A stretch of DNA of 62,940 nucleotides from Armatimonadota bacterium (lineage in GTDB: Bacteria > Armatimonadota > SYMT01), in the NCBI GenBank assembly GCA_046292385.1, contig JBKBRF010000040.1, positions 1 through 62,940 of the forward strand, given 5' to 3'. Below are positions 1 through 62,940 of this stretch, piece by piece. The notes below the pieces were generated by a model. The model had not been told where the DNA came from. It searched no databases and was given only the letters and a program-made list of their open reading frames with translations. How positions within the stretch are numbered: the first letter of the stretch is position 1; each line of letters starts with the position of its first letter. Both the position numbers and the translations under genes were made by a program.

Positions 1-42
1 CTTGCACCTGCCAGAAACCATGCCGATGTACGAAGTGTAGTG

Positions 43-95
43 GAAAGATTCAGCCTCGCTTGATGCTTCGCAGCCACCGCGAGGCTGAATCTTTC
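43..95. repeat. Perfect 17-bp inverted repeat (hairpin, possible terminator)
   Basis: GAAAGATTCAGCCTCGC (43-59) and GCGAGGCTGAATCTTTC (79-95), 19-nt loop, in a lower-GC stretch. Confidence 0.7.
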
Positions 96-393
96 TTACA
101 AACTGCGGAACTTGGGCTAGCTCTGCTGCATGCTTGAACCACCAAGCAAGCCTTCTGCCAAACCCGACCCGGTCCTCAAGCGTTTTCCGGCTGCATCCCT
201 GTGCCTTTAGGCTATCTACCCACTCATCTAGGGCTTGCTGAAGGGGGACTGCGAAGGGGGAGGAGGGTTCTTCCCTCTAGGGAGCGGGTGGGATTTCCCC
301 CGGGGGAGGGTGTCTTTAGCCATCTTCAACCTTTCACTGAAGGCTGGAAAACCGGCTCACCCACTCACCCCAGGCACAGATTGTTAGCTAACA

Positions 394-466
394 CGCCCCC
401 GGAGAGATTCGAACTCCCGACGCCCTCCTTAGGACGGAGGCGCTCTATCCCCTGAGCTACGGAGGC
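394..466 (-). tRNA. tRNA-Arg(CCT), 3' CCA not encoded
   Basis: Reverse complement folds as a cloverleaf: acceptor GCCTCCG/CGGGGGC, D arm GCTC..GAGC, anticodon stem CCTCC/GGAGG with loop GT-CCT-AA, T loop TTCGAAT. Confidence 0.93.
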
Positions 467-660
467 AGGTGCCCGGCGGCGGCGTGCGCGGCCTGGGGCA
501 CAGCTAATGGTAACATGCCTTCCCCTGCGCGAAAAGAGGCGAGCAGGCAACACCTTGCGGGAGCCCGAACCCTTCCCAGGGACGAAAGCGTTACGTATTT
601 CGACCCACGCTGCACTGGCCCATCCGGCGGGCAGGAGCCGTGCCCTGGAGAGGAGTGCCG

Positions 661-1050
661 ATGTTCTGCCCGGACTGCCGCATCGAGTACCGCCCCGGCT
701 TCGACCAGTGCGCCGACTGCCGCGTGCCGCTGGTCGACGAGCTCGCGCCCTTGCCCGCGCCGCCGGAGTCGACCGCCGAGGAGAAGCGCTGGGAGCTGAA
801 CCGCACCGACAGCCTCGGCATCGCGTTCATCCAGGGCGGGCTCATCGGCTACGCCATCGGGCTGATGCTTAATGCTGTGGGTGGATTCGCCATCGAGCGG
901 ATGCTGCTTAGCCAGGGTGGGTCCCTGCCCCCGTACATCGGCACTCCATTTCCTGCCTGGGCCTCGCTGGTGCATCCGCTGCTCTCCATGCTGCCGCCGA
1001 TGGGGATCGTGATCGGCGGATACGTGGCGCGGAGCCGGCGCCTGCGGTAA
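661..1050 (+). CDS. Small membrane protein with N-terminal zinc ribbon
   Basis: MFCPDCRIEYRPGFDQCADCRVPLV (two CxxC), then hydrophobic segments; GAGGAG RBS before ATG 661. Confidence 0.7.
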   Translation: MFCPDCRIEYRPGFDQCADCRVPLVDELAPLPAPPESTAEEKRWELNRTDSLGIAFIQGGLIGYAIGLMLNAVGGFAIERMLLSQGGSLPPYIGTPFPAWASLVHPLLSMLPPMGIVIGGYVARSRRLR

Positions 1051-1193
1051 GCGCCCGCGGAGGGTGTTGCCGTCCTCCCCTCTCGGGTGGTACCCTGCAG
1101 AGGCCGAGCCGCCTGGCGTCTCGTCAAGCGGCGGGCAATCCTGGGGCAGGCTCGAGACCGGTCCCTGGCTCCTGAAACCTGGCCCCTGCCTGC

Positions 1194-3797
1194 ATGGACG
1201 TAGCCGTCTGTCACGTCAACGCCGATTTCGACAGCCTGGGCGGGCTGGTCGGAGCCGCGCGCCTCTATCCCGGGGCCACGATGGTGCTGCCCGGCGGCGA
1301 GAGCCCCCCGGTGCGCGACTTCCTGACGCTCCACCGGGAGGTGCTGGCGCCGCGCACGCCGGCGGAGATCGACGCGGAGGCGATCACGCGGGTGATCGTG
1401 GTCGACACCTCCTCCCGCGGGCGGCTGGGGCCGGCGGCGGAGTGGCTCGACCTGCCCGGCGTGGCGGTGCATCTCTACGACCACCACCTGGAGACACAGC
1501 TCGACTTCCAGCCGGTGCTGAGCCGGCGCGAGCGCTGGGGCGCCGTCTCGAGCATCATCGCGCACGCGCTGCGGGACCGGGAGATCACGCCGACCCCGGT
1601 GGAGGCGACGGCGCTGCTCCTGGGAATCTACGAGGATACCGGCTCGCTCTCCTACGCGGGTACCACCCCGGAAGACCTGGAGGCGGCGGCCTGGCTGGTG
1701 CGGCTGGGGGGCGATCTGGACGTGGTGGCGCAGTTCACCCGCCGCCTGCTCACCCCGGCACAGCGGGAGCTGCTGCTTACGCTGCTCGCCAACCTCCAGG
1801 TGCGGGAGATACGCGGCGCCGCGCTCGGCTTTGCCTGGGCTCCGCCCGGACCGCACGTGGAAGACGCGGCGGTGCTGGCGCACCGGCTGCTCGACGCGGA
1901 GGAGACGGAGGCGGTCTTCATCCTGCTGCAGTCGCAGGACCGGGTCCACCTGATCGGCCGGAGCCGGTCGGACGCGGTGGACGTCGGCGGCACGCTGCGA
2001 GAGCTGGGCGGCGGCGGTCACGCGCGGGCCGCCTCCGCGCGGTTCCGTGGGGAAGCGGCGGAGAGCGTGATGGCGCGGCTGCAGGAGGCGGTGGCGCGCC
2101 ACGTGACGCCGGAGCCGGTGGCGCGGGAGCTGATGGCCTATCCGGTCCGCTCCGTCTCGCCGGAGGATACGGTCGACGAGGCGCGGCGGCGGATGATCCG
2201 CTACGGCCACTCCGGGCTGCTGGTGATGGAAGGCGGGCGCATGCAGGGCGTCGTGACGCGGCGGGACGTCGATAAGGCGCGGCACCACCGGCTGGAGCAC
2301 GCGCCCGTCCGCGGCTTCATGACCCGGGAGGTGCGCTCCGTCTCGCCGGAGACCCCCCTTTCCGAGCTGGAGCGGATCATGCTCCAGGACGGCATCGGCC
2401 GCCTGCCGGTGCTGCGAGGGGCGACGGTGGTCGGGATCGTCACGCGCACCGATCTGCTCCGCGCGCGGCACGGGCCCCGCTACCTCGCCGGCTCTCCCCC
2501 GCACGGGGAGGAGCCGGTGGCTCAGCTTCTCCGGGAGCGGCTGCCCGCGCGGGTGCAGCGGCTGCTGGAGAAAGTCGGCACGGCGGCGCAGCGGCAAGAG
2601 TGCGAGGCGTACGTCGTCGGCGGCTTCGTGCGCGACCTGATCCTCGACGTCCGCAACCTCGACGTCGATATCCTGGTCGAGCCGGACGCGCTGCCGCTGG
2701 CGCAGGCGTTCGCGGAGGCGGCGGAGGGGGCGCTGACGGTGGAGGAGCGCTTCGGTACCGCCAAGGTGCGGCTGCCGGACGGCTTTCCGGTCGACTTCGC
2801 CACCGCCCGCACCGAGTCGTATGCGCATCCCGGCGCGCTGCCGGACGTGGAGCGCTCCTCCGTGGTCGACGACCTCCGCCGCCGCGACTTCACGATCAAC
2901 GCGCTCGCGGTGGCGCTGCGTCCGGAGCGATTCGGAGAACTGCTCGACCCGTTCGGCGGCCGCGCGGACCTGGACCGGCGCCGACTCCGGGTCCTCCACG
3001 CGTTAAGCTTTCACGAGGATCCGACCCGGCTCTTCCGGGCCGCTCGCTTCGAGGAGCGGTTCCACTTCCGGATGGATGGCCACACGGAGGCGCTGGCGCG
3101 GGAGGCGGTCCGCTCCGGCGCGATCGGCCGCATCAGCGCGGACCGGCTGCGGCGGGAGCTGTACCTCAGCTTCCGGGAGGCGCGGCGCCTGGGAGTGCTG
3201 GCGCGACTGCAGGAGCTGGGGGTCCTGGCCTGGCTCCACCCGGAGCTGCGACTGGAGGAGCCGCTGCTGCAGGCACTGCCGGGGGCGCTGGAGTGGTGGC
3301 AGGACACGGCTGCGGAGCCGGTAGAGGCGCGGCTCGTCTACCTGGCGGCGCTGCTCGCCGCGCTGGGGCCGGAGGGTGCGTCGGTGCTGGCGCAGGAGCG
3401 GCTGGCGGTGAAGCCGGCGGCGCAGCGGAAGCTGCGCACGGCCCTGGCGACGCTGCAGGAGCGGGAGCGGCTGCTCCCGCCGCACGCCTCCGCCGCGGAG
3501 GTGACCCGCGCGCTGGAGCCGCTGCCGCCGGAGGCGCTGGTACTGCTGCGCGCCGGGCTGGCCGGAGCGCACGAGGCAGCGCGGGCCACGCTCCATCGGT
3601 TTGTCGCCGAATGGCGGCATACTAAGCTGGAGATCACGGGTGAAGACCTGAAGGCGCTCGGCTATCGCGCCGGCCCGGCACTCGGCGCCGCGCTGCGGGC
3701 GACGCTCGACGCGAAACGGAACGGGGAGCTGAGCGGACGGGAAGCGGAGCTGGCGTACGCCTGCAGGCTGCTGGATGAGGACGGGAGAGCGAGATGA
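1194..3797 (+). CDS. DHH/DHHA1-CBS-domain tRNA nucleotidyltransferase (CCA- or A-adding type)
   Basis: HVNADFD, DHH and GGGGH motifs, a CBS pair, then class II NTase motifs VGGFVRD, DVDI, DLRRRDFTINA, EDPTRLFRAARF. Confidence 0.93.
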   Translation: MDVAVCHVNADFDSLGGLVGAARLYPGATMVLPGGESPPVRDFLTLHREVLAPRTPAEIDAEAITRVIVVDTSSRGRLGPAAEWLDLPGVAVHLYDHHLETQLDFQPVLSRRERWGAVSSIIAHALRDREITPTPVEATALLLGIYEDTGSLSYAGTTPEDLEAAAWLVRLGGDLDVVAQFTRRLLTPAQRELLLTLLANLQVREIRGAALGFAWAPPGPHVEDAAVLAHRLLDAEETEAVFILLQSQDRVHLIGRSRSDAVDVGGTLRELGGGGHARAASARFRGEAAESVMARLQEAVARHVTPEPVARELMAYPVRSVSPEDTVDEARRRMIRYGHSGLLVMEGGRMQGVVTRRDVDKARHHRLEHAPVRGFMTREVRSVSPETPLSELERIMLQDGIGRLPVLRGATVVGIVTRTDLLRARHGPRYLAGSPPHGEEPVAQLLRERLPARVQRLLEKVGTAAQRQECEAYVVGGFVRDLILDVRNLDVDILVEPDALPLAQAFAEAAEGALTVEERFGTAKVRLPDGFPVDFATARTESYAHPGALPDVERSSVVDDLRRRDFTINALAVALRPERFGELLDPFGGRADLDRRRLRVLHALSFHEDPTRLFRAARFEERFHFRMDGHTEALAREAVRSGAIGRISADRLRRELYLSFREARRLGVLARLQELGVLAWLHPELRLEEPLLQALPGALEWWQDTAAEPVEARLVYLAALLAALGPEGASVLAQERLAVKPAAQRKLRTALATLQERERLLPPHASAAEVTRALEPLPPEALVLLRAGLAGAHEAARATLHRFVAEWRHTKLEITGEDLKALGYRAGPALGAALRATLDAKRNGELSGREAELAYACRLLDEDGRAR

Positions 3798-4411
3798 CAG
3801 GGGACCTGCAGTATTCAATCTACGTGATCTTCGCGCTGGTCATCGCGATTCCGGTGCACGAGTTCGCGCACGCGCTCTCGGCGGTGAGCAATGGGGACGA
3901 CGGTCCGCGGCGGGACGGGCGGCTCTCGATCATGCCGTGGGATCACTTCGATCCGTTCGGCGCTTTCTTTTGCGTGGTCAGCGCCCTGACGGGCTTCGGT
4001 CTCGGCTGGGGCAAGCCGGTGATGGTGAACCCCCACGTGCTGAACAACCCGCGGTGGGATATGTGCAAGATCGCCGCGTGGGGGCCGTTCTCCAACTTGC
4101 TGCTCGCCATCCTCTTCGCGCTGCCGCTGCGGTTCGGGCTCGTCGACGGTGAGGCCGCGACGCTGCTGCTGGTGTTCGTGATGGTGAACCTGAGCCTGAT
4201 GCTCTTCAACCTGATCCCGATCGCCCCGCTCGACGGCTCCAAGATCCTGGTCACCTTTCTGCCGGACCGCCAGGCCTACGAGTATAGCCGCTTCATGGAG
4301 CGGTTCGGGATGTTGATGCTGCTCGGGCTGATCATGTTCGGGCGGGGGCTGCTCGGGTACCTGATCGTGGTCCCGATGATGCAGATCATGGAGATCCTGC
4401 TGGGCCGGTAA
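3794..4411 (+). CDS. Site-2 protease (M50 family zinc metalloprotease)
   Basis: HEFAH and FNLIPIAPLDG motifs, hydrophobic helices, ATGA overlap with the upstream gene. Confidence 0.92.
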   Translation: MTGDLQYSIYVIFALVIAIPVHEFAHALSAVSNGDDGPRRDGRLSIMPWDHFDPFGAFFCVVSALTGFGLGWGKPVMVNPHVLNNPRWDMCKIAAWGPFSNLLLAILFALPLRFGLVDGEAATLLLVFVMVNLSLMLFNLIPIAPLDGSKILVTFLPDRQAYEYSRFMERFGMLMLLGLIMFGRGLLGYLIVVPMMQIMEILLGR

Positions 4412-5612
4412 CCACGCCGCCGTGGAAGCTCCGGAGCAGTTTCCGTACCCCTCGCCCACTCAGCCGCGCACCCCGGGCCGCCGTGTTGCGCATGGTGTGC
4501 CGCCGCACCGTCAGCTCCACCAACTCTCGCTCACGAGACGCGAAGCGCGACTTGTACCCCGCCGAGCCGCGGAGGAAGTCCCACTCCCGCACGCCCTGTT
4601 CCGCCAGCCACTGCATGAGCAGGAGCTGCAGCGCGAGGCCGGGGCTCTCGAGCTGCCCGACCGCCTGGGCGTGGATGCCGCACTGGTAGAACTCGAACCG
4701 GCCGTGGGCCAGGAAGCCGTAGATAACGCCGAGTGCCTCGTCGCCACGCCCCAGGCGCGCGAGCAGCGCGCGCCGCGCGCCGCCCAGCCGGACCGCCAGC
4801 TCCGAGTGGAACTCCAGAAACCGCGGCGCGGAGAAGACGCCCGGCTTGCCGGCCGCCGTCCACCGCCGCTGGTGCAGCGCCACCAGCTCCCCGAAGTACC
4901 GGCGGGTCTCCGCCGCTCCGGAGGCGACGGAGAGCTCCAGCCCTTCTTTCTCCGCCGCGCGCAAGAGCCGCCGCGCCTGCTTCCGAAAGCTGCCGGAGCG
5001 GCCCTGAAGGTAGGCGTCGAAGCCGCCGGACAGGTCGGCGATCACGCACTGGGAGACCGGCTCCGTCTCCACGGCGCAGCCGGTGATCATGTGGCGCGCG
5101 GCGCCGGAGAGCAGGAGGGAGTCGGCCGCTGCGCCGCGCAGCGCCAACTCGTCCCATGGTCCGATCGTCACCCCCTGCAGCGTGGACCAGACTTCCCGGG
5201 AAGCCGCTTCCTCGTGCCCCGGGCGCGTGAGGAGGTCGAGGTAGTCCGGGCAGGTCTCCTCCCGCTCCAGCTCCCCCGTGGAAAGAAACAGCAGCCGCCG
5301 GGGCGCCATCGGATAGGAGCGCTGCAGGTAGAGCGGCAGCGCGCCGACCAGCTCACTCCCCCGCCGGACCAGCACCACCCGCAGTGCGTCCTCCCGCGCG
5401 TAGGCGGGACCGTAGTGCCGCCACCAGCCGGAGAGCCACTCCCAGCTCAGCGCCGGCTCGCCCGCCGTGCTCGCGGCGTGCAGCTCTCGCCACTCCGGCT
5501 CCAGGGCCTGCCACTCCGCCGGGGTGCGGACGATCTGCGTGCGGTAGTGATCCGAGCTCGAGAGACCTACCGGGGAGGGCCGGAGCGAAGAGGACGGGTC
5601 GAGGAGTTCCAT
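4386..5612 (-). CDS. GNAT family acetyltransferase (CelD/BcsL-like)
   Basis: W..L..EW..L N-terminus, SWEWLSGWW, DYLDLL, SPG..L and WDFLRGSAGYKSRF motifs. Confidence 0.85.
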   Translation of the reverse strand: MELLDPSSSLRPSPVGLSSSDHYRTQIVRTPAEWQALEPEWRELHAASTAGEPALSWEWLSGWWRHYGPAYAREDALRVVLVRRGSELVGALPLYLQRSYPMAPRRLLFLSTGELEREETCPDYLDLLTRPGHEEAASREVWSTLQGVTIGPWDELALRGAAADSLLLSGAARHMITGCAVETEPVSQCVIADLSGGFDAYLQGRSGSFRKQARRLLRAAEKEGLELSVASGAAETRRYFGELVALHQRRWTAAGKPGVFSAPRFLEFHSELAVRLGGARRALLARLGRGDEALGVIYGFLAHGRFEFYQCGIHAQAVGQLESPGLALQLLLMQWLAEQGVREWDFLRGSAGYKSRFASRERELVELTVRRHTMRNTAARGARLSGRGVRKLLRSFHGGVVTGPAGSP

Positions 5613-5903
5613 CGGGGGCGCCAGTTCTGGAGATGCCTGACAAGCGACAGCGGCCTGCGGGAGCGCGCTGCTCCGGGAGCAGCGACTCTGCGGCCTCCGT
5701 CGTCCATACCCGGCAGTCCGGAAGAGTAAACAGCGTTTCTTAGAGAAGCGGCCTCTCGGAAGTAGGGCGGGCGCCGCTGTGGGGAAGAAAGATTGACGCT
5801 GCGGCAGAGAGCGAGCTTCGGTGGGGCGTGGTGCCAGTCACTGCCGGTCGAGCTTGGCCGGGGAATACGCTGGCCGGGGCTCTGATATGGGAGACCAGTG
5901 GAA

Positions 5904-5956
5904 CGTACTACAAAACCTCGGTATACTCGGCCTGATCTCCTAGATTTTGTAGTACG
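5904..5956 (+). promoter_or_regulatory. Inverted-repeat operator and -10 box of the abiE operon
   Basis: CGTACTACAAAA (5904-5915) and TTTTGTAGTACG (5945-5956) flank TATACT (5922-5927), directly before ATG 5957. Confidence 0.75.
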
Positions 5957-6559
5957 ATGTCAGTCCCTACTACGGAGCGGGTGCTCCAACTAGCGCGTCA
6001 GCTTGGCACGATACGGCCACGCGACCTCATAGCCAGCGGCCTCCCCCACACGATGCTAGCCCAGCTTGAACGGCAGGGGAGGCTGGAACGGGTGGCGCGG
6101 GGCATCTACCGGGTTGCTGACCAGCCGGCGAGCTCGCACCAGTCGCTGGCTGAGGTCTGCGCGCGTGTCCCCAAAGGCGTGATTTGTCTGCTATCTGCAC
6201 TCCAGTACCACCAACTCGGCACCCAGAGCCCTTTCGAGGTCTGGGTTGCCCTGCCGCCCAAGCACTGGACACCTAAGAGTGACTATCCGCCTCTACGTGT
6301 GGTCCGCTTCTCGGGCCGGGCTCTCAGCGAGGGCGTGGAGGAGCACCGGACCACGGCTGGCGTGATCCGGGTCTACTCGGTCCCGAAGACGGTGGTCGAT
6401 TGCTTCCGGCATCGGAACAAGGTTGGGCTCGACGTGGCGCTGGAGGCACTGCAGGCCTGCCTCCGGGAGCGCCGCGCGACCGTAGATGAGCTCTGGCGGT
6501 GTGCCCAGCTCCTCCGCGCCGCCGGGGTGATGCGCCCCTACCTGGAGGCCCTGGCATGA
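5957..6559 (+). CDS. abiEi: Type IV toxin-antitoxin antitoxin, AbiEi family
   Basis: N-terminal winged HTH (LERVARGIY), GVICLLSAL.YH, YSVPKTVVDCFRHRNKVGLDVALEAL. Confidence 0.9.
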   Translation: MSVPTTERVLQLARQLGTIRPRDLIASGLPHTMLAQLERQGRLERVARGIYRVADQPASSHQSLAEVCARVPKGVICLLSALQYHQLGTQSPFEVWVALPPKHWTPKSDYPPLRVVRFSGRALSEGVEEHRTTAGVIRVYSVPKTVVDCFRHRNKVGLDVALEALQACLRERRATVDELWRCAQLLRAAGVMRPYLEALA

Positions 6560-7527
6560 CGCAGAAGAAGCCGCGGGACGTTTCCGCTTCCGTTCGGGCG
6601 CGTCTTCTCAACGCCGCGCGAGAGCGCGGAGAGGAGAACCAGTATGTGCTCATGCGGTACGCCGCGGAACGGCTGCTATATCGTTTGAGCCTTACGCCGT
6701 ATCGAGAACGGTTCATTCTCAAGGGCGCCAAGCTCTTTGAGATCTGGACCGGTGAAAGCCACCGGCCGACGCGCGACGTGGACTTCCTGGGCTTCGGGAG
6801 TCCCGTAGTCGCGGAGCTGGTCACCGTGTTTCAGGAGATCTGCCGGCAAGAGGTTCCGGAGGATGATGGGATCAGCTTCGATCCAGCCAGCGTGAGGGGG
6901 GCGCCTGCCCGTCAGGACCAGGAATACCAGGGAGCGGCCATCGTGCTACAGGCCAATCTGGGCAATGCCGTCATCCCCGTGCAGATCGACTTCGGCTTTG
7001 GAGACGCGATCACCCCGGCTGCGGAAGAAGTGGAGCTACCCACGCTGCTTCCGCTCCCCCCACCCCGCCTGCGGACCTACCCCCGGGAAACCGTCATCGC
7101 CGAGAAGCTGCAGGCGATGGTGATGCTGGGCATCGCCAACAGCAGGATGAAGGACTACTACGACCTGTGGTTTCTGGCGCAGGAGTTCAGCTTCGATGGG
7201 TTGCTGCTCCAGAAGGCAGTCGTGGCGACTTTCCAGCGGCGGAACACGGAGATTCCTTCACAGCTACCAACGGGGCTCAGCCGCGAGTTCTACGACTCTT
7301 CCGACAAGCAGGCCCAATGGCGTGCCTTCGTGCGGCGGAGCCGTCTTGCCGGCGAGGGCGCCGAGCTTTCAACGGTAACCGCGCTTCTGACTCGATTCCT
7401 GTGGCCCTTACTCACGGCGGCATGGGAGGGGCGCGAGCTCGCCGCCGCGTGGAATCCTGCGACGTTGACCTGGGAGATACGCGTTTCGGATCGTCAGGAC
7501 CGGGCACCTGTGGGGAGCGCCGGCTGA
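6556..7527 (+). CDS. abiEii: Type IV toxin, AbiEii/AbiGii nucleotidyltransferase
   Basis: SVRARLLN, ERLLYRL, FILKG, RPTRDVDFL, AEKLQAM, NSRMKDYYD; ATGA overlap with the antitoxin. Confidence 0.92.
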   Translation: MTQKKPRDVSASVRARLLNAARERGEENQYVLMRYAAERLLYRLSLTPYRERFILKGAKLFEIWTGESHRPTRDVDFLGFGSPVVAELVTVFQEICRQEVPEDDGISFDPASVRGAPARQDQEYQGAAIVLQANLGNAVIPVQIDFGFGDAITPAAEEVELPTLLPLPPPRLRTYPRETVIAEKLQAMVMLGIANSRMKDYYDLWFLAQEFSFDGLLLQKAVVATFQRRNTEIPSQLPTGLSREFYDSSDKQAQWRAFVRRSRLAGEGAELSTVTALLTRFLWPLLTAAWEGRELAAAWNPATLTWEIRVSDRQDRAPVGSAG

Positions 7528-7652
7528 CGGGGCGCAGGGCGGTGCGTCGGTTCGGTGCCTTCCGTCTGCCGCGGCCAGCGGCGGTAGAGTGAGGCCGCAG
7601 CGTGGAGCCTCTCGCGCTCCGGTGCGGCGGGGGATCTGCCGACGGGGAGAGT

Positions 7653-8543
7653 ATGAGTCTTTCCGTTGTCGACCCCGCTGCCGCGGTGCTCTCTTGCGAG
7701 CAGGTGGAGCAGTTCCTCCGGTTCGGGTACGTGGTGCTGCACGATTGCTTTCCGCGGGAGCTGGCGGAGGCGTGGACGGCGCGGGCGATGGCCCGGCTCG
7801 GGTGCCGGGCGGACGATCCCGCAACGTGGCCGGCGAGCCGGATCCACATGCCGGGGGTGGAGCGGCGGGACCTGCGGGAGTTTTCTCCCCGGCTCTGGCG
7901 CGCCGCCTGCGAGCTGCTGGGCGGGGAGGAGCGGGTGCGCCCGTGTCACGTGAGCGACGGCTTCATCATCAACTTCCGGCTGGGGGCCGGGAGGCCGTGG
8001 CGGGCGCCGGCGCCGGATGCCGCGGCGTGGCATAAGGACGGCGACTACTTCCGCCACTTCCTCGATAGCCCGGAAGCGGGGCTGCTGACGCTGATGCTCT
8101 GGTCGGATCTCCAGCCGAAGGGGGGCGGGACGTTTCTGGCGCGGGACTCGGTGCCGGTGGTGGCGCGCTACCTGGCGGAGCGGCCGGAGGGGGTGCGGCC
8201 GGCGCGGCTGGAGGTCCGCCGCCTGATGGCGGAGTGCCGGGACTTCGTGGAGGTGACCGGCCGCGTGGGCGACGTGGTGCTGATGCACCCGTTCATGCTG
8301 CACGCCGCGTCGCCGAACCATTCCGGGAGACCGCGGTTCTTGACGAACCCGCCGCTCGCGCTGAAGCGGCCGATGAGCTTCCGCCGCGCTCGCAGCCGCT
8401 ACTCTCCGGTCGAGGCGGCGGTCCTCCGGGGGCTCGGGGTAGAAGCGCTCGACTTCACCCCCACCGGACCTCGGGAGCGAATCACGCCCGCCCGGGTCCG
8501 CAACCAGCGAAAGCTGCTGGCCGCGGAGCGAAGCCGCCGCTAG
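7653..8543 (+). CDS. Phytanoyl-CoA dioxygenase family protein
   Basis: EQVEQFLRFGYVVL, WHKDG, GGGT, GDVVLMHPFMLH Fe/2OG-type motifs. Confidence 0.85.
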   Translation: MSLSVVDPAAAVLSCEQVEQFLRFGYVVLHDCFPRELAEAWTARAMARLGCRADDPATWPASRIHMPGVERRDLREFSPRLWRAACELLGGEERVRPCHVSDGFIINFRLGAGRPWRAPAPDAAAWHKDGDYFRHFLDSPEAGLLTLMLWSDLQPKGGGTFLARDSVPVVARYLAERPEGVRPARLEVRRLMAECRDFVEVTGRVGDVVLMHPFMLHAASPNHSGRPRFLTNPPLALKRPMSFRRARSRYSPVEAAVLRGLGVEALDFTPTGPRERITPARVRNQRKLLAAERSRR

Positions 8544-8644
8544 CAAACCCCGGCTACTGTTTCTGCCTTCCACGCCCCGGGTAAATGCGGGATGTGCCGA
8601 TCACCCGCTGGTGGGGAAACCGCGGCACGGAGGCGCGGGAGCGT

Positions 8645-10159
8645 ATGCAGGCAGCCGAAACCGACCTACCCGGAGCACCGACCAGCCTCTGGCTGGCTAC
8701 CACGCCGGAGACGCATCTTCCCCCGCTGGCGCCGGGCCTCACGGTCGACGTTGCCGTCCTGGGCGGCGGGATCGCCGGATTGACCGCCGCGGCACTGCTG
8801 GTGGAGGCGGGCAAGTCGGTCGCGGTGATCGAGGCCAGGCGGATCGTGGAGGGAGTGACCGGCCACACCACCGCGAAGCTTACCTCGCTGCATGGGCTGG
8901 TCTACGACCGGCTGATTCGCAGCTTCGGAGAAGACCGGGCACGAGCCTACGCGGAGGCGAACCAGGCGGCGATCGACCTGGTAGAGAGCCGGGTCCAACA
9001 ACAGGGGATCGACTGCGACTTCCGCCGCACCGACGCCTACACCTGCGTCTGCGCGCCGGACCAGATCGGGAAAGTCGAGGCCGAGGTGGAGGCGGCGCTG
9101 CGGGTGGGTCTCCCGGCCGCCTTTACGCACCAGGCGCCGCTGCCATTCCCGACTGCCGCGGCGGTGCGACTCACCGGGCAGGCACGGTTCCACCCGCGGA
9201 AGTACCTGCTGGCCCTGGCGGAGGGCATCCGCGAAGCCGGCGGGCGGATCTTCGAGCAGACGCGGGCGCTCGACCTGACGGAAGGCGAGCCGTGTACGGT
9301 GGAGACCGACCGCGGTACGCTCTCCGCGCGGGAGGTGATTATCGCCACGCACTTCCCCAGCATCGACCGGGCGCTCTACTTTTCCCGGCTCGCTCCCTAC
9401 CGCTCTTACGTGCTGGCGGTGCGGCTGGACGGGCCGGTGCCGGAGGGGATGTTCCTGGGGGAAGACACCTTCTTCTCGCTGCGACCGCACCCTGGGCCGC
9501 AGGGAGAGCTGCTGCTGATCGGCGGCGAGAAGCACAAGGCGGGGCAGGGCGGCGACACCATCGCGCGCTACCGCCGGGTGGAAGAGTGGGCGCGGGAGCG
9601 GTTCCCGGTGGCGTCCGTGGAATACCGGTGGTCGACGCAGGACAACTGGACGCTGGACGGGGTTCCGTATATCGGCCGGGCCGCGCCCGGCAACGAGCAC
9701 CTGTACGTGGCGACCGGGTTCGCCGGCTGGGGCATGACCGGCGGTACGGTGGCGGGCATGCTGCTGCGCGACCTGATTACCGGGAAAGAGAACCGGTGGG
9801 CGGAGCTGTACGACCCGAACCGGGTGAACCGGGAGTCTCTCTCCTCGTTCGTGCGGGAGAACGCCGACGTCGCCCGGCACTTCGTGGGAGACCGGCTGGC
9901 GCGGCGGGAAGCGATCTCCCTCGCGCCCGGAGAGGGGGCGGTCGAGGAGCTGGACGGCGAAAAGGTGGCGGCCTACCGCGACGCCGGCGGCACTCTCCAC
10001 TGCTTCAAGCCGTACTGCACGCACATGGGATGCGTGCTCAACTGGAACCCGGCCGAGAAGAGCTGGGACTGTCCCTGCCACGGCTCGCGCTTCGCCGCGG
10101 AGGGAAGCGTCCTCCACGGCCCAGCGGTGAAGGCGCTGGAGCGAGTCGCGCCCGATTGA
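8645..10159 (+). CDS. FAD-dependent oxidoreductase with C-terminal Rieske domain (YhfW-like)
   Basis: GGGIAG dinucleotide fold, TGHTTAKLT, CTHMGC...WDCPCHGSRF. Confidence 0.92.
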   Translation: MQAAETDLPGAPTSLWLATTPETHLPPLAPGLTVDVAVLGGGIAGLTAAALLVEAGKSVAVIEARRIVEGVTGHTTAKLTSLHGLVYDRLIRSFGEDRARAYAEANQAAIDLVESRVQQQGIDCDFRRTDAYTCVCAPDQIGKVEAEVEAALRVGLPAAFTHQAPLPFPTAAAVRLTGQARFHPRKYLLALAEGIREAGGRIFEQTRALDLTEGEPCTVETDRGTLSAREVIIATHFPSIDRALYFSRLAPYRSYVLAVRLDGPVPEGMFLGEDTFFSLRPHPGPQGELLLIGGEKHKAGQGGDTIARYRRVEEWARERFPVASVEYRWSTQDNWTLDGVPYIGRAAPGNEHLYVATGFAGWGMTGGTVAGMLLRDLITGKENRWAELYDPNRVNRESLSSFVRENADVARHFVGDRLARREAISLAPGEGAVEELDGEKVAAYRDAGGTLHCFKPYCTHMGCVLNWNPAEKSWDCPCHGSRFAAEGSVLHGPAVKALERVAPD

Positions 10160-10211
10160 CGGCAAGCGAACCGCCGGGCGCGTGTAGCCCGGCTGAGGAA
10201 GGGGACTACCG

Positions 10212-10661
10212 ATGATACGGACCTTCTCACTGGTCTACGGGATCGTCTTCTTGCTGGTAGGGATCCTGGGGTTTATCCCAGGTCTCGTTCAGCCCGCCGC
10301 GCACCTGGCTGACCTGCGGGTAGACGCGAACCACGGGATGCTGTTGGGGCTGTTCCCGGTCAACCTGCTGCACAACCTGGTGCACATCGCCATCGGGATC
10401 TGGGGGATCGTCGCGGCGCGGACTCTCGAGGCGAGCCGTACGTATGGCAAGAGTATGGCGGTCTTCTACGGCCTGCTTACGGTGCTGGGGCTCATCCCGG
10501 CTACGAGCACCCTGTTCGGCCTGGTACCGATTCACGGTAATGACGTCTGGCTCCATGCCGCCGCGGCCCTGATCGCCGCTTACTTCGGTTGGGTGGCGAC
10601 CCCGACTCCCTCGGATCGGGAGGCTCCGGGGGAGATCTTCCACCGGCGGGCCCGCGGATAA
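10212..10661 (+). CDS. DUF4383-like membrane protein
   Basis: GILGFIPG, LLGLFPVNLLHNLVH, NDVWLH; four hydrophobic segments. Confidence 0.85.
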   Translation: MIRTFSLVYGIVFLLVGILGFIPGLVQPAAHLADLRVDANHGMLLGLFPVNLLHNLVHIAIGIWGIVAARTLEASRTYGKSMAVFYGLLTVLGLIPATSTLFGLVPIHGNDVWLHAAAALIAAYFGWVATPTPSDREAPGEIFHRRARG

Positions 10662-10766
10662 TGGACTGAGTGGGCGCAAGGGAGAGTGGGAGAGCTTGAG
10701 GCACTACTGGCGGGAGCGGCTCTCCCACTCCCCCACTCTCTCCTTCTCCCACTCTCCGACCCGCCT

Positions 10767-11609
10767 CTAGCCGAGGGTGCGGCGGAGCCAGTCGGTCATT
10801 GCCTGCTTGTACTGCGGGTGGAAGCTATCCCAGCCTCCCATGCCGTGGCGGCCGTTCGGGATGGTGTAGAGATCGCAGGTGTTGCCCGCCGCCTTCATCT
10901 GCTCCTGAAAGCGCGTGGACTGGGCGTACGGGACCTGCTCGTCCTCGGTACCGTGGATCAGCAGGTAGGGCGGCATTCCCTTGCGGACGTAGCTGCTGGG
11001 GGAGCCGTCCCGGAGGGTCTTCCGCGCGGCGTCGTCCAACTCCGTGAGGCCGAAGAGCGCCGAGAGCGACCGGCCGAGCCCGCCTTTCTCCCGCGCCTGG
11101 TACTCGAGGTCGTGAGGGGCGTAGAACGGTACCACCGCGGCCACGGCGGTCTCTCCCCGGCCCCGCGCCCCGACCATCGAGACGAGGTGCCCGCCCGCCG
11201 ATTCTCCGATCAGCGCGATCCGCCGCGGGTCGGCGTGGTACTCGGCGGCGTGCTGCTTTACCCAGCGGACCGCCCGCTCGACATCCTCCACGCAAGCAGG
11301 GTAGCGGTGCTGCGGCGCCAGGCGGTAGTTGATGGTGAACCAGGCGAAGCCGGCGCGGGAGAGCGGCTCGAAGATCGGGGTGATGTAGCTGCGCTTGGTG
11401 CCGTTGATGAAGCCGCCGCCGTGCACGAGGATCGCCGTGGGGAACGGCCCCTTGCCTTCGGGGACGTACGCGTCGAGGGTGAGGCTCTCGCCGTCCACCT
11501 TCCCGAACTCGATCTCGTTCCGCTCTTCGGCTGCGAGCGACGGGGCTCCGAATGCCGCCATTCCCAGCGCGGCGGCGCCGCCCAGCCACGTCCTGCGATT
11601 GATCTTCAT
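10767..11609 (-). CDS. Alpha/beta hydrolase (esterase/lipase) with Tat-like signal
   Basis: HGGGF, GESAGG nucleophile elbow, HGTED..VP, GRHG; RRTWL signal. Confidence 0.9.
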   Translation of the reverse strand: MKINRRTWLGGAAALGMAAFGAPSLAAEERNEIEFGKVDGESLTLDAYVPEGKGPFPTAILVHGGGFINGTKRSYITPIFEPLSRAGFAWFTINYRLAPQHRYPACVEDVERAVRWVKQHAAEYHADPRRIALIGESAGGHLVSMVGARGRGETAVAAVVPFYAPHDLEYQAREKGGLGRSLSALFGLTELDDAARKTLRDGSPSSYVRKGMPPYLLIHGTEDEQVPYAQSTRFQEQMKAAGNTCDLYTIPNGRHGMGGWDSFHPQYKQAMTDWLRRTLG

Positions 11610-11791
11610 GTCGTGCCTCAGGTCTTTGAAGTTGGATGGGCGTTGTTCGCGACGGTCGCGAGGCATTGAAATACCTCGCTGGTCGGCCTGCGGCCACGCG
11701 TCCTCCGGACGCTCCCTCGTCGCCCGGTGTCTATCGCTAATCGTCACCCCTTGACCGTGACGGATCGGATCCCTTCGGGCTATTCAGCCGG

Positions 11792-13567
11792 TCAGTTCCG
11801 GCGGAGGTCGCCGGCGAAGCGCCAGCTGGCCTCGTGGCCTTTGGTGAGCGGCAGCCTGGCGAGGCGGGCGCGGACCAGCTCTACGGGCATGTGCCCGCCC
11901 TTCAGGATAGTGTCGTGGAACTCCCGGTTGCTCATGCGGCCGGAGCCGACCAGCTCCCCGTGCAGGGCGCGGAACTGGAGCCCGCCGAGCATGTAGGCGG
12001 CCTGGTAGAGCGGGGAGTAGGCACCGGCGAAGGAGCGCCGCACCTCCGCCGTGGCGTTGGCGCGCTCGTGACCGACGCGCTCGACGAGGAAGTCGATTGC
12101 CTCTTGCGGACTCATCTGCCCCAGGTGGAACTTGAGGGAGAAGATGATGCGCGCGGCGCGATGGCTGCGCCAGAAGAGCATGCCGATCTTGTCTTCCGGT
12201 GACTTCGGGAAGCCGAGGTCCCAGAGCAGCATCTCCCAGTAGAGCGCCCAGCCTTCCACCCAGAAGGGGGTGTAGAACGCCTGCCGGTGGGTGTTGTAGC
12301 GCGCGTTCATGAACTGCTGCAGGTGATGGCCGGGGATCAGCTCGTGCTGGACCGTGGCGCGGGAGAAGTGGCGGTTGTTTCCGCGCATGCTCATCAGCTT
12401 GTCTTCGTGGGCCATGGTATGGGTGGGATACGAGACGCGCACCACCTCTCCGCCCAGGAAGAACGGGCTCACCTTCTGCGCTTCCGGTGAGAGCATCTCC
12501 ATCCGCCAGACCTCTTTGGCGAGCGGCGGAACCGTCACCAGGTCCCGCTCTTCCACGAACCGGACCGCCTCATCCGCGAGCTCCCGCACCAGCTCGCTCT
12601 GCTGGCCCGGCTCGACGTGGAGGGTCTTCACTTTCTCCAGCGCGGCGTGCCAGTCGTCGCCGTAGCCCATCTCCCGCGCGGCCTTCCGCAGCTCCGCGTG
12701 ACACCAGGCGAGCTCCCGCTCCGCGAGCGCGATCAGCTCCTTCGGGGTGTAGGGGATCATCTCGTGCTCCAGATCGGCCTTGAGTCCGGCCTCGCCGATC
12801 GGGTCGCCGACGATCGGCGGGTCGGCCCCCTCCCGGTAGCCGGCGAGCCGCTCCCGCAGCAGCTTGGCGTAGGCGAAGAGGCTGGCGTTGAGGCGCTTCT
12901 GCGGCTCCTCGACCCACCAGGAGAAGAGCGGGTCGTAGCCGGCGAAGTAGCGGTACCAGCGGTCGAGGGTCCCGCGGAGGCTCTCGGCGGCGTCGGCCGC
13001 CCGCACGGCGACGGCGGGAGTGACGCGGGGCCCCCGCCGGCCGGAGGCGAGGGCAGCGCGGGCCTCATCGACTGCGCGGGCTGCCGCGACCAGCGCCTCC
13101 GCGGCGGCGCGAGGGTCGACCGCCTCCCGGCGCCGCCGGGACTCCTGCAGCTTGACGATGGCCGGGGCGAACGGGAGCAGCTCCTCCATCTCCTTGAGCT
13201 GCGCCTCTTCCCGCTGGAGCAGGCTCCGCTCGTAGCGCACCTGGTGCCGCATGAGCACGTGATCGATCCGGCCTTCCGGCGAGAGGCGCTCGAAATCGGC
13301 TGACTGGAGTCGATCCCACCACTCCTCGTAGAAGGCTCCGAGACGGCCCCGCGTTTCCGCGGAGAAGGGGGCGTCGTAGCGGCGGTTCAGGGCGTTGCGG
13401 TCGGTGACGAACCGCTCTACCGCGTCCCGAAGCTCGCTGGAGGCAGCCATGGCGAGCAGGTCCGGGGCGGGAGCGTGCTGACCCGACGCAGGACGCGGCG
13501 CCGAGACGAGCGCGAGACACGCGGCGAGGAGAGCGACGCCGGAGGCAGAACGAGCGAGCGGGGACAT
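11792..13567 (-). CDS. DUF885 family protein
   Basis: HELIPGHHLQ, EGWALYWE, YQAAYMLG motifs; signal peptide. Confidence 0.88.
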   Translation of the reverse strand: MSPLARSASGVALLAACLALVSAPRPASGQHAPAPDLLAMAASSELRDAVERFVTDRNALNRRYDAPFSAETRGRLGAFYEEWWDRLQSADFERLSPEGRIDHVLMRHQVRYERSLLQREEAQLKEMEELLPFAPAIVKLQESRRRREAVDPRAAAEALVAAARAVDEARAALASGRRGPRVTPAVAVRAADAAESLRGTLDRWYRYFAGYDPLFSWWVEEPQKRLNASLFAYAKLLRERLAGYREGADPPIVGDPIGEAGLKADLEHEMIPYTPKELIALAERELAWCHAELRKAAREMGYGDDWHAALEKVKTLHVEPGQQSELVRELADEAVRFVEERDLVTVPPLAKEVWRMEMLSPEAQKVSPFFLGGEVVRVSYPTHTMAHEDKLMSMRGNNRHFSRATVQHELIPGHHLQQFMNARYNTHRQAFYTPFWVEGWALYWEMLLWDLGFPKSPEDKIGMLFWRSHRAARIIFSLKFHLGQMSPQEAIDFLVERVGHERANATAEVRRSFAGAYSPLYQAAYMLGGLQFRALHGELVGSGRMSNREFHDTILKGGHMPVELVRARLARLPLTKGHEASWRFAGDLRRN

Positions 13568-13660
13568 GGGGGGACTCCAGGACAGAGGGGGTGAGTAGGT
13601 TCGTTGCGCCTATCGTAGGGTTACGGAGTGGGTTGGCTGGTCCCTCCTATACGGATTGGT

Positions 13661-13930
13661 GATCTCAACGGGGGTCCACCCGCGCCCTCACCGACCGGAG
13701 CGGCCCTCCCGCGTGAGTGGCCCTCCCGCAGTCCTTTCATGCCCTTCGGGCTAGCGGACTGCTCCGGGTGTGCTCTCCGCAGTGCTGAGCTCCGCGTTCG
13801 TGGATTGCGGCTTCTTCGTTGCGGCGATGCACGGGCCGCTCCGGTCGGCTCAAGCGAGCCCCCTCGCCAGGGGGCTCACAAATGGAGCCCTCTGCCGCTG
13901 CCGGCGGCAGCGCCTCCGGGCTCCCGTGGG
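13661..13930. repeat. Structured dispersed repeat, copy 1 (subtype A)
   Basis: Helix CCGACCGGAGCGGCCC (13691-13706) / GGGCCGCTCCGGTCGG (13833-13848); shared core motifs; closely resembles the copy at 29141. Confidence 0.85.
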
Positions 13931-13975
13931 ATTATTTCTGACGGAAGCCGGTGCTGCCGCGGAGGCGGTGTGGCT

Positions 13976-15991
13976 CTAGGTGGAGGCGGCTAGCTCTTCT
14001 TCGGAGCCTTCGCTCATGAGGTAGATGCGGGGGCGGACGTCGTCCTCGGGGGTCCGCTCCCAGTGGCGGAGGAGGACTTCATAGACGCGGATGCCGGTTT
14101 CGCCTTCGCCCCAGAGGAGGTAACGGATCGCCTGGGCCACGGTGTTGCGCCGGGTGAGGCCGAGGAAGATGCTGATCGGGTCGAGGAGCTCGCTGAGGTA
14201 GGCGATGGCATTGGCGATCGCGACGGCACCGTCGACCTCGATGCAGTAGTCCTCACCGTTGCGCGAGACGCGCACGCGCAGGGCGGGGGAGAAGTCGCTG
14301 CGGTCATCGGCGAGGTTGACGTGGAGGAAGGCGAGCGGGCCGGCGATCCGGTAGTGCTCGCGAATCTCTTCTGCCTTGCGGGCGGTCGCTTCCGGGTCGA
14401 ACCGCTTGAGCGGGACCAGATTGATCTTCTTGTTCTGGATGGCGGCCCAGAGCTGTGCCGACTCCGGGCCCTCCAGCACCACCCGCTCCACGCGAAGCTC
14501 CGTGGCGCGGTGGTAGCGAGAGGCAGCGCTGAGCACGATGATCGCGGCGATAAAGAGCCCGGCGATGATGACGCCGTCCGGCCGGTGCCAGACGTTGTCT
14601 GCAATGGCGTAGATGAAGCCGGCTGTCACGAGCCAGAAGTAGAAGCTCAGGCGCCGGAGCGACGGGTTCTGCCCGCTTTCGTGCCGGAGGGCGAGGCTAA
14701 CCGCTACGGAGGCGGAGAGCATCAGCGCGAGCACGCCGGTGGCGTAGGCTCCCGCTTGCGCCTCCACTTCCGCGCGGAACGCGAGCGTAACCAGCACTTC
14801 CGCCGCGAAGAGCACCAGCACGAGCGGCCGGGCATAGGCGACCCACCGCGGCGCCATGCCGAGTCGCGGCAGGTAGCGCGGGATCAGGTTGAGCATGCCG
14901 GTGATGGCGGAGGCGCCGGCGAACCAGAGGATGAGGATCGTCGAGATGTCGTATGCGGTCCCGACTACCGGCCCCATCAGCCGGTGCGTCAGGTAGGCGA
15001 GCACGCGTCCGGACGCCTCTCCGCTGCGGTAGGCAGACTCCGGCACCAGCATGGCGGTCACCACGCTGGTGCCGATCAGCAGCACGCTCATCACGATCGC
15101 GGCCGCGGCGAGCAGCTTGCGACTGTTCCGGATCACGCCCTCCGGCTTGGGCCGGCGGCCGTCCTTGTCGTCCCCTCTCACCAGCGGCATGACGGCTACG
15201 CCGGTCTCGAAGCCGCTCAGACCGAGGGCCAGCTTGGGGAAGGCGGTGGCGGAGAGCAGCAGCAGAGCGACCGGATCGCCGGCCCGGGTGACGGCGCCGG
15301 CCCAGTGGGGGAGTGCTTCCGGGTGGGTAGCGATCTCATAAAGGCCGCGGCCGACCACCAGGAAGTTCAGCAGGATGTACGGGAGCCCCACCGCGATCGC
15401 GAGCCCGATCGCCTCGCTGAAGCCCTTGAGAAAGACGGCGGTGAGCAGAGAGATCAGGAGCAGCGTCACCCAGAGCTGCCCGCCGCCGTGGAAGTAAGGC
15501 TCCACGAGCGGGTTCTCCACGATGTGCAGCGCCGCGTCCGCCGACGAGAGGGTGACCGTGAAGATGAAGGCGGTGCTGGCGAAGCCGAGCATCACCAGGA
15601 TCACCAGCTTGCTCCGCCAGCCCCGGAGGACGCGCTCCAGCATCGCGATCGAGCCCTGCCCTACGTACGAGCGGCCGGCCACCTGGTAGTAGACCGGCAG
15701 CGCGCCGAAAAGGGTGAAGAGCACCAGTAGCGCGGTCGCGAACGGCGACAGGGCACCCGCCGCCAGGAGCGCGATGCCGGGCTGGTAGCCGAGGGTGGAG
15801 AAGTAGTCGACCCCGGTGAGCCAGAGCACCAGGTACCACGGCTTTGCGGCGTCGTGAACGTGACTGGCCTCCTCCGGCGTGCCGCCATGCCGCAGCCACG
15901 CGGTGAGGCCTCGCTCGGGCACGGGAACCTCCGGGACGCGCAGCGTAGGATCCGGGCTGGCGGAAGACGGCGCGGAGTGCGTGGAAGACAT
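13976..15991 (-). CDS. APC-superfamily amino acid transporter-like membrane protein
   Basis: LTGVDYFSTLGYQP, FPKLALGLSGFETGV; about 12 hydrophobic segments; start uncertain. Confidence 0.85.
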   Translation of the reverse strand: MSSTHSAPSSASPDPTLRVPEVPVPERGLTAWLRHGGTPEEASHVHDAAKPWYLVLWLTGVDYFSTLGYQPGIALLAAGALSPFATALLVLFTLFGALPVYYQVAGRSYVGQGSIAMLERVLRGWRSKLVILVMLGFASTAFIFTVTLSSADAALHIVENPLVEPYFHGGGQLWVTLLLISLLTAVFLKGFSEAIGLAIAVGLPYILLNFLVVGRGLYEIATHPEALPHWAGAVTRAGDPVALLLLSATAFPKLALGLSGFETGVAVMPLVRGDDKDGRRPKPEGVIRNSRKLLAAAAIVMSVLLIGTSVVTAMLVPESAYRSGEASGRVLAYLTHRLMGPVVGTAYDISTILILWFAGASAITGMLNLIPRYLPRLGMAPRWVAYARPLVLVLFAAEVLVTLAFRAEVEAQAGAYATGVLALMLSASVAVSLALRHESGQNPSLRRLSFYFWLVTAGFIYAIADNVWHRPDGVIIAGLFIAAIIVLSAASRYHRATELRVERVVLEGPESAQLWAAIQNKKINLVPLKRFDPEATARKAEEIREHYRIAGPLAFLHVNLADDRSDFSPALRVRVSRNGEDYCIEVDGAVAIANAIAYLSELLDPISIFLGLTRRNTVAQAIRYLLWGEGETGIRVYEVLLRHWERTPEDDVRPRIYLMSEGSEEELAAST

Positions 15992-16132
15992 GGCGGTGCG
16001 GGTGGTAGGCGCGCGCGGCAGGATCGCTGAGTTAAACGCTGACAACGCATCGTGGTGACGCCGAGACCGGCTTCCGGCTCTCGGGAGCCATCACCGGTCA
16101 ATACTTCTCTCTTCCTGCCGCTCCTAAAACCG

Positions 16133-16167
16133 ACGGCCGCCCCGAGGAAGCTCCTCGAGGCGGCCGT
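16133..16167 (-). terminator. Probable intrinsic terminator after the dioxygenase
   Basis: ACGGCCGCCCCGAGG..CCTCGAGGCGGCCGT hairpin followed by CGGTTTT on the minus strand. Confidence 0.55.
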
Positions 16168-16198
16168 GAGGCTCGAAACCGTGGTAATGCCGCGCGGA

Positions 16199-16855
16199 TC
16201 AGGCCTCGGGGGTGTGGCCGAGGACGACGTCGAAGCGGGCGGCGAGCTCGCCGGTACGGGAGCCCTGGATCGGGTTGAAGGCGACCGTCAGGGCTTCGCG
16301 CGCCTTCGGATCGCGCAGCGAGCGGTAGATGCCGTCGCGCTCGTTGAGCGGCTCGCCCCGGACGTAGCACTGGGTGGTGAGCAGCTCTTTGCCGCGCGAG
16401 CCGACCTTGACGTGGATGTGCGGGGTGCGGCCGGGATACGGGACCGGCTTGATGGTGCGGAAGTAGTACTCGCCGGTGGAGCCGGTGAGGAACCGTCCGT
16501 AGCCCTGGAAGTGGCGGTCCGCCTTCTCCCGCCCCGGGCTCTCCGTGTGGAGGTAGCAGGCGTTGTTGTCGACCTGCCAGATCTCGACGAGGGCATTGCG
16601 GACCGGCTCGCCGCGGGAGTCGAGGATGCGGCCGGTGAGGTGGGTGATCTGTCCCACGGCCGGGGTGATCCCGTTGTTGATGATGATGAGGTCGTTGTCG
16701 GTATCGAGGGGGAGCTTGTTCGGGTAGAAGGGGCCTTCGGTTTGCGCGGGGGTGCGGGTGAGCTCTTCGGCGAAGAGACCGCGGGTGGTGAAGGCGGCGG
16801 CGCCTACGGTCAGGGCCTGGAGGAGGTGGCGGCGGGTTTTATTGGGAGTGGACAT
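16199..16855 (-). CDS. Intradiol ring-cleavage dioxygenase family (protocatechuate 3,4-dioxygenase-like)
   Basis: TEGPFYP, VEIWQ, FRTIKPVPYPGRTPHIH; twin-Arg N-terminus. Confidence 0.9.
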   Translation of the reverse strand: MSTPNKTRRHLLQALTVGAAAFTTRGLFAEELTRTPAQTEGPFYPNKLPLDTDNDLIIINNGITPAVGQITHLTGRILDSRGEPVRNALVEIWQVDNNACYLHTESPGREKADRHFQGYGRFLTGSTGEYYFRTIKPVPYPGRTPHIHVKVGSRGKELLTTQCYVRGEPLNERDGIYRSLRDPKAREALTVAFNPIQGSRTGELAARFDVVLGHTPEA

Positions 16856-16981
16856 GGGTTTGTTCTCCGGTAGCTTCTTATCGGTTGAATGGGTTTTAGC
16901 CGCGAGTTCTCCTTCGGTACGGCTTCGGGTAGGATGGCTCCTCGCGCTCTTTCCGTTTTTCGGAGGCGTACTCTAGCTCGA

Positions 16982-17235
16982 GGGTTTCCCCCGAGCCCTT
17001 GTCTCTCGGTCCAGCCCTCCCGCGAGCAGGGCCTTCCGCTGCCCTTTCACGCTCCGCCTTCGGCTCCGCTAGCGGGCCGCTCCAGGCGTGCGCTGCGACA
17101 TGCTCTGCCCGCGTTCTGGAGCTCGATCTCACCAGCGGCCTGGTTCACGGGCTGGACCGAGAGCCTTCGAGCTGCCACCCCCCCACCGGGGGTGACCACA
17201 GGTGGCCCCCTTCGCTCCGCTGCGGTGGCCTCAGG
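16982..17235. repeat. Structured dispersed repeat, copy 2
   Basis: Helix CTCTCGGTCCAGCCC (17003-17017) / GGGCTGGACCGAGAG (17149-17163). Confidence 0.85.
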
Positions 17236-17446
17236 TTCTCTTTCACGCGAGGCGACCTGCTTTAGGTGAGCCGCTATCTCGATGATGAGTGTTTTGACGT
17301 TGGGGGCAGGAGCCTCGTTCGGATGGTTTGCCGGCCGAGTGCCCGGAGTATGCGTTCGGTGTTTGAGGACTGTTAACCTGTGGGCGTGATAACGACCCGC
17401 CCGCCGGTGCACTGCCGGGGGCGGTTCTGGCTTTCTGGGGTGGCGG

Positions 17447-17737
17447 ATGGCGGAGGGGATGGGGGTGGCGGCGCCGGCGGGAGCTGGTGAGGGGAGAGCG
17501 GGGGCGGTGGGGCGGGCGGGGGGCGAGCGGAACGGGTGGTGCCGGGTCTGCGTGAGCGTCTCGCTGGTGCCGCCGAAGCCGGGGCAGTTGATCTCCGTCT
17601 CCCGGGGGCCGCTTTCGGTGCGGGTGACGGTCTGCCTGCCCCGGCTGGTGATGGCCGGGCTGTTGGTGCTGACGCTGGGGCCGCACCCCTGGTTCGGACA
17701 GGTGGTGCGCTGGGCGCGGGCGATCGGAGGGTGGTGA
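17447..17737 (+). CDS. Hypothetical small protein with C-terminal hydrophobic segment
   Basis: First ORF of the cluster; TGATG coupling to the next ORF. Confidence 0.45.
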   Translation: MAEGMGVAAPAGAGEGRAGAVGRAGGERNGWCRVCVSVSLVPPKPGQLISVSRGPLSVRVTVCLPRLVMAGLLVLTLGPHPWFGQVVRWARAIGGW

Positions 17738-18003
17738 TGGGGATCTGGCGGATCTTTGGCGGACGGATGGTCGAGCTGCTGCGGGGGAACGTGTGGGAGA
17801 TCCTGCGGACGGTGGTGACGCGCGCGGCGGCGGACGAGGTGGAAGAGGGGCTGCGGGACCAGTTCCGGGCGCTGGGACCGGAAGGCCGCGAGGAGCTGGC
17901 GGGGACGCTGGAGCGGATCGCCGCGCTGCTGCGGGCCGACCGGAGCGGGCGCGCGGCCGGCCGCGTGGCGGCGGAGCTGGTGGGGCGGCTGACGCTTCGC
18001 TGA
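17737..18003 (+). CDS. Hypothetical helical protein
   Basis: MGIWRIFGGRMVELL...; GGAGG RBS; coupled start. Confidence 0.6.
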   Translation: MGIWRIFGGRMVELLRGNVWEILRTVVTRAAADEVEEGLRDQFRALGPEGREELAGTLERIAALLRADRSGRAAGRVAAELVGRLTLR

Positions 18004-18065
18004 AAGAGGGACGGAGAGACAGCGGGACGGGGAGAGGCTGGGCTTGAGAGGCCGGCTCCTGGTCC

Positions 18066-18116
18066 CGGGCGGTTGAAACCGCGGCAAAAGCGGCACGAAG
18101 TCCTCCTTCGGGGACT
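18066..18116. repeat. REP-like element, GGGCGGTTGAAACCGCGGC family, copy 1
   Basis: Two short hairpins; same element at 22183 and 41076. Confidence 0.8.
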
Positions 18117-18137
18117 CAGGATGGTGTGGAGGGGTAG

Positions 18138-19028
18138 TTGGGTGAGGCTTCGTCGGTCCGGTTCCGGGTGGGGCATGCGGATCTGGAGCGGCTCTGCGCG
18201 CTGAACGAGTTTCGGCTGCCGGAGCGCGGCGTGGTGTTCGTGGGGGTGCGCGGCGCGCTGCCGGTAGAGGGGACGGCGACCGAGTGGGGGGAGACGCTGG
18301 AGCTGCGGAGCGCGGCGGTGGACCACCTGCATCCCCGCTGCACGGTGCTGCAGTGGAAGCCGGCGGAGCGGCGAGTGGCGGCGTTCGCGGGCTCCACGGT
18401 GCCCCACCGGCGCTACGTGGAGGCGGCGCGGCGGCGGAACGGCCGGGGCGCTAACCAGCTGATGTCGGGCTGGTTCGTGGATTACCGCCGGGGAACGCAC
18501 CGGGCGGGGACGGCGGGGGCGCACCCGGCTTTTCGGCAGACGCTGCCGCGGCCGCTGCGCCGCACCGTGAACGACCACCACTACACGGCGGCGGACCGGG
18601 TGGAGATTGCGTGCGTGGGCGACAACCTGCACGCCGCCTGGTGTGATGGGCTGGACTCCGAGTACTACGCAAGCGCCGGCTGCCAGGTGGTGGTCGGCCG
18701 CCCGCTGAGCGGTCCGTGGCGCCGGTTCCACCAGGAGGCGACGCGGGAGGCACAGGACGTCTACCCTTATCTCCTGATCCCGGGAAGCGAGCTGCGGGAG
18801 CTGGCGGCGGGTGGTCTCGCCGGAGCGGAGCGGGTGCGGTTCGGGAGCCGGGGGCCACGAACACGCCGGGTGCAGGAGGCGCTGCGCAGGCGCGGCTTCT
18901 ACCGTGGGGCGGTGGACGGCGACTTCGGGCCGCAGAGCCTGCGGGCGCTGCTGCAGTTCCAGGAGCCGCTCGACACCGGCGTGTGCGAAGCCAAAACGGC
19001 AGCGGCTCTCGGCGCGGCGTGGCCATGA
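18138..19028 (+). CDS. Peptidoglycan-binding domain protein (putative endolysin)
   Basis: C-terminal PG_binding_1-like GSRG...VQEAL..RGFYRGAVDGDFGPQS..AL..FQ; N-terminal domain with H...SAGCQV motif. Confidence 0.75.
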   Translation: MGEASSVRFRVGHADLERLCALNEFRLPERGVVFVGVRGALPVEGTATEWGETLELRSAAVDHLHPRCTVLQWKPAERRVAAFAGSTVPHRRYVEAARRRNGRGANQLMSGWFVDYRRGTHRAGTAGAHPAFRQTLPRPLRRTVNDHHYTAADRVEIACVGDNLHAAWCDGLDSEYYASAGCQVVVGRPLSGPWRRFHQEATREAQDVYPYLLIPGSELRELAAGGLAGAERVRFGSRGPRTRRVQEALRRRGFYRGAVDGDFGPQSLRALLQFQEPLDTGVCEAKTAAALGAAWP

Positions 19029-19034
19029 GGTGGA

Positions 19035-20540
19035 ATGGCTGAAGCGAAGGGGACCGGGCGCCGGCGCCGGAAGGCGGCCGGTCCGCCCACCTTTCGGGAG
19101 TTCGTACAGGCGGTGTGGCCGCGGTACCGGTGGTACCGCCACTGCGACGCGTTGGCGGCGGTGCTGCAGCGCCTCGCGGACGGCGAGGTCAAGCGGCTGA
19201 TGGTCTTTATGCCGCCGCGCCATGGGAAGAGCGAGACGGTCTCCCGCCTCTTTCCCGCCTACTACCTGCTCCGGTTCCCGGAGCGCTGGGTGGGGCTCTG
19301 CAGCTATGGCGCGGAGCTGGCGCACACGCTTTCCCGGTCCGCGAAGGACTACTACCTCCGGGGCGGCGGCCGGCTGGATCCGGGCGCGGCCGCGGCGCGG
19401 CACTGGGAGACCGGCGCGGGCGGCGGGATGTGGGCCGCCGGCGTAGGCGGACCGATCACCGGCAAGGGCTGGCACCTCGGCGTGATCGACGATCCGGTAA
19501 AGAACGCGGCCGAGGTGGGCTCGCCCCACTTCCGGGAGAAGCAGTGGGAGTGGTACGGCTCCGTCTTCTATACCCGCGAGGAGCCGGTCGGCGAGAGCGG
19601 CGATCCGGACGGAGCGCTGGTGGTGGTGCAGACGCGCTGGCATCCGGACGATCTTTCGGGGCGTCTGCTGGCGCGGGACCGGGACGAGGAGGAGCCGGAG
19701 CGCTGGCACGTGGTCTCGCTGGAAGCGCTGAAGGAAGAGACGCCGCCGGAGGTGCCGCCGCACTGCACGCTGGAGCCGGACTGGCGAGCTCCGGGAGAGG
19801 CACTCTGCCCGGAGCGCCGCCCGCGGGAGAAGCTGGAGCGGGTGCGGCGGGCGCTGGGAAGCTACGCGTGGAACGCGCTCTACCAGCAGCGTCCGCGGCC
19901 GCGCTCCGGCGGCTTCTTCAAGGTCGACCGGCTCCAGGTGGTCGCCGCGGCCCCCGCCGAGGCGGAGCGGGTGCGCTACTGGGACAAGGCCTCGACCGAG
20001 GGCGACGGCGACTACACGGCCGGAGTGCTGCTGGCGAAGGACGGGGACGGGCTCTACTACGTGGAGGACGTGGTCCGCGGCCGGTGGGGTCCGGCCGAGC
20101 GGGACCGGCGGATGCGCCAGGCGGCCGAGCGGGACGCGGCGCGGGCCGGCAGCCGGGTGCGGATCTGGGTGGAGCAGGAGCCGGGTAGCGGCGGCAAGGA
20201 GAGCGCACAGGCGAGCGTGCGGCTACTGGAGGGCTTTCCGTGCCGGACCGAGCGGGCGACCGGCGACAAGCAGAGCCGCGCGGATCCGTTCGCGGCGCAG
20301 GTGGAGGCGGGCCGGGTGCGGCTGGTGGAGGGGGCGTGGAATTCGCCCTACCGGGAGGAGCTGGCGGCGTTTCCGCTGGGGGAGCATGACGACCAGGTGG
20401 ACGCGAGCAGCGGGGCGTTCAACCGGCTGGCTGGGAGGGGGAGGCGCAGAGGGCTTGTGGGATCTGGTAGGGGTTTGGTTTGGGTAGGGGTGCCTTTCGG
20501 TCCCGGGACTCTGCCTTCCGGTGGCTTGCTGTGCTTGTAG
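19035..20540 (+). CDS. Terminase large subunit
   Basis: Walker A MPPRHGKS, GVGGPITGKG, VIDDPVKN, QTRWHPDDL, nuclease WDKAS...DYTAG and HDDQVDA. Confidence 0.95.
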   Translation: MAEAKGTGRRRRKAAGPPTFREFVQAVWPRYRWYRHCDALAAVLQRLADGEVKRLMVFMPPRHGKSETVSRLFPAYYLLRFPERWVGLCSYGAELAHTLSRSAKDYYLRGGGRLDPGAAAARHWETGAGGGMWAAGVGGPITGKGWHLGVIDDPVKNAAEVGSPHFREKQWEWYGSVFYTREEPVGESGDPDGALVVVQTRWHPDDLSGRLLARDRDEEEPERWHVVSLEALKEETPPEVPPHCTLEPDWRAPGEALCPERRPREKLERVRRALGSYAWNALYQQRPRPRSGGFFKVDRLQVVAAAPAEAERVRYWDKASTEGDGDYTAGVLLAKDGDGLYYVEDVVRGRWGPAERDRRMRQAAERDAARAGSRVRIWVEQEPGSGGKESAQASVRLLEGFPCRTERATGDKQSRADPFAAQVEAGRVRLVEGAWNSPYREELAAFPLGEHDDQVDASSGAFNRLAGRGRRRGLVGSGRGLVWVGVPFGPGTLPSGGLLCL

Positions 20541-20612
20541 GTAGAGGTCACCGTTTCGGAGATTCTCCGTGCCGTTGGCTTTCGCTTGCTTGGCGATGAA
20601 GGCTACCAGTTC

Positions 20613-20866
20613 GGGGGTTCCCCCTGCGCCCTTGTCCCTCGGACCAGCCCTCCCGCGACTTGGCCCTCCGCGGCCTTTTCACCCTCCGCTTCGCTCCGTT
20701 AGCAGGCCGCTCCGGGAGCTCACTTCGTCAGGCTCTGCCCGCGCCATTTGCGGGCGTTTGTTTCGGAGTTGGCGTTCACGGGCTGGTCCGAGGGCCTTCG
20801 AGCGACCCTCCCCCTCCGGGGAGGGTCACAGGTGAGCACCGTCGCTCCCGCTCCGGTGCTCTTGGG
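20613..20866. repeat. Structured dispersed repeat, copy 3
   Basis: Helix CCCTCGGACCAGCCC (20636-20650) / GGGCTGGTCCGAGGG (20780-20794). Confidence 0.85.
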
Positions 20867-20895
20867 TTTCTGGCTGCTCAAGTTTTGAGAGGGCT

Positions 20896-22164
20896 ATGGC
20901 TTTGATGAGTGCGGTGATGCTGGATCAGTTTGCGGCGGCGGAGCGGGAGCGGCAGGCTCGGATCGAGCGGGGGTGGCGGCGGTATCACGGGGAGTGGCCG
21001 GATCCGCTGCGGCCGACGCGGTCCGATCCGCGGGGTGAGGACAACATCCGGCTCAACTTTGCGCGGCTCATCGTGGACAAGGGGGCGGGGTTCCTCTTTC
21101 GCGGGGAGCCGCGGCTGGAAGTCGACGGCGACGGGGATGGGGAGGCGGACCGGTGGCTGGCGCGCTGCTGGGAGGCGAACCGGAAGATGACGACGCTGCA
21201 CCGCCTGGCGGTGAACGGCGGCGTTTGCGGTCACGCCTTCCTCCGGGTGCGGCGGCAGCCGGGCGCGGAGTTTCCGCGGGTGGTGGTGCCGGACCCGGCG
21301 CACGTCTCAGTGCGGTGGGAAGCGGACGACTTCGAGGAGGTGACGGCGTATCACCTCCACTGGCACGGGGTCGATCCGAAGACGGCGCGGCCGGTGGCGT
21401 TCCGGCAGGTGCTGGAGCGGGACGGCGACCGCTGGCTGATTACGGACCAGGAGAGCCGCGGGGACGACGCGGCATGGGTGGACCGGGGGCCGCCGGAGGT
21501 GTGGCCCTTTGCGTGGCCGCCGCTCTTCGGCTGCCAGAACCTCCCGTGCCCAAACGAGTGGTGGGGGCTCTCCGACCTGGAAGAGGACCTGCTGCGGATC
21601 AACCAGGCGATCAACTTCGTGGCGAGCAACGTCGCCCGCATCCTGCGGCTCCACGCGCATCCGAAGACGTGGGGAAAGGGCTTCCAGGCGAGCGAGCTGT
21701 CGATCGGGGTGGACGAGACGATCGTGCTGCCCGACCCCTCGAGCGAGCTGCAGAACCTGGAGATGAAGAGCGACCTGGCGAGCAGCCTGGAGCTGTTCCG
21801 GGAACTGCGGGGAACCCTGCACGAGTTGGCGCGCGTGCCGGAAGTGGCGACCGGCAAGGTGGAGGACCTGGGCCAGCTTTCCGGCCTGGCGCTGCAAATC
21901 CTGTACGGTCCGCTGGTGGAGCTGACGGAGACGAAGCGGCTCCTCTACGGCGAGTTGCTGCAGGAGGTGAGCCGGCGGCTGCTGGAGCTGGGCGGCTTCG
22001 GCACGAACCACCGCGTGCGGGTCTACTGGCCGGAGGTGCTCCCGCGGGACCCCCGCGGCGAGGCGGAGACGGCCCGGCTCTATGCGGAGCTGGGGGTGAG
22101 CCGGGAGACGCTGCTGGCGCGGCTCGGCTTCGATCCGGAGGCGGAGGCGCGGAGGTCGGGCTGA
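20896..22164 (+). CDS. Portal protein (SPP1 gp6-like)
   Basis: YHG, NFARLIVD...FLF, WGLSDL, SGLAL, WPEVLPRD motifs; follows TerL. Confidence 0.88.
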   Translation: MALMSAVMLDQFAAAERERQARIERGWRRYHGEWPDPLRPTRSDPRGEDNIRLNFARLIVDKGAGFLFRGEPRLEVDGDGDGEADRWLARCWEANRKMTTLHRLAVNGGVCGHAFLRVRRQPGAEFPRVVVPDPAHVSVRWEADDFEEVTAYHLHWHGVDPKTARPVAFRQVLERDGDRWLITDQESRGDDAAWVDRGPPEVWPFAWPPLFGCQNLPCPNEWWGLSDLEEDLLRINQAINFVASNVARILRLHAHPKTWGKGFQASELSIGVDETIVLPDPSSELQNLEMKSDLASSLELFRELRGTLHELARVPEVATGKVEDLGQLSGLALQILYGPLVELTETKRLLYGELLQEVSRRLLELGGFGTNHRVRVYWPEVLPRDPRGEAETARLYAELGVSRETLLARLGFDPEAEARRSG

Positions 22165-22182
22165 GTGGGAGTGGATCCACAA

Positions 22183-22234
22183 CCGGGCGGTTGAAACCGC
22201 GGCAACAACGGCACGAAGTCTCCCTGCGGAGACT
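22183..22234. repeat. REP-like element, GGGCGGTTGAAACCGCGGC family, copy 2
   Basis: CCGGGCGGTTGAAACCGCGGCAACAACGGCACGAAGTCTCCCTGCGGAGACT. Confidence 0.8.
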
Positions 22235-22252
22235 TCCGGACGAGGAGGCGGG

Positions 22253-22660
22253 ATGGACGAGGAGCAGGGGCAGGCGCAGGAGGGTCACGGCGCTCCCGAG
22301 GGTGAGCGGCGGTTCAGCCAGGCGGAGGTCGATGCGCTGCTGCGGGAGCGGGACCAGGAGCTGGAGGCGGCGCGCTCCGAGCTGGCGGCGCGGGAGCAGG
22401 AGGCGCTGCGGAGCGCGGCAGCGGCACGGCACCGGCTGCCGGCGGAGCTGGCCGGCCGGCTAGTGGGGGCGAGCGAGGCGGAGCTGGAGGCGGACGCGCA
22501 GTCGCTGGCGCGGCTGGTGAGCGCGGGCGGGCAGTCGTCGGCGGCGAACCCGCCGGGCGGACGCAGCAGCGCGCTCTCGCTGGAGGCGGTGCGGAAGATG
22601 AGCCCGGCGGAGATCAACGCGCGCTGGGAGGACGTGCGGGGGGTGCTGGCGGGGCGGTAG
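22253..22660 (+). CDS. Capsid scaffolding protein
   Basis: FSQAEVD motif, coiled coil, LP..LA.RL.G..E.EL.ADA; lies between portal and capsid. Confidence 0.8.
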   Translation: MDEEQGQAQEGHGAPEGERRFSQAEVDALLRERDQELEAARSELAAREQEALRSAAAARHRLPAELAGRLVGASEAELEADAQSLARLVSAGGQSSAANPPGGRSSALSLEAVRKMSPAEINARWEDVRGVLAGR

Positions 22661-22673
22661 CTGGATTTCGAAC

Positions 22674-22990
22674 CTGGATTCACCGCAGAGACGCGGGGAG
22701 CGCGGAGAGAACCGGAACCAGGATCCGAACCGGGCTTACCGCCAAGAACGCCAAGCTCGCCAAGAAGAATGGGCCTGGCTCGCCTCCCGGCACGGTACAG
22801 CGACCCCGGTCCGAACCAGGATTCACCGCAGAGGTCGCTGAGGGCGCAGAGGGGACGCGGAGAGGGGAGGCAGCGGGTTGGGCCTGGTTTGCTTTACGTT
22901 TGCGGTGCAGCGGCCACGGTCCGGACCTTGATTTCACCGCAGAGGTCGCTGAGGGGACGCGGAGAGGGGAACCGGAGGGGGAAGCGGAGA
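22674..22990. repeat. Cluster of short repeats (TTCACCGCAGAG x3; CGCCAAG x3)
   Basis: TTCACCGCAGAG at about 22679, 22822 and 22933 with ACGCGG.GAG tails; CGCCAAGAACGCCAAGCTCGCCAAG at 22740. Confidence 0.7.
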
Positions 22991-23153
22991 GTTCGGGCTT
23001 GGACCGCCTCTCGATTGTGGTCCAGCGGCCCCGGTGTCTCCGCGCTTCCGGGGCCGGGCGGGACGGCTCGCCAGGTGGCGTGACGGGGTTGTGACGGGGT
23101 GATGGGGGACGGGGTCCGGTGCCGGGAGCGGCGCCGGCTGTGAGAGGAGACGG

Positions 23154-24014
23154 ATGGCGCTTACGAATTTCATTCCGGAGGTCTGGTCGGCGCGGCTGCT
23201 GGCCAACCTGCACAAGAACCTGGTGTACGGCCAGGAAGGGGTGATCAACCGCGACTACGAGGGCGAGATCGTGGAAGCGGGCGACACGGTGCGGATCAAC
23301 GCGGTGGGTCCGGTGACGGTCTCCGACTACACGCGCAACAGCGACCATGACACGCCGGAGACGCTGAGCGACGCGGAGACGATCCTGCAGATCACGCAGG
23401 CGAAGATGTTCAACTTCCAGATCGACGACGTGGACCGGGCGCAGCAGAAGCCTTCCGTGATGGACGGGGCGATGCGGGAGGCGGGCTACGCGCTGGCGGA
23501 TACGGCCGACCAGTTCATCGCCGGCAAGTACCTGGAGGCGGCCGCCGCCAACCTGATCGGCAGCACGGCGGCGCCGAAGACCGACCTGGGCACCGGCGGC
23601 CGGGCCTACGAGTACCTCGTCGACCTGAAGGTGAAGCTGGACGAGGCGAACGTGCCGCGGTGGGGCCGCTGGTGCGTGGTGCCGCCGTGGTACGAAGGGC
23701 TGCTGCTGAAGGACGACCGCTTCGTCTCCTACGGCACCGCCGAGAACCGGGAGAACCTGGCCAACGGCGAGGTGGGCCGCGCGGCGGGGTTCCGGCTCCT
23801 GGTCTCCAACAACGTGCCGAACACCACGGGAGCGAAGTTCCGGATCGTGGCGGGGCACCCGCTCGCCTGGAGCTTCGCGGAGCAGATCCGCAAGGTGGAG
23901 GCGTTCCGGCCGGAGCGGCGGTTCGCGGACGCGGTGAAGGGGCTGCACCTGTACGGCGTGAAGGTGGTGCGGCCGGTGGGGCTGGCGGTGTTGACGGCGG
24001 ATCAGCCGGCCTAA
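23154..24014 (+). CDS. Major capsid protein
   Basis: FIPEVWS, NRDYEGEI...GDTVRI, FQIDDVD, FADAVKGLHLYGVKVVRP. Confidence 0.92.
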   Translation: MALTNFIPEVWSARLLANLHKNLVYGQEGVINRDYEGEIVEAGDTVRINAVGPVTVSDYTRNSDHDTPETLSDAETILQITQAKMFNFQIDDVDRAQQKPSVMDGAMREAGYALADTADQFIAGKYLEAAAANLIGSTAAPKTDLGTGGRAYEYLVDLKVKLDEANVPRWGRWCVVPPWYEGLLLKDDRFVSYGTAENRENLANGEVGRAAGFRLLVSNNVPNTTGAKFRIVAGHPLAWSFAEQIRKVEAFRPERRFADAVKGLHLYGVKVVRPVGLAVLTADQPA

Positions 24015-24096
24015 GTCTTCGGTCTGCGAGGGGTTGAGCCGGGTGGATTCGCACCCGCCCGGCCCAACCCCATCTGTCCGGAGCAGACTTCATCCC

Positions 24097-24370
24097 GAGG
24101 GACCGCCCCGAGCCCTAGTCTCTCGTCGCAGCCCTCCCGCGTCAGAGGCCCTCCGCGGCCCTTTCACGCTCCGGCTCCGCCTCCGCTAGCGGGCTGCTCC
24201 GGGTGTTCACCCCGGCATGCTCTTCCCGCGCCAGGAGGCTCTTACCGATTTCGATGACGTTGTTCACGGGCTGCGGCGAGAGCCGTCGAGCTGCCACCCC
24301 GCGACCCGCAAGCGGGTACCCCGGGTGGCCACAGGGTGTCCGCCTACGCTTCGCTCCGGCGGACCTGGGT
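24097..24370. repeat. Structured dispersed repeat, copy 4
   Basis: Helix CTCTCGTCGCAGCCC (24120-24134) / GGGCTGCGGCGAGAG (24268-24282). Confidence 0.85.
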
Positions 24371-24430
24371 TGCGTTGCCCCGGATGCGAGTTTCTGAAGT
24401 TTAGGTTGTAGCGACTAAAGAGGAGTTCCT

Positions 24431-24823
24431 ATGGCAAATGCCAGTGCGATTGCGGTGACGGATCTGGTGGCGAACGGGGCTGCGGCGCGGCCGGTGGGGG
24501 ACGTGCTCGATACGGGGACGGGAACGGTGACACTTTCGGCGCCGGTGGCCGGGGAGAGTGACCGGGTGGTGCTGGAGGTGACGAACACGCAGGGCGCGGC
24601 GGCGCTGCAGGTGGCGGTGAAGGCGGGCGCGAACCCGCCGGCGTTCCGGGCCGGGCTGGGGGACTACGTGCCCTCGGCGCTGGCCGCGGGCGCCACCGCG
24701 CTGTACGGCCCGTTCGAGAGCGCCCGCTTCGTCGGAGCCGGCGGCGCGCTACAGGTCGCGTTCACGCCCGCCTCCGGGACGATCGGCGCGACAATCCGCT
24801 GCTACCGGCTCCCGAAGGCCTGA
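24431..24823 (+). CDS. Virion structural protein (possible capsid decoration)
   Basis: AGGAG RBS; beta-rich; GPFESARF motif; directly after the capsid gene. Confidence 0.7.
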   Translation: MANASAIAVTDLVANGAAARPVGDVLDTGTGTVTLSAPVAGESDRVVLEVTNTQGAAALQVAVKAGANPPAFRAGLGDYVPSALAAGATALYGPFESARFVGAGGALQVAFTPASGTIGATIRCYRLPKA

Positions 24824-24825
24824 CG

Positions 24826-25362
24826 GTGGCGCGGAGCACGATGGCTCCCCTGCTTTCGCGCCTGCGCGGGCTCATCGGAGACCCGGCGGGCGCGGGGCAG
24901 GCATGGAGCGATGACGAGCTGCAGGATGTGGCCGACGGCTGCCGGGAGGAGGCGCGGTACCTCCCGCTTGCGCCGGAGGAGACGCGGGCTGCCGGCGGCG
25001 GGGCAGCGTATCTCTCGTTTTCGGCGCCCACGGGCGACTGGGAAGAGGGACCGGAGCTGTATGACGCAACATATCAGGTGCTCATACCGGCGATCTCCGA
25101 CTGCCGCGCCGGTCGCTGGCGCTTCGAGACGGAGCCGGCACGGCCGGTGACGCTGACGGGCCGCACTTTCGACCTCGCGAGGGCGGCGGCGGAGGTGCTG
25201 GAGGCGTGGGCGGCGCGGGTGAAGCGGGAGTACGACTTCGCCAGCTCCGACCAGCGGTTCGAGAGGGGCCAGCAGGCGCGGGCGATGCAGGAGCTGGCGG
25301 CACTCTATCGCCGCCGGGCACGGCCGCGGACGGCGGTCCAGACGAGGAGCGACGTAGGATGA
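24826..25362 (+). CDS. Putative head-tail adaptor
   Basis: LR.LIGD....WSDDEL, AAAEVLEAWA, YDF....Q.F.R; position in the operon. Confidence 0.7.
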   Translation: MARSTMAPLLSRLRGLIGDPAGAGQAWSDDELQDVADGCREEARYLPLAPEETRAAGGGAAYLSFSAPTGDWEEGPELYDATYQVLIPAISDCRAGRWRFETEPARPVTLTGRTFDLARAAAEVLEAWAARVKREYDFASSDQRFERGQQARAMQELAALYRRRARPRTAVQTRSDVG

Positions 25363-25712
25363 GTATGTTCACGCGCTGGTTCAAGAGCGCGACTTCCGAG
25401 TGGGTCAACGCCTCCGAGCTGGCCCCGCTGCCGATCCAGGTGCCGCTGGCTCCGGTGGGCGCCCACAGCGACGGCCTCGCCATCTCGGCGGCACAGACGC
25501 TAGCCCCGCCCGCGGGCGCGAGCCGCCTGCTGATCCAGGCGCTGGGCCAGAACGTGCGCTACACGCTGGACGGCACCACCCCCACCGCCTCGGCGGGCTT
25601 CCAGCTCCGCGCGGGAGATCCGCCGGTGCTGATCCCGATCGGCTCCGGCACGGTGGTGAAGGTGATCGAGGAGGCCGCCACCGCGGACCTCCAGTACCAG
25701 TGGGGGCGCTGA
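25359..25712 (+). CDS. Hypothetical virion protein
   Basis: VRYTLDGTTPTASAGF motif; ATGA overlap. Confidence 0.7.
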   Translation: MSMFTRWFKSATSEWVNASELAPLPIQVPLAPVGAHSDGLAISAAQTLAPPAGASRLLIQALGQNVRYTLDGTTPTASAGFQLRAGDPPVLIPIGSGTVVKVIEEAATADLQYQWGR

Positions 25713-26320
25713 TGCGGCCCCTGGGAACGCTGCTGACCCGGAGCGTGGCGGCACCGCTGGGGCTGGGACCGCGGGCGCCGGGAGGCGGTTTGCTCCTGCG
25801 GGATACGTTCACGGGGCCGGACGGCACCGCGCTGGCGGCACATCCGATGGAGATCGGGTCGGGCTGGACGGTCCACCAGGGCGGGGCCGCGCTGGCGGCG
25901 AACCGGGCGCGATTGGGCTCGCTCGGCTCGGGGCGGATGGTGGCGACGGCGTCCGCCGGACGGGCGAACGTCGCCGTGAGGCTGACCGTCAACAGCGGCG
26001 GCGCGCTGTCGCAGGGGCTGGTGCTGCGCTTCCAGGACCCGAGCAACTACTGGCTCCTGTACGTCACGGGCGCCGGCATGACGCTGCACGAGGTGAACGC
26101 GGGGAGCTTTGTGGTGCGGGCCCAGCGGGCGATCGCGCTCTCCGGGGGCACCGACTACCAGCTCGAGGCGGTCTGCGCCGGACTGACGATCAGCGCGACG
26201 CTGAACGGTGGAAACCCGATCCAGTATGCGTCCGCCACGCACCTCCAGACAGCGGTGCGCTTCGGGCTCTACGGAGAGCAGGTGGGGCAGCAATTCGACC
26301 AATTCGAGGTGCGTCCATGA
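25712..26320 (+). CDS. Beta-sandwich (lectin-like) virion protein, possible head fibre
   Basis: DTFTG...GWTV, GLVLRFQD..NYW, FDQFEV; TGATG coupling. Confidence 0.65.
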   Translation: MRPLGTLLTRSVAAPLGLGPRAPGGGLLLRDTFTGPDGTALAAHPMEIGSGWTVHQGGAALAANRARLGSLGSGRMVATASAGRANVAVRLTVNSGGALSQGLVLRFQDPSNYWLLYVTGAGMTLHEVNAGSFVVRAQRAIALSGGTDYQLEAVCAGLTISATLNGGNPIQYASATHLQTAVRFGLYGEQVGQQFDQFEVRP

Positions 26321-26568
26321 AGCGGGCCGAGGTGCTGACCGAATGGGTGGGCAGCGGCGAGAGCACCGGCGATCCCCGCCGCCCCCGCGTGATAGACGTT
26401 TACCCGCCGCGGACGTGGTCTGACGTGACGGGCCAGGACGGCGGCGCGCTCCCTCCAGAGCCGAACGCGGTGGTGGTGGTGGAGCTGGTGTGCGACGACG
26501 CGGTGCTGGCGGCCCTGGAAGCCGACGCGGCCTACGCCGGCGCGGTGCTATGGAGCGAAGATGCGTAG
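26317..26568 (+). CDS. Hypothetical protein
   Basis: Coupled ORF within the operon. Confidence 0.6.
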   Translation: MKRAEVLTEWVGSGESTGDPRRPRVIDVYPPRTWSDVTGQDGGALPPEPNAVVVVELVCDDAVLAALEADAAYAGAVLWSEDA

Positions 26569-26749
26569 CCGGGAGCAGAGGATGACGGCAGCGGAGCTGG
26601 GCGCGCTGCGGAGCGCCCTCGCCCGGCGCGGACTGCTGCCAGCGCAGGTCGCTGCGGCGCTGGGGGCCGGAGTGGAGCCGGTGTCCCGGTGGGAAGTCGC
26701 CGCCCGCCTGAAGCGCTGGCTGGCGGGCCGGGCGCGGAGGCAGAGCTAG
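26561..26749 (+). CDS. Hypothetical protein
   Basis: Overlapping short ORF filling the gap in the operon. Confidence 0.5.
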   Translation: MRSREQRMTAAELGALRSALARRGLLPAQVAAALGAGVEPVSRWEVAARLKRWLAGRARRQS

Positions 26750-26751
26750 AG

Positions 26752-27114
26752 ATGGTTTCAGCAGACGAGTTGACGGCGCTGCGCGCCACCGTGGCGCAGA
26801 GCTTTACGGATACCGCGGTGCTGCTCCGCCGAACGGCGGCGGCAGACGGCCAGGGGGGAGCCACCGGAGCGTGGGCGGAGATTGCGACGATCTCCGGACG
26901 GCTGACGCCGCGGCACCTCCGCCCGCCCCGGGAGCGGTCCGAAGCCGGCGGCCTGCTGGCGGTGACGCACTGGCGCTGGCTGTGCGCGCACGATGCCGAC
27001 GTCACTCCGGAGGATCGGCTCCGCATCGGCGGCCTGGAGTACGAGGTGACGGAGACGAGCGCCCCACGCAGCGAGGCGGTGGAGCTGCGGGTGGAGCTGC
27101 AGCGGGTGCGGTAG
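26752..27114 (+). CDS. Head closure / head-tail joining protein
   Basis: DGQGG...W, DVTPEDRL.IGG..YEV motifs. Confidence 0.8.
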   Translation: MVSADELTALRATVAQSFTDTAVLLRRTAAADGQGGATGAWAEIATISGRLTPRHLRPPRERSEAGGLLAVTHWRWLCAHDADVTPEDRLRIGGLEYEVTETSAPRSEAVELRVELQRVR

Positions 27115-27235
27115 TCGGGAACTGAGTAGGGGTCAGAGGTCAGGTGCCAGGGATCATTTCCGAACTCCGATCTGAAGGAGCTCGCTACACACGTGCCTTC
27201 TAGTATGAGTGATGGAATATCGAGTATGAGAGAGT

Positions 27236-27673
27236 ATGGCGAGTGAGCTTCAGGCGGTGGACCGGGCGGTGACGTCAGTGCTGACGGCGGACGCAGACGT
27301 GAGCGAGGCCGTTGGGAACCGGATCTACGCGGGCGCGGCTCCCCAGGGGGCGGTGCAGCCGTACGTGGTTTTCCAGCGTGTGGGCGGGGCCGACCGGCCC
27401 GCGGTCGGCGGCGGCGAGACCGTCTGCTCCCGGACGGTGTACGCGGTGGAGGTGGTCGGCGCCGCGGGTGGCTTCGCGGAGCTGGACCCGGCAGCGGGGG
27501 CGGTGGACGCCTGCCTCTCGACCCTCGAGGAGAGCGTGTCGCTGGGGAGCGAGACCTACCGGGTGCGGGGAGCGGGGCGGGTGGATCCGGTGCGGCGGGT
27601 GGAGACGGTAGAGGGGAGGCGGTACTTCCACGTGGGAGGCCGGTACCGGATCTTTGCGCAGCGAGTCGGGTGA
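27236..27673 (+). CDS. Tail terminator (DUF3168-like)
   Basis: VGNRIY...APQGA..PYVVF motif. Confidence 0.8.
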   Translation: MASELQAVDRAVTSVLTADADVSEAVGNRIYAGAAPQGAVQPYVVFQRVGGADRPAVGGGETVCSRTVYAVEVVGAAGGFAELDPAAGAVDACLSTLEESVSLGSETYRVRGAGRVDPVRRVETVEGRRYFHVGGRYRIFAQRVG

Positions 27674-27747
27674 GGGGGTGTGCTTGACGTTTCGAGCAGT
27701 TGTCGAAGGCCTGCACTACCTTCCTGTCGAGGCGCAGCGTTGGCTCC

Positions 27748-28010
27748 GCGGGTCCGACCCCGCGCCCTTGTCGCCCGCTTCAGCCCTCCCGCGACTCTGG
27801 CCCTTCCACAGCCCTTTCACGCTGCGCCTGCGGCTCCGCTAGCGGGCTGGTCCGGGCGTGCTCACCGGCGCGCTCTTGCCGCGCCACTGCGCTGCATCAC
27901 GGCAGAGGTTGGGTTCACGGGCTGAAGCGGGCGCCTTCGAGCGACCACCCCTGAAGCTCCAGGGGTGGTCACAGGGGGCACCCTCCGGCTTCGCCTTCGG
28001 GCGCCATGGG
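27748..28010. repeat. Structured dispersed repeat, copy 5
   Basis: Helix CGCCCGCTTCAGCCC (27772-27786) / GGGCTGAAGCGGGCG (27919-27933). Confidence 0.85.
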
Positions 28011-28076
28011 TTTCTGGCGCTGTCGGGGCAGATGTCTGAGCGCGATGGTTGGAACGCATTTGTGAAGGAGTGAGGG

Positions 28077-29048
28077 ATGGCGGAGCGGGCTTCGGTTCTG
28101 GAGCGGAGTCAGATCGGGGTGGAGGCGGTGCCGGGCACGGCGGTGGCGTGCGGGCACCGGTTGATGCTGACGCGGATCGAGCCGCGGCCGGTGGTGGCGG
28201 TGCGGCACCGGCGGGGGATCGGGAGCAAGTACGGGGTGGCGGCGGAGGCGGGGCGGGAGCACACGGAGGCGCGGCTGGAGGGGGAGGCGGGCTACAACGA
28301 GCTGGTCTACCTGCTGGCGGCGCATCTCTGCACGCCGGTCTTCGGCGGGTCGACGGCGACCTTCGTGCCGGATCCGTTCGGGCCGGACACGGTCCGGACG
28401 CTGACGGTGCAGGCGGGCACCTCCGCCCGGGCCGAGCAGTTCGACTACGGGATCGTGCGGACGCTGCAGCTTCGCTTCACCGGCACCGAAGTGGCGGTGA
28501 CCGGGGAGATGTTCGGCCGGGAGCTGGCGGAGGGGGCCGCGCTGACGCCCAACGCGGCGCCGGTCGGCACGGTGCTGATCGGGCCCGGCGACTGGAAGGT
28601 GCGGGTGGGCACGGCGATGAATGGCGGCGACCTGGCCGACCTGACGCGCGTGCTGGAGTGCGAGCTGCTCTCCCGGAACAAGTGGAAGCCCGGCTTCTTC
28701 GCCGGCGGCTCCGGCGAGGAGAGCTTCACCCGCGAGGTGGAGCTGGCGCCGGAGACGCGGGTGCGCCTGGCGCTGGAGCACGACGCGGTCTCCGCGGGCT
28801 TTATGGCGACGCTGCGCTCGGCGGAGAGCCGGCTGCTTCGGATCGAGGCGAACGGGCCGGAGGTGTCGCCCGGGACCGCCTACCAGCTCCGCATCGAGAT
28901 GCCGTTCCGCTTCGTGGAGTGTGACCGCGGGGACCGGGACGAGTTGTTCGGGAGCGTCTATACGCTGGAGCCGACTTACGACGCGGCGTTCAACGGGACG
29001 GGTGGGGTGATGAAGGTTTCGGTGACTTCGGGAGTGACCGGGTTTTAG
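28077..29048 (+). CDS. Major tail (tube) protein
   Basis: QIGVE..PGT N-terminus, TLTVQ.G; lies between terminator and chaperone. Confidence 0.75.
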   Translation: MAERASVLERSQIGVEAVPGTAVACGHRLMLTRIEPRPVVAVRHRRGIGSKYGVAAEAGREHTEARLEGEAGYNELVYLLAAHLCTPVFGGSTATFVPDPFGPDTVRTLTVQAGTSARAEQFDYGIVRTLQLRFTGTEVAVTGEMFGRELAEGAALTPNAAPVGTVLIGPGDWKVRVGTAMNGGDLADLTRVLECELLSRNKWKPGFFAGGSGEESFTREVELAPETRVRLALEHDAVSAGFMATLRSAESRLLRIEANGPEVSPGTAYQLRIEMPFRFVECDRGDRDELFGSVYTLEPTYDAAFNGTGGVMKVSVTSGVTGF

Positions 29049-29140
29049 ACCGTCTCTATGGGTGCTCGCGCTCTTCGAGAGCGGGTTCTCTTCGGGGTGC
29101 TTCCGTCTGCTTCGGTTGGTCTGTACCGCACTTCGGGGAC

Positions 29141-29415
29141 GGGATCTCACCGGGGTTCCACCCCGCGCCCTCACCGCCGGGAGCGGCCCTCCCGCGTGTT
29201 TGGCCCTCCCGCAGTCCTTTCACGCCCTGCGGGCTAGCGGACTGCTCCGGGCGTGCTCTCCGCTTTGCTGCGCTCCGCGTCCGCGGGCTGCGGCTGCTTC
29301 GGGGCTGCGATTCACGGGCCGCTCCCGGCGGCTCAAGCGACGGCCCCTCGCCAGGGACCGTCACAAAGGGAACCCTCCGGCGCTGCTTGCGCAGCGCCTC
29401 CGGGCTCCGTGGGGG
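29141..29415. repeat. Structured dispersed repeat, copy 6 (subtype A)
   Basis: Helix CCGCCGGGAGCGGCCC (29174-29189) / GGGCCGCTCCCGGCGG (29316-29331), compensatory relative to copy 1. Confidence 0.85.
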
Positions 29416-29498
29416 CTGTGTTCATTGGACACTGCGGGTGGCCGCTTTCGCTCGCGCTGCTGAGGTGGTGCGGGCTTTTCTGTGTTCTGGAGGCGTGG

Positions 29499-29819
29499 AT
29501 GCCGGAGCTGGGGCTGCTGCAGGTGGAGCGGGCGGAGGTGCGGGTGGAGTTTGGGGAGCAGGCGCTCTGCGTCGGCTACCGGCCGGGGGCGGTGACGGTG
29601 GCGCTGCTCGACTCGCTGGAGAGCGGGATGCGGGTGGAGGAGGCGGTGGCGGCGCTGCTCTGCGATTGGGACCTCTCGGATGGCGCGACTCCGGTGCCGG
29701 TGCAGGCGGAGGCGCTGCGGCGGGTGCCGCTGCCGATCCTGCGCCGCGTGCTGGAGTCGGTGCTGGAGGACGCGCTCCCAAAGCCGCCGCGTGCCGCCGC
29801 CTCCGCCAGTTCCTGGTAA
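29499..29819 (+). CDS. Tail assembly chaperone (gpG-like)
   Basis: GGAGG RBS; LL.DWDL.D...P.P motif; slippery C-CCA-AAG near the 3' end. Confidence 0.75.
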   Translation: MPELGLLQVERAEVRVEFGEQALCVGYRPGAVTVALLDSLESGMRVEEAVAALLCDWDLSDGATPVPVQAEALRRVPLPILRRVLESVLEDALPKPPRAAASASSW

Positions 29820-30010
29820 GCGGCGGCACGCGGGGTGAGTGCCCGGCGTGGTACCGACTGCTCCGGGCGGCGCGGTACCTGGGAGCGGCTCCGTGGGAGC
29901 TGCTGGGCCGGGAGGCGTTCTGGCTGCACGCGGCGCTGGAGGCGGAGCATGCGGAGCGCTGGGCGGAGTACGAGCGGGAGCGGCGATCGGCCGCGGTGGG
30001 AGGGAGATAG
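29777..30010 (+). CDS. Tail assembly chaperone -1 frameshift extension (gpT-like)
   Basis: The -1 frame is open from CCCAAAG (29777-29783): PKAAAC...PAWYRLLRAARYLGAAPWEL, stopping directly before the tape measure start. Confidence 0.75.
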   Translation, partial: PKAAACRRLRQFLVSGGTRGECPAWYRLLRAARYLGAAPWELLGREAFWLHAALEAEHAERWAEYERERRSAAVGGR

Positions 30011-30694
30011 GTGCCGACGATCGCGACACTGCAGGCGACCCTCTCCGTGGAGGAGCAGGAGAGCGCGCGCCTGGACCGGGTGGAGCAGGTGCTGGAGCGG
30101 TTCGTCTCCCGCGCCGAGACGGTGAGCCGGCCCGCGCTGGACCGGCTGGCGCAAGGCAGCCCGGCCGGGGAGGGCGGCGAGCGGCTGGAGCGCCTGCTGG
30201 CGGCGGCGCGGGTGAGGCTGGCGCGGGCGGAGCTTTCCGCGGACCCGCTGCTCTCGCCCGTCGACCGTCGGCGCATGCTGGTGCCGGCGCTGCTGGAACA
30301 GTACCGGTCGCTGATGAGCGCCTCGCGGGGAGAGGATGAGCTGGGCCGGCTGCGCCGCCTGACCGAGGCGGCCGGGGTGAAGCGGAGCGTCTTCGAGGCG
30401 CTGGGAGCAGGCCGCGGCGGCTTCGCCCGGGTCGTGGGCGGCGGGTCGGTGGGGCTGTTCGACGGTCCCGGGCTGCGGTCCGCGGCGGCGGCGCTGGCCC
30501 GGATCGAGCGGAATGCCGCCGCTTCGGCCGCTGCGCTCCCCGGCCACCGCGGCGAAGCACGCGTCACGGTGCCGGTGACGGTGATCGGCCAGCCGGACTT
30601 CAACGATCCGCAGACGCGCCGGCGGATCCACGCGGAGATCGACCGCCGCCTGGACGAGCTGGCGCGGCAGGGTTACTCCCGGGCGAGGAGCTGA
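30011..30694 (+). CDS. Very short tape measure protein
   Basis: Canonical position after the G/GT pair; MPTIATLQATLS N-terminus; Ala/Arg/Leu helical; C-terminal VTVPVTV. Confidence 0.65.
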   Translation: MPTIATLQATLSVEEQESARLDRVEQVLERFVSRAETVSRPALDRLAQGSPAGEGGERLERLLAAARVRLARAELSADPLLSPVDRRRMLVPALLEQYRSLMSASRGEDELGRLRRLTEAAGVKRSVFEALGAGRGGFARVVGGGSVGLFDGPGLRSAAAALARIERNAAASAAALPGHRGEARVTVPVTVIGQPDFNDPQTRRRIHAEIDRRLDELARQGYSRARS

Positions 30695-31731
30695 TGGCGA
30701 CCTACCTTTCTCTCCCCGCGGACCTCCCCCCGGGCGGCACGTGGGTGGCCGGCGACTTCCATCGTCTGCGGGACGGCGCGCTCGTGACGGCGGCGCTGGC
30801 AGCGGACGGCGATCGCTGCCGCCTGCTGGTCTGCCGCTGGAGTGACGCGGAGCCGCCGGAGCCCGGCGAGGTGCAGACGGTGGAGCCGGCGGGAGTCTAC
30901 GGGGTGTCGCTGGGGAGCCCCGGCGGAGAGGTCCTGGACCTGTTCTACACGCTCCACGGCACCCGGATCTACCGCCGGGTGAGCCGTGACGGCGGTCGCA
31001 CGTGGGGGGAGCCCGCGGAGGTGCCGTGGACCCCATTTCCGTTCGTGCCGACCTACGGACCGCCGCAGCCGGGGTATCCGGCGGTCGGCACCGGCACGAC
31101 GGTCAGTTTCGCCCACGGCTATACGGCGGAAGGGCGGATCGTGCTCCTCTTTCCCCAGGAATACTTCTACCTGGTGCAGTACGTGGCTCTGTGCCTGGTG
31201 GTGGGAGAGGCGGATGAGGAAGGCGCCTGGAGTTGGAGTGAGACGTGGTTTCCAAACGCGAGCGACGGGACGACGCTGGCGCGGTGCGCCAAGCTGCAGC
31301 GGTCGCGCTGGGGCGGCATGCACGCGCTCGGCAGCAACTTCCGGCTGGACGACCTGCGCCTGGACGCGCCGCCGACGGTAGTTCGGGAGGTCGACCGCGC
31401 CAGCGATTCTCCGTCGGCGCGGGAGTGGATCGACGAGCGGCTCGGCCTGCGCGTGGCACTCAGCTCCTTCACGGTGAGCAGTACCGATCGACGGCTCACC
31501 TGGCGCTGCTATAGCCTGGAGCCGGGCGATCCGCCGATGTGGCGGGCCTCCGGGGCGACCGGCGGCTCCACAGCTCCGCTGGCGCTCGATCCGCGAGGCT
31601 TCCCGATGAAGGTGACGCAGCGGGTGGACGGAGTCTGGGAAGGGCTGGTGGTGGGACCGGGCCAGCGCCTGCGATTCGTGCGGAGCCGCCGCGTCTCCCG
31701 GACCGGCGAAGCAGCGTGGAGCATGGAGTGA
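30694..31731 (+). CDS. Putative tail tip/baseplate protein with Asp-box
   Basis: SRDGGRTW Asp-box; coupled to both neighbours. Confidence 0.6.
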   Translation: MATYLSLPADLPPGGTWVAGDFHRLRDGALVTAALAADGDRCRLLVCRWSDAEPPEPGEVQTVEPAGVYGVSLGSPGGEVLDLFYTLHGTRIYRRVSRDGGRTWGEPAEVPWTPFPFVPTYGPPQPGYPAVGTGTTVSFAHGYTAEGRIVLLFPQEYFYLVQYVALCLVVGEADEEGAWSWSETWFPNASDGTTLARCAKLQRSRWGGMHALGSNFRLDDLRLDAPPTVVREVDRASDSPSAREWIDERLGLRVALSSFTVSSTDRRLTWRCYSLEPGDPPMWRASGATGGSTAPLALDPRGFPMKVTQRVDGVWEGLVVGPGQRLRFVRSRRVSRTGEAAWSME

Positions 31732-33830
31732 TGGCAACGGGCTCGCGGCGGACGCCGCTGCTCTCGATCCGGCTCTACGACGTGGCGGAGGGCGACCCGC
31801 GCGTGGTGACGAGCGGCTTCGCCTGGTGCGACATCCTGGCGGAGAGCTGCCGCTACGGCTCCTCCGACTTCGACACGGCGGGGCGTCCGCGGCTGGAGTA
31901 CCTGCCGGAGATCGGCCTCACCTGCCGGGCGCGGCTGGCGCTGCAGGACACGCGCGCAAGCCAATACCGCGTTGCGGGCGGCGCCTGGGAAGAGCGCCGG
32001 CCGGCTCTCGGCTCGCCACGTGTGTACCGGCTGGTTCAATACGACGCCTCGCCGGGAGTGGAGTGGAGCGCCACCTCGCTGTTCGATCTTCCGGAGGATC
32101 CCGATTGTGCTGTGGAGCTGCTGCTCCCCCACCCCCCTCCGGATTGGGACGCGGCGGCGCTGCCGCCTTACGTGCAGGTGGAGTTGGGCGGCGGGGCCTG
32201 GGCGATCCGGTATGACGAGGAAGGCGGGTTCCTGCTGCGGCGGGCGGGGAGTGCCTGGCAGCTCGCCGCCGAGCTCCCGCGGCCGGCGCGGTCCGGCGGC
32301 TTCGACCCGTCGCCGGAGACGGTCGTGCTCTTCGTCCGCTGCCTGCGGGGGCAGGTCGGCGTCTCCGTGGACGGCGGCCGACGCTACACCTGGTCCGGCT
32401 ATCCGGACGGCGTGCCGGTCTCGATCCCGGCAGGCAGCGTGGCGGTGCGCGGCCGCGGGGGCGTCTCGCTCTTCGGGCTGCATCAGCTCGCCTACTCGTC
32501 CGGGGTCTACACCAGTCCGGAGCGGAACACGCTCACCGCGCGTGCCGCGGTCGTGCCGGTGCTGGAAGCGCGCTCCGACGCCCCGGGGGCGACGACGATC
32601 GGCCTCGGGGATCTCTCGACCCCGGCCGCGGGGATCGCCCGGTATGCGGTGACACTGACGCCGGAGAGCCGCGCCGCGGTGCCGTTCCCCGTGCAGCGCG
32701 CGCCGGTGGTCTATGCGGTGCAGCTCCGCTACGCCCCGGAAGTGCAGCCGGGAACCGGCGCCTACACCACCCCGTGGGACGAGCGCCTGCGCTGGTGCGA
32801 GGTGGACGAGCCGCTGGAGCTGCACGCCGGGAGCGCCGCGTGGCAGATCCGCCTGCCGCCGGGCGAGAGCTTTTCCGGCGAGTACCGGCGGCGGAAGGTC
32901 CAGATCCGCATGGGCTGGCGCGAGGACGGCGAGGAGCAGTGGTGGACCGTCTTTACCGGCTACATCGACCGGGTCCGGATCGAGGCGGACGGCTACGGCG
33001 CGAGCCGCGTCACCTTCCGAGCGGAGAACGCGACCGCCCGCTTCAAGCACAGCGAGTGGACGATGCTGGAGGCGCGCCCGCTGGGCGGGCTAACGCTGAA
33101 CGCGGCGGCCGACGCGGTGCTGGCCTCGGAGGGGCTGAACGCCTCCTACCGCCTGTGGGACGGCCTGGGCGATCGCTTCGCGCTGCCGCCGGGCTCCCCG
33201 GAAGAGCCCGCGGAGCTGCCGCGACCGGGCGAGCGGAAGTGGGAGACGCTGGAGCGGATCTTTGGCTACGCACACCTGGAGCCGTACGCGCGGCGCGACG
33301 GAACGATCTCCAGCGTGCCCCGGAGCTACTTCGGACCGGTGACGCGCAGCTACCGGGTCACCGACCCCGCCGCGGCGCAGGAGCTGATCGACTCGCTCTC
33401 GGTGGAGCTCGACTACAACCGCTGGGCGACGGCGGTGCTGGTGACCGGCCGCGGCGAGCGGGGCGGCGCGATGGTGGGGTGGGCTCGCGACGGCGCGGCG
33501 GAAGGCGGGGAAGCGTCCGCGCACTTCTGCCCGTGGCGGGAGGTGCTGCAGGAAGAGATCCCCGGCTCCACTTCCCCCGGCCTCGTCCTCTCCCGCGCGC
33601 AGGCGCTGGCGTACGACCTCTTCGGAGTGCGCAGCGAGACGGAGGTCGCGCTGCCGCTCGATCCGGGAGTGGAGCGGCGCGACGCGGTGGCGCTCTACGG
33701 CGCGGGAGCGGCCGGCTTCGCGGACGGCGCCGAGCTGGTGGTGCTGACGCTGCGGCACCGGGTCGATCTCGACCCGGAGTCCGGGCACGGCCCGGAGACG
33801 ATTGCCGGGCTGCGGCGGCTTGCTCCGTAG
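31731..33830 (+). CDS. Putative tail hub/baseplate protein
   Basis: VQIRMGW...VFTGYIDRV, KWETLERI, DPGVERRDAV motifs typical of hub proteins. Confidence 0.65.
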   Translation: MATGSRRTPLLSIRLYDVAEGDPRVVTSGFAWCDILAESCRYGSSDFDTAGRPRLEYLPEIGLTCRARLALQDTRASQYRVAGGAWEERRPALGSPRVYRLVQYDASPGVEWSATSLFDLPEDPDCAVELLLPHPPPDWDAAALPPYVQVELGGGAWAIRYDEEGGFLLRRAGSAWQLAAELPRPARSGGFDPSPETVVLFVRCLRGQVGVSVDGGRRYTWSGYPDGVPVSIPAGSVAVRGRGGVSLFGLHQLAYSSGVYTSPERNTLTARAAVVPVLEARSDAPGATTIGLGDLSTPAAGIARYAVTLTPESRAAVPFPVQRAPVVYAVQLRYAPEVQPGTGAYTTPWDERLRWCEVDEPLELHAGSAAWQIRLPPGESFSGEYRRRKVQIRMGWREDGEEQWWTVFTGYIDRVRIEADGYGASRVTFRAENATARFKHSEWTMLEARPLGGLTLNAAADAVLASEGLNASYRLWDGLGDRFALPPGSPEEPAELPRPGERKWETLERIFGYAHLEPYARRDGTISSVPRSYFGPVTRSYRVTDPAAAQELIDSLSVELDYNRWATAVLVTGRGERGGAMVGWARDGAAEGGEASAHFCPWREVLQEEIPGSTSPGLVLSRAQALAYDLFGVRSETEVALPLDPGVERRDAVALYGAGAAGFADGAELVVLTLRHRVDLDPESGHGPETIAGLRRLAP

Positions 33831-33851
33831 CCGCGGGAAGGGAGGCGAGAC

Positions 33852-34058
33852 GTGGAGAACCCGTTCGGGAGTATACAGCGGGAAGCGGTCCGCCGCGCCG
33901 GGCTGGTCGACACCTCCGCCGCCCGGGTGACCGCCGCGGGACGGCCGGAGGCGATCCAGGCGGCGGGCGGGACGGACAGCGGCGGAGGGTGGCGCGGCTA
34001 CGGGCTGCTCGGGCTGACGCGCCTGGGCGAAGGGCTGCGGGTGCGGCAGACGGGGTAG
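33852..34058 (+). CDS. Small hypothetical tail protein
   Basis: GGAGG RBS; LGLTRLG motif. Confidence 0.55.
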   Translation: MENPFGSIQREAVRRAGLVDTSAARVTAAGRPEAIQAAGGTDSGGGWRGYGLLGLTRLGEGLRVRQTG

Positions 34059-34287
34059 GAGCGGGACCGATACGAACCCTTCTCACCACGGTTGCCGATG
34101 CCGCTCCGAGCACCCGCGAGGGACGGGTGAGAGCTACTTCTCACGCGGCCTCACGCCCGGCCCCTCTCCTGCGAGGAGAGGGGAGCTATCTGTGTCAGGC
34201 CAGCCTGCTCGGGGGGATAGGCCGCGCCGGAGTGCAGAGCTATCGCCCTCTTACGTAGGCTAATCTCGGAGCAGCATGGAGATCTAG

Positions 34288-34974
34288 ATGGGCACCCCGG
34301 TGTTGGGCTTGAAGAACGACTACGCCGACCTCGACGTGGTGAGCGCCGAGGAGCTGAACCGGCGTGCGGATGCGCTGGAGGCGCGGCTTGCCAGCAGGCT
34401 GGCGAAGAGCGTGGGCGGAGGGGCGGACGTGGCCCTCTCTGCCGCGGAGGCCGAGGCGGAGGTGCTGGAGCTGACCGGCACGCTGACCGCGAACATCGCC
34501 GTGATCGTACCCGCCTGGACCGGGAAGCGGTGGCTGGTCCGGAACGGCACCACCGGCGCCTTTACGCTGACGGTGCGGACTGCCGCGGGCGCGGGAGTGA
34601 CGGTGGGCCAGGGACGGCGGGCGCTCGTCTACGGAGACGGCGCCGACGTGCTGCGGGCCACCCTCGATACCGGGAGCGACGGCAGCATGGTCGTAGGCGG
34701 GGGCGCTCCGATCGCGCAGCACCTCTCTGCCGCGACCACCTGGGACCCGCCGAGCCTGGCGGACGGAGCAGTCGCGGCAACCGTCGTCTCGGTCCCGGGC
34801 GCGGTGCCCGGAAGTATTGCTGGGGCGGGACTCAGCAGCCTGGGGGGCGCCGACGTGCTGCTCTCCGCGCATGTCTCGGCGGCCGACCAGGTGCGGGTGG
34901 TGCTGCAGAACCGGACGGGGTCGGCGCTGGACCTCGGGTCAGGGACGCTGCGGGTGGGGGTTTGGGTCTATTAG
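34288..34974 (+). CDS. Putative tail fibre / receptor-binding protein
   Basis: LTGTLTANI.VIVP...W.VRNGTTGAFTLTV; WDPPSLADG...VPGA..G; DLGSGTLRV. Confidence 0.75.
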   Translation: MGTPVLGLKNDYADLDVVSAEELNRRADALEARLASRLAKSVGGGADVALSAAEAEAEVLELTGTLTANIAVIVPAWTGKRWLVRNGTTGAFTLTVRTAAGAGVTVGQGRRALVYGDGADVLRATLDTGSDGSMVVGGGAPIAQHLSAATTWDPPSLADGAVAATVVSVPGAVPGSIAGAGLSSLGGADVLLSAHVSAADQVRVVLQNRTGSALDLGSGTLRVGVWVY

Positions 34975-35057
34975 ACTGGTTTGCGTGGCCGCTCGTCGGG
35001 CGTGCGTGACTTCCGTCGCTGCAATGCGGTTCTCTATCGACCGTTTTTCGCTGGCGA

Positions 35058-35316
35058 CATCTCACCGGAGGTCCACCTCGTGCCCTCCCCGAACGGAGTG
35101 GCCCTCCCGCGGGGGTGGCCCTCCGCTGCTCCCCCGTTCGGGGGACAAGCCTTTCACGCTCCGCCTTCGCCCCCCGTTCGGGGGGTGAACCTCCGCTAGC
35201 GGGCTGCTACGGGCGTGCTCCCCGGTAGCCTGCGCTCCGCGTTCGTGGGCTGCGGCTTCTTCGCTGCGGCGACTCACGGGCCGGTCCGTTCGACTCAAGC
35301 GAAGACGCCTCGCCAG
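35058..35316. repeat. Structured dispersed repeat, copy 7 (subtype A, 3'-truncated, two inserted hairpins)
   Basis: Helix CGAACGGAGTGGCCC (35090-35104) / GGGCCGGTCCGTTCG (35278-35292); CCCCCGTTCGGGGG inserted twice. Confidence 0.8.
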
Positions 35317-35370
35317 ATACTGTTGGCGAAATCGGGAAGCTGCTCCGGTGCCCCGCTGGCGCGGGGCGCG

Positions 35371-35476
35371 AAAGCAAGCATTCGCACTCCACAGGCTAGC
35401 CCGGAAGAGATTCCCTCTCGCCGAGAGGGAGACTGCCTCGGTGCAGTCTGTGGAGTGCGGTGGCTTGCCACCGTTT
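35371..35476. repeat. Pair of GGAGTGCG-type REP elements
   Basis: GCAAGCATTCGCACTCCA and TGGAGTGCGGTGGCTTGCCACCG; same family as the REPs next to the transposase at 62053-62191. Confidence 0.7.
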
Positions 35477-35696
35477 CCCCGCCAGGGAATCTCGCCGGAG
35501 TGCTTGGCCGCCGGTGATCCTCCTGCCCCGCTGGTTTCGCCAATCCAATCTCGCCAGGGGGGGCACAGAGGGAACTCTCCGTTGCTGCCTGCGGCAATAC
35601 CTCCGCGCTCGTTGAGTTTGGCTGCCGCACCTCGAGTGGAGGCGGCCTTCGGCCAAGAGCCAAACTCCTACCCCCCATTCCCCCACTCAGTCCGTT

Positions 35697-36623
35697 TTAC
35701 CCGCCGTGCTGGTAGCAGAGCCCGATGGGGCTGGTGGTGGTGCGGCGACAGCGGCGGCCTTCTCTGGTGACGCCCTGGCACTGCACGGCGGCGACTCCGG
35801 GGGGAGCCTGATTACCGGTAGGGCCGGACGGCGGCCGGGCGGGGGGCTGCGATGGGCTGACGGGCGCGGCGCCGGGGAGCTCGAGGGAGGCCTGGGCGAG
35901 GGAGTAGCGGTCGCCTTGCTTCACGGCACGGGCGGAGCGGAGCGTGAGTCGATCCAGCACTCCAGTCCAGGCCTGGCGGTCGGGGGCGCTCTCGGTGCGC
36001 GTGAGGGCGGCCGCGCGGATGCCGAGTCCGGCGTAGAGACAGCTTTCGGGGTCGAGCGTGCCACTCTGCGGGGGAAGCTGCACGCTGAAGGCGAGGGCGC
36101 GTCCGCCGAAGTAGCCGACGCTGACGCGCACGCCGTCCGGGAGGCCGTAATCCCGCCAGTCACCGTCGCCGCCGGGCAGCGGTCTTCCGATCGCCGAGAG
36201 GACTCTCTCCACCATCTCTGGAGGCGCATAGGCGACCTGCGCGAGCGGGCACGCCGGACCGGGCGCCGAAGCCGGGATCGGAGCTCCGCCGGAGAGCGGC
36301 GCGGGGCCGGAGGGCGCCAGGGTCATCCGCGGCGGCGGCGCGAGCGGCTCGGCGGCGGGCGCGCTCGCAGCTCCCTGTGCCGCACTCTCCCGCTGCCGCG
36401 CCTGCCACTCGCGGTCGAGCGCCTGCCACTTCGACATCTCCTGACGAAGGGTCTCCTCCGGGGGCGGGCGAAGGCTCGCGGAGAGCTCCGGCGGCGTCTC
36501 GGCAGGCGGCGGGGAGACCGCGCCGCGCTCGATGACGGTGGGCGGCGCCGGCGCGCAGCCGGAGGCCGCGAGCGTCAGCGCGAGGAGCGACACCGGGAGC
36601 ATGAGGCGGGAAGTGAGGAGCAC
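35697..36623 (-). CDS. Putative lipoprotein with C-terminal CCCH-type zinc finger (DUF5763-like)
   Basis: Lipobox-like ASGC after a hydrophobic signal; QCQGVTREGRRCRRTT....LCYQH. Confidence 0.7.
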   Translation of the reverse strand: MLLTSRLMLPVSLLALTLAASGCAPAPPTVIERGAVSPPPAETPPELSASLRPPPEETLRQEMSKWQALDREWQARQRESAAQGAASAPAAEPLAPPPRMTLAPSGPAPLSGGAPIPASAPGPACPLAQVAYAPPEMVERVLSAIGRPLPGGDGDWRDYGLPDGVRVSVGYFGGRALAFSVQLPPQSGTLDPESCLYAGLGIRAAALTRTESAPDRQAWTGVLDRLTLRSARAVKQGDRYSLAQASLELPGAAPVSPSQPPARPPSGPTGNQAPPGVAAVQCQGVTREGRRCRRTTTSPIGLCYQHGG

Positions 36624-36687
36624 GCGGTCCCCCTGACAGAGTCAGGGGACACTTGGGTGAGCGAGTGCGCGTTTCCCTCCTTTCCGG

Positions 36688-37743
36688 TTATCCGCCGCGC
36701 TCCTTGCCGCCCTTTCCGGCCGCCGTAGCCGCCAGTGGTGCCCGCGCCGCACGCGGGCGCGCGGCGGAGGGCACCGCCAGCGCGCGGGCGGGAGCCGCTT
36801 TCACTGCCGGCGCCGCCTTCACCGTGGGTGGGTCGGCACTCCGCGTTGCGGCCGCGCGCCGGATGGACGGAGTCGGCCCCGCGGGCGTTGCTGCCGCCGC
36901 CTTGACCGGCGCCTCCGGAGCAGGCTCCGGCTTCTTCCGTGACCGGGGTGGGGGGCTGGCCGGCGGAGCAGCCTTCTCCCGGCCGGACGCGACCGGCGGC
37001 TCCATTGCGTTCCGGGGCGGCTTCTGCGGCGGGGGAGGCGAGACGTTCTGCAGCGCGGCGCGCCGGCTCCGCTTCTCGGCCGGCGCCTCTCGCTCCAACG
37101 TCAGCGCGAGCTGTGGGGCCGCTTTGGCCGGCTGCTTCTTCGCTCGGGCGGCCCGCTCCGCGGCGGTGGGCTGCGTTGTCTCGCGTGGAGCCGTCGTCTT
37201 CACCGGGGCTGCGGCCTGCCGTCGCGCGGCCGGCTTCTTCGTCGTCTCCGCGGCGGGTGCCGTCGCTTTCGGCGTAGAGGCAGGGGCCGCGGTCTTGCGG
37301 CCGGCCCTGGCACGGGTGGACTTTGCCTGATCCGCTGCAGCCGGGGCCGGGGCGGGCTTCGCGGCCGGCTTCGACTTCGCGGCCGGCGTTCGGGCGGGCG
37401 CGGCGGCGGCGCGGGCAGGGCGGGGGCGCGCCGCCGGGGGAGCTTTCGGCGCGGGCGTCTCCACCACCGGGTCCGGGGTCAGGTCGGCCGCCTCGAGGGG
37501 ACCGTCATTGGGCAGCACCTCGATGTTGGCGCGGCCCAGCAGGCGCACTACGCCGTTCCAGAGCGACATCGGGATGATGAACTGCCAGGCGTAAATCTTC
37601 CCGCCGTCTCGCTCGTAGGTGATCGCGTCCGAGGCCTTCTGATGAGGAAAGCGCGCGTAGCCGAGGAGCGACTTCAACGTCGCCCGGTCGCACGTATAGA
37701 CGGCGGCATGGCCTTCGGTGATCCGCCACATGGTAGCCTGCAC
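36688..37743 (-). CDS. Hypothetical protein with small N-terminal domain and long Ala/Pro/Lys/Arg-rich tail
   Basis: GGAGG RBS before GTG 37743; globular first ~85 aa, then a basic low-complexity region. Confidence 0.7.
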   Translation of the reverse strand: MQATMWRITEGHAAVYTCDRATLKSLLGYARFPHQKASDAITYERDGGKIYAWQFIIPMSLWNGVVRLLGRANIEVLPNDGPLEAADLTPDPVVETPAPKAPPAARPRPARAAAAPARTPAAKSKPAAKPAPAPAAADQAKSTRARAGRKTAAPASTPKATAPAAETTKKPAARRQAAAPVKTTAPRETTQPTAAERAARAKKQPAKAAPQLALTLEREAPAEKRSRRAALQNVSPPPPQKPPRNAMEPPVASGREKAAPPASPPPRSRKKPEPAPEAPVKAAAATPAGPTPSIRRAAATRSADPPTVKAAPAVKAAPARALAVPSAARPRAARAPLAATAAGKGGKERGG

Positions 37744-37927
37744 GGCTGGAACCTCCACGAACGAGGGGACAGGCCGGTGCCGGCGGCAGGGGCCGTCACA
37801 CCGGGATACAGGGGAAAGCAAGCCTTCCTTCCAGGCGAGGAAGGAGGGAAAAGGCGCCTCCACGGCGGGAGGCGCCTCGGTTAAGGTCGGCCGGAGTGGC
37901 GGCGCCGGCCACTCCGGCAGGTGAGGC

Positions 37928-38842
37928 TCAGGCGCCGGCGCGGGCTGCCTCTTTCTGGCAGGCCGGGCAGAGCGGCCGTCCGAAGGCGCGCACGCTCATG
38001 TTGTGCTGGCCTTTGGTCAGCGCTTTGCCGCAGCCCGCCGCGCTGCAGTTCATCGCCTCCGGAGTGTCCGCGGAAGCGTCTCCGCGCGCGGCGGCGCGAT
38101 CCCCGCTCGACTCGGGAGCGGGACGCTCCGCGCGCGCCGCGCCCGCGGCGCCGGCGGTCCAGATAGAGCGCTTCTCGCCCTCCGCGTCCGGTGCCGGAGC
38201 CGCGGGCGCGGTGGGTGCAGCGGCGGCCGGAGCCGGCGCGGGACGGCTCGCCTTCCGCTCCTCGGCGGCCTCGTCCGTCACGGGCGGAGCGGGCGGGCGG
38301 GGAGCCGGCGGACGGGACGCGACGCTGGTCGGTCGCTCGCCAGAGCGCTCCGCGGGGCGGGCGTCCAGGGCCTGGGGCCGGCTCGCCACGCCGCAGATCG
38401 CCAGGGCGCGCTCGATGGCGGCCGGCGAGATGCGCGGCCGCTCCGTAAATTGCCGCCGCTGGGAATCGAACGGCGCCCAGACCTTCGGCAGGTAGTAGAG
38501 ATACCGCCCGATGCCGAAGTGGACCGCGCACCGCTTCAGCGCGTCCGACACCGCCGACTTGAGCACCTCATCTTCCGTCGAGGCCTCGCCGGCATCGCAC
38601 TTGGTCACCCCGCAGACCGTGAGCTTCCCCTTTACGAACTTGCCGTCCGGCGCCACCAGCTCGAAGTCGTAGCTCCAGTTTCCGGGCCCCACCACGGCAT
38701 CGAGCCGCCGCATCACGTCTCGCGCGTCGATGTACGGCAGGCCGAGCGCCTTTCCGCCCGAGGTGGCGCGGGGGAGAAAGTCGATCTCGTCTTCCGGGAA
38801 CGGCGCGCCGAGCGCCTCCATCACTTCTCTCGTGAGCTCCAT
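37928..38842 (-). CDS. Rad52/Rad22 family single-strand annealing protein with C-terminal zinc ribbon
   Basis: PYIDARDVMRRLD.VVG..NW, KSAVSDALKRCAV.FGIGRYLY; C-terminal C...C...RPLCPACQ. Confidence 0.9.
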   Translation of the reverse strand: MELTREVMEALGAPFPEDEIDFLPRATSGGKALGLPYIDARDVMRRLDAVVGPGNWSYDFELVAPDGKFVKGKLTVCGVTKCDAGEASTEDEVLKSAVSDALKRCAVHFGIGRYLYYLPKVWAPFDSQRRQFTERPRISPAAIERALAICGVASRPQALDARPAERSGERPTSVASRPPAPRPPAPPVTDEAAEERKASRPAPAPAAAAPTAPAAPAPDAEGEKRSIWTAGAAGAARAERPAPESSGDRAAARGDASADTPEAMNCSAAGCGKALTKGQHNMSVRAFGRPLCPACQKEAARAGA

Positions 38843-38900
38843 GTCATCTCTCCTCAATCCAAGTCCCGTGTTCGCACGAGAAGCTCCGGTTTACGCGAAC

Positions 38901-38929
38901 AGTATACCAAACAGATGTTCCCCTATCAA
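38901..38929 (-). promoter_or_regulatory. Sigma70 promoter with a LexA (SOS) box between -35 and -10
   Basis: Minus strand reads TTGATA-17 nt-TATACT; the spacer contains GAACATCTGTTT (GAAC-N4-GTTY, 38909-38920). Confidence 0.8.
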
Positions 38930-39112
38930 CGCCGGCTCACCTGCGCCGGGGGAGAATCTCTTTCGCTCCCACCGCCGGCGAGCCGGCGCCGGGGTTACCC
39001 GGAGCGCGTGGGGCGGAGTCGGTGGTCGTCCCGGCTGATCAGAAATGAAGATAGAATCTCTCCGAGCCGAGCAGAGCCAGGAATCTCGCCTGGACGCCGG
39101 GAAGTTAACACT

Positions 39113-39637
39113 ATGAAACCGAGACTCCTCGTCCCCATGGCTGCCGCCCTGCTGTCTCTGGCCGCAGCCTCCACTGTCGTCGGCGCCGCCGCGGAAAAGG
39201 GCAAGTGCGCCGTCTCCGGTAAGGAGATCGAGATCACCGAGAAGACCCCGCGGAGCAGTATCCAGGGGAAGGCGGTCTACTTCTGCTGTGAGAACTGCCC
39301 CAAGGCGTTCGCCAAGACCCCGGAGAAGTTCGTCAAAGGTGATCTCGGCAAGTGCCCGGTGCAGAACAGCGACATCGAGGCGGCCGACGCCGGTCTGCGC
39401 CGCGTGATCAACAACGGCGTCTGGTATGTCTGCTGCCCCGGCTGCGCGGACGGCCTCGCCAACTCCCCGGCGGTGTTGAAGTCGCTGAACGACGTCGTCT
39501 CCAACAAGACGTTCACGGCGACCGCCAGCAGCCCGAAGATGGAGTACAAGGGCCAGCTCTACCTGTTCCAGAACGCCGAGACGAAGTCCCAGTTCGAGAA
39601 GGATCCGGCGAAGTACGCCCTGGTCTTCACGAAGTAA
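39113..39637 (+). CDS. Secreted YHS-domain protein
   Basis: Signal peptide; GKAVYFCCENC..F...PEKF; EYKGQLYLF.....K.QF..DPAKY. Confidence 0.8.
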   Translation: MKPRLLVPMAAALLSLAAASTVVGAAAEKGKCAVSGKEIEITEKTPRSSIQGKAVYFCCENCPKAFAKTPEKFVKGDLGKCPVQNSDIEAADAGLRRVINNGVWYVCCPGCADGLANSPAVLKSLNDVVSNKTFTATASSPKMEYKGQLYLFQNAETKSQFEKDPAKYALVFTK

Positions 39638-39655
39638 GTCTCTCCTGACGTGCCG

Positions 39656-39685
39656 GAGGGGGAGCAGCTTCGGCTGCTCCCCCTC
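39656..39685. terminator. Strong hairpin after the YHS gene
   Basis: GAGGGGGAGCAGC-TTCG-GCTGCTCCCCCTC; no clear U tract. Confidence 0.55.
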
Positions 39686-39769
39686 TGCGCGTTCAACGGG
39701 GCGCGCAGCGCTAGCCGCTCCTCACGCGCGCCTCGGTGTTCCTCCCGAAGAGCCGCGTCGAGAACGTCC

Positions 39770-40015
39770 TCCCGACCCCGCGCCCTAGTCGGCCGCTCCA
39801 GCCCTCCCGCGATGAAGTGCCCTCCGCGGCCTTTTCACGCTCCGGCTTCGCCTCCGCTAGCAGGCCGCTCCGGGAGTGCGCTCCGTTTAGCTCTTCCCGC
39901 GCCGCAAACGGGATCTCACCATTCGCTCGGTTCACGGGCTGAATCGCCCGCCGTCGAGCGACGACCCCTGCGCCCAGGGGTCGTCACAAGGGGCGTCCAT
40001 GGGACGCCGCAGGTT
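39770..40015. repeat. Structured dispersed repeat, copy 8
   Basis: Core motifs GCCCTCCCGCG, TTTCACGC, GCTAGC, TTCACGGGC, TCGAGCG, CACAAGG; long helix partly degenerate (39790-39804 / 39936-39950). Confidence 0.8.
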
Positions 40016-40054
40016 TCTGGCTTAACGCCGCCGTGCGCCTGCAGCCGCCTGGTG

Positions 40055-40276
40055 TCAGACTTTCTCCGTCTCGTGGACGCGGTGGGCGTAGAAGCCCTTG
40101 ATCAAGTCGTCCTGCTCGTCCGGCCGCAGCCCCTCCAGCTTCGTCTCCAGCTCCAGCGCGTCTTCCTCGTCCAGGGTGAGCTGGAGCGGCCGGCGCGCCT
40201 CGGAGATCGGGCCTTCGATCATGCCGGCGCCGTCCGGATCGGTCGTGAACCGCCACAGTAGTCCGTAGGTTGCCAT
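40055..40276 (-). CDS. Small hypothetical acidic protein
   Basis: GGAGG RBS before ATG 40276; natural-looking composition. Confidence 0.65.
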   Translation of the reverse strand: MATYGLLWRFTTDPDGAGMIEGPISEARRPLQLTLDEEDALELETKLEGLRPDEQDDLIKGFYAHRVHETEKV

Positions 40277-40420
40277 ACGAGTTACCTCCCTGCGGGGAAT
40301 CATCCCCGGCCAGAGGCGCGGCCACACCAGGACCCCTCGGCCGGACCACTCATCACCGGTCCATTGCAGCGGTGCGGGCTATCCTAACGATGGCGTCCAG
40401 GTTCTCCGAGGATTCTCTTC

Positions 40421-41041
40421 ATGCGTACTCCTGCCTCCCTCGCTTTGATCCCGCTCGTCGCGGCGGCCCTCGTTGGAGCCGCCCCGGCGCAGCACCACAA
40501 GCCCCACGGCCACGGTGCGCACGCCGACCGCCCCGCGAAGGCGCCGCAGGTGAAGGTGGGGCAGCGGGTCCCGGATTTTACCGTGACCGACCTCTCCGGC
40601 GCGAAGCTCAAGCTGAGCGAGCTGCAGAAGAAGTCGCCCACCGGAGTCGTAAGCCTCACTTACTGGTGCTCGTTCTGCCACAGCTGCCGCGGGGTGGAGA
40701 AGCAGCTGGACCAGTTTGCCGGACAGCAGCGAGAGCAGGCGGCGGTGGTGCTGATCGACGCCAGCGCGGGGGAGACCCCGGAGCGCGTCTCCGCCTTCGC
40801 GGAGAAGACCGGTCTCACGCTGCCGATCCTGCTCGACGGCGGCGGCAAGACGGTCGACCTCTTCGGCGTCCACGCCACGACCACCACCCTGGTGATCGAC
40901 GCGAAGCGCGTCCTCCGCTACCGGGGCCAGTTCCGGCGGGAGCAGGAAGAGCCGGCGGCCGCCGCGCTGGAGGCGGTGCTGGGCGGGAAGGAAGTGCCGC
41001 TGAAGGAGACGCCTCAGCGCGGCTGACCGATCCCGCGCTAG
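40421..41041 (+). CDS. Redoxin (AhpC/TSA-like) protein, probably ending in a selenocysteine motif
   Basis: VGQRVPDF, CSFCHSC, LRYRGQF; ETPQRG-TGA-PIPR-TAG. Ends at 41026 if the TGA is a stop. Confidence 0.8.
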
Positions 41042-41075
41042 CTCCCGTGCGGAGTTCCTGAACCTGCGGCGATGT

Positions 41076-41127
41076 CCGGGCGGTTGAAACCGCGGCAACT
41101 ACAGCACGAAGTCCCCCTTCGGGGACT
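41076..41127. repeat. REP-like element, GGGCGGTTGAAACCGCGGC family, copy 3
   Basis: CCGGGCGGTTGAAACCGCGGCAACTACAGCACGAAGTCCCCCTTCGGGGACT. Confidence 0.8.
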
Positions 41128-41428
41128 GAGCAGGGCCGAGTTCGGGCGTCCGGAGGACGCTTGGCCGCAGGCCGTCCAGCGAGGTATTTCAATGCCTCGC
41201 TGGCCCTCGCGTTCTGCCCGCTACCGGAAATAGACACCTCGTCACCCGCCTGCGTATCCCGTTCCAGGACGGCTGCCGAGACTCTTCACTTCGTTCAGAG
41301 TGACTGGGTCGGGTTGCTGGCAAAATTCCCGGGTGGCCTCTACCGCTTCGGTGACGCATCCTGAGCACGCAAGGCCTGCCCCTGACCACGGGCAGGCTTT
41401 GGTTGCATTTCGTTCCCCAGCCTCGCGT

Positions 41429-42781
41429 TTACAGCTCGCTGAGCTGCTCCAGCTTGCCGGTGCTGTCGCCGATCCGGTCGGCGCGGACGCCGGCGCGCTC
41501 CAGCATCGTGAGGTAGAGGTTGGTGATCGGCGTGCCCTCTTTGTAGACCAGGTGCCGTCCCGGCTGGATACTGCCGCCGCCGCGGCCGGCGAGCAGGATC
41601 GGGAGCTGTTCGTGGGTGTGGCGGTTGCCGTCGCCGAGGCCGCTGCCGTAGAGCACCAGGGAGTGGTCGAGGAGGGTGCCGTCGCCGTCCGGGGTCGACT
41701 TCAGCCGGTCGAGGAAGTAGGCGAAAAGCTCCGTGTGGAGGCAGTTGATCTTCGTCACCTTCTCGATCCACTCCGGGATGTTCCGGTGGTGGGTGAGCGG
41801 GTGGTGCGGGTCCGGCACGCCGATCTCCGGGTAGACGCGGAGGCTGCCCTCGCGGCCGACCATCAGCGTGGAGACGCGGGTGGTGTCGGTCTGGAAGGCG
41901 ACCACCTGCAGGTCGTACATCAGCTTCAGGTAGTCGACGAACGCGATCGGGATGCCGGCCGGCTTCTCCAGGCCCGGGTTGATCTCCCGGTCGTCCTGCT
42001 CCGCCGCGGCGATCCGCTTCTCGATCTCGCGCACCGCCGTGAGGTACTCGTCGATCTTGCGGCGGTCGGCCGGCCCGAGCTTGCCGACCAGCTTCGAGGT
42101 GTCGTCCTGCACCAGGTCGAGGATGCTCTGGCGGTACTTCGCGCGGCGGGCTCGGGTCTCCGGGTCGAGATTGGGATCGACCGTCCCGAAGAGCCGCTCG
42201 AAGACGAGCCGCGGGTTCATCTCCGGGGGCATCGGGGTGGTCGGCGTGCGCCAGGAGATGCTGTTGGTGTAGGCGCAGCTATAGCCGGAGTCGCAGTTGC
42301 CGACGGTGCGCGCGTCTTCGCAGCCGAGCTCGATGGAGGGGAGCCGGGTCTGCGCGCCGAGCAGCTGCGCGGCGACCTGGTCCGCGGAGATCCCCGCCTG
42401 GATGTCGGCGCCGGCGGTCTTCTTGCAGTGGACCCCGGAGAGGAACGAGGCGCCCGCGCGGGCGTGGTCGCCCGGTCCGTCGCCCAGCGCGTTGCCGTTG
42501 TGGTCGTTCAGGCCGGAGAGGACCGAGAGCTCGCTCTGGAGGCCGGCGAGCGGCTTGAGGATGCGCGGCAGGTCGTAGCCTTTGCCGACCTTCTCGGGGG
42601 TCCAGTCCTCCATGATGATGCCGTTCGGCACGTAGACGAAGGCGAGGCGCACCGGCGCCTGGCGCGCGGGCGCGGCCGCCAGGGCCGGCGCCATGGCGTC
42701 GAGCATCGGCAGCGCGACGGCGGCGCCCATCCCGCGCAGCACCGTGCGCCGGGAGAGCCGCTTGCGGGTGACGAATCTCAT
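41429..42781 (-). CDS. DUF1552 domain protein
   Basis: LSRRTVLRG.G..VALP.LDAM, YVPNG, CDSGYSCAY..SISW, GTLLDHS. Confidence 0.92.
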   Translation of the reverse strand: MRFVTRKRLSRRTVLRGMGAAVALPMLDAMAPALAAAPARQAPVRLAFVYVPNGIIMEDWTPEKVGKGYDLPRILKPLAGLQSELSVLSGLNDHNGNALGDGPGDHARAGASFLSGVHCKKTAGADIQAGISADQVAAQLLGAQTRLPSIELGCEDARTVGNCDSGYSCAYTNSISWRTPTTPMPPEMNPRLVFERLFGTVDPNLDPETRARRAKYRQSILDLVQDDTSKLVGKLGPADRRKIDEYLTAVREIEKRIAAAEQDDREINPGLEKPAGIPIAFVDYLKLMYDLQVVAFQTDTTRVSTLMVGREGSLRVYPEIGVPDPHHPLTHHRNIPEWIEKVTKINCLHTELFAYFLDRLKSTPDGDGTLLDHSLVLYGSGLGDGNRHTHEQLPILLAGRGGGSIQPGRHLVYKEGTPITNLYLTMLERAGVRADRIGDSTGKLEQLSEL

Positions 42782-45345
42782 CTCGCTCCACCTCCCTGGG
42801 CTTGCGCCCTCTGCTCTCGATCTTCTCGCTCACTCTTCACGCTGTCGAGCGTCATCTGGAACGGCAGGCTGCGCGCGATCTCCAGCACCAGCGCGGAGAA
42901 CCGGTAGTCCCGCTCCGGCAGGCGCGCCGCGATAGCGCGGACCGTCCGCTGGTCGTACCGCTCCAGGCCCCGTCCCAGGGCGTAGGTCAGCAGCTTCTCG
43001 GAGAGTCCGCGGGCGAACGCGTCGCGGTCTTCCATCAGCACCTTCTTCAGCTCCGCCGCGCCCTGGAACTCCCGCCCGTCCGGCAGCTTGCCGGAGGAGT
43101 CGACCGGGAACTTGCCGTCCTTCTCCCGCCAGGCGCCGATCGCGTTGAAGTTCTCCAGCGCGAAGCCGAGCGGGTCCATCCGGCTGTGGCAGGAGGCGCA
43201 GGTGGGGTTGGTGCGGTGCACCTCCAGCTGCTCCCGGAGGGAGGCCTCCTCGCCCAGCTTCGCCTCGTCCAGCGCCGGCACGCCGGGCGGCGGCGGGGGC
43301 GGCGGCGCGTTCAGGATATTCTCCAGGATCCACCGCCCGCGCAGCACCGGCGAGGTGCGGGTGGAGTAGGAGGAGACGGTCAGCACGCTCGCGTGGGTCA
43401 GCACGCCGCCGCGCGGCGAATCGGCCAGCTCCACGCGGCGGAACTGCGGCCCGCGCACGCCGTCGATCCCGTAGAACCGGGCCAGCCGCTCGTTCAGGAA
43501 GGTGTAGTCGGCGTCGAGCAGCTCCAGGATGCTTCCGTCCTTCCGCACCAGCTCTTCCAGGAAGAGCTCCGTCTCCCGCCGGGCCGAGAGCTTCAGGTAG
43601 TCGTCCCACTCGGGGAACCGCTCCGGGTCCGGCTTCGCTGATTCCAGCTTCCGCAGCTCCAGCCACTGCCCGCCGAAGTTCTCCACCAGCGCGCGGGAGC
43701 GGGGGTCGCGCAGCATCCGGCGCACCTGCGCCTCCAGCACCTGCGGCTTGCGGAGCAGCCCGGCGTCGGCGCAGCGCAGCAGCGTGTCGTCCGGCATGCT
43801 GCTCCAGACGAAGTAGGAGAGGCGGCTCGCCAGCTCGTGCTGCCCCACTGGCCGCGGCTCGGCGGTGCCCTCGGGTCCGTGATCCCGCTCGATCCGGAAG
43901 AGGAAGTGCGGCGAGACGAGGAGGCCCTGGATCGCCACGCAGAGCCCTTCCTCGAACGAGTCGCCCTGCTCCCGCGCCATGCGGGCCAGCCCCAGGTACC
44001 GCTCCAGCTCCGCCTCGGCGACCGGCCGCCGGAACGCGCGCCGGGCCAGGCTCCGCAGGATCGTGCGGTCGCAGCCTTCCGCGTGCTTGCCGTCCAGGTG
44101 CCCGCAGGCGTAGAGCTTCAGGCGACTCTCCAGCGAGGGGCCGGTCTCCTGCTGGTAGGGGCCGGAGATCTCTACCAGCCGGATGCGCGTGGCGTTGGTC
44201 GGGACTCGCGGCGGCGTCCGGTCGCGCTGCCGCGCCAGGAACCGCTCCCGCCGCTGCCGAAACTCCTCGATCTGCTCCGGCGTGGCGTTGGGCGGCGGCT
44301 CGAAGAACCGGGCGGGCGGCATCGGCGGCGGCGGCTCGGGCCGCTTCGACGGGTTCGGGCCGCCATAGCGCGCCGGCAGCCCCTCGAAGTTGCGCAGCAC
44401 CGTGATCGCCACCCAGCGCTCTCCCGTCCGCGCCCGCACGCGGAAGTCGGTCGACTGCCCCGCCAGGTCCTGCCGATCGATGGCGAACGAGGCCTTGCCC
44501 TCGGGGTCGTAGGTCGTCTCCGAGACCCGCTGGCCGTCGAGCCAGAGCGCCAGGTGGAGCGGCTCGGAGCCGGAGGGCCGCTCGCCGCTCAGCGCGACCC
44601 GGAAGGTGTACTCGCCGTCGACCGGAAAGCGGTGGGTCACGTGCAGCGCGTTTGGCAGCGTGAGGCCGGTCTCGTCGTACTCCTTCGGGATGTCGGAGTT
44701 GTACTGGTACTCCCGGAACGGCGGCTGGTGGCGGACCAGCGTCGGCTTCATCGTCTCCGGTCCGAACACGGCGGTCCGGGCCACCTTCTCCGCGGCGGCG
44801 AGGTACTTCTCCATCAAGACCGGCGAGAGGGAGAGCACGTCCCCGATGTTGTCGAAGCCGTAGCCGGAGTCGTCTTGCGGGAAGTCGTCGGCCGGGCGGA
44901 ACTCGACCCCCAGCAGGTCCCGCACCGTGTTGTTGTACTCCGCGCGGTTGAGCCGCCGCGCGGTGACACGGCCGGGATTCGGCGGAGCCTCCCGCTCCGC
45001 GCGGGCGAACTCGCCCTCGACCCACCCGGTTACCACCTTGATCTCCGCGGCGGAGGGCTGCGGTGCGCCTTTCGGCGGCATCTCCCGGGTCTGCAGCTTC
45101 TGCAGCACCTTCTCCCAGGTGTGCGGATCGGCCAGCACCTGCCTCGGCGTGCGGAATGCCTCCAGGTTCACGTCCGCCGTCTTCGCCGCCTCGCTGTGAC
45201 AGGAGGTGCAGTACTTCGCCACGAACGGTCGGACGGTCTTCTCAAACGCCGGAGAAGCGGCCGGACGCGCGCTTCCCTCCACCGCCAGGCAGGCGAGGGG
45301 CCAGGCGACACAGGTTAACGGGACCAGGGCCAGCAGCGGGCGCAT
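42778..45345 (-). CDS. DUF1592/DUF1588/DUF1587-family cytochrome c-type protein
   Basis: CTSCH and CASCH, RRLNRAEYNNTVRDL, LASRLSYFVWSSMPD, TSPVLRG.WIL. Confidence 0.92.
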   Translation of the reverse strand: MRPLLALVPLTCVAWPLACLAVEGSARPAASPAFEKTVRPFVAKYCTSCHSEAAKTADVNLEAFRTPRQVLADPHTWEKVLQKLQTREMPPKGAPQPSAAEIKVVTGWVEGEFARAEREAPPNPGRVTARRLNRAEYNNTVRDLLGVEFRPADDFPQDDSGYGFDNIGDVLSLSPVLMEKYLAAAEKVARTAVFGPETMKPTLVRHQPPFREYQYNSDIPKEYDETGLTLPNALHVTHRFPVDGEYTFRVALSGERPSGSEPLHLALWLDGQRVSETTYDPEGKASFAIDRQDLAGQSTDFRVRARTGERWVAITVLRNFEGLPARYGGPNPSKRPEPPPPMPPARFFEPPPNATPEQIEEFRQRRERFLARQRDRTPPRVPTNATRIRLVEISGPYQQETGPSLESRLKLYACGHLDGKHAEGCDRTILRSLARRAFRRPVAEAELERYLGLARMAREQGDSFEEGLCVAIQGLLVSPHFLFRIERDHGPEGTAEPRPVGQHELASRLSYFVWSSMPDDTLLRCADAGLLRKPQVLEAQVRRMLRDPRSRALVENFGGQWLELRKLESAKPDPERFPEWDDYLKLSARRETELFLEELVRKDGSILELLDADYTFLNERLARFYGIDGVRGPQFRRVELADSPRGGVLTHASVLTVSSYSTRTSPVLRGRWILENILNAPPPPPPPGVPALDEAKLGEEASLREQLEVHRTNPTCASCHSRMDPLGFALENFNAIGAWREKDGKFPVDSSGKLPDGREFQGAAELKKVLMEDRDAFARGLSEKLLTYALGRGLERYDQRTVRAIAARLPERDYRFSALVLEIARSLPFQMTLDSVKSEREDREQRAQAQGGGAR

Positions 45346-45620
45346 GCGGCCTCCTCGGATAGACGACGCGCGACGGGCGGAGCGCGGGCGATCGGCAGCC
45401 GAGAGCACGGTTGAGCTAGCCTACCCACAATCCGCGAGATTTCCACTCTCTTATCCGAGATGGGGGAGTGGGGGTCCTTCCCAATCCCCGAATTTGATCT
45501 CCTACTCGTTCTCGTTCTCCTACTCAAAGGCCATTCGAGCAAGGAGACAGAAACTCCCGCCGCGAGCCGGTCCCATCGGATCGGCGTCAGCCCAGCGTGA
45601 GCACGACTCCGCCCCCGATG

Positions 45621-45779
45621 GTCATCCTGAACGCAGTGAAGGATCTACGTTACTCGGCTCTCCGGGGGAACGATGAGCCCCGTCGTTCGGGAGCGCCTCG
45701 CCAGGCCGCGTCCTCGTCACCCCGGTGCGTACTCCGGACCAACACGGCTGCCGAGATTCTTCACTGCGTTCAGAATGAC
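45621..45779. repeat. Miniature inverted-repeat element with 26-bp terminal IRs
   Basis: GTCATCCTGAACGCAGTGAAGGATCT / AGATTCTTCACTGCGTTCAGAATGAC; a related right end lies at about 41269-41304. Confidence 0.75.
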
Positions 45780-45931
45780 AAATTCGGTGAAAGGTGCCTG
45801 GATCGCAGGGGAGGACGGTGATCGATGGGGACCATCCCGTTTCTTCGGGCGGTGGTCGGCCCTCGGCCGTGCCTGCGGCTCGGGACGACTGGAGTGGAGG
45901 AGGGTAGGGCCGCTCCTCCTCACCGGCAGAG

Positions 45932-47107
45932 CTATCGCCGCAGCTGATCCATCGCCGGCATCTCTCCCAGGGTCACCGTCCACGTCTTCGCCGCGTCACC
46001 GCGGAAGCCTTTCAGTGTGACACGGTCGCCGGGGCGCAGGGCGGTGATGGCGGAGCGCACGTCTTCCGGGGTCTCGATGCGCTGGTCCTGCACGTGGGTG
46101 ATCAGGTCGCCCAGCTCCAGTCCGGCGGCGGCCGCGGGGGCGCCCTGCAGCACCTCCATGATGACGATGCCGTTCGTGTCGGCGCGAGTGATGCCCATCT
46201 GCACCGCCTGTTCCCGCGGGAGCTCGGCGGTGGCGACCATCGAGATACCGAGCCACGGACGGATGACGCGGCCGTGCTGCAGCAGGTCTTCCACGCTCCG
46301 CTTGATCCGGTTGGCGGCGACGGCGAAGCCGATCCCCTGTGCCTGGGAGAGGATGGCGGTGTTCATCCCGATCACGCGGCCGTAAGCGTCGAGCAGCGGG
46401 CCGCCGCTGTTTCCGGGGTTGATGGCGGCGTCGGTCTGGATCAGGTCCTCCAGCGGGATGCCCTGCATCCGGCCCTCCGGGAGCCGCCGCCCGATGGCGC
46501 TCAGCACGCCCTGGGTGACGGTGTTCGCCAGCCCCAGCGGGTTGCCGATCGCCACCGTCACCTGCCCGATCTCGAGCTGGTCCGAGTCGCCGAACTGGAT
46601 CTCCGGCAGGGTGCCGTTGCCGTCGAGACGGAGCAGGGCGATGTCGCCGATCGGGTCGGTGCCGACCACCGTGGCGCCGAAGGTGCGCTTGTCGCCGAGG
46701 GTCACGCGGATCCGCTGCGCGTTTTCCACCACGTGGTTGTTGGAGACCGCCAGCCGTTCCCGGCCGTTGATGATGAAGCCGGAGCCCTGCCCCTCACGGA
46801 GGGCGTCGCCGCCGAAGCCGGGAAAGCCGCGGTTGCCGACGCGAGAGAGCGTGTCAATGCTGATGACGGCGGGGCCGACCTTCTTGACGACCTGCACCAC
46901 CGTCTCGCCGAGCGCCACCGGCTGGCCGCGGTCCACCACCTCGCGGTAGGGCTGCAGCGGCGCCCGGCGCACGCCGGGGATGGGGAGGGCGGCCGCGCCC
47001 TGGTACGCGGCGACGCCGCCGATCGCCCCGCCCACCACGGCGCCCAGGATGCCGATCACCACGTAACCCAGCGCGCGTCCCGGCCTGCCGCTTCTCCGTC
47101 GTTCCAT
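45932..47107 (-). CDS. HtrA/DegP-family serine protease with PDZ domain
   Basis: GSGFII, NNHVV, IQTDAAINPGNSGGPL; N-terminal TM helix; PDZ domain. Confidence 0.93.
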   Translation of the reverse strand: MERRRSGRPGRALGYVVIGILGAVVGGAIGGVAAYQGAAALPIPGVRRAPLQPYREVVDRGQPVALGETVVQVVKKVGPAVISIDTLSRVGNRGFPGFGGDALREGQGSGFIINGRERLAVSNNHVVENAQRIRVTLGDKRTFGATVVGTDPIGDIALLRLDGNGTLPEIQFGDSDQLEIGQVTVAIGNPLGLANTVTQGVLSAIGRRLPEGRMQGIPLEDLIQTDAAINPGNSGGPLLDAYGRVIGMNTAILSQAQGIGFAVAANRIKRSVEDLLQHGRVIRPWLGISMVATAELPREQAVQMGITRADTNGIVIMEVLQGAPAAAAGLELGDLITHVQDQRIETPEDVRSAITALRPGDRVTLKGFRGDAAKTWTVTLGEMPAMDQLRR

Positions 47108-47183
47108 GCTCTCTCCGGCCTCGAAGTGGAGGTAACCTGTGATCCGTGCTACCTGAGTATACGGAGCTGAGGCGGTCGCGGGT

Positions 47184-48161
47184 TCACGCGCCTGGCTGTG
47201 CGGCGAGGAACGCCGCGACGGCTTCTCGCGTGGGCAGGGCCGGGATGGCGCCCTTGCGGGTGCAGGCGAGCGCGCCCACCGCGTTGGCGAGCCGCCCGAT
47301 CTCTCGCACCGTCTCCGCATCCAGCTCCGGAAGCGCCGCGGCTCCGCCCCTCCGGAGCAGGCCGGCGAGGAGCCCGGCGACGAAGCCGTCGCCGGCGCCG
47401 GTGGAGTCGACCGCTGTCACGGCGAACCCCGGCACCTCTGCGCGAGCCGTCCGCGTGGCCAGCACGCTCCCCGCGCTCCCGCGGGTGATCGCCGCCAGGC
47501 GGGGTCCGGCCTCCAGCAGCCGGTCGAGGTGCGCGTCCACGGGGGCCGGGCCGAAGAGGAACTCCGCTTCCTCCTCGCTCACCTTCACCACGTCGGCCGG
47601 CGGCAGGGCGGCCAGGATCTCGCGGCGGGCGGCCTTCAGGTCGGGCCAGAGCGGCGCGCGCAGGTTCGGATCGTAGCTGATCAGCGCGCCTCGCTCCCGC
47701 GCGCGGCGCAGCGTCTCCAGCGTGGCGGAGCGGCTCGGCTCCTGGATCAGGGAGATCGAGCCGTAGTGGTACGCCCGGCATCCTTCCAGCGCCGCGTCCG
47801 GCACCTCCTCGGCGCGGTAGAGCATGTCGGCGCTCGGGTTGCGGAAGAAGACGAAGTCCCGCTCGCCGCTGGCCAGCAGGGAGACGAAGGCGAGGCCGGT
47901 GCGGTGCTCCGGGTCGAACTGCATGAACCGGGTGTCGACCCCCGCCTCCGCATAGGAGCGCGCGAGGAAGCGGCCGAACGGATCGTTTCCTACCTTGCCG
48001 AGAAAGGCGGTGTCGATCCCCAGCCGCGCCAGACCGGCCGCCACGTTGGCGGGAGCGCCGCCCGGCGCCTTGCGGAAGCCGGGGCAGTCGATCAGCGACA
48101 CGTCCGCGGCATCCGCCACGAAGTCGGTCAGCGCCTCTCCCAGGCAGACGGCAGTCGGCAT
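47184..48161 (-). CDS. PfkB family carbohydrate kinase (fructokinase-like)
   Basis: PGGAPANVA, YDPNLR..LW, DSTGAGDGF. Confidence 0.93.
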   Translation of the reverse strand: MPTAVCLGEALTDFVADAADVSLIDCPGFRKAPGGAPANVAAGLARLGIDTAFLGKVGNDPFGRFLARSYAEAGVDTRFMQFDPEHRTGLAFVSLLASGERDFVFFRNPSADMLYRAEEVPDAALEGCRAYHYGSISLIQEPSRSATLETLRRARERGALISYDPNLRAPLWPDLKAARREILAALPPADVVKVSEEEAEFLFGPAPVDAHLDRLLEAGPRLAAITRGSAGSVLATRTARAEVPGFAVTAVDSTGAGDGFVAGLLAGLLRRGGAAALPELDAETVREIGRLANAVGALACTRKGAIPALPTREAVAAFLAAQPGA

Positions 48162-48249
48162 CGAGACAGCCCTCCGGACCAACCGGACCTATGCGGAGGG
48201 CCGGGGGCGAACCCCCGGCCCCTGGACCCTGAACCCTAGACCCTGGATG

Positions 48250-49287
48250 CTACTTGTTGATCAGCGACAGCGTCTCTTGCCAGAGCTCCGCCGGCACCGT
48301 CTTCAGCGTGCCGACCGCCTCTTCCAGGTCGGCCGCCACCACCTGCGTGCCCTGCAGGGCGGCCATCTTGCCCCAGTCGCCCTCGTTCACCATGTCCGCG
48401 GCCTTGATGCCGACGCGGGAGCCGAGGACGCGGTCGAAGAGGGTCGGGGGGCCGCCGCGCTGCACGTGCCCCAGGGTCACGGAGCGGGTCTCGATACCGA
48501 GCGCCTTCTCGATCTCGGAGGCGACCGTCTCACCGACTTCCCGGTTGGCGAGGGCGACGTGCCCGAAGGCGTCGACCGCCAGCTCTTCCGTGTCGTGGGC
48601 GCTGATCTCGGTCCCTTCGGAGCAGACCACCAGCCCGAACTGCTTGCCGCGCTCTCGCTTGCGGCGCAGGGCGGAGATCATGGCGTCGAGGTCGAGCGGC
48701 GTCTCCGGCAGGGTGATCCAGTCCGCGCCGGCGGCGATGCCTACGTGGAGCGCCACCCAGCCGGCGTGCCGGCCCATCACCTCCAGCACCAGGATGCGGC
48801 GGTGGCTGCGGGCGGTGTCGAGCAGGCGGTCCGCGGCGTCGAGCGCCACGCCGGCCGCCGTGTCGAACCCGAAGGTGAAGTCGGTGGAGTTCAGGTCGTT
48901 GTCCATCGTCTTCGGCACGCCGACGACGTGGAGCCCGTGGTGCTTCCAGAACTTGTTGGCGACCCCGAGGGTGTCCTCGCCGCCGAGCGCAATCAGCGCG
49001 TCGAGCCGGAGGTCCTTCCAGGTCTGCAGGCAGCGCTCCAGGTCATCCTCGGCGCCCTTGCGGAACGGATTGGTGCGGGAAGAGCCGAGGATGGTGCCTC
49101 CCTCGCGAATGATCCCCTCGACGCGCTCCAGAGAGAGATCGGTGGTGATGCCCTCGACAAGACCCCGCCACCCCAGCTCCAGACCGACGAACTCGAAGCC
49201 ATGATCGAGTCCGCGCATCACGGCGCCGCGAATGGCGGGGTTCAGCCCAGGGCAGTCGCCCCCTCCGGTGAGTACGGCTACACGCAT
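48250..49287 (-). CDS. pfkA: 6-phosphofructokinase
   Basis: LTGGGDCPGLN, GGTILGSSR, PKTMDND, EVMGRHAGW, LGHVQRGG. Confidence 0.95.
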   Translation of the reverse strand: MRVAVLTGGGDCPGLNPAIRGAVMRGLDHGFEFVGLELGWRGLVEGITTDLSLERVEGIIREGGTILGSSRTNPFRKGAEDDLERCLQTWKDLRLDALIALGGEDTLGVANKFWKHHGLHVVGVPKTMDNDLNSTDFTFGFDTAAGVALDAADRLLDTARSHRRILVLEVMGRHAGWVALHVGIAAGADWITLPETPLDLDAMISALRRKRERGKQFGLVVCSEGTEISAHDTEELAVDAFGHVALANREVGETVASEIEKALGIETRSVTLGHVQRGGPPTLFDRVLGSRVGIKAADMVNEGDWGKMAALQGTQVVAADLEEAVGTLKTVPAELWQETLSLINK

Positions 49288-49356
49288 CTGCAAGTCTCCT
49301 AATCTTGATCAGTGCAGTGCCCGCCCGGAGGGTGCAGAGCGCTCACGGGAGGGACC

Positions 49357-49905
49357 TTATGTTTCTACTTCGAGCAGACCCAGGCCCCCATCCCGGCGGC
49401 GGTAGAGGGCGTTCACTTCGCCTGTCTCGTCATTGAGGAAGAGGAAGAAGTCGTGGTTGAGGAGATCGAGCTGCAGCGACGCCTCGTCCACGGTCATGGG
49501 TTTTATCGCAAAGCGCTTCCGCCTGACCACGGCGGGCGGGGTGGGCGCCTCCTCCGTCTCCTCTTCCGTCGGCAGCTCCGCCAGGGTGGCCGCCACGGTT
49601 GGCGCGTCGGCCTTCCCCTTGTGGTTCCTCAGCTTGCCCTTGAGCCGCTTGACCTGCTGCTCCAGCTTCTCCGCCACCGCGTCGATCGAGGCGAAGATAT
49701 CCGGCGTCCGCTCCTCCGCGCGGACGATCATTCCGTTGAGATCGACCTGGACCTCCACGATCTGCCAGTTGCGCTGCACGCTGTGCGTCAGGTGCGCCTC
49801 GCGCACGCTGTTGAAGTAGCGGGACAGCCGTTCGAACTTCTTCTCCGCGTACTCCCGCTCGCGGTCCGTGATTGATGTCGATTTCCCGGTGAAAATCAGT
49901 CGCAT
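49357..49905 (-). CDS. hpf: Ribosome hibernation promoting factor (long HPF/RaiA)
   Basis: EYAEKKF.RL, D.FASID....KLE.Q, KPMTVDEA.LQ..LL.HDFF.F...Y.R.DG..GL. Confidence 0.93.
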   Translation of the reverse strand: MRLIFTGKSTSITDREREYAEKKFERLSRYFNSVREAHLTHSVQRNWQIVEVQVDLNGMIVRAEERTPDIFASIDAVAEKLEQQVKRLKGKLRNHKGKADAPTVAATLAELPTEEETEEAPTPPAVVRRKRFAIKPMTVDEASLQLDLLNHDFFLFLNDETGEVNALYRRRDGGLGLLEVET

Positions 49906-50143
49906 CGTGGCTCCTTTCCCAGCCCCTTTTACCCCGTTTGGGGGCGCTTGCAGCGGCCGCTTCACCGCCGCGGGAAAACCGGCACGGGCTCCCCCCTGCC
50001 CGTTCGGGTTGCCACCAATATACCGAAGGGAGCCGGCCCCTCGAAACCTGCCGCAGTCAGGCTGATTTCCAACTCGGCAGAGAGACAGCAAGCGGACCCC
50101 GGCGGCGCCTCATCGCGCAGCCGGAGCCGGCGCCTACGATCAG

Positions 50144-51112
50144 TCACGGCAGCCTGTCCGGCGTTGGGGCGTAGAGCTTCACGACTTCGGACGCGCGCCG
50201 CATCAGCCTGTCGATCAGCGCGAGCGGCTGCAGCACCTCCAGGCTCGCCCCGTATCCCAACAGCAGCTCGCAGGCTTCCTCTTCCACGTCGAAATGCAGG
50301 GTTAACGGGATCCAGCCGTCCGGATCGGGATCGTGCGCCGCGAGTCTCCGGCAGCGGCGGCGCAGGCGCCCCAGGCCGTCCGGCGCCACCCGCGCTCGCA
50401 CCTCGTAGCACGGCAGCGTCGCCTTGAACCGGGCGGTCGCCTCGCGCCAATACCCTGCAAGATCGAAACCCTCCGGGCGGACAGCAGCCTCGTGGAGAAG
50501 CTCTGCTTCTCGGATTCGGGCGACGCGATAGGTCCGCGGCTCGCCGCCGTTACCGGCGACCAGGTACCACACGCTGCCCTTGGCCACCAGGCCGAGCGGG
50601 TCTCCCGTCAGCTCGGTCGCCGTGCCGTCCTGGCGCGCGTAGACGAACTTGAGCCGCCGGTCGCTCCAGACCGCCTCTTGCAGGAGCGGGAAGGTCGGCA
50701 GCTCTTCCGCGCGCGGGTGCCAGCTCGTGCCGTCGATGTGAATCCGCTCGCGGACCCGCTCCGCCTGCCGACGGGCCTGTGAAGGGAGTGCCGCCAGCAG
50801 CTTTATCAGCGCTCCTTCCGAGGCACCGCCCAGACCCAGGCCCTCCAACAGATGGATCGGGCGCGTCAGGAATAGCGTTCGGATCTCCGCAGTATTGAGC
50901 CCTGTCAGGTCGGTGCGGTAGGGCTCCAGCAAAAACCAGCCGCCACCGGAGCCGCGTTCCGCCGCCACGGGAACACCGGCTGTGGTCAGGGCCTCCATGT
51001 CGCGATAGATCGTCCGCTCGGAAACCTCCAGCCGCTCCGCCAGCTCCCGGGCAGTAATCCGTGCTTCCACCTGCAGGAGCATGAGGATGGAGAGTAATCG
51101 GTCCGCCCGCAT
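50144..51112 (-). CDS. HTH-WYL domain transcriptional regulator (YafY-like)
   Basis: MRADRLLSI...A.ELAERLEVSERTIYRD; PLGLV.KGSVWYLV; YRVARI. Confidence 0.93.
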   Translation of the reverse strand: MRADRLLSILMLLQVEARITARELAERLEVSERTIYRDMEALTTAGVPVAAERGSGGGWFLLEPYRTDLTGLNTAEIRTLFLTRPIHLLEGLGLGGASEGALIKLLAALPSQARRQAERVRERIHIDGTSWHPRAEELPTFPLLQEAVWSDRRLKFVYARQDGTATELTGDPLGLVAKGSVWYLVAGNGGEPRTYRVARIREAELLHEAAVRPEGFDLAGYWREATARFKATLPCYEVRARVAPDGLGRLRRRCRRLAAHDPDPDGWIPLTLHFDVEEEACELLLGYGASLEVLQPLALIDRLMRRASEVVKLYAPTPDRLP

Positions 51113-51155
51113 TCCGCTTCCCTTTCGTCTGCCGCCCCGATGGCCAAAGCAAATA

Positions 51156-51188
51156 TGACACAGGGTGTCAAGAACCTCCAGTTATACT
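51156..51188. promoter_or_regulatory. Palindromic operator TGACA-N5-TGTCA and -10 box between the WYL regulator and the SDR gene
   Basis: TGACA (51156-51160) CAGGG TGTCA (51166-51170); TATACT at 51183-51188. Confidence 0.65.
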
Positions 51189-51227
51189 CGCCGCAACGTG
51201 CAGGCAAGCACGGGTAAGGAGGCGGAA

Positions 51228-52103
51228 ATGCAGCGCTTGAAAGGCCGGGTGGCAATCGTTACCGGCGCAAGCCGTGGCGGAGGGCGGGGAATCGCCCGCG
51301 TGCTGGGAGAGGAAGGTGCCACCGTCTACGTGACGGGGCGAACCTCGCGGGAGGGAGCCCGGGGCGCCGACGGAACGGGGACGATTGAGGAAACCGCGGA
51401 GTGGGTGAGCGCCGCGGGCGGAGTGGGGATCCCCGTGCGGTGCGACCATACGACGGATGCGGAGGTGGAGGCGCTTTTTTGCCGGGTGCGGGAAGAACAG
51501 GGTCGACTCGACCTGTTGGTCAACAACGTGTGGGGCGGCTACGAAGGCTACGCGGAGGTGAGCTTCACCGCTCCCTTCTGGGAGCAGCCGCTCTGGCGGT
51601 GGGACCGCATGTTCGCGGCCGGCGTGCGGGCTCACTTCTCCGCTCTTCGTCTCGCAGCCCCGCTCATGATCATCCAGGGGCGGGGGCTCGTCGTCCACAC
51701 TACCTTCTGGGACCGGAGTAAGTACCTCAGCAACCTGCCTTATGACGTCGCGAAGGCCGCGGTGAATCGACTGGCACATGGTGCGGCGGTCGAGCTGCGT
51801 CCCCACGGGATCGCGGTGGTTGCCCTCTCCCCGGGGTGGATGCGCACCGAGGCGGTCCTGCGCCACCTCGGTGCGACGGAGGAGACGTGGCAGTCGGTCC
51901 CGGAGCTCGCCTCTACCGAGTCCCCCCAGTACCTGGGCCGTGCCGTCGCTGCTCTTGCCGGGGATCCGCGCGTGCTGGAAAAGTCCGGCTGCACGCTGAC
52001 TGTAGGCGACCTCGCCCAGGAGTACGGGTTCAGCGACGTGGACGGCCGGGTCATCCCGGCGTTCCGTATTCCGATTCGGGAGGAACCCCTCCCGCGGTCG
52101 TAG
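51228..52103 (+). CDS. Short-chain dehydrogenase/reductase
   Basis: TGASRGGGRGIA, LDLLVNN, YDVAK; AAGGAGG RBS. Confidence 0.92.
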   Translation: MQRLKGRVAIVTGASRGGGRGIARVLGEEGATVYVTGRTSREGARGADGTGTIEETAEWVSAAGGVGIPVRCDHTTDAEVEALFCRVREEQGRLDLLVNNVWGGYEGYAEVSFTAPFWEQPLWRWDRMFAAGVRAHFSALRLAAPLMIIQGRGLVVHTTFWDRSKYLSNLPYDVAKAAVNRLAHGAAVELRPHGIAVVALSPGWMRTEAVLRHLGATEETWQSVPELASTESPQYLGRAVAALAGDPRVLEKSGCTLTVGDLAQEYGFSDVDGRVIPAFRIPIREEPLPRS

Positions 52104-52270
52104 CCTGTTTGGCATCGGCTCCAGGCACAGCCACCCGGCGAATGTGACAGTGGTCACGACATTTCGGTCCGGGCGGCGGTTCCGCACCGTAGCAACAGGA
52201 CATATCCTCTCCTCCGTCGAACGGCGGGGGGAGCCTTGTCGCCAGAGTCGCACTGCGTCGGAGTTGCCGC

Positions 52271-53674
52271 ATGTCTTCCACGTCCCCGCAGGCCGTCAAT
52301 CCGTACGCGCGCACCGCGGACGATATCCGGGAGCCGCCGAAGGGATTTCTCCCGTCGCTCCGGTTCCTCGGGCCCAGCTTCGTGCTGATCGGCAGCATCG
52401 TCGGCTCCGGCGAGCTGATCCTCACCACCCGCTTCGGGGCGCTCGCCGGCCTGGCGGGCCTCTGGTTCATCCTGCTCTGCTGCGTGGCCAAGACGATCGT
52501 GCAGGCGGAGCTGGGCCGCTACACGATCTCATCCGGCGACACCTGCCTGGAGGCGTTCAACCGGCTGCCCGGGCCGCGGCTCCGGGCCGGCTGGTTCCTG
52601 TGGCTCTTCGTGCTCTGGCAGATCCCGGGCCTCATCAACGGGGGCGCCATTCTCGGCAGCACCGGCCAGGTGCTGGCGGTGGCGTTCCCCGGCGCCGGCC
52701 TGCCGCAGCACGTCTGGGGCTTCATCCTCGCGGGGATCAATGTCTCGCTGCTCCTCTACGGTCGCTACCGGTTCGTGGAGCGGGCCTCCACCTTCATGGT
52801 GATGTCGTTCAGCGCGATCACGATCCTGGGAGCGCTGGCGCTGCAGTTCACCGACCAGGCGGTGCCGTGGACCGACGCGCTGAACGGCTTGCGGATCCAG
52901 CTCGCCCCGATCATCGCTCCCGCGGTGCTCGCCACCGCCATCGCCACCTTTGCGGGGACCGGCGTGGGCGGTGGGGAGCTGATGTCCTACACCTACTGGT
53001 GCGTGGAGAAGGGCTACGCGCGCTACACCGGGCCGCGCACCCTGGATGCGGACTGGGAGCGGCGGGCGAAGGGCTGGGTGCGGGTGATGCAGATCGACGT
53101 CTGGCTCGCTACCGCCGTCTTCACGCTCGGGACCGTCGCCTTCTTCTGGCTCGGCGCCGGCGTGCTCCATCGGGGCGGGCTGGTGCCGGAAGACAGCCAG
53201 ATGATCGTGACCATCCGGAACATCTACACCGGCTCCCTCGGCGCCTGGGCCTCCGCGCTCTTCCTGCTCGGCGGCTTTTTCGTCCTCTACTCCACCCTGT
53301 TCTGCGGTCTCGCCGGCACCGCCCGCATCTACGCGGATATCCTGGGCGTCTTCAAGCTGGTCGACTTCGCCGACTTCCACAACCGCATGAAGTGGATCCG
53401 GATCTTCACCGTGCTGGTGCCGCTGGTCCAGAGCCTCACTTTCGCCTGGCACGGCAAGCCGCAGACGGTGCTGATCCTGACCGCCATCGCCGGCGGATTG
53501 CTCACGCCGGTGATCGCCTTCGGGACCATCTGGCTCCGCTATCGGCTGCTGGACAAGCGGATCGCCCCCGGAAAGCTCTCCGACGCGGCGCTGTGGGTCT
53601 GCTCCGGCGTGATCCTGGTCGTCTCCACGGCGGGGATGTTGATCGAGCTGGTAAAGCAGATCCGCGGGGCTTGA
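52271..53674 (+). CDS. Nramp-like / APC-fold membrane transporter
   Basis: LGPS....GSIVGSGELI, ELGRYTI, Y.YWCVEKGYAR; about 11 hydrophobic segments. Confidence 0.8.
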   Translation: MSSTSPQAVNPYARTADDIREPPKGFLPSLRFLGPSFVLIGSIVGSGELILTTRFGALAGLAGLWFILLCCVAKTIVQAELGRYTISSGDTCLEAFNRLPGPRLRAGWFLWLFVLWQIPGLINGGAILGSTGQVLAVAFPGAGLPQHVWGFILAGINVSLLLYGRYRFVERASTFMVMSFSAITILGALALQFTDQAVPWTDALNGLRIQLAPIIAPAVLATAIATFAGTGVGGGELMSYTYWCVEKGYARYTGPRTLDADWERRAKGWVRVMQIDVWLATAVFTLGTVAFFWLGAGVLHRGGLVPEDSQMIVTIRNIYTGSLGAWASALFLLGGFFVLYSTLFCGLAGTARIYADILGVFKLVDFADFHNRMKWIRIFTVLVPLVQSLTFAWHGKPQTVLILTAIAGGLLTPVIAFGTIWLRYRLLDKRIAPGKLSDAALWVCSGVILVVSTAGMLIELVKQIRGA

Positions 53675-53680
53675 TCCTCG

Positions 53681-55750
53681 TTAGCTCCGCGGTGGGCGGT
53701 CGGCCGGCGCCGGGGTGTCCAGGACCGCTCGGAGCTTCTCCGCGAGCTGGCGCGGGGTGAACGGCTTCTGGATCAGGACCGCCCGGCCCACGGCCACGCC
53801 GTGCCGCACGACCACGTCGTCCGTATAGCCGGACATAAAGGCGACGCGCAGCTCTGGACGCTCCGCCGCCAGCCGTTCCGCCACCTCGCGGCCGCTCATG
53901 CCGGGCATCACCACGTCGGTGAGCAGCAGGTCGATCTTTCCGGGGTACCCGCTCGCGGTCCGCAGCGCTTCGTCGCCGGACGCGGCCTCCAGCACCTGGT
54001 AGCCGGCGCTGCGCAGCGTGCTGCAGAGGAGCTGGCTCAGTCTCGGCTCGTCCTCCACAACCAGGATCGTCTCCGTGCCGCGGGGAAGCGCGCCGAGGCT
54101 CCTCTCCAGGCTGATCGCCGCCGGGGTAAGGGCGGAGTGCGGCAGCAAGATCCGGAAGGTGGTGCCGGCGCCGGGGGCGCTCTCCATCTCGATGCGGCCG
54201 CCGCTCTGCTGCACGATCCCCTGGGCGGTGGGGAGGCCGAGCCCGGTGCCGTGTCCCGACGCCTTGGTGCTGAAGAACGGCTCGAAGATCCGCCGCTGGG
54301 TCGTCTCGTCCATCCCGCAGCCGGTATCGCTGACGGAGAGCGCCACCCAGTCCGCGGAACCTTCCGGCCCTCCCGCCCGGGAGGCGCTGACCCGCTCGAT
54401 GGTGACGGTGATCCGGCCGCCCTGCGGCATCGCGTCCCGGGCATTGACCACCAGGTTGACCAGCACCTGCTCGATGTGGCCCGGATCGACCTTGACGTGA
54501 GCCGGCCCCGCGCTGGAGATCACCGCCAGCTCGATATCCTCGCCGATCAGCCGGCGCAGCATCTTGCCGCAGCGGGGGATGATCTCGTTCAGGTCGATCA
54601 CCCGCGGATGGAGCACCTGGCGGCGGCTGAACGCCAGGAGCTGCCGTGTGAGCCCGGCCGCGCGCTCGCCCGCGTGGTAGATCTCCTCCAGCACCTGCCG
54701 GTCTCCCTCGGAGAGGTCCGGGCGCATGAGCAGCAGCTCGCTGTAGCCGGTGATGACGGCGATCAGGTTGTTGAAGTCGTGCGCCACGCCTCCCGCCAGG
54801 AGCCCGACCGCCTCCATCTTCTGCGCCTGGCGGAGCTGCTCTTCCGATCGCTGGCGCTGGATGGCGGTGGCGAGGACGTGCGCCACCGCCTCCAGGAAGT
54901 GCGCGTCGTCCTGGGAGAACTCCCGCGGCCGGGTAGTGTAGGTTCCGAGCGCTCCGAACGGCTGGTTCGGCATGGGGATGCTCACCGCCAGCGCGCTCAT
55001 CACTCCATACTCCCGCCGCTGGGGCGGGAGCCGGAAGCGGGTGTCGTGCTCCAGGTCGGGCGCGATGATCGGCTGGCCGGTGAGCAGGGCGCGCCCGGCC
55101 ACGGTCCACTCGTTCGCCGGAATGCGCGTGCTGCCAACGAACCCGGCCTTCCAGCCGGTGCCGCCGGTCACCAGGAGCGCCTTCTCCTCCGGCCGGAACT
55201 CCAGGATCGCGGCGTACTCCACCTGCAGTACCTCCGCGACCCGCCGGGTGGCCTCCTGGCCGAGGCTCTCCAGGTCGGTGGTCGCCAGCGCGCGCTGCCC
55301 CAGCTCCGCCACCGCCGCCTGCTGCCGCGCCTGCATGCGCAGCGCCGCCTCCGCCTGCCTCCGGGAAGTGCGCACCGCGGCATCTTCGCGCGCCCGCTCC
55401 ACCGCGGGGATCAGGCGGGCCAGGTTGGACTTCACCAGGAAGTCGTGCGCGCCCGACTTGAGGGCGGTCACCGCCGTCTCCTCACCGATGGTGCCGGAGA
55501 CGATGATGAACGGGAGGTCCTTTCCGCTGGCGTGCAGCACCTCCAGCGCGTCGAGCGCGTTGAACGCCGGCAGGGAGAAGTCGGAGAGGACGACATCCCA
55601 CTCTTCCTCGGCGATCGCCGCCCGCATCTCCGCGGCGGTCTCCACCCGCTTCCAGGCCGGGACATAGTCGCCCTGGCGCAGCGCGCGCAGCAGGAGCAGC
55701 GCGTCATCTTCGCGGTCTTCGACGATCAACACCCGCAGTGGTCTGGGCAT
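53681..55750 (-). CDS. Hybrid histidine kinase (REC-GAF-HisKA-HATPase-REC)
   Basis: LAGGVAHDFNN, NLVVNARDAMP, FEPFFSTK, GTGLGL; two receiver domains. Confidence 0.93.
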   Translation of the reverse strand: MPRPLRVLIVEDREDDALLLLRALRQGDYVPAWKRVETAAEMRAAIAEEEWDVVLSDFSLPAFNALDALEVLHASGKDLPFIIVSGTIGEETAVTALKSGAHDFLVKSNLARLIPAVERAREDAAVRTSRRQAEAALRMQARQQAAVAELGQRALATTDLESLGQEATRRVAEVLQVEYAAILEFRPEEKALLVTGGTGWKAGFVGSTRIPANEWTVAGRALLTGQPIIAPDLEHDTRFRLPPQRREYGVMSALAVSIPMPNQPFGALGTYTTRPREFSQDDAHFLEAVAHVLATAIQRQRSEEQLRQAQKMEAVGLLAGGVAHDFNNLIAVITGYSELLLMRPDLSEGDRQVLEEIYHAGERAAGLTRQLLAFSRRQVLHPRVIDLNEIIPRCGKMLRRLIGEDIELAVISSAGPAHVKVDPGHIEQVLVNLVVNARDAMPQGGRITVTIERVSASRAGGPEGSADWVALSVSDTGCGMDETTQRRIFEPFFSTKASGHGTGLGLPTAQGIVQQSGGRIEMESAPGAGTTFRILLPHSALTPAAISLERSLGALPRGTETILVVEDEPRLSQLLCSTLRSAGYQVLEAASGDEALRTASGYPGKIDLLLTDVVMPGMSGREVAERLAAERPELRVAFMSGYTDDVVVRHGVAVGRAVLIQKPFTPRQLAEKLRAVLDTPAPADRPPRS

Positions 55751-55768
55751 CGGTCTCCTCCCCTCCGC

Positions 55769-56200
55769 TTACGCCTGGGGCGGCGCCGGCTCGTTCAGCA
55801 CCAGCCAGTACAGCCCGAGCTGGCGCACGGCCTCGGTGAACTGGGCAAAGTCGACCGGCTTGCGGATGTAGCTGTTCGCGCCCAGGCTGTAGCCGGAGAC
55901 CAGGTCCTGCTCCTCCCGGGAGGAGGTGAGGATCACCACCGGCAGCAGCCGGGTGCGGGGATCGGCGCGGATCTGGCGCAGCACTTCCAGCCCGTCCAGC
56001 TTCGGCAGCTTGAGGTCGAGCAGGATGATCTGCGGCTGCGCGCTCGTGTCCCGGCCGGCGTGCTTCCCGGTGCCGAAGAGGTAGTCGAGCGCCTCCACGC
56101 CGTCCTCCGCCACGACTACGTCGTTCAGGATGTTGTTCTTCCGGAAGGCGCGGAGCGTGAGCGCCACGTCGTCCGGATTGTCTTCCACCAGTAAGATCAC
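55769..56200 (-). CDS. Single-domain response regulator
   Basis: ILLVEDNPDD, LLDLKLPKLDG, GANSYIRKP. Confidence 0.93.
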   Translation of the reverse strand: MILLVEDNPDDVALTLRAFRKNNILNDVVVAEDGVEALDYLFGTGKHAGRDTSAQPQIILLDLKLPKLDGLEVLRQIRADPRTRLLPVVILTSSREEQDLVSGYSLGANSYIRKPVDFAQFTEAVRQLGLYWLVLNEPAPPQA

Positions 56201-56211
56201 CTGCCCACTCC

Positions 56212-58140
56212 TTACCCAGGCGCGAATCCCGCCGTTCCCGCCGCGAGGGTGAAGTAAAACTCCGCGCCTTCCCCCACGCTCCCCTCCGCCCAGACGCGGC
56301 CGCCGTGGCGGGTGATGACGCGCTGGACGGTGGCGAGCCCGATTCCGGAGCCGGTGAACTCCTTTGGGGAGTGGAGACGCTGGAACGGGCTGAAGAGTTT
56401 GTCCGCGTACGCCATGTCGAACCCGGCGCCGTTGTCCCGCACGAAGTAGACGCGCTCGCCGCCGGCACCGGAGAGACTGCCGAACTCAATGCGCGCCTCT
56501 TCCCGGCGAGAGGTGAACTTCCACGCGTTGCCGAGCAGGTTCTCCAGCACCACCCGCAGCAGTCGCGGGTCTCCGACGGCGGTCACGTCCGGCGCTACCA
56601 CGAGCTCGGCCCTGCGGTCCGGCTCCGCCCGCTGCAGGTCGGCCAGCACGTCGCGCGCGACCTGGCTCAGCGACACCGTCTCGCGGCGCATCTCCGCGCG
56701 GGTGACGCGGGAGAGCGACAACAGGTCGTCGATCAGCTCCGACATCCGGTGGCTCGCCGCCATCACCCGCCGCAGGTGGTCCTGCCCGAGCTCATCGAGC
56801 TGGTCCTCAAAGTCTTCCAGGATTGCCCGGCTGAAGCCTTCGATGCTCCGCAGCGGGGTGCGCAGGTCGTGGGAGACGGAGTAGCAGAACGCCTCCAGCT
56901 CCTGGTTTACCGCCTGGAGCTCCGCGGTCCGCTCCCGCACCCGGGTCTCCAGCTCCAGGGTGAGCCGGCGGAGCTGCTCCTGCGCGAGCTTGCGCTCGGT
57001 AATGTCTTCCACCACCGCGTTCAGGTAGCTGGGGCGCCCCCCTTCGCCGTAGATCAGGGCGATACTGACGTTGGCCCATACTTCCCTGCCGTCTTTGCGG
57101 AGGTACCGCTTCTCCGTGCTGTACGTGCGGATCTCGCCCGCCTTCAACCGCCGCAGGGCTTCCACGTCGTCCTCCAGGTGCTCCGGATGGGTAAGCTCCT
57201 GGAATCTCATGCCGTGCAGCTCCTCGCGGGAGTAGCCGAGAATCCGGCAGAAGCGGGGGTTCGCCAGCAGGTAGCGGCCATCCAGGTCGATCAGGGCGAT
57301 GCCGACCCCCGCCTGCTGGAACATGGCCCGGAAGCGCGCCTCGCTCTGGCGGAGCTGCTCCTCCATCTCCTTGCGCGGCGTGATGTCGGTGCAGACGCCC
57401 ACGGCCCGCCAGCGCCGCGGCCCCACCGGCTCCACGTGCACGTCCTGGGAGAGCCACCGCCACGCGCCGTCCCGGCGGCGGCAGCGGAACTCCTGGTGGT
57501 AGCTCTGCCCCGCCCGGATGGCGGTGCGCGCCTGCTCGTCCATCCGCCGCCGGTCTTCCTCGTCCCAGCTGGCGTACCAGGCCTGAAAGTAGCTCTGGCC
57601 CGGCTCCCGCTGCACCGGGAGCACGCGCTCCGCGGCTTCCTCATCGGTGACGGAGAACTCCCACACCAGGCCGCGGTCTGTCTCCTGGACCTCCGCGTGG
57701 AAGAGCAGGCAGAGCGCGCCGGAGACCACCTGCTCCAGCTCGCGCTCCATCCGCCGCTGGTCGCTGGCATCCCGCGCCACCAGCAGGGCGGCCGGACGCC
57801 CGCGGAAGGTGAGCGGCCTGGAGGTGATCTCTGCGTCGAAGACTCGCCCGGTCCGGGTCCGGTGGAGCCAGATCCCGGAGCGGGAGTGGCTCTCGCGCTC
57901 CCGGGCTACGTCGGCCAGCAGGCGCGAATGCTCGGATTCGGGGCGGATCTCCAGGATCGTCATCCGGAGGAACTCATCCCGGGAGTACCCGTAGCTGTCT
58001 ACCGCCGCGTCATTGACGGCAAGGAACCGCAGCGTCTCCAGATCGTACACCCACATCGGCTCCGGATGGGCGTTGAAGAGCAGCCGGAAGGAGTCGCCTT
58101 CCGGGGATTCCACGGGTGAGGTCAGGGGTGTCAGCGCCAT
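56212..58140 (-). CDS. Multi-PAS sensor histidine kinase
   Basis: PAS/PAC repeats; YSVSHDLRTP, NLLGNAWKF, DNGAGF, GIGLATV. Confidence 0.93.
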   Translation of the reverse strand: MALTPLTSPVESPEGDSFRLLFNAHPEPMWVYDLETLRFLAVNDAAVDSYGYSRDEFLRMTILEIRPESEHSRLLADVARERESHSRSGIWLHRTRTGRVFDAEITSRPLTFRGRPAALLVARDASDQRRMERELEQVVSGALCLLFHAEVQETDRGLVWEFSVTDEEAAERVLPVQREPGQSYFQAWYASWDEEDRRRMDEQARTAIRAGQSYHQEFRCRRRDGAWRWLSQDVHVEPVGPRRWRAVGVCTDITPRKEMEEQLRQSEARFRAMFQQAGVGIALIDLDGRYLLANPRFCRILGYSREELHGMRFQELTHPEHLEDDVEALRRLKAGEIRTYSTEKRYLRKDGREVWANVSIALIYGEGGRPSYLNAVVEDITERKLAQEQLRRLTLELETRVRERTAELQAVNQELEAFCYSVSHDLRTPLRSIEGFSRAILEDFEDQLDELGQDHLRRVMAASHRMSELIDDLLSLSRVTRAEMRRETVSLSQVARDVLADLQRAEPDRRAELVVAPDVTAVGDPRLLRVVLENLLGNAWKFTSRREEARIEFGSLSGAGGERVYFVRDNGAGFDMAYADKLFSPFQRLHSPKEFTGSGIGLATVQRVITRHGGRVWAEGSVGEGAEFYFTLAAGTAGFAPG

Positions 58141-58410
58141 CGGTTAGGAAGCCGAGAAAGTTCGGTCGCTGGCGGGCGGAGGTCGCGGGTCGAGCCGCCG
58201 CTTTCGACATGCATAGACAGGAGCCGCCCGCCGGGCAAGAGTTTCTTTAGATTGCCGGGAGTCGCGAACTCAGTCTTTCCTGCAGCGCCTCCGAAGACCG
58301 GGCGGCGTGAGCTGAATCACCCTATAGCACGCATCCGGACCCGCAGCTACAGCTGATACGGGCTCGCGGGCAGGTGGTCAGCGGACGCGAGGCCGGGGTG
58401 CGATTCCGGC

Positions 58411-59817
58411 TCAGAACTGGAAGTAGAGGAACGGGCTCTCGGAGCCGAGGCGCGCCACGCAGGCGAGGGTGAGGCCGGCGAGGGCGACCGCCCACCGGCG
58501 CTTCGGCGCGGGCTTCCAGTCCCAGATCTCCGGCACCACCGCCACCCAGACAGCGGCGACCGCGATGAGCGTCCAGAGCTCGCCGAGGCCGGCGAGCGGG
58601 TAGGCGCCCGCGTAGCCGTGGAGCCCGACCAGCGCCTCCCCGTGGCGGATCGTCTCGTCCAGCGTCGCGTTCTTGAACGGCAGCCAGCCGAGGGTGACGA
58701 GGAGGAAGACGAACGGGCGGCTCAGCCAGACCGGGATCCGCGGCGCCCGCTCGCCCAGGGCGTGGCGGGCCAGGTGGAAGAGGGCGAGCAGGCCTCCGTG
58801 GAAGACGCCCCAGATCACGAAGGTCCAGTTCGCGCCGTGCCAGAGGCCGCCCAGGAACATCGTGATCATCAGGTTGAGCAGGGTGCGGCCCAACCCGGCG
58901 CGGGAGCCGCCCAGCGGGATGAAGAGGTAGTCCCGCAGCCAGCGGGAGAGGGTGATGTGCCAGCGGTTCCAGAAGTCGGAGACGTTGGTGGCGAGGTAGG
59001 GGCGGTTGAAGTTCTGCGGGAAGCGGAAGCCGAGCATGAAGCCGAGCCCGACCGCCATGTCGCTGTACGCGGAGAAGTCGAAGTAGATCTGAAAGCTGTA
59101 GCCGAGCAGGGCGGCCCACCCGGTATTGAGGCCGAGCTGGTCGACGTGGGCAAACATCGGGTCGATGCGCGCCGCGATCAGGTCGGCGAGCAGCAGCTTC
59201 TTGACCAGTCCGTAGACAAAGAACCAGATGCCCCGCTGCATCAGCTCCCAGTCGATCCGGGTCCGCAGCGTGCGGTACTGCTCCTCCACGTCGGTGTAGC
59301 GGATGATCGGCCCGGCGATCAGCTTCGGGAAGATGCAGATGAAGAGCGCGTAGTGGAGGAACGAGTTCGCCGGCCGGGCCAGTCCCTTGTAGATGTCGAT
59401 GGTGTACGTCACCGACTCGAACATGTAGAACGAGATCCCGATCGGCAGGATCAGGTGCAGGACCTGCAGCTCGACCCCGCCGATCCCCAGGCGGGCGGCG
59501 GCCGCGTTCACGGAGAGGGCGAAGAAGTCGTAGTACTTGAAGAACCCGAGCATCCCCAGGTTGTAGAGCAGGGAGAGCACGAGCCAGAGCTTCTTGCGGC
59601 CGGGGTGCTCCGTCCGGCAGATCGCGTGCCCGGCCAGGTAGTCGACCACCGTCGTCCCCAGCATCAGGAACGAGAAGCGCCAGTCGAAGTAGCTGTAGAA
59701 GACGTAGCTGGCGCCGCAGAGGAACGCGAGGCGCCAGGCGGTGCGGAGCGGGAGCCACCAGACCGCCAGCACCACCGGCAGGAAGACGAAAAGAAAGATG
59801 TAGCTGTTAAAGAGCAC
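58411..59817 (-). CDS. MBOAT family O-acyltransferase (AlgI/DltB-like)
   Basis: MLFNS..F, LPIGISFY, LIAGPI.R, QIYFDFSAYSDMA, FWNRWHITLS, GLWHGA. Confidence 0.93.
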   Translation of the reverse strand: MLFNSYIFLFVFLPVVLAVWWLPLRTAWRLAFLCGASYVFYSYFDWRFSFLMLGTTVVDYLAGHAICRTEHPGRKKLWLVLSLLYNLGMLGFFKYYDFFALSVNAAAARLGIGGVELQVLHLILPIGISFYMFESVTYTIDIYKGLARPANSFLHYALFICIFPKLIAGPIIRYTDVEEQYRTLRTRIDWELMQRGIWFFVYGLVKKLLLADLIAARIDPMFAHVDQLGLNTGWAALLGYSFQIYFDFSAYSDMAVGLGFMLGFRFPQNFNRPYLATNVSDFWNRWHITLSRWLRDYLFIPLGGSRAGLGRTLLNLMITMFLGGLWHGANWTFVIWGVFHGGLLALFHLARHALGERAPRIPVWLSRPFVFLLVTLGWLPFKNATLDETIRHGEALVGLHGYAGAYPLAGLGELWTLIAVAAVWVAVVPEIWDWKPAPKRRWAVALAGLTLACVARLGSESPFLYFQF

Positions 59818-61753
59818 GGGCGTTCAGGAGGTGCGGCGAAACCAGGTAGTTCAGCATCCGGCGGGTGTTGGCGACGGTCGGGTGCATCGGATCGTACCAG
59901 CCCCCTTCCAGCCCGTCGAAGCTCTCGGTATCGGTGAGATCGAAGAACTCCGCGCCGTGGCGGCGGGAGAGCGCCGCGACCAGCGCCGCGACCTCCGCAT
60001 ACCGGCCGGCGAAGCCGGTGACTTGCCAGCGCTCCCGCACGGCGGCCGGTGCCGGCGTGAGGAAGAGGGTCGCCTTCACCCGCCGCTCCCGCAGCAGCTC
60101 CAGCAGCGCCTCCAGCTCCCGCGCCACGTGCGGGTTCGGCTCCCGCTCCGGCGGGTTCAGCTCGATCGTCTCCAGCTCCGGGTGGAACGGGTCGAGAAAC
60201 AGCTTGCCCGCGGTGTCCGGCTCCCCATACCGGCCGCGGTAGCCGTCCCGCTCGAAGCGCGGCGCGGCAGCGGGGGCCGGGCGGGCTCCGGGGGCGGGCA
60301 GCGGGGGCGGCGGCACCTCCACCCCCTCTCGCGGCGGGATCAGGTGCCCCAGCGCGGAGCTGTAGACCAGCCGCCGGTAGTTGCCCCGCTGGCCGAAGAA
60401 AGAGAGCACGTCGACCCCGATCAGCACCCGCTTGATCGGCGCTCCCAGCTCCTCCGCGGCGTAGCGGTAGAGCGCCAGGGCGTCGATCGGCCCGCCCGCC
60501 GCTACCGCCGCGTTGAAGGTACGCAGGCCGGTGCGCGCCTGCAGGTAGCGGGGCTCGAACCGCATCACCCGGGACGAGCCGAGGATGAGCTGCTGCGGCA
60601 GCGGCCGGAGCCGGCGGAGCAGGCCCAGCTTCACCGCGGCGTCGTCGACCGCCGTCCCGCCGGCGGGGGCCGGGAAGAGCTTGTCGACCAGCCGCCGGGA
60701 GTTGACCGTCATCGGGTGGACCGGGTCGTACCAGCCGCCCTCATGCCCCGCGAAGGTGCCGACCGCGGAGAAGTCGTGGAAGCGCAGCCCGCGGCGCCCC
60801 ACGCGCGCGCCGATCTCCCGCACCAGCTCCTGTTCCCGCGCCAGGTAGCCGGTCTCCTTCCAGTGCTTCCGCATCGGAGTAGGGGCGGGAGTGGTGAAGA
60901 GCTCCGCCTCGATCCGGTGGGTCTTCAGGTAGTCGAGCAGGGCGTCGAGCTCCGCCAGCACCACCGGGTTCGGGAGGTCCTCCTGCGGGTTGAACGGCGC
61001 CCGCGCCAGCGCCGGCTCCACGTACCGTGCGAAGGCGCGCGGCGGCAGCACCTTCTCCACGTCGGTGTAGCGCCCGCGAAAGCCGTCCGGCTCGAACCCG
61101 CGCGGCGCCGCGCCCTGGTCTTCGGGGCCTTCGGCCGCCCCCGCGGCGTGACTCGGGAAGAAGGCGTTGCGGAGGGAAAGGAACGAGTCATACGCCTGTG
61201 CCGGGCTCAGCAGCAGGGCCGCGTCGCTCGTCTTGTCGGTGTCGTCCGGCCGGCGCGCCACGAACCGGCCGAGCTGCGGATGCCGCTTCAGCCGCGCGTA
61301 ATTGCCGCGCCGGCCGAAGAAAGAGAGCATGTCGAGCCCGATCAGCACCCGCCGGACCGGCGCCCCCGCCACCTCGCGGCTGTACCGGAGCATCGCCAGG
61401 GCGTCGACCGGCCCGCCCGCCGCCACTGCGGCGTTGAAGGTCGGGAGCCCGGTCCGCGCCTGCAGGTAGCGGGGCTCGAACCGCATCACGCGCGAAGAGC
61501 CGAGGACCAGCTGCTGCGGGGCCGGCTGCCGCGCCCGGAGCAGCTCGCACTTGGTGCCGGCGTCGTCCGCCACCCGGGGCGGCAGGTACTTCGGCGAGTA
61601 GAGTCCCCACGGGTTGACCGCCCAGTTGAGGCCGGCGAAGAGCCCCACCCCCAGCAGGAAGCAGGAGACGAAGCAGAGGGCGAACCGGCGCGACTGAAGC
61701 TGCGCCTTCGGCTCGAGATCGGGAACGGAAGTGCCGGCCGGCTGCGGGTCCAT
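59807..61753 (-). CDS. Membrane-anchored SGNH/DltD-like partner protein with a tandem duplicated domain
   Basis: N-terminal TM helix, then two near-identical LGSSR...FNAAVAAG...YDPxH domains; start uncertain. Confidence 0.78.
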   Translation of the reverse strand: MDPQPAGTSVPDLEPKAQLQSRRFALCFVSCFLLGVGLFAGLNWAVNPWGLYSPKYLPPRVADDAGTKCELLRARQPAPQQLVLGSSRVMRFEPRYLQARTGLPTFNAAVAAGGPVDALAMLRYSREVAGAPVRRVLIGLDMLSFFGRRGNYARLKRHPQLGRFVARRPDDTDKTSDAALLLSPAQAYDSFLSLRNAFFPSHAAGAAEGPEDQGAAPRGFEPDGFRGRYTDVEKVLPPRAFARYVEPALARAPFNPQEDLPNPVVLAELDALLDYLKTHRIEAELFTTPAPTPMRKHWKETGYLAREQELVREIGARVGRRGLRFHDFSAVGTFAGHEGGWYDPVHPMTVNSRRLVDKLFPAPAGGTAVDDAAVKLGLLRRLRPLPQQLILGSSRVMRFEPRYLQARTGLRTFNAAVAAGGPIDALALYRYAAEELGAPIKRVLIGVDVLSFFGQRGNYRRLVYSSALGHLIPPREGVEVPPPPLPAPGARPAPAAAPRFERDGYRGRYGEPDTAGKLFLDPFHPELETIELNPPEREPNPHVARELEALLELLRERRVKATLFLTPAPAAVRERWQVTGFAGRYAEVAALVAALSRRHGAEFFDLTDTESFDGLEGGWYDPMHPTVANTRRMLNYLVSPHLLNARAL

Positions 61754-62052
61754 GGCGGATCGGGAAACGGTTGACCGAAGGGCGGGGCCCGGGACCCGGG
61801 CGGGCAAATCGCGGCGGTCGCGAAGCGCGGGCAGCGCTCGCGCGGTCCTCCAGGCTTTACGACTCTTCGCTCTGCGTAGTGCCCGGAACCGGCGGCTGAG
61901 TTCGGCCGGCGCCCCCCAGTTCTATCAACCCCGACGGCGAGTCAGCGACTCGGATTCCGCCCCCGCGCTATTGTCGGCCGGCGGACCCGATCGGGAGACG
62001 TCGATCGCGGCTCCCCGGCGGACGAGCGATCCCAATCAATCGGTGCGGCCTA

Positions 62053-62191
62053 TGGAGTGCGGAAGCTTGCTTCCCCTTTGAGGAGCCTCCCGACGACGCT
62101 ACTTGCCTCGGTCTTGAGCTGCAGCTAGCCGGCGAGCGAGAGCCAGGTCTCATCTCGGCAGCCGAAAGCGGGAGCAAGCTCCCGCACTCCA
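62053..62191. repeat. Inverted pair of REP elements upstream of the RAYT
   Basis: TGGAGTGCGGAAGCTTGCTTCCCCTTT and AAAGCGGGAGCAAGCTCCCGCACTCCA. Confidence 0.8.
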
Positions 62192-62259
62192 AATCCTTCC
62201 CCGGAAGGGAGACGAGCTGGCGAGGTCGTAGTACAGGCCGAGTCACTGGAGGTCGAGAG

Positions 62260-62790
62260 ATGGCCCGTTGGCACCATGCCCCGGCACACTGCCTGGATGA
62301 ATCCGGAGCCTATATGGTCACCGCAGGCACGTATCGGAAGGTGCCGTTTTTCAGCGGGCCAGAGCGGCTGGACCTGCTCCACGATGCCTTCTTTCAGCTC
62401 GCCCTGGAATTCGAGCTCCGCCTGCAAGCCTGGGCGATTTTTTCCAATCACTATCACTTCGTGGCGGAGCTACCTGGAGATGCAACCAGGCTCCGCAAGT
62501 TCCTGCAGCAACTCCACTCGACCACCGCGCGAGAGCTCAATCTCCAGGACGAGACGCCGCAGCGAAAGGTGTGGCACCAGTACTGGGACAGTCGCATCAC
62601 TTACCAGCGATCCTACTTCGCCCGGCTGCAATACGTGCACCAGAACCCGGTGAAGCACGGCCTGACGCAGAACGCGGAGCAGTACCGCTGGTGCTCCGCG
62701 CGCTGGTTTCAGGAAGAAGCGCCTCCCTCGCTCTATCGCACGATCTGCAGTTTCCCGACGGATCGCGTGCGTGTGTTGGATGACTTCTGA
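62260..62790 (+). CDS. REP-associated tyrosine transposase (RAYT, Y1 HUH family)
   Basis: YMVTAGT, AWAIFSNHYH (HUH), W..YWD, YVHQNPVKHGL...YRWCS. Confidence 0.88.
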   Translation: MARWHHAPAHCLDESGAYMVTAGTYRKVPFFSGPERLDLLHDAFFQLALEFELRLQAWAIFSNHYHFVAELPGDATRLRKFLQQLHSTTARELNLQDETPQRKVWHQYWDSRITYQRSYFARLQYVHQNPVKHGLTQNAEQYRWCSARWFQEEAPPSLYRTICSFPTDRVRVLDDF

Positions 62791-62940
62791 TCGAGAGCGG
62801 AGTCCCTCCCCGCCCCAGCATTTGGAGATTCTATGCTTCGCGTCAAGCGGAAAGTTCGAGGGTAGCTCCCGTACGTAGCCCCACGGAGCCGACGGCGCCG
62901 AAGACATCACGGGTTCTTCGCCGCCGGCTCCGTTCCGGCG

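Follow-up and report, generated by a model that had tools for sequence, protein, structure and literature searches.

We found that the window, a 62,940-nt stretch of an Armatimonadota contig, carries eight copies of an undescribed family of folded, non-coding, intergenic DNA repeats that has about 130 copies in this bacterium. The family comprises two subtypes, A and B, which form obligatory heterotypic pairs. At a probability of roughly 45%, we favour the reading that it is an oversized, structure-dependent relative of the REP/BIME/REPIN repeats, non-autonomous and moved in trans.

The covariance model CM R1, run over the window with a cut-off of E<=1e-10, gave eight matches of 132-201 bits, all on the plus strand, and no ninth at that cut-off (Table 1). 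A repeat search linked the same eight sites (repeat families D1, D2 and D4-D9). The copies are spaced 1.4-5.9 kb apart, and a prophage-like block contains five or six of them (Pfam). The sequence-only reading had placed eight copies with a shared, ordered motif scaffold here; its starts lie within 8 nt of the model matches, and the scaffold can be followed through the alignment of all eight copies. It had also described a single orientation, which was true in the window (8/8 on the plus strand) and did not extend to the genome, where the 129 strong copies divided into 60 plus and 69 minus. The uniform orientation of the window copies is thus a local feature. The T-rich leader of copy 3 apparently starts near 20575, as judged by eye.

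Table 1 Copies of the repeat family in the window.
Copy	Subtype	Position	Strand	Basis	Context
1	A	13665..13916	+	CM R1 190.4 bits; subtype motifs; Pfam of neighbours	Minus-strand genes on both sides: DUF885 11792-13567, ORF 13976-16045 (Pfam)
2	B	16975..17234	+	CM R1 201.5 bits	Flanked by divergent genes
3	B	20608..20865	+	CM R1 194.9 bits; Pfam	Occupies spacer between terminase (19035-20537) and portal (20896-22161) genes
4	B	24092..24368	+	CM R1 185.4 bits; Pfam; flank	Directly follows capsid gene (23154-24011) and that gene's hairpin
5	B	27744..28009	+	CM R1 199.4 bits; Pfam	Follows tail-completion gene 27236-27670 (Pfam)
6	A	29147..29400	+	CM R1 201.2 bits; subtype motifs	Follows ORF 28077-29045
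7	A	35062..35357	+	CM R1 132 bits	Most divergent window copy: two extra hairpin insertions, changed 3' hairpin (alignments)
8	B	39762..40022	+	CM R1 193.9 bits; flank	Follows ORF 38003-39634 and a strong hairpin

The core of about 260 nt adopts a multi-helix fold, represented in the model by 261 positions with 44 pairs in 8-9 helices; a T-rich leader on its 5' side and a hairpin trailer on its 3' side extend it to a moved block of about 300-420 nt. In order, the fold consists of a 5' hairpin, a 15-bp long-range helix that encloses a two- or three-hairpin junction, and two 3' hairpins; the 5' hairpin, the variable hairpin and the 3' hairpin were described by inspection. Between the helices lie C-rich unpaired motifs (GCCCT, CCCTCCCGCG, GGCCCTCC, TTTCAC, TAGC, CCGCG, TCACGGGC, TCGAGC and CACA) that are near-invariant over three genera and metagenomes, and GCCCT occurs five times per unit in direct orientation. 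The four complementary arm pairs reported earlier are present in the sequence as given; in copy 2, the arms at 17003-17017 and 17149-17163 are separated by 131 nt, and their pairing is seen in the alignments. RNAalifold on the eight window copies gave 47 pairs with compensatory changes in 19, and a MAFFT alignment of 48 copies gave 44 pairs with compensatory changes in 25. When 76 copies from four sources were fitted to the covariance model, 95.4% of cells were paired vs 77.8% after shuffling (0/500 shuffles attained the unshuffled value) and 39-49% with partners slid, and both sides had changed at 31/44 pairs. For 18 copies of two other genera the values were 93.4% vs 81.1% shuffled and 33-48% slid, with both sides changed at 10/12 pairs of the long helix. 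Comparison of 106 nearest-neighbour pairs of copies revealed 246 double changes against 33.5 expected, and 218 of these retain pairing. Strong covariation marks the long-range helix and three other helices, and it persists when copies from other genera and metagenomes are included. These results bear out the compensatory covariation, and the selection on structure, that had been proposed from the first four arm pairs.

Two pairs are conserved as G-U on the element's strand, so the fold is strand-specific, which fits RNA and ssDNA alike; as a strand test, counts of G-U vs A-C among deviating cells carried no signal (25 vs 24; 15 vs 17). Per copy, 96% of pairs are intact, as against 20% divergence in unpaired columns. 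The 3' hairpin followed by GGTT(T) is retained in subtype B of the bacterium's own genome (G000) and in two further genomes, G005 and G006. Among 12 A/B composites, private variants per column numbered 0.20-0.29 in the cores; the arms and spacer belonging to those copies had 0.58-0.69, so the folded cores are depleted two- to threefold. Constraint at each locus, imposed by a function in the host or of the RNA, explains this depletion no worse than purely selfish mobility does, and gene conversion or long-lived master lineages could produce it as well. With the exception of the G-U vs A-C counts, these features and the near-invariant unpaired motifs speak for structured small-RNA genes that would be transcribed independently from the T-rich leader to a 3' hairpin stop and act in trans. 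Three unpaired CCCUCC-type motifs resemble anti-Shine-Dalgarno sequences and could bind ribosome-binding sites or protein, and the copy number would have been raised by duplication or an old mobile phase. However, a sigma-70-like promoter was found upstream of none of the scanned copies, with a consensus that may not fit the phylum, and a simple terminator scan, which may not fit it either, recovered the 3' hairpin in 1/6 copies of G006 and about 1/8 in the window. The deviating cells show no excess of G-U, and 129 copies far exceed known families of trans-acting sRNAs. We therefore regard small-RNA genes as a possible but rather improbable explanation.

In the whole genome, nhmmer found 145 matches on both strands, 129 of them above 100 bits, and the covariance model likewise gave 145. 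Subtype motifs divided the 129 strong copies into 59 A and 70 B. All 26 close pairs were convergent, and each of the 26 consisted of one A and one B copy (52/129 copies included), with -34 to 207 nt between them. Each partner of a pair folds on itself rather than on the other. By self-megablast, no DNA stretch of 500 bp or longer recurs more often in the genome than the resulting composite of about 800 bp; every other repeat of this length had at most three copies, in a 91-contig assembly from which collapsed IS copies were possibly lost. Homologous copies occurred in two other genera and in metagenomes; G005 holds 13 copies and also has convergent pairs, and the family is missing from 4/6 other genomes of the same Armatimonadota family. 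Two chance pattern matches, in records labelled Syntrophobacteraceae and Acidobacteriota, were rejected when they failed the covariance model. Identity between any two copies does not exceed 96.4% (nearest-neighbour median 85.4%), and nothing points to present-day activity.

Copies are intergenic throughout the genome, as they had been described for the window, and no gene is linked to them. Their independence of flanking-gene direction was also confirmed, with 21, 16, 17 and 17 single copies in the four orientation classes, and single copies have no orientation bias relative to the majority gene strand. An orientation check against replichore had been proposed; oriented GC skew was positive at 49 and negative at 28 single copies, or 41 and 28 without the eight window copies, which is not convincing as a replication-strand bias. 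Elsewhere in the genome, adjacent single copies no more than 20 kb apart were co-oriented in 8 cases and opposed in 8. Four copies of G005 lie between CRISPR repeats. A CRISPR link was considered and dropped, as neither G000 array has a copy within 11 kb.

The element has been gained or lost as one block. A related metagenome contig carries a 433-nt spacer with a 149-bit copy between the same two genes that are 14 nt apart here; the two sites were compared by BLAST coordinates and reading frames in genomes 75-84% identical, at which the exact junction is not placeable. This filled and empty pair supplies the empty-site allele that the sequence-only reading had suggested looking for, and agrees with its view of a new structured element that is either mobile or functional. 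No terminal inverted repeat, target-site duplication or conserved target motif was seen by eye at the ends of nine young composites, nor in the filled/empty pair at 75-84% identity, in line with the sequence-only reading of the window copies.

The terminase-portal spacer occupied by copy 3 measures 356 nt here vs 0-73 nt in two of 80 related phage loci, a difference that also speaks for mobility. The window, with its eight co-oriented copies set among the genes of a prophage-like block, and the strand-specific fold might suggest cassette-bounding recombination sites of the attC type or phage-specific processing sites, which would explain both the orientation and the 1.4-5.9 kb spacing in the window. 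Integron attC sites are about 57-141 nt long and share one orientation in an array beside the integrase, whereas our unit of 261 nt is about twice the longest of them. Across 80 related phage loci, no copy was found. The genome-wide pattern of both strands, frequent convergent pairs and housekeeping neighbours contradicts such sites, and we give them hardly any weight.

Copies are also regionally clustered. On contig C8, a 125-kb region of housekeeping genes contains 11 units, of which nine are pairs, against an expectation of about 1.8. A link of this cluster to an origin or partition site was examined and rejected: dnaA lies on contig C4, and the ParB genes are on contigs other than C8. The clustering, the constraint on the cores, the five direct GCCCT motifs per unit and the heterotypic inverted pairs, which resemble BIMEs as these are usually defined, are what domesticated cis-acting chromosome elements might display. 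Such elements would bind a host protein, for which a nucleoid protein, a gyrase-like enzyme or an SMC loader are candidates and the sites could be folded or duplex, or they would stabilise or insulate neighbouring transcripts. Nevertheless, the indifference to gene orientation means that the copies do not generally serve as terminators or stabilisers, absence from 4/6 other genomes of the family shows that the element is not essential, the C8 cluster lies away from dnaA, and no binding protein is known. A domesticated cis-acting role is thus unlikely.

We then searched for a mover or partner gene. Within 3 kb of the 129 copies, no travelling protein gene was detected among the ORFs; the best neighbour is common to 7/129 sites, and the proteins that recur there are paralogues 30-45% identical. 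A linked HUH, RT or nuclease gene had been proposed as a check, and none was found near the 129 copies, nor was a copy found at the 15 Y1/RAYT loci. Reverse transcriptase PF00078 had no candidate in G000 (98% complete) and was found in 4/8 genomes; lacking the enzyme, G000 does not support a retro-mobile RNA origin, SINE-like or group II intron derived. The IS91 Y2 HUH profile PF04986 had matches in 0/5 genomes, with its control likewise silent in every genome.

Orphaned guide or scaffold RNAs, such as the omega RNA of TnpB/IscB or the bridge RNA of IS110, were considered as well. Both HEARO/omega RNA and IS110 bridge RNA are structured non-coding units, about 200-300 nt long and present in many copies, that are associated with mobile DNA. 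Our element shares their size class and complexity, and its many copies stand without terminal repeats or duplications visible by eye. Their partner proteins, however, are absent or uncorrelated. TnpB domain PF07282 was found in 0/8 genomes of the order, as against 8/14 control genomes, and IS110 PF01548 is missing from G005 despite its 13 copies, while the two G000 genes (contigs C91 and C6) lie away from copies. No HEARO or other Rfam family matched, and in 73 single copies the variable parts matched their own flanks no better than the flanks of other copies. A guide or scaffold origin is largely refuted and very improbable.

RAYT genes (NF047646, above the curated cut-off) numbered three in G000, seven in G005 and two in G006, so that all element-bearing genomes have RAYT; of the five element-free genomes, G001 has one and G002, G003, G004 and G007 have none. 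The co-occurrence is weak, coming from a small sample of related genomes. Within about 1.5 kb of the 15 Y1/RAYT loci in G000, G001, G002, G005 and G006, the covariance model had no match at E<=0.1. A small REP pair belonging to the RAYT gene of the window (62260-62790) lies upstream of it; this REP is itself multicopy, which indicates that the known RAYTs are already partnered.

Comparison with known families began with Rfam 15. Nothing in the window exceeded the gathering score except a tRNA at 394-466, one copy searched at E<=10 gave chance-level matches only, and the composites and their relatives from G005, G006 and metagenomes gave one tRNA and a sub-threshold whalefall-1 match (22.4 bits, cut-off 37). 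The earlier view that the element lies outside known Rfam families therefore stands at gathering and permissive thresholds alike. Among interspersed repeats, the REPIN-RAYT unit is a short imperfect palindrome of about 20-40 nt, and the BIMEs of enterobacteria combine two repeat subtypes, alternately inverted and joined by conserved linkers, into a mosaic. ERIC/IRU and the Bacillus cereus bcr repeats are intergenic units of 100-200 nt that occur in both orientations; they are predicted to fold as single strands and display some compensatory changes. The A/B composite is likewise a mosaic of two inverted subtypes, but its units are ten times larger than those of BIMEs and sit in a different phylum, and IHF or gyrase binding belongs to the BIME side of the comparison. 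With ERIC/IRU and bcr it shares intergenic placement, both orientations and a single-strand fold with compensatory changes; it has no sequence or Rfam relation to them, and, judged against their general descriptions, the long-range closing helix, the multi-branch junction and the two obligatorily paired subtypes are found only here.

The likeness to the REP and REPIN-RAYT system (PMC3337134; bioRxiv 10.1101/2022.05.22.493013) lies in an extragenic, palindromic, structure-forming unit in many copies without its own gene, common inverted pairs with a spacer, long persistence in a lineage, and RAYT genes in every carrying genome. The element differs in its unit of about 260 nt with at least five helices rather than a 20-40-nt hairpin, in pair halves that are always of different subtypes, as REPINs need not be, and in flanking no RAYT gene, the RAYT of the window having a small REP of its own. 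MITEs (PMC3184786) are similarly small, non-coding, intergenic and multicopy, and present or absent as a block; here, by contrast, inspection by eye revealed neither terminal inverted repeats nor target duplications at unit or composite ends, no parent IS with matching ends was found among repeats of at least 500 bp, and there was no recurrent neighbouring ORF.

The oversized REP/BIME/REPIN-like repeat that we favour would have colonised intergenic regions across a single Armatimonadota family. Its units stand alone, in tandem or as convergent A/B pairs, the last building the 800-bp composite. The feature recognised and maintained would be the fold rather than the arm sequence, and the mover would be an enzyme encoded elsewhere in the genome. 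We infer mobilisation in trans. One of the HUH Y1 enzymes of the genome, of RAYT or IS200 type, acting on folded single-stranded DNA, is a doubtful candidate for this role. Alternatively, the family might not be decaying selfish DNA but a novel class of large structured elements, made of RNA or strand-specific ssDNA, under purifying selection at more than 100 loci and with A and B cooperating as a convergent pair. It would then represent either a structure-guided mobile system, with an enzyme family not yet tied to transposition, or a lineage-specific function, of RNA or of the chromosome, that operates genome-wide; we think this improbable, much as we do a cis-acting role.

Several spurious ORFs run across copies. 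A covariance model of the family would prevent such miscalls and would allow its entry in RNA and repeat libraries. To our knowledge, among the interspersed repeats of bacteria, those whose fold is proven are nearly all short hairpins. Here, an element of about 260 nt from a poorly studied phylum folds into several helices that clearly covary, has two subtypes in obligatory pairs, shows signs of per-copy constraint and has no linked enzyme. The family is a test case for whether complex folds can support a REP-like lifestyle, and for what recognises such folds.

We found that the eight folded intergenic repeats of about 260 nt in the window are copies of a large structured element whose interspersed family is real and so far undescribed. 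A repeat search linked the eight sites to one another (repeat families D1, D2 and D4-D9). A covariance model of the unit (R1; 261 positions, 44 pairs) matched the window eight times and no more, always on the plus strand with 132-201 bits and within 8 nt of the coordinates of the sequence-only reading, and the shared ordered motif scaffold proposed there was seen in an eight-way alignment. Its statement that the repeat is no known Rfam family also held: Rfam 15 matched no copy, the whole window at gathering thresholds yielded only a tRNA (394-466), and no meaningful match was obtained for one copy at E<=10 or for paired copies and foreign relatives at E<=1. No Rfam family fits the element, and it was likewise rejected as an omega RNA, bridge RNA or attC site on tests of membership, and as a MITE in that no related autonomous IS was found. 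The part of the literature covered listed no description of such an element from Armatimonadota.

The predicted long-range helix was tested by comparative analysis. RNAalifold on the eight copies returned 47 pairs, 19 with compensatory changes, including a 15-bp long-range helix whose arms differ among copies, as had been claimed. In a MAFFT alignment of 48 copies, compensatory changes occurred in 25 of the 44 predicted pairs. For 18 copies from two other genera, aligned by fitting to the model, the share of paired cells was 93.4%, compared with 81.1% after shuffling and 33-48% with slid partners, and the long helix had changed on both sides in 10 of its 12 pairs. Results for 76 copies from four sources were similar (95.4% vs 77.8% shuffled and 39-49% slid; 31/44 pairs compensatory). 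Among 106 mutually non-independent nearest-neighbour pairs within the genome, differences amounted to 20.1% in unpaired and 8.5% in paired columns, and 246 double changes were counted against 33.5 expected, with pairing kept in 218. By eye, the fold also shows a hairpin at the 5' end, a variable hairpin and, at the 3' end, one or two more. Conservation of two pairs as G-U on the modelled strand is an argument that it is this strand that folds. G-U was no commoner than A-C among deviating cells (25 vs 24 and 15 vs 17), so RNA is not distinguishable from ssDNA. Promoter and terminator scans, which may not suit Armatimonadota, gave no support for stand-alone genes.

An nhmmer profile built from the window copies gave 145 matches in the whole assembly (7.04 Mb, 91 contigs, of which the window is C40), 129 of them above 100 bits (60 plus, 69 minus); the uniform orientation noted earlier therefore holds for the window (8/8) and not for the genome. 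The 129 copies fall into subtypes A (59) and B (70), distinguished by the base of the long helix and a TCAAGC/TCGAGC motif, where their differences are linked; copies 13665, 29147 and 35062 of the window are A and the remaining five B. By a crude GC3-based gene finder, intergenic placement stood for single copies, and 14 of the 129 copies overlap a predicted ORF. With the same gene finder, the four classes of copy-versus-gene orientation contained 21, 16, 17 and 17 single copies, which bears out the independence from flanking genes. Oriented GC skew showed a mild bias (49 vs 28 single copies, the eight clustered window copies included). Elsewhere in the genome, single copies that neighbour each other at up to 20 kb were co-oriented in 8 cases and opposed in 8, indicating that the uniform orientation in the window is local.

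Copies less than 1 kb apart were always convergent and always joined A with B (26/26 for both; 17 +B/-A, 9 +A/-B). Conserved sequence in these pairs reaches about 70 nt past A and about 140 nt past B, and in a self-megablast of the assembly no DNA of 500 bp or more was repeated as often as the resulting composite of about 800 bp. Both units of a pair retain their own complementary arms, so each partner folds by itself, not with the other. Across 12 composites with arms and spacer in common, the rate of private variants was 0.58-0.69 per column in arms and spacer and 0.20-0.29 in the two cores. This depletion fits purifying selection on individual copies; it could also come from gene conversion among many cores, or from long separate histories as active masters. 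On either flank of several composites, short ACACAG/ACAGAGG-like motifs form runs in direct orientation, and the right end of the composite also reads ...GTAGTACAG; these features may mark a preferred target or be sub-terminal binding sites. In three genomes, short 5' unit fragments with the 5' hairpin, GCCCT and some of arm 1 lie upstream of full copies at a distance of 50-100 nt, a hint of nested insertion or of recombination among copies.

Among eight genomes of the order, R1 matched three: the source genome (145), G005 (13) and G006 (8). It found no match in the remaining five (69-95% complete), and across 151 genomes sampled from the phylum only the same three had matches. Pattern scans of species-representative genomes matched one record labelled Armatimonadota; two further matches failed the covariance model and were rejected as chance. 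In metagenomes, likewise scanned by pattern, nine contigs carried ten covariance-model matches (29-149 bits). Convergent pairs also occur in G005, and tandem same-strand units in G005 and G006. In G005, two type I-E CRISPR arrays have four copies at their trailer ends. Sequence resembling the CRISPR repeat brackets each copy, and the 3' GGTT(T) of the element passes directly into a repeat. The two array ends look duplicated, so the four copies probably reflect two events, and their position could indicate targeting of palindromic repeats or insertion tolerance there.

The filled and empty site sought in a relative was found on a metagenome contig whose flanking genes are 75-84% identical to those of the source genome. 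There, a 149-bit antisense copy lies within a 433-nt spacer, whereas the same two genes are 14 nt apart in the source genome, so a block of about 420 nt was gained or lost. Besides the core it contains a leader of about 90 nt and a trailer of about 60-75 nt, with a junction that is not base-exact at 75-84% identity. The family is old: pairwise identity within the genome reaches at most 96.4%, the nearest-neighbour median is 85.4%, and these identities give no sign of current activity.

Units are dense in the window (8 in 27 kb, against one per 68 kb genome-wide) and on contig C8, where positions 1-125000 hold 11 units (nine A/B pairs and two single copies), about six times the genome-wide density. 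The C8 neighbours are housekeeping genes (e.g. CTP synthase, EPSP synthase, SMC, aldolase); proximity to dnaA was rejected, as dnaA lies on C4. In the window, five copies lie between co-oriented genes of a prophage-like block with a phage gene set. None was found in 80 related viral loci (terminase at most 60% identical), and the distance from terminase to the next gene is 0-73 nt in two related viral loci vs 356 nt in the window. Near this block, two long Pfam-matching ORFs overlap on opposite strands; one of them is probably spurious, at least in part. A further repeat, about 60 nt long (CCGGGCGGTTGAAACCGCGG... with a hairpin), forms a family with 41 matches on 34 contigs. A 68-nt repeat (12 genome matches; two window copies, 82% identical) flanks a minus-strand gene pair, one copy at the DUF1552 end and the other at the DUF1592 end, and is possibly a shared regulatory or leader sequence.

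Coordinates of features in the window and in loci extracted from this and related genomes
Feature	Location	Remark
Prophage-like block	window, about 17000-37000	
Terminase large subunit	window 19035-20537	prophage-like block
Portal	window 20896-22161	prophage-like block
Scaffold-like	window 22253-22657	prophage-like block
Capsid	window 23154-24011	prophage-like block
Tail completion	window 27236-27670	prophage-like block
Rad52-like gene	window 37928-38857 (-)	overlaps next ORF
ORF with YHS/TRASH-type metal-binding motifs	window 38003-39634 (+)	overlaps Rad52-like gene
About 60-nt repeat	window 18065-18124, 22183-22242, 41076-41135	
68-nt repeat	window 41237-41304 and 45712-45779	
DUF1552/DUF1592 gene pair	window 41429-45408 (-)	flanked by 68-nt repeats
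REP-like 27-nt hairpins	window 62053-62079 / 62165-62191	inverted pair, just upstream of RAYT
RAYT (NF047646)	window 62260-62790 (+)	96 bits, cut-off 80
IS200-type TnpA (141 aa)	L060 (source genome, contig C51) 1424-1995	flanked by 39-nt inverted repeats
5' unit fragment	L022 828-873	same orientation as full copy
5' unit fragments	L054, L055, L056, upstream of full copies	same orientation
Copies at CRISPR trailer ends	L051 (G005 contig C3) 6640-7690 and 12318-12919	
Young composites with ACACAG/ACAGAGG-like flank motifs (examples)	source genome C8:55838, C10:72611, C16:36822, C30:16851	

A linked protein gene had been suggested, yet no ORF neighbour travels with the element, and the variable parts of the units showed no guide-like match to their own flanks. 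As movers, TnpB (absent from all eight genomes of the order), reverse transcriptase (absent from the source genome) and IS110 (absent from G005, which carries the element) were rejected. HUH Y1 genes are present. The three element-bearing genomes have 3, 7 and 2 REP-associated tyrosine transposases (RAYTs) above cut-off, and the five others have 1 or 0 each. The window RAYT and its REPs, which have 18-44 matches across the genome, form a REP-RAYT system of the usual kind that does not belong to the structured family. At the IS200-type TnpA on contig C51, each flanking repeat contains the hairpin GCGAGGGGTT-GAAA-ACCCCTCGC. Since none of the 15 Y1/RAYT loci holds a copy and the window RAYT has its own REPs, what points, weakly, to an HUH enzyme as a possible mover is analogy and a weak phyletic pattern.

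The element differs from REPINs in that its unit size lies outside their definition and none of the RAYT loci covered adjoins it. Like REP/BIME/REPIN repeats, it is extragenic, defined by structure, arranged in inverted pairs and persistent. By this analogy its way of working appears most like theirs, and the element would be moved in trans in the same manner.

Follow-up and report, generated by a model that had tools for sequence, protein, structure and literature searches.

The locus analysed here, by which we mean a window of 62,940 nt (positions 1 to 62,940 of contig JBKBRF010000040.1 of an Armatimonadota bacterium), contains eight copies of a repeat that lie along one strand, several of them between the genes of a phage-type cluster. 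What is this repeat: a structured RNA, a signal in single-stranded DNA, a site in duplex DNA or a mobile element? The initial annotation proposed that its functional form is folded minus-strand ssDNA. Our results show that all eight belong to a non-coding family with ~140 copies in the genome of this uncultured, soil-type bacterium.

All eight copies carry their core fold on the minus strand, and they belong to two subfamilies, A and B. Copy 1 (13665..13882; subfamily B, cluster 2) scores 175.2 bits with the covariance model and has the loop gccc-GAA-gggc at 13734-13754; its tail hairpin reaches ~13930, beyond the core. Copy 2 (16975..17202; subfamily A, cluster 3, 211.5 bits) combines gcc-GAA-ggc with a GGA/GGA internal loop at 17044-17072. 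The same internal loop is found in three other A copies, namely copy 3 (20608..20832, 197.2 bits; gc-GAA-gc, 20676-20702), copy 4 (24092..24335, 200.7 bits; ggc-GGA-gcc, 24161-24189) and copy 8 (39762..39990, 202.5 bits; ggc-GAA-gcc, 39832-39860). Copy 5 (27744..27975; subfamily A, 205.5 bits) has gcc-GCA-ggc at 27814-27850 with a GGA/GCA flank, and copy 6 (29147..29367; subfamily B, 177.7 bits) has gccc-GCA-gggc at 29217-29237. Hence, the seven minus-strand loops read by the initial annotation in copies 1-6 and 8, and the symmetric GGA/GGA flank that it saw in several copies, are all present. Copies 3-6 are interspersed between the genes of a phage-type head/tail cluster (17447..34974, plus strand), in which Pfam recognises terminase, an SPP1-type portal, capsid, head completion and tail completion. 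Six of the window copies are antisense to this operon. Copy 3 is located between the terminase and portal genes.

Copy 7 (35062..35338; subfamily B, 77.5 bits) is interrupted in its central region (35151-35199). It contains two small palindrome inserts (a 14-nt palindrome) at 35131 and 35171, and the insert in the central hairpin is shared with one copy on contig C46. The tail of copy 7 carries a further insert (35316..35543, no strand assigned), in which the left end of an IS110-family insertion sequence is joined to the right end and the gene is missing; its two BLAST pieces match the sequences on either side of an IS110-type gene on contig C6, with identities of 90.5% and 95.9%.

Genome-wide, nhmmer returned 140 matches to the family, 66 on the plus strand and 74 on the minus strand, while the covariance model returned 143 matches in the same genome; 127 near-full copies could be aligned. 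The uniform orientation of the window copies, for which the initial annotation offered a replication-linked mechanism, is therefore local to the window. The nearest relative lies on another contig for six of the eight window copies. No rule ties the orientation of a copy to its neighbouring genes: with crude, GC3-based gene calls, single copies fall into four orientation classes of 22, 19, 19 and 15. By the same crude calls, 12 of 135 copies lie inside a gene and the remainder are intergenic.

Beyond the source genus, the covariance model detected the family in three related genera. Copies in genus G005 have a central loop that differs from a C-G-closed GNA, and they adjoin CRISPR-Cas and metabolic genes; a tie of the family to phage genes was dropped. 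An exact-motif scan yielded one match in the genome contig collection, which the covariance model did not confirm, and three in metagenome contigs, of which two were confirmed, too few for an empty-site comparison. Searches of Rfam, at the gathering cut-off and with E up to 1, returned only a tRNA and chance-level matches, and no family. Heptamer tracts (CTGTG-like) were rejected as a target: 6 of 140 elements lay within 300 nt of a tract, compared to 22 of 3000 random windows, a weak enrichment because the random windows were mostly coding.

On the minus (G-rich) strand, the repeats fold into a multi-helix structure of ~230-280 nt, with a branched core that is closed by a long-range helix of 15 bp. 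Each element has two modules, composed of a stem, a GGA/GGA internal loop, a second stem and a C-G-closed GNA triloop. In an alignment that had been fitted to the model's own structure, 93.9% of the cells are paired and 34 of the 50 pairs change on both sides; none of 500 shuffles matched the observed covariation, and slid controls reached 41-49%. Unpaired stretches are conserved between copies as well.

The wobble pairs indicate which strand folds. At G:C pairs, G>A changes outnumber C>T changes (172 vs 68), against a flat control of 5.9% vs 5.0% at unpaired positions, and one helix needs a minus-strand U.G that occurs in 126 of the 127 copies (42 of 43 in the covariation alignment). Because the wobble pairs favour the minus strand and this helix requires its U.G there, the minus strand is very likely the folded strand, in line with the initial annotation. 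The same asymmetry bears on a double-stranded role, in which the copies would be protein-binding or cruciform sites as proposed for REP and BIME sequences. In favour of such a role, the copies are numerous and intergenic, and their inverted doublets of two unit types resemble BIMEs (PMC2817692). However, sites that act as duplex DNA should show no asymmetry between the strands, in conflict with the skewed wobble counts, their flat control and a helix that forms on one strand only, and we consider a double-stranded role extremely improbable.

The central hairpin follows a strict loop rule. Both anchor motifs were found in 116 of the 127 aligned copies (11 lack them), and in 115 of these 116 the minus strand forms a perfect stem whose last base is C, followed by a G-N-A triloop and a closing G. 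The earlier reading that only the N of GNA varies thus extends to the whole genome, with 60 GAA, 44 GCA, 11 GGA and no GTA loops. The loop is constant while the stem varies, since copies that share GNA have stems of GC (42), GGC (38), GCCC (20), GCC (10) or GCGCC (5). The exact GC-GNA-GC hairpin, with a 2-bp stem, occurs in 42 copies, and the GGA/GGA flank in 75. Conservation of the GNA loop exceeds chance, where the counts come from related copies and are not independent events. In the tail hairpin, 65 of 113 copies have a GNA loop, with all four N represented, and 94 of 113 have C-G closure. Hence, the design of GNA plus GGA/GGA is confirmed, and each element contains it twice. The remaining two hairpins are heterogeneous and are neither GNRA nor UNCG, and no RNA-type GNRA/UNCG conservation was found on either strand. 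A plus-strand UNCG tetraloop was rejected: it needs C-T-N-C-G-G, which is missing from 80 of 115 copies (those with GC or GGC stems). As described in PMC13037366, mini-hairpins of the GCGNAGC type have a far higher stability in DNA than in RNA, which agrees with the preference for DNA that the initial annotation ascribed to c(GNA)g triloops.

Folding energies are less informative about the chemistry of the folded strand. For 20 of the 127 copies, with eight shuffles each, the energy was lower for the minus strand in 20/20, mostly owing to composition; relative to the shuffles, the difference in energy gain is -2.9 kcal/mol for RNA and -0.3 kcal/mol for DNA. Copy 3 has z-scores of -3.6 (minus) and -4.75 (plus) as DNA, and of -5.56 (minus) and -4.13 (plus) as RNA. 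The comparison suggested earlier, of DNA and RNA energies of both strands, thus does not separate DNA from RNA. A search for sigma-70-like minus-strand promoters beside the copies found one site in 19.2 kb. We lean towards ssDNA as the working form, with RNA as an appreciable but smaller possibility. DNA is judged the likelier because the mini-hairpins are of the GCGNAGC type, because RNA-type tetraloops, consistent promoters and a reverse transcriptase are lacking, and because the ends of the long forms (see below) have no terminal inverted repeats or target duplications. Other observations go against ssDNA. The branched 230-nt fold, the conserved unpaired stretches and the near-invariant U.G resemble structured RNA more than known ssDNA transposon ends, the energies favour neither chemistry, and the central loop of G005 is not a C-G-closed GNA.

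Is the fold needed where each copy sits? In a small sample of 60 + 67 substitutions, with 'private' defined heuristically, copy-private substitutions amount to 0.55 per paired and 0.49 per unpaired column; at pairs, 12 of 60 changes stay Watson-Crick and 48 of 60 do not, and the two wobble types number 12 vs 10. These copy-private mutations look neutral, and therefore the fold seems needed for multiplication and not at each locus. Possibly, the fold is required when the element multiplies, such that selection would act on multiplying lineages and not on resident copies.

An alternative explanation might be that the individual copies serve the host, as genes or cis elements that specify a structured non-coding RNA such as an sRNA, a leader or a 3' UTR element. 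Such a role would fit the covariation, the conserved junction nucleotides, the presence of the family in three further genera and the intergenic placement, with only 12/135 copies within gene calls. It is difficult to reconcile with ~140 copies whose orientation is unrelated to neighbouring genes, with private mutations that in our small sample are equal at paired and unpaired columns and mostly pair-breaking, with the lack of promoters and RNA-type tetraloops, and with six window copies that are antisense to a phage-type operon. We therefore regard a host RNA as improbable.

The preferred reading of a mobile element is further supported by the arrangement of the copies. Among close pairs, 28 of 29 share one head-to-head (inverted) arrangement, and 24 of 25 combine A with B. 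These A/B doublets are composite units of 400-800 bp with their own end modules. The 12 doublets that were aligned have ends and spacer in common, their consensus shows hairpins close to both ends, and the strand that folds is a different one in each of the two arms. Neither inverted termini nor target duplications were found at the ends of the 12 composite units, which are long forms with clear ends only. A fixed short motif directly 5' of the left end is absent as well; the left flanks differ and are mostly pyrimidine-rich. End modules occur only beside cores, and no pair of them encloses a gene. Empty sites and insertion polymorphism were not seen, so that movement is inferred only from the number of copies, their dispersal and the derived inserts that some of them share. 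A search for an empty site via the portal gene gave relatives of at most 53% identity, in other families, and one viral contig, with no terminase match in the 1.5-kb flanks. We hold with good confidence that the family is a selfish mobile element.

The initial annotation also linked orientation to replication. With 40 kb on each side, orientation is associated with GC skew ([[18,3],[9,17]], p 0.0009; p 0.019 without the window's contig), which is suggestive, but the association is not significant at stricter cuts and the two orientations are about equal genome-wide. Gene-strand bias, a second proxy for replication direction, was inconsistent between window sizes. By the skew, it is the C-rich strand of the genome that would carry the fold. 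IS608-type elements use the lagging-strand template, which is the opposite of this result.

These data bear on the possibility that the copies are host ssDNA signals at each locus, for instance primase or primosome entry sites (ssi-like) used in replication. The sso of rolling-circle plasmids is another ssDNA initiation signal. Like ssDNA initiation signals and promoters, the repeats are strand-specific folded elements of tens to a few hundred nt, and the phage G4 origin, ssiA of RSF1010 and the single-stranded early promoters of phage N4 contain mini-hairpins of the type GCGNAGC/CCGAAGG, whose loops are GAA or GGA (PMC13037366). The association with GC skew would also fit such a role. However, known initiation sites are single and reside on phages or plasmids, whereas here ~140 chromosomal copies occur in both orientations, about equally genome-wide and side by side within doublets. 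Moreover, the skew association fails stricter cuts and puts the folded strand on the C-rich strand and not on the lagging-strand template, and the resident copies show no sign of constraint, their private mutations looking neutral. Host ssDNA signals thus seem very improbable, more so than a host RNA.

If the family moves in the form of a folded single strand, for which DNA is somewhat more probable than RNA, this strand may be the substrate of a putative trans-acting enzyme. A Y1 gene (IS200-like, RAYT-like) at 62260..62790 on the plus strand (Pfam Y1_Tnp, E 4.7e-07) had been named as a candidate. Its flanks hold other repeats and the nearest family copy on the contig ends at 40030, which does not support the link. 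The 900-nt flanks of the five Y1 genes in the genome contain other repeats or none, never the family, and the IS200-type genes on C51 and C22 are not flanked by it either. No TnpB was found in the genome, and no reverse transcriptase, which leaves the reverse-transcribed DNA that had also been suggested without support. The Y2 (IS91) family gave no match, and control genomes were equally without one. An autonomous relative with matching ends was not found in this assembly of 91 contigs, where a collapsed copy is possible.

The reading that we prefer, namely lineage-restricted, non-coding, non-autonomous mobile elements acting as a folded single strand, is one for which we see about an even chance. 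That they represent mobile DNA of a new kind, 250-800 nt of folded ssDNA built from mini-hairpin modules, is a tentative and rather doubtful extension; it would require an enzyme outside the known partners, because no cognate HUH gene, TnpB or reverse transcriptase is linked to the family. Against a mobile ssDNA stands the same observation that no enzyme is linked, none of the five Y1 genes being flanked by the family.

Alternatively, the element's movement might depend on a minus-strand RNA, which could guide or bridge for a recombinase acting in trans, or be copied as the template in retro-mobility. The non-coding ends of IS110-family elements encode a bridge RNA, and the IS110-family genes of this genome have a non-autonomous derivative that keeps a non-coding end. 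A mobility RNA would also be in line with the branched fold and its strong covariation, the near-invariant U.G and tolerated wobble pairs, and the conserved unpaired stretches, while lineage-level selection fits it equally well. Conversely, neither a reverse transcriptase nor TnpB was found, the family ends bear no relation to the IS110 copy of C6, promoter-like sites were not found beside the copies, Rfam gave no match, and GNA triloops, 42 of them on a 2-bp stem, are much weaker in RNA (PMC13037366). We consider a mobility RNA unlikely, though well ahead of a role in the host.

Compared to known repeats, the proposed mobile family is reminiscent of REP, BIME and REPIN sequences, which likewise comprise more than 100 extragenic hairpin-forming copies (here 140 matches; PMC2817692, PMC3116915, PMC1525189). 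According to the same sources, the joining of two unit types in inverted orientation, with singles beside doublets, resembles the Y and Z types of BIMEs or the arms of REPINs, and REP elements are also targets of IS110-type insertion. Single-strand recognition is proposed for the REP elements and for the present family. Unlike REP/REPIN sequences, which have a palindrome of 20-40 nt, the unit is a branched fold of ~270 nt. It has no consistent GTAG/CGTC tag: among the 69 A and 55 B copies, 25 and 18, respectively (43/124), have CGTC in the 16 nt that precede the first hairpin, and 5 have GTAG or CTAC there. In contrast to REP/RAYT systems, no Y1 gene is flanked by family copies.

IS200/IS605 derivatives (palindrome-associated elements) share with the long forms the lack of terminal inverted repeats and target duplications and the presence of hairpins near both ends, and IS200/IS605 elements use a single-strand mechanism tied to replication (PMC6006769). 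The family differs from these derivatives in several respects: its left flank carries no constant tetra- or pentanucleotide, no TnpB was found, the IS200-type genes are not flanked by it, and the folded strands of the two doublet arms lie opposite each other in the DNA. It also resembles bcr1 as a dispersed, intergenic, lineage-restricted folding repeat with mobile-element traits. In the Bacillus cereus group, bcr1 is intergenic, lineage-restricted, more than 100 nt long and predicted to fold, and shows mobile-element traits including target duplication. The present family is unrelated to it in sequence, has a GC-rich branched fold with a GNA rule, and shows no target duplication. Integron attC sites are imperfect palindromes of 57-141 nt that lie between cassettes, in one orientation, beside an integron integrase. 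The ~270-nt size, the phage head/tail genes between copies and the dispersal over both strands do not match this description.

Bacteria commonly have dispersed hairpin repeats, yet how most of these multiply is unsettled; the unit described here is large enough to reveal its folding strand. Its loops obey a rule familiar from very stable mini-hairpins of DNA, and the contrast between shared, structure-keeping variation and neutral-looking private mutations separates what is needed to multiply from what is needed where a copy sits. If the working form is RNA, this would be an undescribed structured RNA riding on a mobile element. Should it be DNA, it would exceed in size every structured ssDNA substrate so far described for chromosomal repeats, and would imply an unknown enzyme.

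The eight sites of the window, which appeared in a repeat search as overlapping repeat families, belong to a family dispersed through the whole draft genome (7.04 Mb, 69% G+C, 91 contigs, with the window as contig C40). Searching the genome with a profile of the eight window copies gave 140 matches, 66 on the plus strand and 74 on the minus strand, and a covariance model gave 143. All eight window copies have the same orientation. The initial annotation suggested that a replication-linked mechanism would explain this uniformity, but given the use of both strands genome-wide it is a local feature. Among the 127 near-full copies that were aligned, 69 formed subfamily A (including window copies 2, 3, 4, 5 and 8), 55 formed subfamily B (including window copies 1, 6 and 7) and 3 were outliers to both. 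The nearest relative of six of the eight window copies was found on a different contig, and copy 7 has a derived insert in common with one copy on contig C46. Hence, the window copies mostly represent separate insertions.

The fold of the family was examined in 43 sequences, drawn from four genomes and two metagenome contigs. In this alignment, which was fitted to the covariance model, paired cells amounted to 93.9% and changes on both sides were found in 34 of the 50 pairs. None of 500 shuffles matched the observed pairing, and slid partners gave 41–49%. This is further supported by an independent MAFFT alignment, which recovered the same helices.

In line with the initial annotation, the minus strand is the strand that folds, as is apparent from three asymmetries. 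Across all predicted pairs, plus-strand A.C, equivalent to G.U on the minus strand, outnumbered G.T by 625 to 270. Departures from the subfamily consensus at G:C pairs were G>A in 172 cases vs C>T in 68 (50 vs 25 with 49 ties when counted by pair and subfamily), the control values for these two changes in unpaired columns being 5.9% and 5.0%. Finally, one five-pair helix has a minus-strand U.G, adjoining a covarying pair, in 126 of 127 copies, and in 42 of the 43 sequences of the model-fitted alignment.

All seven central-hairpin loops that the initial annotation had read in the window are present, and its c(GNA)g rule extends to the genome. Both anchor motifs of the central hairpin were found in 116 of the 127 copies, and in 115 of these the minus strand forms a perfect stem, its C-G closing pair capped by a G-N-A triloop. 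The triloop was GAA in 60 copies, GCA in 44 and GGA in 11. The stems took five forms, 42 copies being exactly GC-GNA-GC, and a GGA/GGA flank was present in 75 copies. The tail hairpin, which could be tallied in 113 copies (the other 14 of 127 gave no hairpin there), is built on the same plan, with a C-G closing pair in 94 and GNA triloops in 65 (GGA 30, GCA 18, GAA 10, GTA 7). Loops of the remaining two hairpins were mixed. No GNRA or UNCG rule was found on either strand among the loops of all hairpins examined. Reading the central loop as a plus-strand UNCG loop fails in 80 copies, those whose stem is GC or GGC. Two inserts of a 14-nt perfect palindrome (35131–35144 and 35171–35184) interrupt copy 7, one of them inside the central hairpin; these are two of its 19 exact copies in the genome. 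A family copy on contig C46 carries the palindrome at the same place.

The initial annotation proposed folded single-stranded DNA of the minus strand as the functional form. The strand holds, and the chemistry is a more tentative matter. In the energy models, either strand folded better than shuffles, both as DNA and as RNA, and the energy advantage of the minus strand was mostly due to composition. Therefore, these models do not decide between DNA and RNA. An alternative explanation might be that the folded form is an RNA, which would fit the large, branched fold, the conserved unpaired stretches and the near-invariant wobble pair. Conversely, the loop rule, with its 42 exact GC-GNA-GC hairpins, argues for DNA. 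A 2026 review describes the stability of GCGNAGC mini-hairpins as extraordinary in DNA and as considerably lower for their RNA counterparts, and lists the phage G4 origin, ssiA and the single-stranded promoters of phage N4 as sites with hairpins of this type (PMC13037366). We also count in favour of DNA that the genome, which is rated 98% complete, yielded no domain of a reverse transcriptase or of TnpB, and that the surroundings of the copies contained no promoter-like sites. On balance, we tentatively favour DNA over RNA.

The covariance model also found the repeats in three more genera within the taxonomic family of the organism (14, 8 and 2 matches) and not in three further genomes. One of these relatives, G006, retains GC-GGA-GC and GC-GTA-GC hairpins with GGA flanks. 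The central loop of another, G005, differs from the c(GNA)g design. In G005, where the neighbours are CRISPR-Cas and metabolic genes, the copies include four head-to-head doublets and two tandem pairs. For instance, a type I-E-like locus at 822–842 kb of its contig C3 has two copies in the 2.7 kb that separate a Cas6e-type gene from cas1, and another two between cas2 and a WD40 gene.

Single copies were oriented independently of neighbouring genes, with 22, 19, 19 and 15 copies over four classes and 6 at contig ends, as judged from our own, crude gene calls. Close pairs strongly preferred one arrangement (28 vs 1), in which the 5' ends of the folded strands face each other. An A core was partnered with a B core in 24 of 25 pairs, and partners were less alike than average (0.64 vs 0.69). 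Twelve doublets could be aligned over ~835 bp, a span that takes in the spacer and two end modules, and showed no inverted termini or target duplication. Shorter units of ~400 bp have the same ends around a lone B core. The end modules occurred almost only beside cores and were never seen enclosing a gene in this genome. Several of the composite units on contigs C8, C10, C16, C18 and C30 abut short tracts of a CTGTG-like 7-base repeat, and CTGT is found in both ends of such units; enrichment of these tracts near the family, compared to random windows, was weak.

The RAYT that the initial annotation put forward for a nicking assay shows no link to the family: none of the five Y1 matches in the genome is flanked by family copies. 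The Y1 match of the gene at 62260 is weak, and this gene has a paralogue on contig C83. Upstream of it, at 62044–62200, lies an inverted pair of a ~21-nt motif with 6–16 copies in the genome, which may be the REP-like partner of this gene. Downstream, an IS110-type element starts at 62830, and the contig ends inside it (62830–62940). At 35316–35543, the tail of copy 7 contains a derivative of an IS110-family insertion sequence that lacks the gene and has the left end joined to the right end; the complete insertion sequence is found on contig C6 (~73.8–75.4 kb). This IS110-end derivative has ~45–56 copies in the genome, many at contig ends. It lies on both sides of the Y1-like gene on C83 (9.4–10.4 kb), and at least two other family copies, on C1 and C23, also have it in their tail region.

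Among the other genes of the window is a phage-type head and tail cluster (17447–34974) with terminase, SPP1-type portal, capsid, and head and tail completion proteins, whose GC skew reaches 0.157 vs a genome mean of |0.012|. A search of 200 other genomes of the phylum gave relatives of the portal, at ≤53% identity, in 10. Six of these 10 belong to one other family, represented by 8 genomes, and none to the organism's own family. A minus-strand frame for a Rad52/22-family annealing protein (37928–38857) and a long plus-strand frame with YHS/TRASH metal-binding domains (38003–39637) overlap, and over the overlap at most one of these predicted frames would be real.

With GC skew as a proxy for replication direction, and with the elements masked, the C-rich strand of single copies tended to lie on the G-rich genome strand ([[18,3],[9,17]], p = 0.0009, for 40-kb flanks on either side at |z| ≥ 2; [[10,3],[9,17]], p = 0.019, without the contig of the window). 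The association was not significant at stricter cuts. Given the weak skew of this genome and the use of several thresholds, a link between copy orientation and replication direction is suggestive only. In IS608-type elements, strand direction relative to replication is opposite to this association.

Private substitutions, present in one or two copies, fell in paired and unpaired columns at about equal rates (0.55 vs 0.49 per column, in a small sample), and 48 of the 60 in paired columns, likewise a small sample, left a non-Watson-Crick pair. The private wobble types were equal (12 and 10). In contrast, variation common to several copies keeps the structure and shows a one-strand bias. Such a pattern is what a role of the fold in multiplication would predict: the fold would be needed while the element multiplies, and not at its resident site. 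The nearest known kinds, REP/BIME/REPIN sequences and non-autonomous IS200/IS605 derivatives, resemble the family in several respects, but the tests that define them set it apart from both. We class the family as a distinct variant among structured, non-autonomous dispersed elements.

Follow-up and report, generated by a model that had tools for sequence, protein, structure and literature searches.

The window considered here, a stretch of 62,940 nucleotides, carries on its plus strand, from 17447 to 34974, a co-directional set of virion genes that was confirmed by profile and family matches. In order, it comprises lysis-like genes, the large terminase subunit TerL, an SPP1-type portal, a scaffold, a capsid, neck proteins, a tail tube, frameshifted chaperones, a tape measure, a hub, and a fibre. 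Family assignments were obtained for 11 virion or lysis-like genes. The matches of TerL, portal, scaffold, capsid, completion proteins, and fibre, together with Shine-Dalgarno-like motifs upstream of most starts and several stop/start overlaps of 1, 4, or 8 nt, bear out the original prediction that this gene set is real. The GC content, described there as host-like, is roughly but not exactly so (0.720 in the cluster versus 0.689 in the genome).

The first gene of the element (17447-17737) encodes a 96-residue protein with one hydrophobic segment and a GC3 of 0.93 that is holin-like by position only. Its C-terminal part resembles, by eye and with no BLAST match behind it, the product of a gene at 87289-87540 of contig C12, where the same genome holds a sibling prophage. 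The 88-residue helical protein that follows (17737-18003) has a coding signal and is 51% identical to the product of C12 positions 87486-87800. Next comes an endolysin-like, peptidoglycan (PG)-binding protein (18138-19028), 49% identical to that of C12 positions 88084-88920, with a C-terminal PF01471 domain (8e-7) and endolysin PHROG matches on residues 230-276; in a PDB search, the binding domain alone matched. Only 6 nt separate this gene from TerL (19035-20540; phrog_38, 3.9e-93; PF17289, 2e-16), which is 73% identical to the C12 TerL over 454 residues. The portal (20896-22164) is spanned at residues 17-417 by PF05133 (7e-16) and phrog_64, and its residues 2-417 share 40-41% identity with Herpetosiphon loci. 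The scaffolding protein (22253-22660) matches phrog_1793 and phrog_233 (1e-8), and the major capsid protein (23154-24014) matches phrog_267 (8e-80) and PF25209 (3e-17). The closest capsid relatives found anywhere are 64% identical and, like the more distant ones, sit in prophages or viral contigs of several phyla, the viral contigs being about 30-47 kb long. A conserved phage protein (24431-24823; phrog_24894, 3e-21) occupies the head-tail connector position.

Five small, tightly packed ORFs, recognized from the frame plot, take up the neck or decoration positions (24826-26749); the product of the first (24826-25362) is 39-40% identical to one protein in two other loci, L019 and L142. The head completion protein (26689-27114; PF05521, 5.5e-8) and the gp17-like tail completion protein (27236-27673; PF11367, 1e-12) are 51% and 44% identical to their C12 counterparts. 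The tail tube protein of 323 residues (28077-29048) shares 41% identity over its full length with a 323-residue C12 protein, which itself gives a match to PF18906 (Phage_tube_2; 4e-6) that only just reaches the cut-off. The tail assembly chaperone pair G/G-T (29499-30010) consists of G (29499-29819) and a -1 frame that stays open to 30010, with a slippery site, C CCA AAG, at 29777-29783. Directly after it lies the tape measure gene (30011-30694), to which we return below. The tail-tip protein (30694-31731), 35% identical to that of C12, is predicted to be a BNR/sialidase-like beta-propeller; its structure matches in the Atlas, to sialidase-family models (TM about 0.7) and to a "phage tail protein" cluster, serve as a lead only. 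The same holds for the 700-residue hub (31728-33830), 56% identical to that of C12, whose Atlas matches hint at baseplate hubs of the gpP/gp44/gpD type. A 68-residue protein (33852-34058) is collinear with a 68-residue ORF in C12, and the fibre (34288-34974; phrog_12796, 2.7e-14) is 60% identical to that of C12 over all 228 residues.

Where does the element end? The original prediction placed no replication gene in or around the cluster and had ordinary host genes flanking it, which was not confirmed. Three minus-strand genes (35697-38857) abut the fibre gene: a predicted lipoprotein of 308 residues with a Cys-rich C-terminal tail and no family (35697-36623), a 391-residue protein, also without a family, with an N-terminal domain of about 120 residues and a long Ala/Pro/Lys-rich tail (36688-37863), and an Erf/Rad52-family single-strand annealing recombinase (37928-38857; phrog_1097, 1e-29; PF04098, 1.8e-11), the last phage gene at the right border. 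Paralogues of this Erf adjoin integrases on contigs C45 and C63 of the same genome. Host-type genes restart on the right only at 39114, with a host-type secreted gene, and the element is therefore longer than first delimited, running from about 17.2 to 38.9 kb (about 21.7 kb). Several of its ORFs have no family, namely those at 17447-18003, at 35697-37863, and the five small ones at 24826-26749.

The functions that would make such an element mobile are another matter. As had been claimed, there is no integrase: six-frame searches of the whole genome yielded 18 tyrosine and 2 serine recombinase matches, none of them in the 62.9-kb contig. Nor is there an att repeat, exact matches between the left and right borders reaching 8 nt at most, no better than shuffles. 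The claim that no small terminase can be identified in the cluster also stood when the check was run genome-wide; the sole gene for a DUF2280 protein, a family found at the terminase position and which we take to act as small terminases, lies on contig C12. Among the joints listed from other runs that might mark a circular or excised form, the sides are 21-32 nt, and none is long-flanked on both sides. Could this nonetheless be a temperate phage that is complete and functional, with genes for integration, immunity, and replication that have diverged beyond recognition? The ORFs without a family and the intact look of the virion genes would allow it. We consider it very improbable, given that only about 21.7 kb lie between host genes, that no recombinase of the common classes, border repeat, or long-flanked joint was found, and that host dispersed repeats make up about 9% of the late operon, an unusual feature in a genome that is packaged.

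The sibling prophage on C12 (about 83.3-111.9 kb) offers the closest comparison. Both elements follow the same order: small membrane protein, helical protein, PG-binding protein, TerL, head, neck, tube, chaperones, tape measure, beta-propeller, hub, 68-residue ORF, and fibre. Apart from the tape measure, the tail proteins are 35-60% identical, with matching lengths. The C12 prophage differs in having a tyrosine integrase, a phage metallopeptidase gene and the DUF2280 gene between the PG-binding gene and TerL (DUF2280 directly upstream of TerL), a tape measure of 992 residues, and no copy of the dispersed repeats described below. The head modules are unrelated, C12 carrying a portal-MuF fusion, a protease, and an HK97-type capsid in place of the SPP1-type portal and scaffold. 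The cluster is a mosaic of the kind seen in phages, with a TerL and tail resembling the C12 prophage and a head resembling Herpetosiphon-type prophages. One improbable scenario is that the cluster, silent or incomplete alone, is mobilized or completed upon C12 induction, borrowing terminase-position proteins and a late-gene activator. The closely similar TerLs, the homologous and collinear tail modules, and the position of the genome's only DUF2280 gene are in keeping with such help. It is opposed by the unrelated heads and by the short integrase ORF of C12 (224 residues), on account of which C12 may itself be defective; moreover, the role of DUF2280 proteins as small terminases is presumed.

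What of the tape measure? At 227 residues it is a miniature, and its residues 61-224 align at 46% identity with the end of the C12 protein, residues 833-992. In a search of 1.84 billion representatives, 27 of 30 relatives were 660-1270 residues long and aligned at their C-terminal end, and by this comparison the miniature form appears nearly unique. It falls in the short size class that the original prediction ascribed to gene transfer agents (GTAs), g11 of RcGTA having about 216 residues in the available text of PMC7296036. This size is among the points that favor a young, lineage-specific domestication, in which the host would maintain the cluster for making GTA-like or PBSX-like particles; induction would lyse some of the cells and free short-tailed capsids that a TerL working without its recognition subunit had filled with random host DNA. 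Its near uniqueness among relatives counts against that reading, which we hold to be possible but distinctly less probable than the stranded remnant proposed below.

The spacers between the genes are also distinctive. Dispersed structured repeats, all on the plus strand, include A1 at the left border (16953-17192; a genome-wide family), A2 (20608-20823), A3 (24070-24311), A4 (27722-27962), B2 (29125-29340), and B3 (35040-35302), the last followed by a spacer (to 35696) with a further dispersed family (137 matches in 64 contigs). Two dispersed 60-nt repeats, C1 (18065-18124) and C2 (22183-22242), lie on the same strand, as does another dispersed family filling the spacer at 22661-23153 (186 BLAST matches in 38 contigs; internal tandem units D15 and D16). 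Besides A, B, and C, three families occupy other spacers. Families A, B, and C alone account for 8 copies in 16953-35302 versus 0.58 expected (Poisson P = 2e-7), and the integrase-bearing prophage regions on C12, C45, C63, and C10 hold 0, 0, 0, and 1. Nearly every spacer is filled, all the repeats are intergenic, and no ORF is broken. The A and B copies are 77-88% identical to their nearest copy (family median, 86%), from which it can be argued that the insertions are old and the ORFs constrained.

Some of this sits awkwardly with the stranded remnant proposed below, since simple decay would be expected to disrupt genes, and no disrupted gene was seen. Over their whole length, TerL, portal, capsid, tube, completion proteins, hub, and fibre line up with homologues of the same size. 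Intact ORFs despite long residence suggest some constraint; together with the confinement of the repeats to spacers and the variants and indels given below, they accord less well with neutral decay than with an element that is maintained and may be domesticated. The same repeat pattern, set against the almost repeat-free integrase-bearing prophages, speaks for domestication, as do the loss of integrase, att sites, and terminase-position genes, the intactness of all alignable virion ORFs, and the retained programmed frameshift site. Near-identical pieces of the cluster in runs of three further studies, among them one bridging the left host gene and A1 and two (from run X3) bridging A3, point the same way. 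Among 40 of 393 variants, 28 differences fall in cluster genes, 18 synonymous and 10 nonsynonymous, a tally that would favor domestication but in which one contig of about 90% identity supplies 18 of the 28. In one X2 contig, 12 of the 18 differences listed in the -1 extension of G-T are synonymous in that frame, and three indels from other runs all keep the frame, at 3 nt each.

Inheritance in relatives argues the other way. The syntenic cluster looked for in related genomes did not appear. The hub occurs in 22 of 301 genomes of the phylum but in 0 of 6 from the same family and 0 of 1 from the same order, a sample without a congeneric genome, so that a young domestication at species level is possible. 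At the TerL loci of four relatives, TerL alone of 35 window proteins queried found a match, and the loci are unrelated; in the relative G005, orthologues of the flanking genes are separated by 6 kb that contain none of the cluster genes. The best-sharing locus has at most 5 of 25 cluster proteins. On these sequence comparisons, vertical inheritance is not borne out where the genomes allow the test. The absence from these seven genomes and the mosaic modules weigh against domestication, as do the Erf remnant, suggestive of incomplete trimming, and the lack of a known regulator. The original prediction of a GTA-like, domesticated virion operon is accordingly retained in part: the particle gene set without integration functions, the short tape measure, and the intact ORFs agree with it; the missing synteny, mosaicism, Erf leftover, and absent small terminase do not.

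Overall, the reading we put forward, at about even odds, is that a temperate, long-tailed phage of this soil bacterium's lineage became stranded here and that the region (about 21.7 kb) is what remains of it, with its virion genes intact. Such a prophage would have kept its lysis-like cassette, TerL, an assembly line for head, neck, and tail that looks complete, and three genes left over from an early operon, Erf among them. It would have lost (i) its integrase, attachment sites, and immunity and replication genes, (ii) the terminase-position genes that its C12 sibling carries upstream of TerL, and (iii) an internal part of the tape measure, cut from about 900-1000 residues to 227. It could then probably neither excise, replicate, nor target its own DNA. 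If expressed, it might form capsids whose tail, on the scale of the RcGTA tape measure, would be only about 35-50 nm long; lacking a small terminase, these would take up either no DNA or DNA of any sequence alike. A GTA-like use by the host is possible for this element.

How does it compare with known systems? RcGTA of Rhodobacter capsulatus is likewise a phage-derived, integrase-free head-tail cluster of about 15-17 kb, and the similar tape measure predicts a short, non-contractile tail for both (available text of PMC7296036). As originally predicted, the head modules differ: that of RcGTA is of the protease type, with an HK97-type capsid protein of 398 residues and a small oblate head holding <4.5 kb (same text), whereas the cluster has a scaffold, an SPP1 portal, and no protease. 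Its head, judged from the viral contigs that bear capsid relatives, may, unlike that of RcGTA, hold more than the 21.7-kb element, a further point against domestication. RcGTA is also inherited vertically across the Rhodobacteraceae, and known GTAs retain a small terminase that lacks a DNA-binding domain and activates TerL (PMC11841831, as far as its available text describes); the cluster, with no candidate for one, not found in the sampled relatives and still carrying Erf, departs from them, again to the detriment of domestication. FpGTA of Faecalibacterium prausnitzii, likewise an independent particle cluster from outside the Alphaproteobacteria, also has TerL, portal, scaffold, and capsid; unlike the present cluster, it is podovirus-like, has a candidate small terminase, and is backed by experimental particle and DNA evidence (available text of PMC12946183). 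Other families of the phylum carry a separate, syntenic, single-copy head-tail-lysis cluster (loci L223-L232) with no orthologue in this genome. Across families f14, f20, f24, and f33, its capsids share 63-96% identity, a conserved inheritance pattern that the 17.2-38.9 kb element lacks; it encodes a protein of about 1050 residues at the tape measure position, a holin, and an amidase, and it resembles the element in being siphovirus-type with a distantly related hub (23-32% identity). Finally, the PBSX-type prophages of Bacillus subtilis, which have a contractile tail and are conserved within their species group, are defective and chromosomally fixed and still make particles that package host DNA.

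Because the window is about 70% G+C, genes were called from third-position G+C and frame plots. All genes from 17447 to 34974 lie on the plus strand, and this cluster has a G+C content of 0.720 (vs 0.689 for the genome). It had been proposed to encode a full head-neck-tail set, which is borne out by family searches, by homology to a sibling prophage on contig C12 of the same genome, and by a G/G-T frameshift site. Family searches identify a PG-binding-domain protein (18138-19028), whose match to PDB sequences is confined to the binding domain, an SPP1-type portal (20896-22164; PF05133), a scaffold (22253-22660), head completion (26689-27114) and tail completion (27236-27673) proteins, and a tail fibre (34288-34974). 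The large terminase, TerL (19035-20540; phrog_38, 3.9e-93), belongs to the Terminase_6 families, which we take to be headful packagers, and the major capsid protein lies at 23154-24014 (phrog_267, 8e-80). A 323-aa protein (28077-29048) is a tail-tube candidate, being 41% identical to a C12 protein that meets the Pfam tail-tube family exactly at the cut-off. Chaperone gene G (29499-29819) has a slippery site, C CCA AAG, at 29777-29783, and the -1 frame is open to 30010, which reads as the usual G/G-T arrangement. By position, the 227-aa protein that follows (30011-30694) is the putative tape measure. Downstream of it on the same strand are a 345-aa protein with an Atlas model like BNR/sialidase beta-propellers, a 700-aa protein with a model like gpP/gp44/gpD baseplate hubs (both are leads), and a 68-aa ORF. 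Shine-Dalgarno-like motifs and stop/start overlaps of 1, 4, and 8 nt were confirmed. A promoter scan gave one promoter-like site, on the minus strand, and terminator-like sites number 12 (6.1 +/- 2.5 in shuffles). A complete, phage-derived head and tail is one of the marks of a gene transfer agent (GTA), and the cluster encodes one.

How does this gene set compare with that of its sibling? The C12 element (about 83.3-111.9 kb of that contig; loci L046-L048) is collinear with the cluster and carries an integrase, the same small genes, and a PG-binding protein (49% identity). The gap between that protein and TerL holds a PF18894 phage metallopeptidase and a protein of the DUF2280 family, members of which are often annotated as small terminases. 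The two TerL proteins are 73% identical and the tail modules are homologous, whereas the C12 head module, with a portal-MuF fusion, protease, and HK97-type capsid, is unrelated. Dependence of the element on the C12 prophage would sit well with the kinship of TerL and tail and poorly with the unrelated heads; we consider it improbable. At 35-73% protein identity between these paralogues, synonymous sites would be saturated for dN/dS. The tape measures differ sharply in length, with 992 residues in C12 and 227 in the cluster, and the shorter aligns (46% identity) to the last 160 residues only of the longer. A HMMER search of 1.84 billion representatives returned 30 relatives, 27 of which span 660-1270 aa and align through their C-terminal end. 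This marks the mini tape measure as rare and derived, a form in which the end was retained; the other three relatives are short, and one is clearly a fragment. A word-indexed search returned the query itself as the sole short relative and no longer ones, the latter a weak test that the HMMER run supersedes.

Where does the element start and stop? At the left, the first small gene (17447-17737, plus strand) resembles its C12 counterpart by eye only, and the second (17737-18003, plus strand) shares 51% identity with a C12 gene in a BLAST comparison; upstream are a dispersed repeat and a dioxygenase gene. The right end had been placed at 34974, but the element runs on past it. Beyond the fibre lie three genes on the minus strand, whose products are a lipoprotein, a 391-aa protein with a long tail rich in Ala/Pro/Lys, and an Erf/Rad52-family recombinase (37928-38857; phrog_1097, 1e-29). 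A host-type gene, for a secreted protein with Cys-rich motifs, begins at 39114, which puts the end of the element near 38.9 kb. That gene (39114-39637, plus strand) encodes about 174 aa with repeated motifs that are YHS/TRASH-like by eye, and it escaped the GC3 filter because its codon positions 1 and 2 are AT-richer; a strong hairpin and then a repeat copy (A5) lie downstream. Far to the left, about 2 kb at 5612-7602 are lower in G+C (0.667), and none of the ORFs there passes the coding filter.

The expected lack of an integrase was upheld: in a six-frame search of the whole genome, none of the 18 tyrosine recombinase matches and neither of the 2 serine recombinase matches fell in this contig. 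The same is true of att repeats, as the longest exact match common to both borders is 8 nt, no better than shuffles. The repeat A copies at 16953 and 39772 were considered as att sites and rejected, since the genome has about 130 members of this family, and three others lie within the cluster. No small terminase candidate, including the GTA type that is without a DNA-binding domain, lies in the 6-nt gap between the PG-binding gene and TerL, and DUF2280 in this genome is confined to C12. The further claim that replication-type genes are absent in and around the cluster was not confirmed, since the Erf/Rad52 recombinase and two early-strand genes without a family are still attached. Erf paralogues on contigs C45 and C63 have integrases within about 1.5 kb, so the Erf gene here resembles what is left of an early arm after loss of the integrase end. 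(Contigs C10, C45, and C63 all hold further prophage-like regions with integrases.)

By its gene content, the element is a stranded prophage. It lacks what marks an intact temperate siphovirus prophage (integrase with att, repressor, replication module, and small terminase) and has the form of a defective, or cryptic, prophage, a chromosomal phage block without functions for autonomous propagation; C12 shows the missing parts. Such an element would have no means to integrate, excise, or replicate, and recognition of its own DNA would have been lost with the small terminase. A functional phage, for which the head and tail genes would speak and against which all these losses do, is very hard to credit. 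The reading we favor, at roughly even strength against all others combined, is a stranded prophage without a demonstrated host function.

Dispersed host repeats sit in almost all of the operon's spacers. The superfamily made up of A and B (about 220-250 nt), together with family C (60 nt), amounts to 223 merged loci in 7.04 Mb. Eleven of these, all in plus orientation, fall at 13.6-41.1 kb of this contig, with eight inside 16953-35302 vs 0.58 expected. The A/B copies are at 13642-13857, 16953-17192, 20608-20823, 24070-24311, 27722-27962, 29125-29340, 35040-35302, and 39772-39979, and those of C (67-74 BLAST hits genome-wide) at 18065-18124, 22183-22242, and 41076-41135. Repeat families also occupy 22661-23153 (internal tandem units; 186 BLAST hits genome-wide), 34059-34287 (61 hits), and 35303-35696 (137 hits). 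The eight A/B copies, when aligned, have a common predicted multi-helix fold with a long-range helix, inner hairpins, and conserved sequence blocks, and 18 of the 46 predicted pairs vary on both sides with pairing kept. At Rfam gathering thresholds a tRNA was the sole match in the window, with none for the repeats. In the genome, 130 A/B copies measure 150 nt or more; their median nearest-neighbor identity of 86% (77-88% for cluster copies) is not a clock, and short-read assemblies may miss very recent copies. Related genomes have next to none of A/B, with no more than partial, weak matches in 4 of 20 other genomes searched. The integrase-bearing prophage regions on C12, C45, C63, and C10 hold 0, 0, 0, and 1 A/B/C copies, respectively. 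A second repeat-dense region, on contig C8, lies among other genes and has many A/B copies as inverted pairs between genes.

When host structured repeats have settled in a phage operon and left every ORF whole, they offer a cheap and useful gauge of how long it has been resident. Since the ORFs align end to end with their homologues and the old-looking insertions are confined to spacers, it can be argued that the element has long been resident under some constraint. That constraint could either stem from selection by the host for a GTA-like or PBSX-like particle or be left over from a recent life as a phage.

What do other samples say about constraint? Public sequencing runs of five studies hold sampled 31-mers of 19035-26320, at shares of 0.99, 0.51, 0.40, 0.33, and lower; no RNA run is among the public runs listed as holding cluster 31-mers. 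Contigs of four runs were compared with the cluster at 90% likeness, with 32 of 1,350 pieces and 40 of 393 differences listed. Short contigs from the runs X2, X3, and X5 match pieces across the cluster with 0-12 differences per 260-930 nt. One X2 contig spans the dioxygenase gene and repeat A1, and two X3 contigs span the capsid gene and repeat A3, and A3 and the next gene. Of the 40 listed differences (393 total), 28 are in cluster genes, 18 synonymous and 10 nonsynonymous. A single X2 contig, about 90% identical over the G-T extension, accounts for 18 of the 28 (12 synonymous in the -1 frame), leaving 6 synonymous and 4 nonsynonymous; the host dioxygenase gene has 5 and 1 among those listed. 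Three listed indels are in-frame, of 3 nt. This pattern suggests, if thinly, constraint on the cluster genes. Single-base indels are found in low-depth contigs: those of X2 and X5 have a G inserted after 20436, shortly beyond the conserved region of TerL, and one of X3 has lost a base at 25326. Either strain frameshifts or errors in one or the other assembly may account for them. Contig joints that skip parts of the cluster were weighed as empty sites and dismissed as noise from other organisms or repeats, their sides being 21-32 nt at 90% likeness.

The original prediction of a syntenic cluster in related genomes fails at the family-level depth of the comparison. The hub protein is found in 22 of 301 genomes of the phylum, with 0 of 6 in the same family and 0 of 1 in the same order. 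Of 41 related genomes, this one included, 9 carry a TerL homologue, and one from another family (55%) outranks the best from the same family (51%); at four TerL loci fetched from relatives TerL was the sole match among 35 window proteins. The best-assembled family member, G005, has a left-flank orthologue (66%) and two right-flank orthologues (78% and 61%), 6 kb apart, in a neighborhood where no other queried window protein matches; since they are differently oriented, this is a rearranged neighborhood and not a clean empty site. In searches that covered one genome per species, metagenome contigs, and IMG/VR, capsid relatives reach 64% identity at best; the top hits belong to three species of Herpetosiphon, a MAG of the Anaerolineales, and viral contigs. 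A locus shares at most 5 of 25 cluster proteins. At the family-level depth of these comparisons (the genus has one genome in the collection), the distribution is phage-type mosaicism, not vertical descent. The three Herpetosiphon loci (L017, L018, and L032) have the same portal-scaffold-capsid block at near-identical spacing, with the 64%-identical capsid, and it could be a conserved resident element there.

Is the element nonetheless a GTA-like, domesticated particle? The gene-content signature stood up, with a short tape measure and neither an integrase nor a small terminase, and the inheritance signature did not. A headful-type TerL would suit nonspecific packaging, but known GTAs retain the small terminase subunit, without its DNA-binding domain, according to PMC11841831, which counts against GTA-like packaging in its absence. 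GTA particles carry random host DNA in fragments that cannot hold the whole cluster; the viral contigs with the capsid relatives, at about 30-47 kb, hint, by extrapolation, at a larger head. Overall, a GTA-like particle is a tentative possibility. Slightly more doubtful still is an independent and very young domestication, in which a temperate siphovirus shed the genes for integration, immunity, replication, and terminase recognition, along with three quarters of the tape measure, and the host kept a short-tailed particle that packages without sequence preference, from an operon long resident and with repeats in nearly every spacer. If the cluster is maintained, it would represent an early stage of domestication and would help to show which losses come first.

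Distant hub homologues led to a separate cluster elsewhere in the phylum, which encodes a terminase, portal, protease, capsid, tube, tape-measure-position protein of about 1,050 aa, hub, holin, and amidase. It is syntenic across the families f14, f20, f24, and f33 (loci L223-L232; G045:C7, G291:C38, G249:C93, G166:C1, G081:C20, G184:C35, and G121:C23), in one copy per genome, with capsids 63-96% identical. It is present in 8 of 10 f24, 5 of 8 f20, and 2 of 2 f14 genomes and in several f33 genomes; the genome under study is without it. It has the inheritance pattern that the window's cluster lacks and is a far better GTA-like candidate.

GTAs look like defective prophages and are hard to separate from them by sequence, as PMC11841831 puts it, and this case shows which checks tell the two apart and where such checks run out. 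Among the matches listed in a literature search for "gene transfer agent" and "Armatimonadetes," neither term was in a title or abstract. RcGTA has a tape measure of about 216 residues and a 49-nm tail, according to PMC7296036, and, scaled from it, the tail of any particle made by the cluster would measure roughly 35-50 nm. The heads were predicted to be of different types, and so they are: RcGTA has an HK97-type portal, protease, and capsid, whereas the cluster, with no protease, has an SPP1 portal (PF05133), a scaffold, and a phrog_267 capsid.
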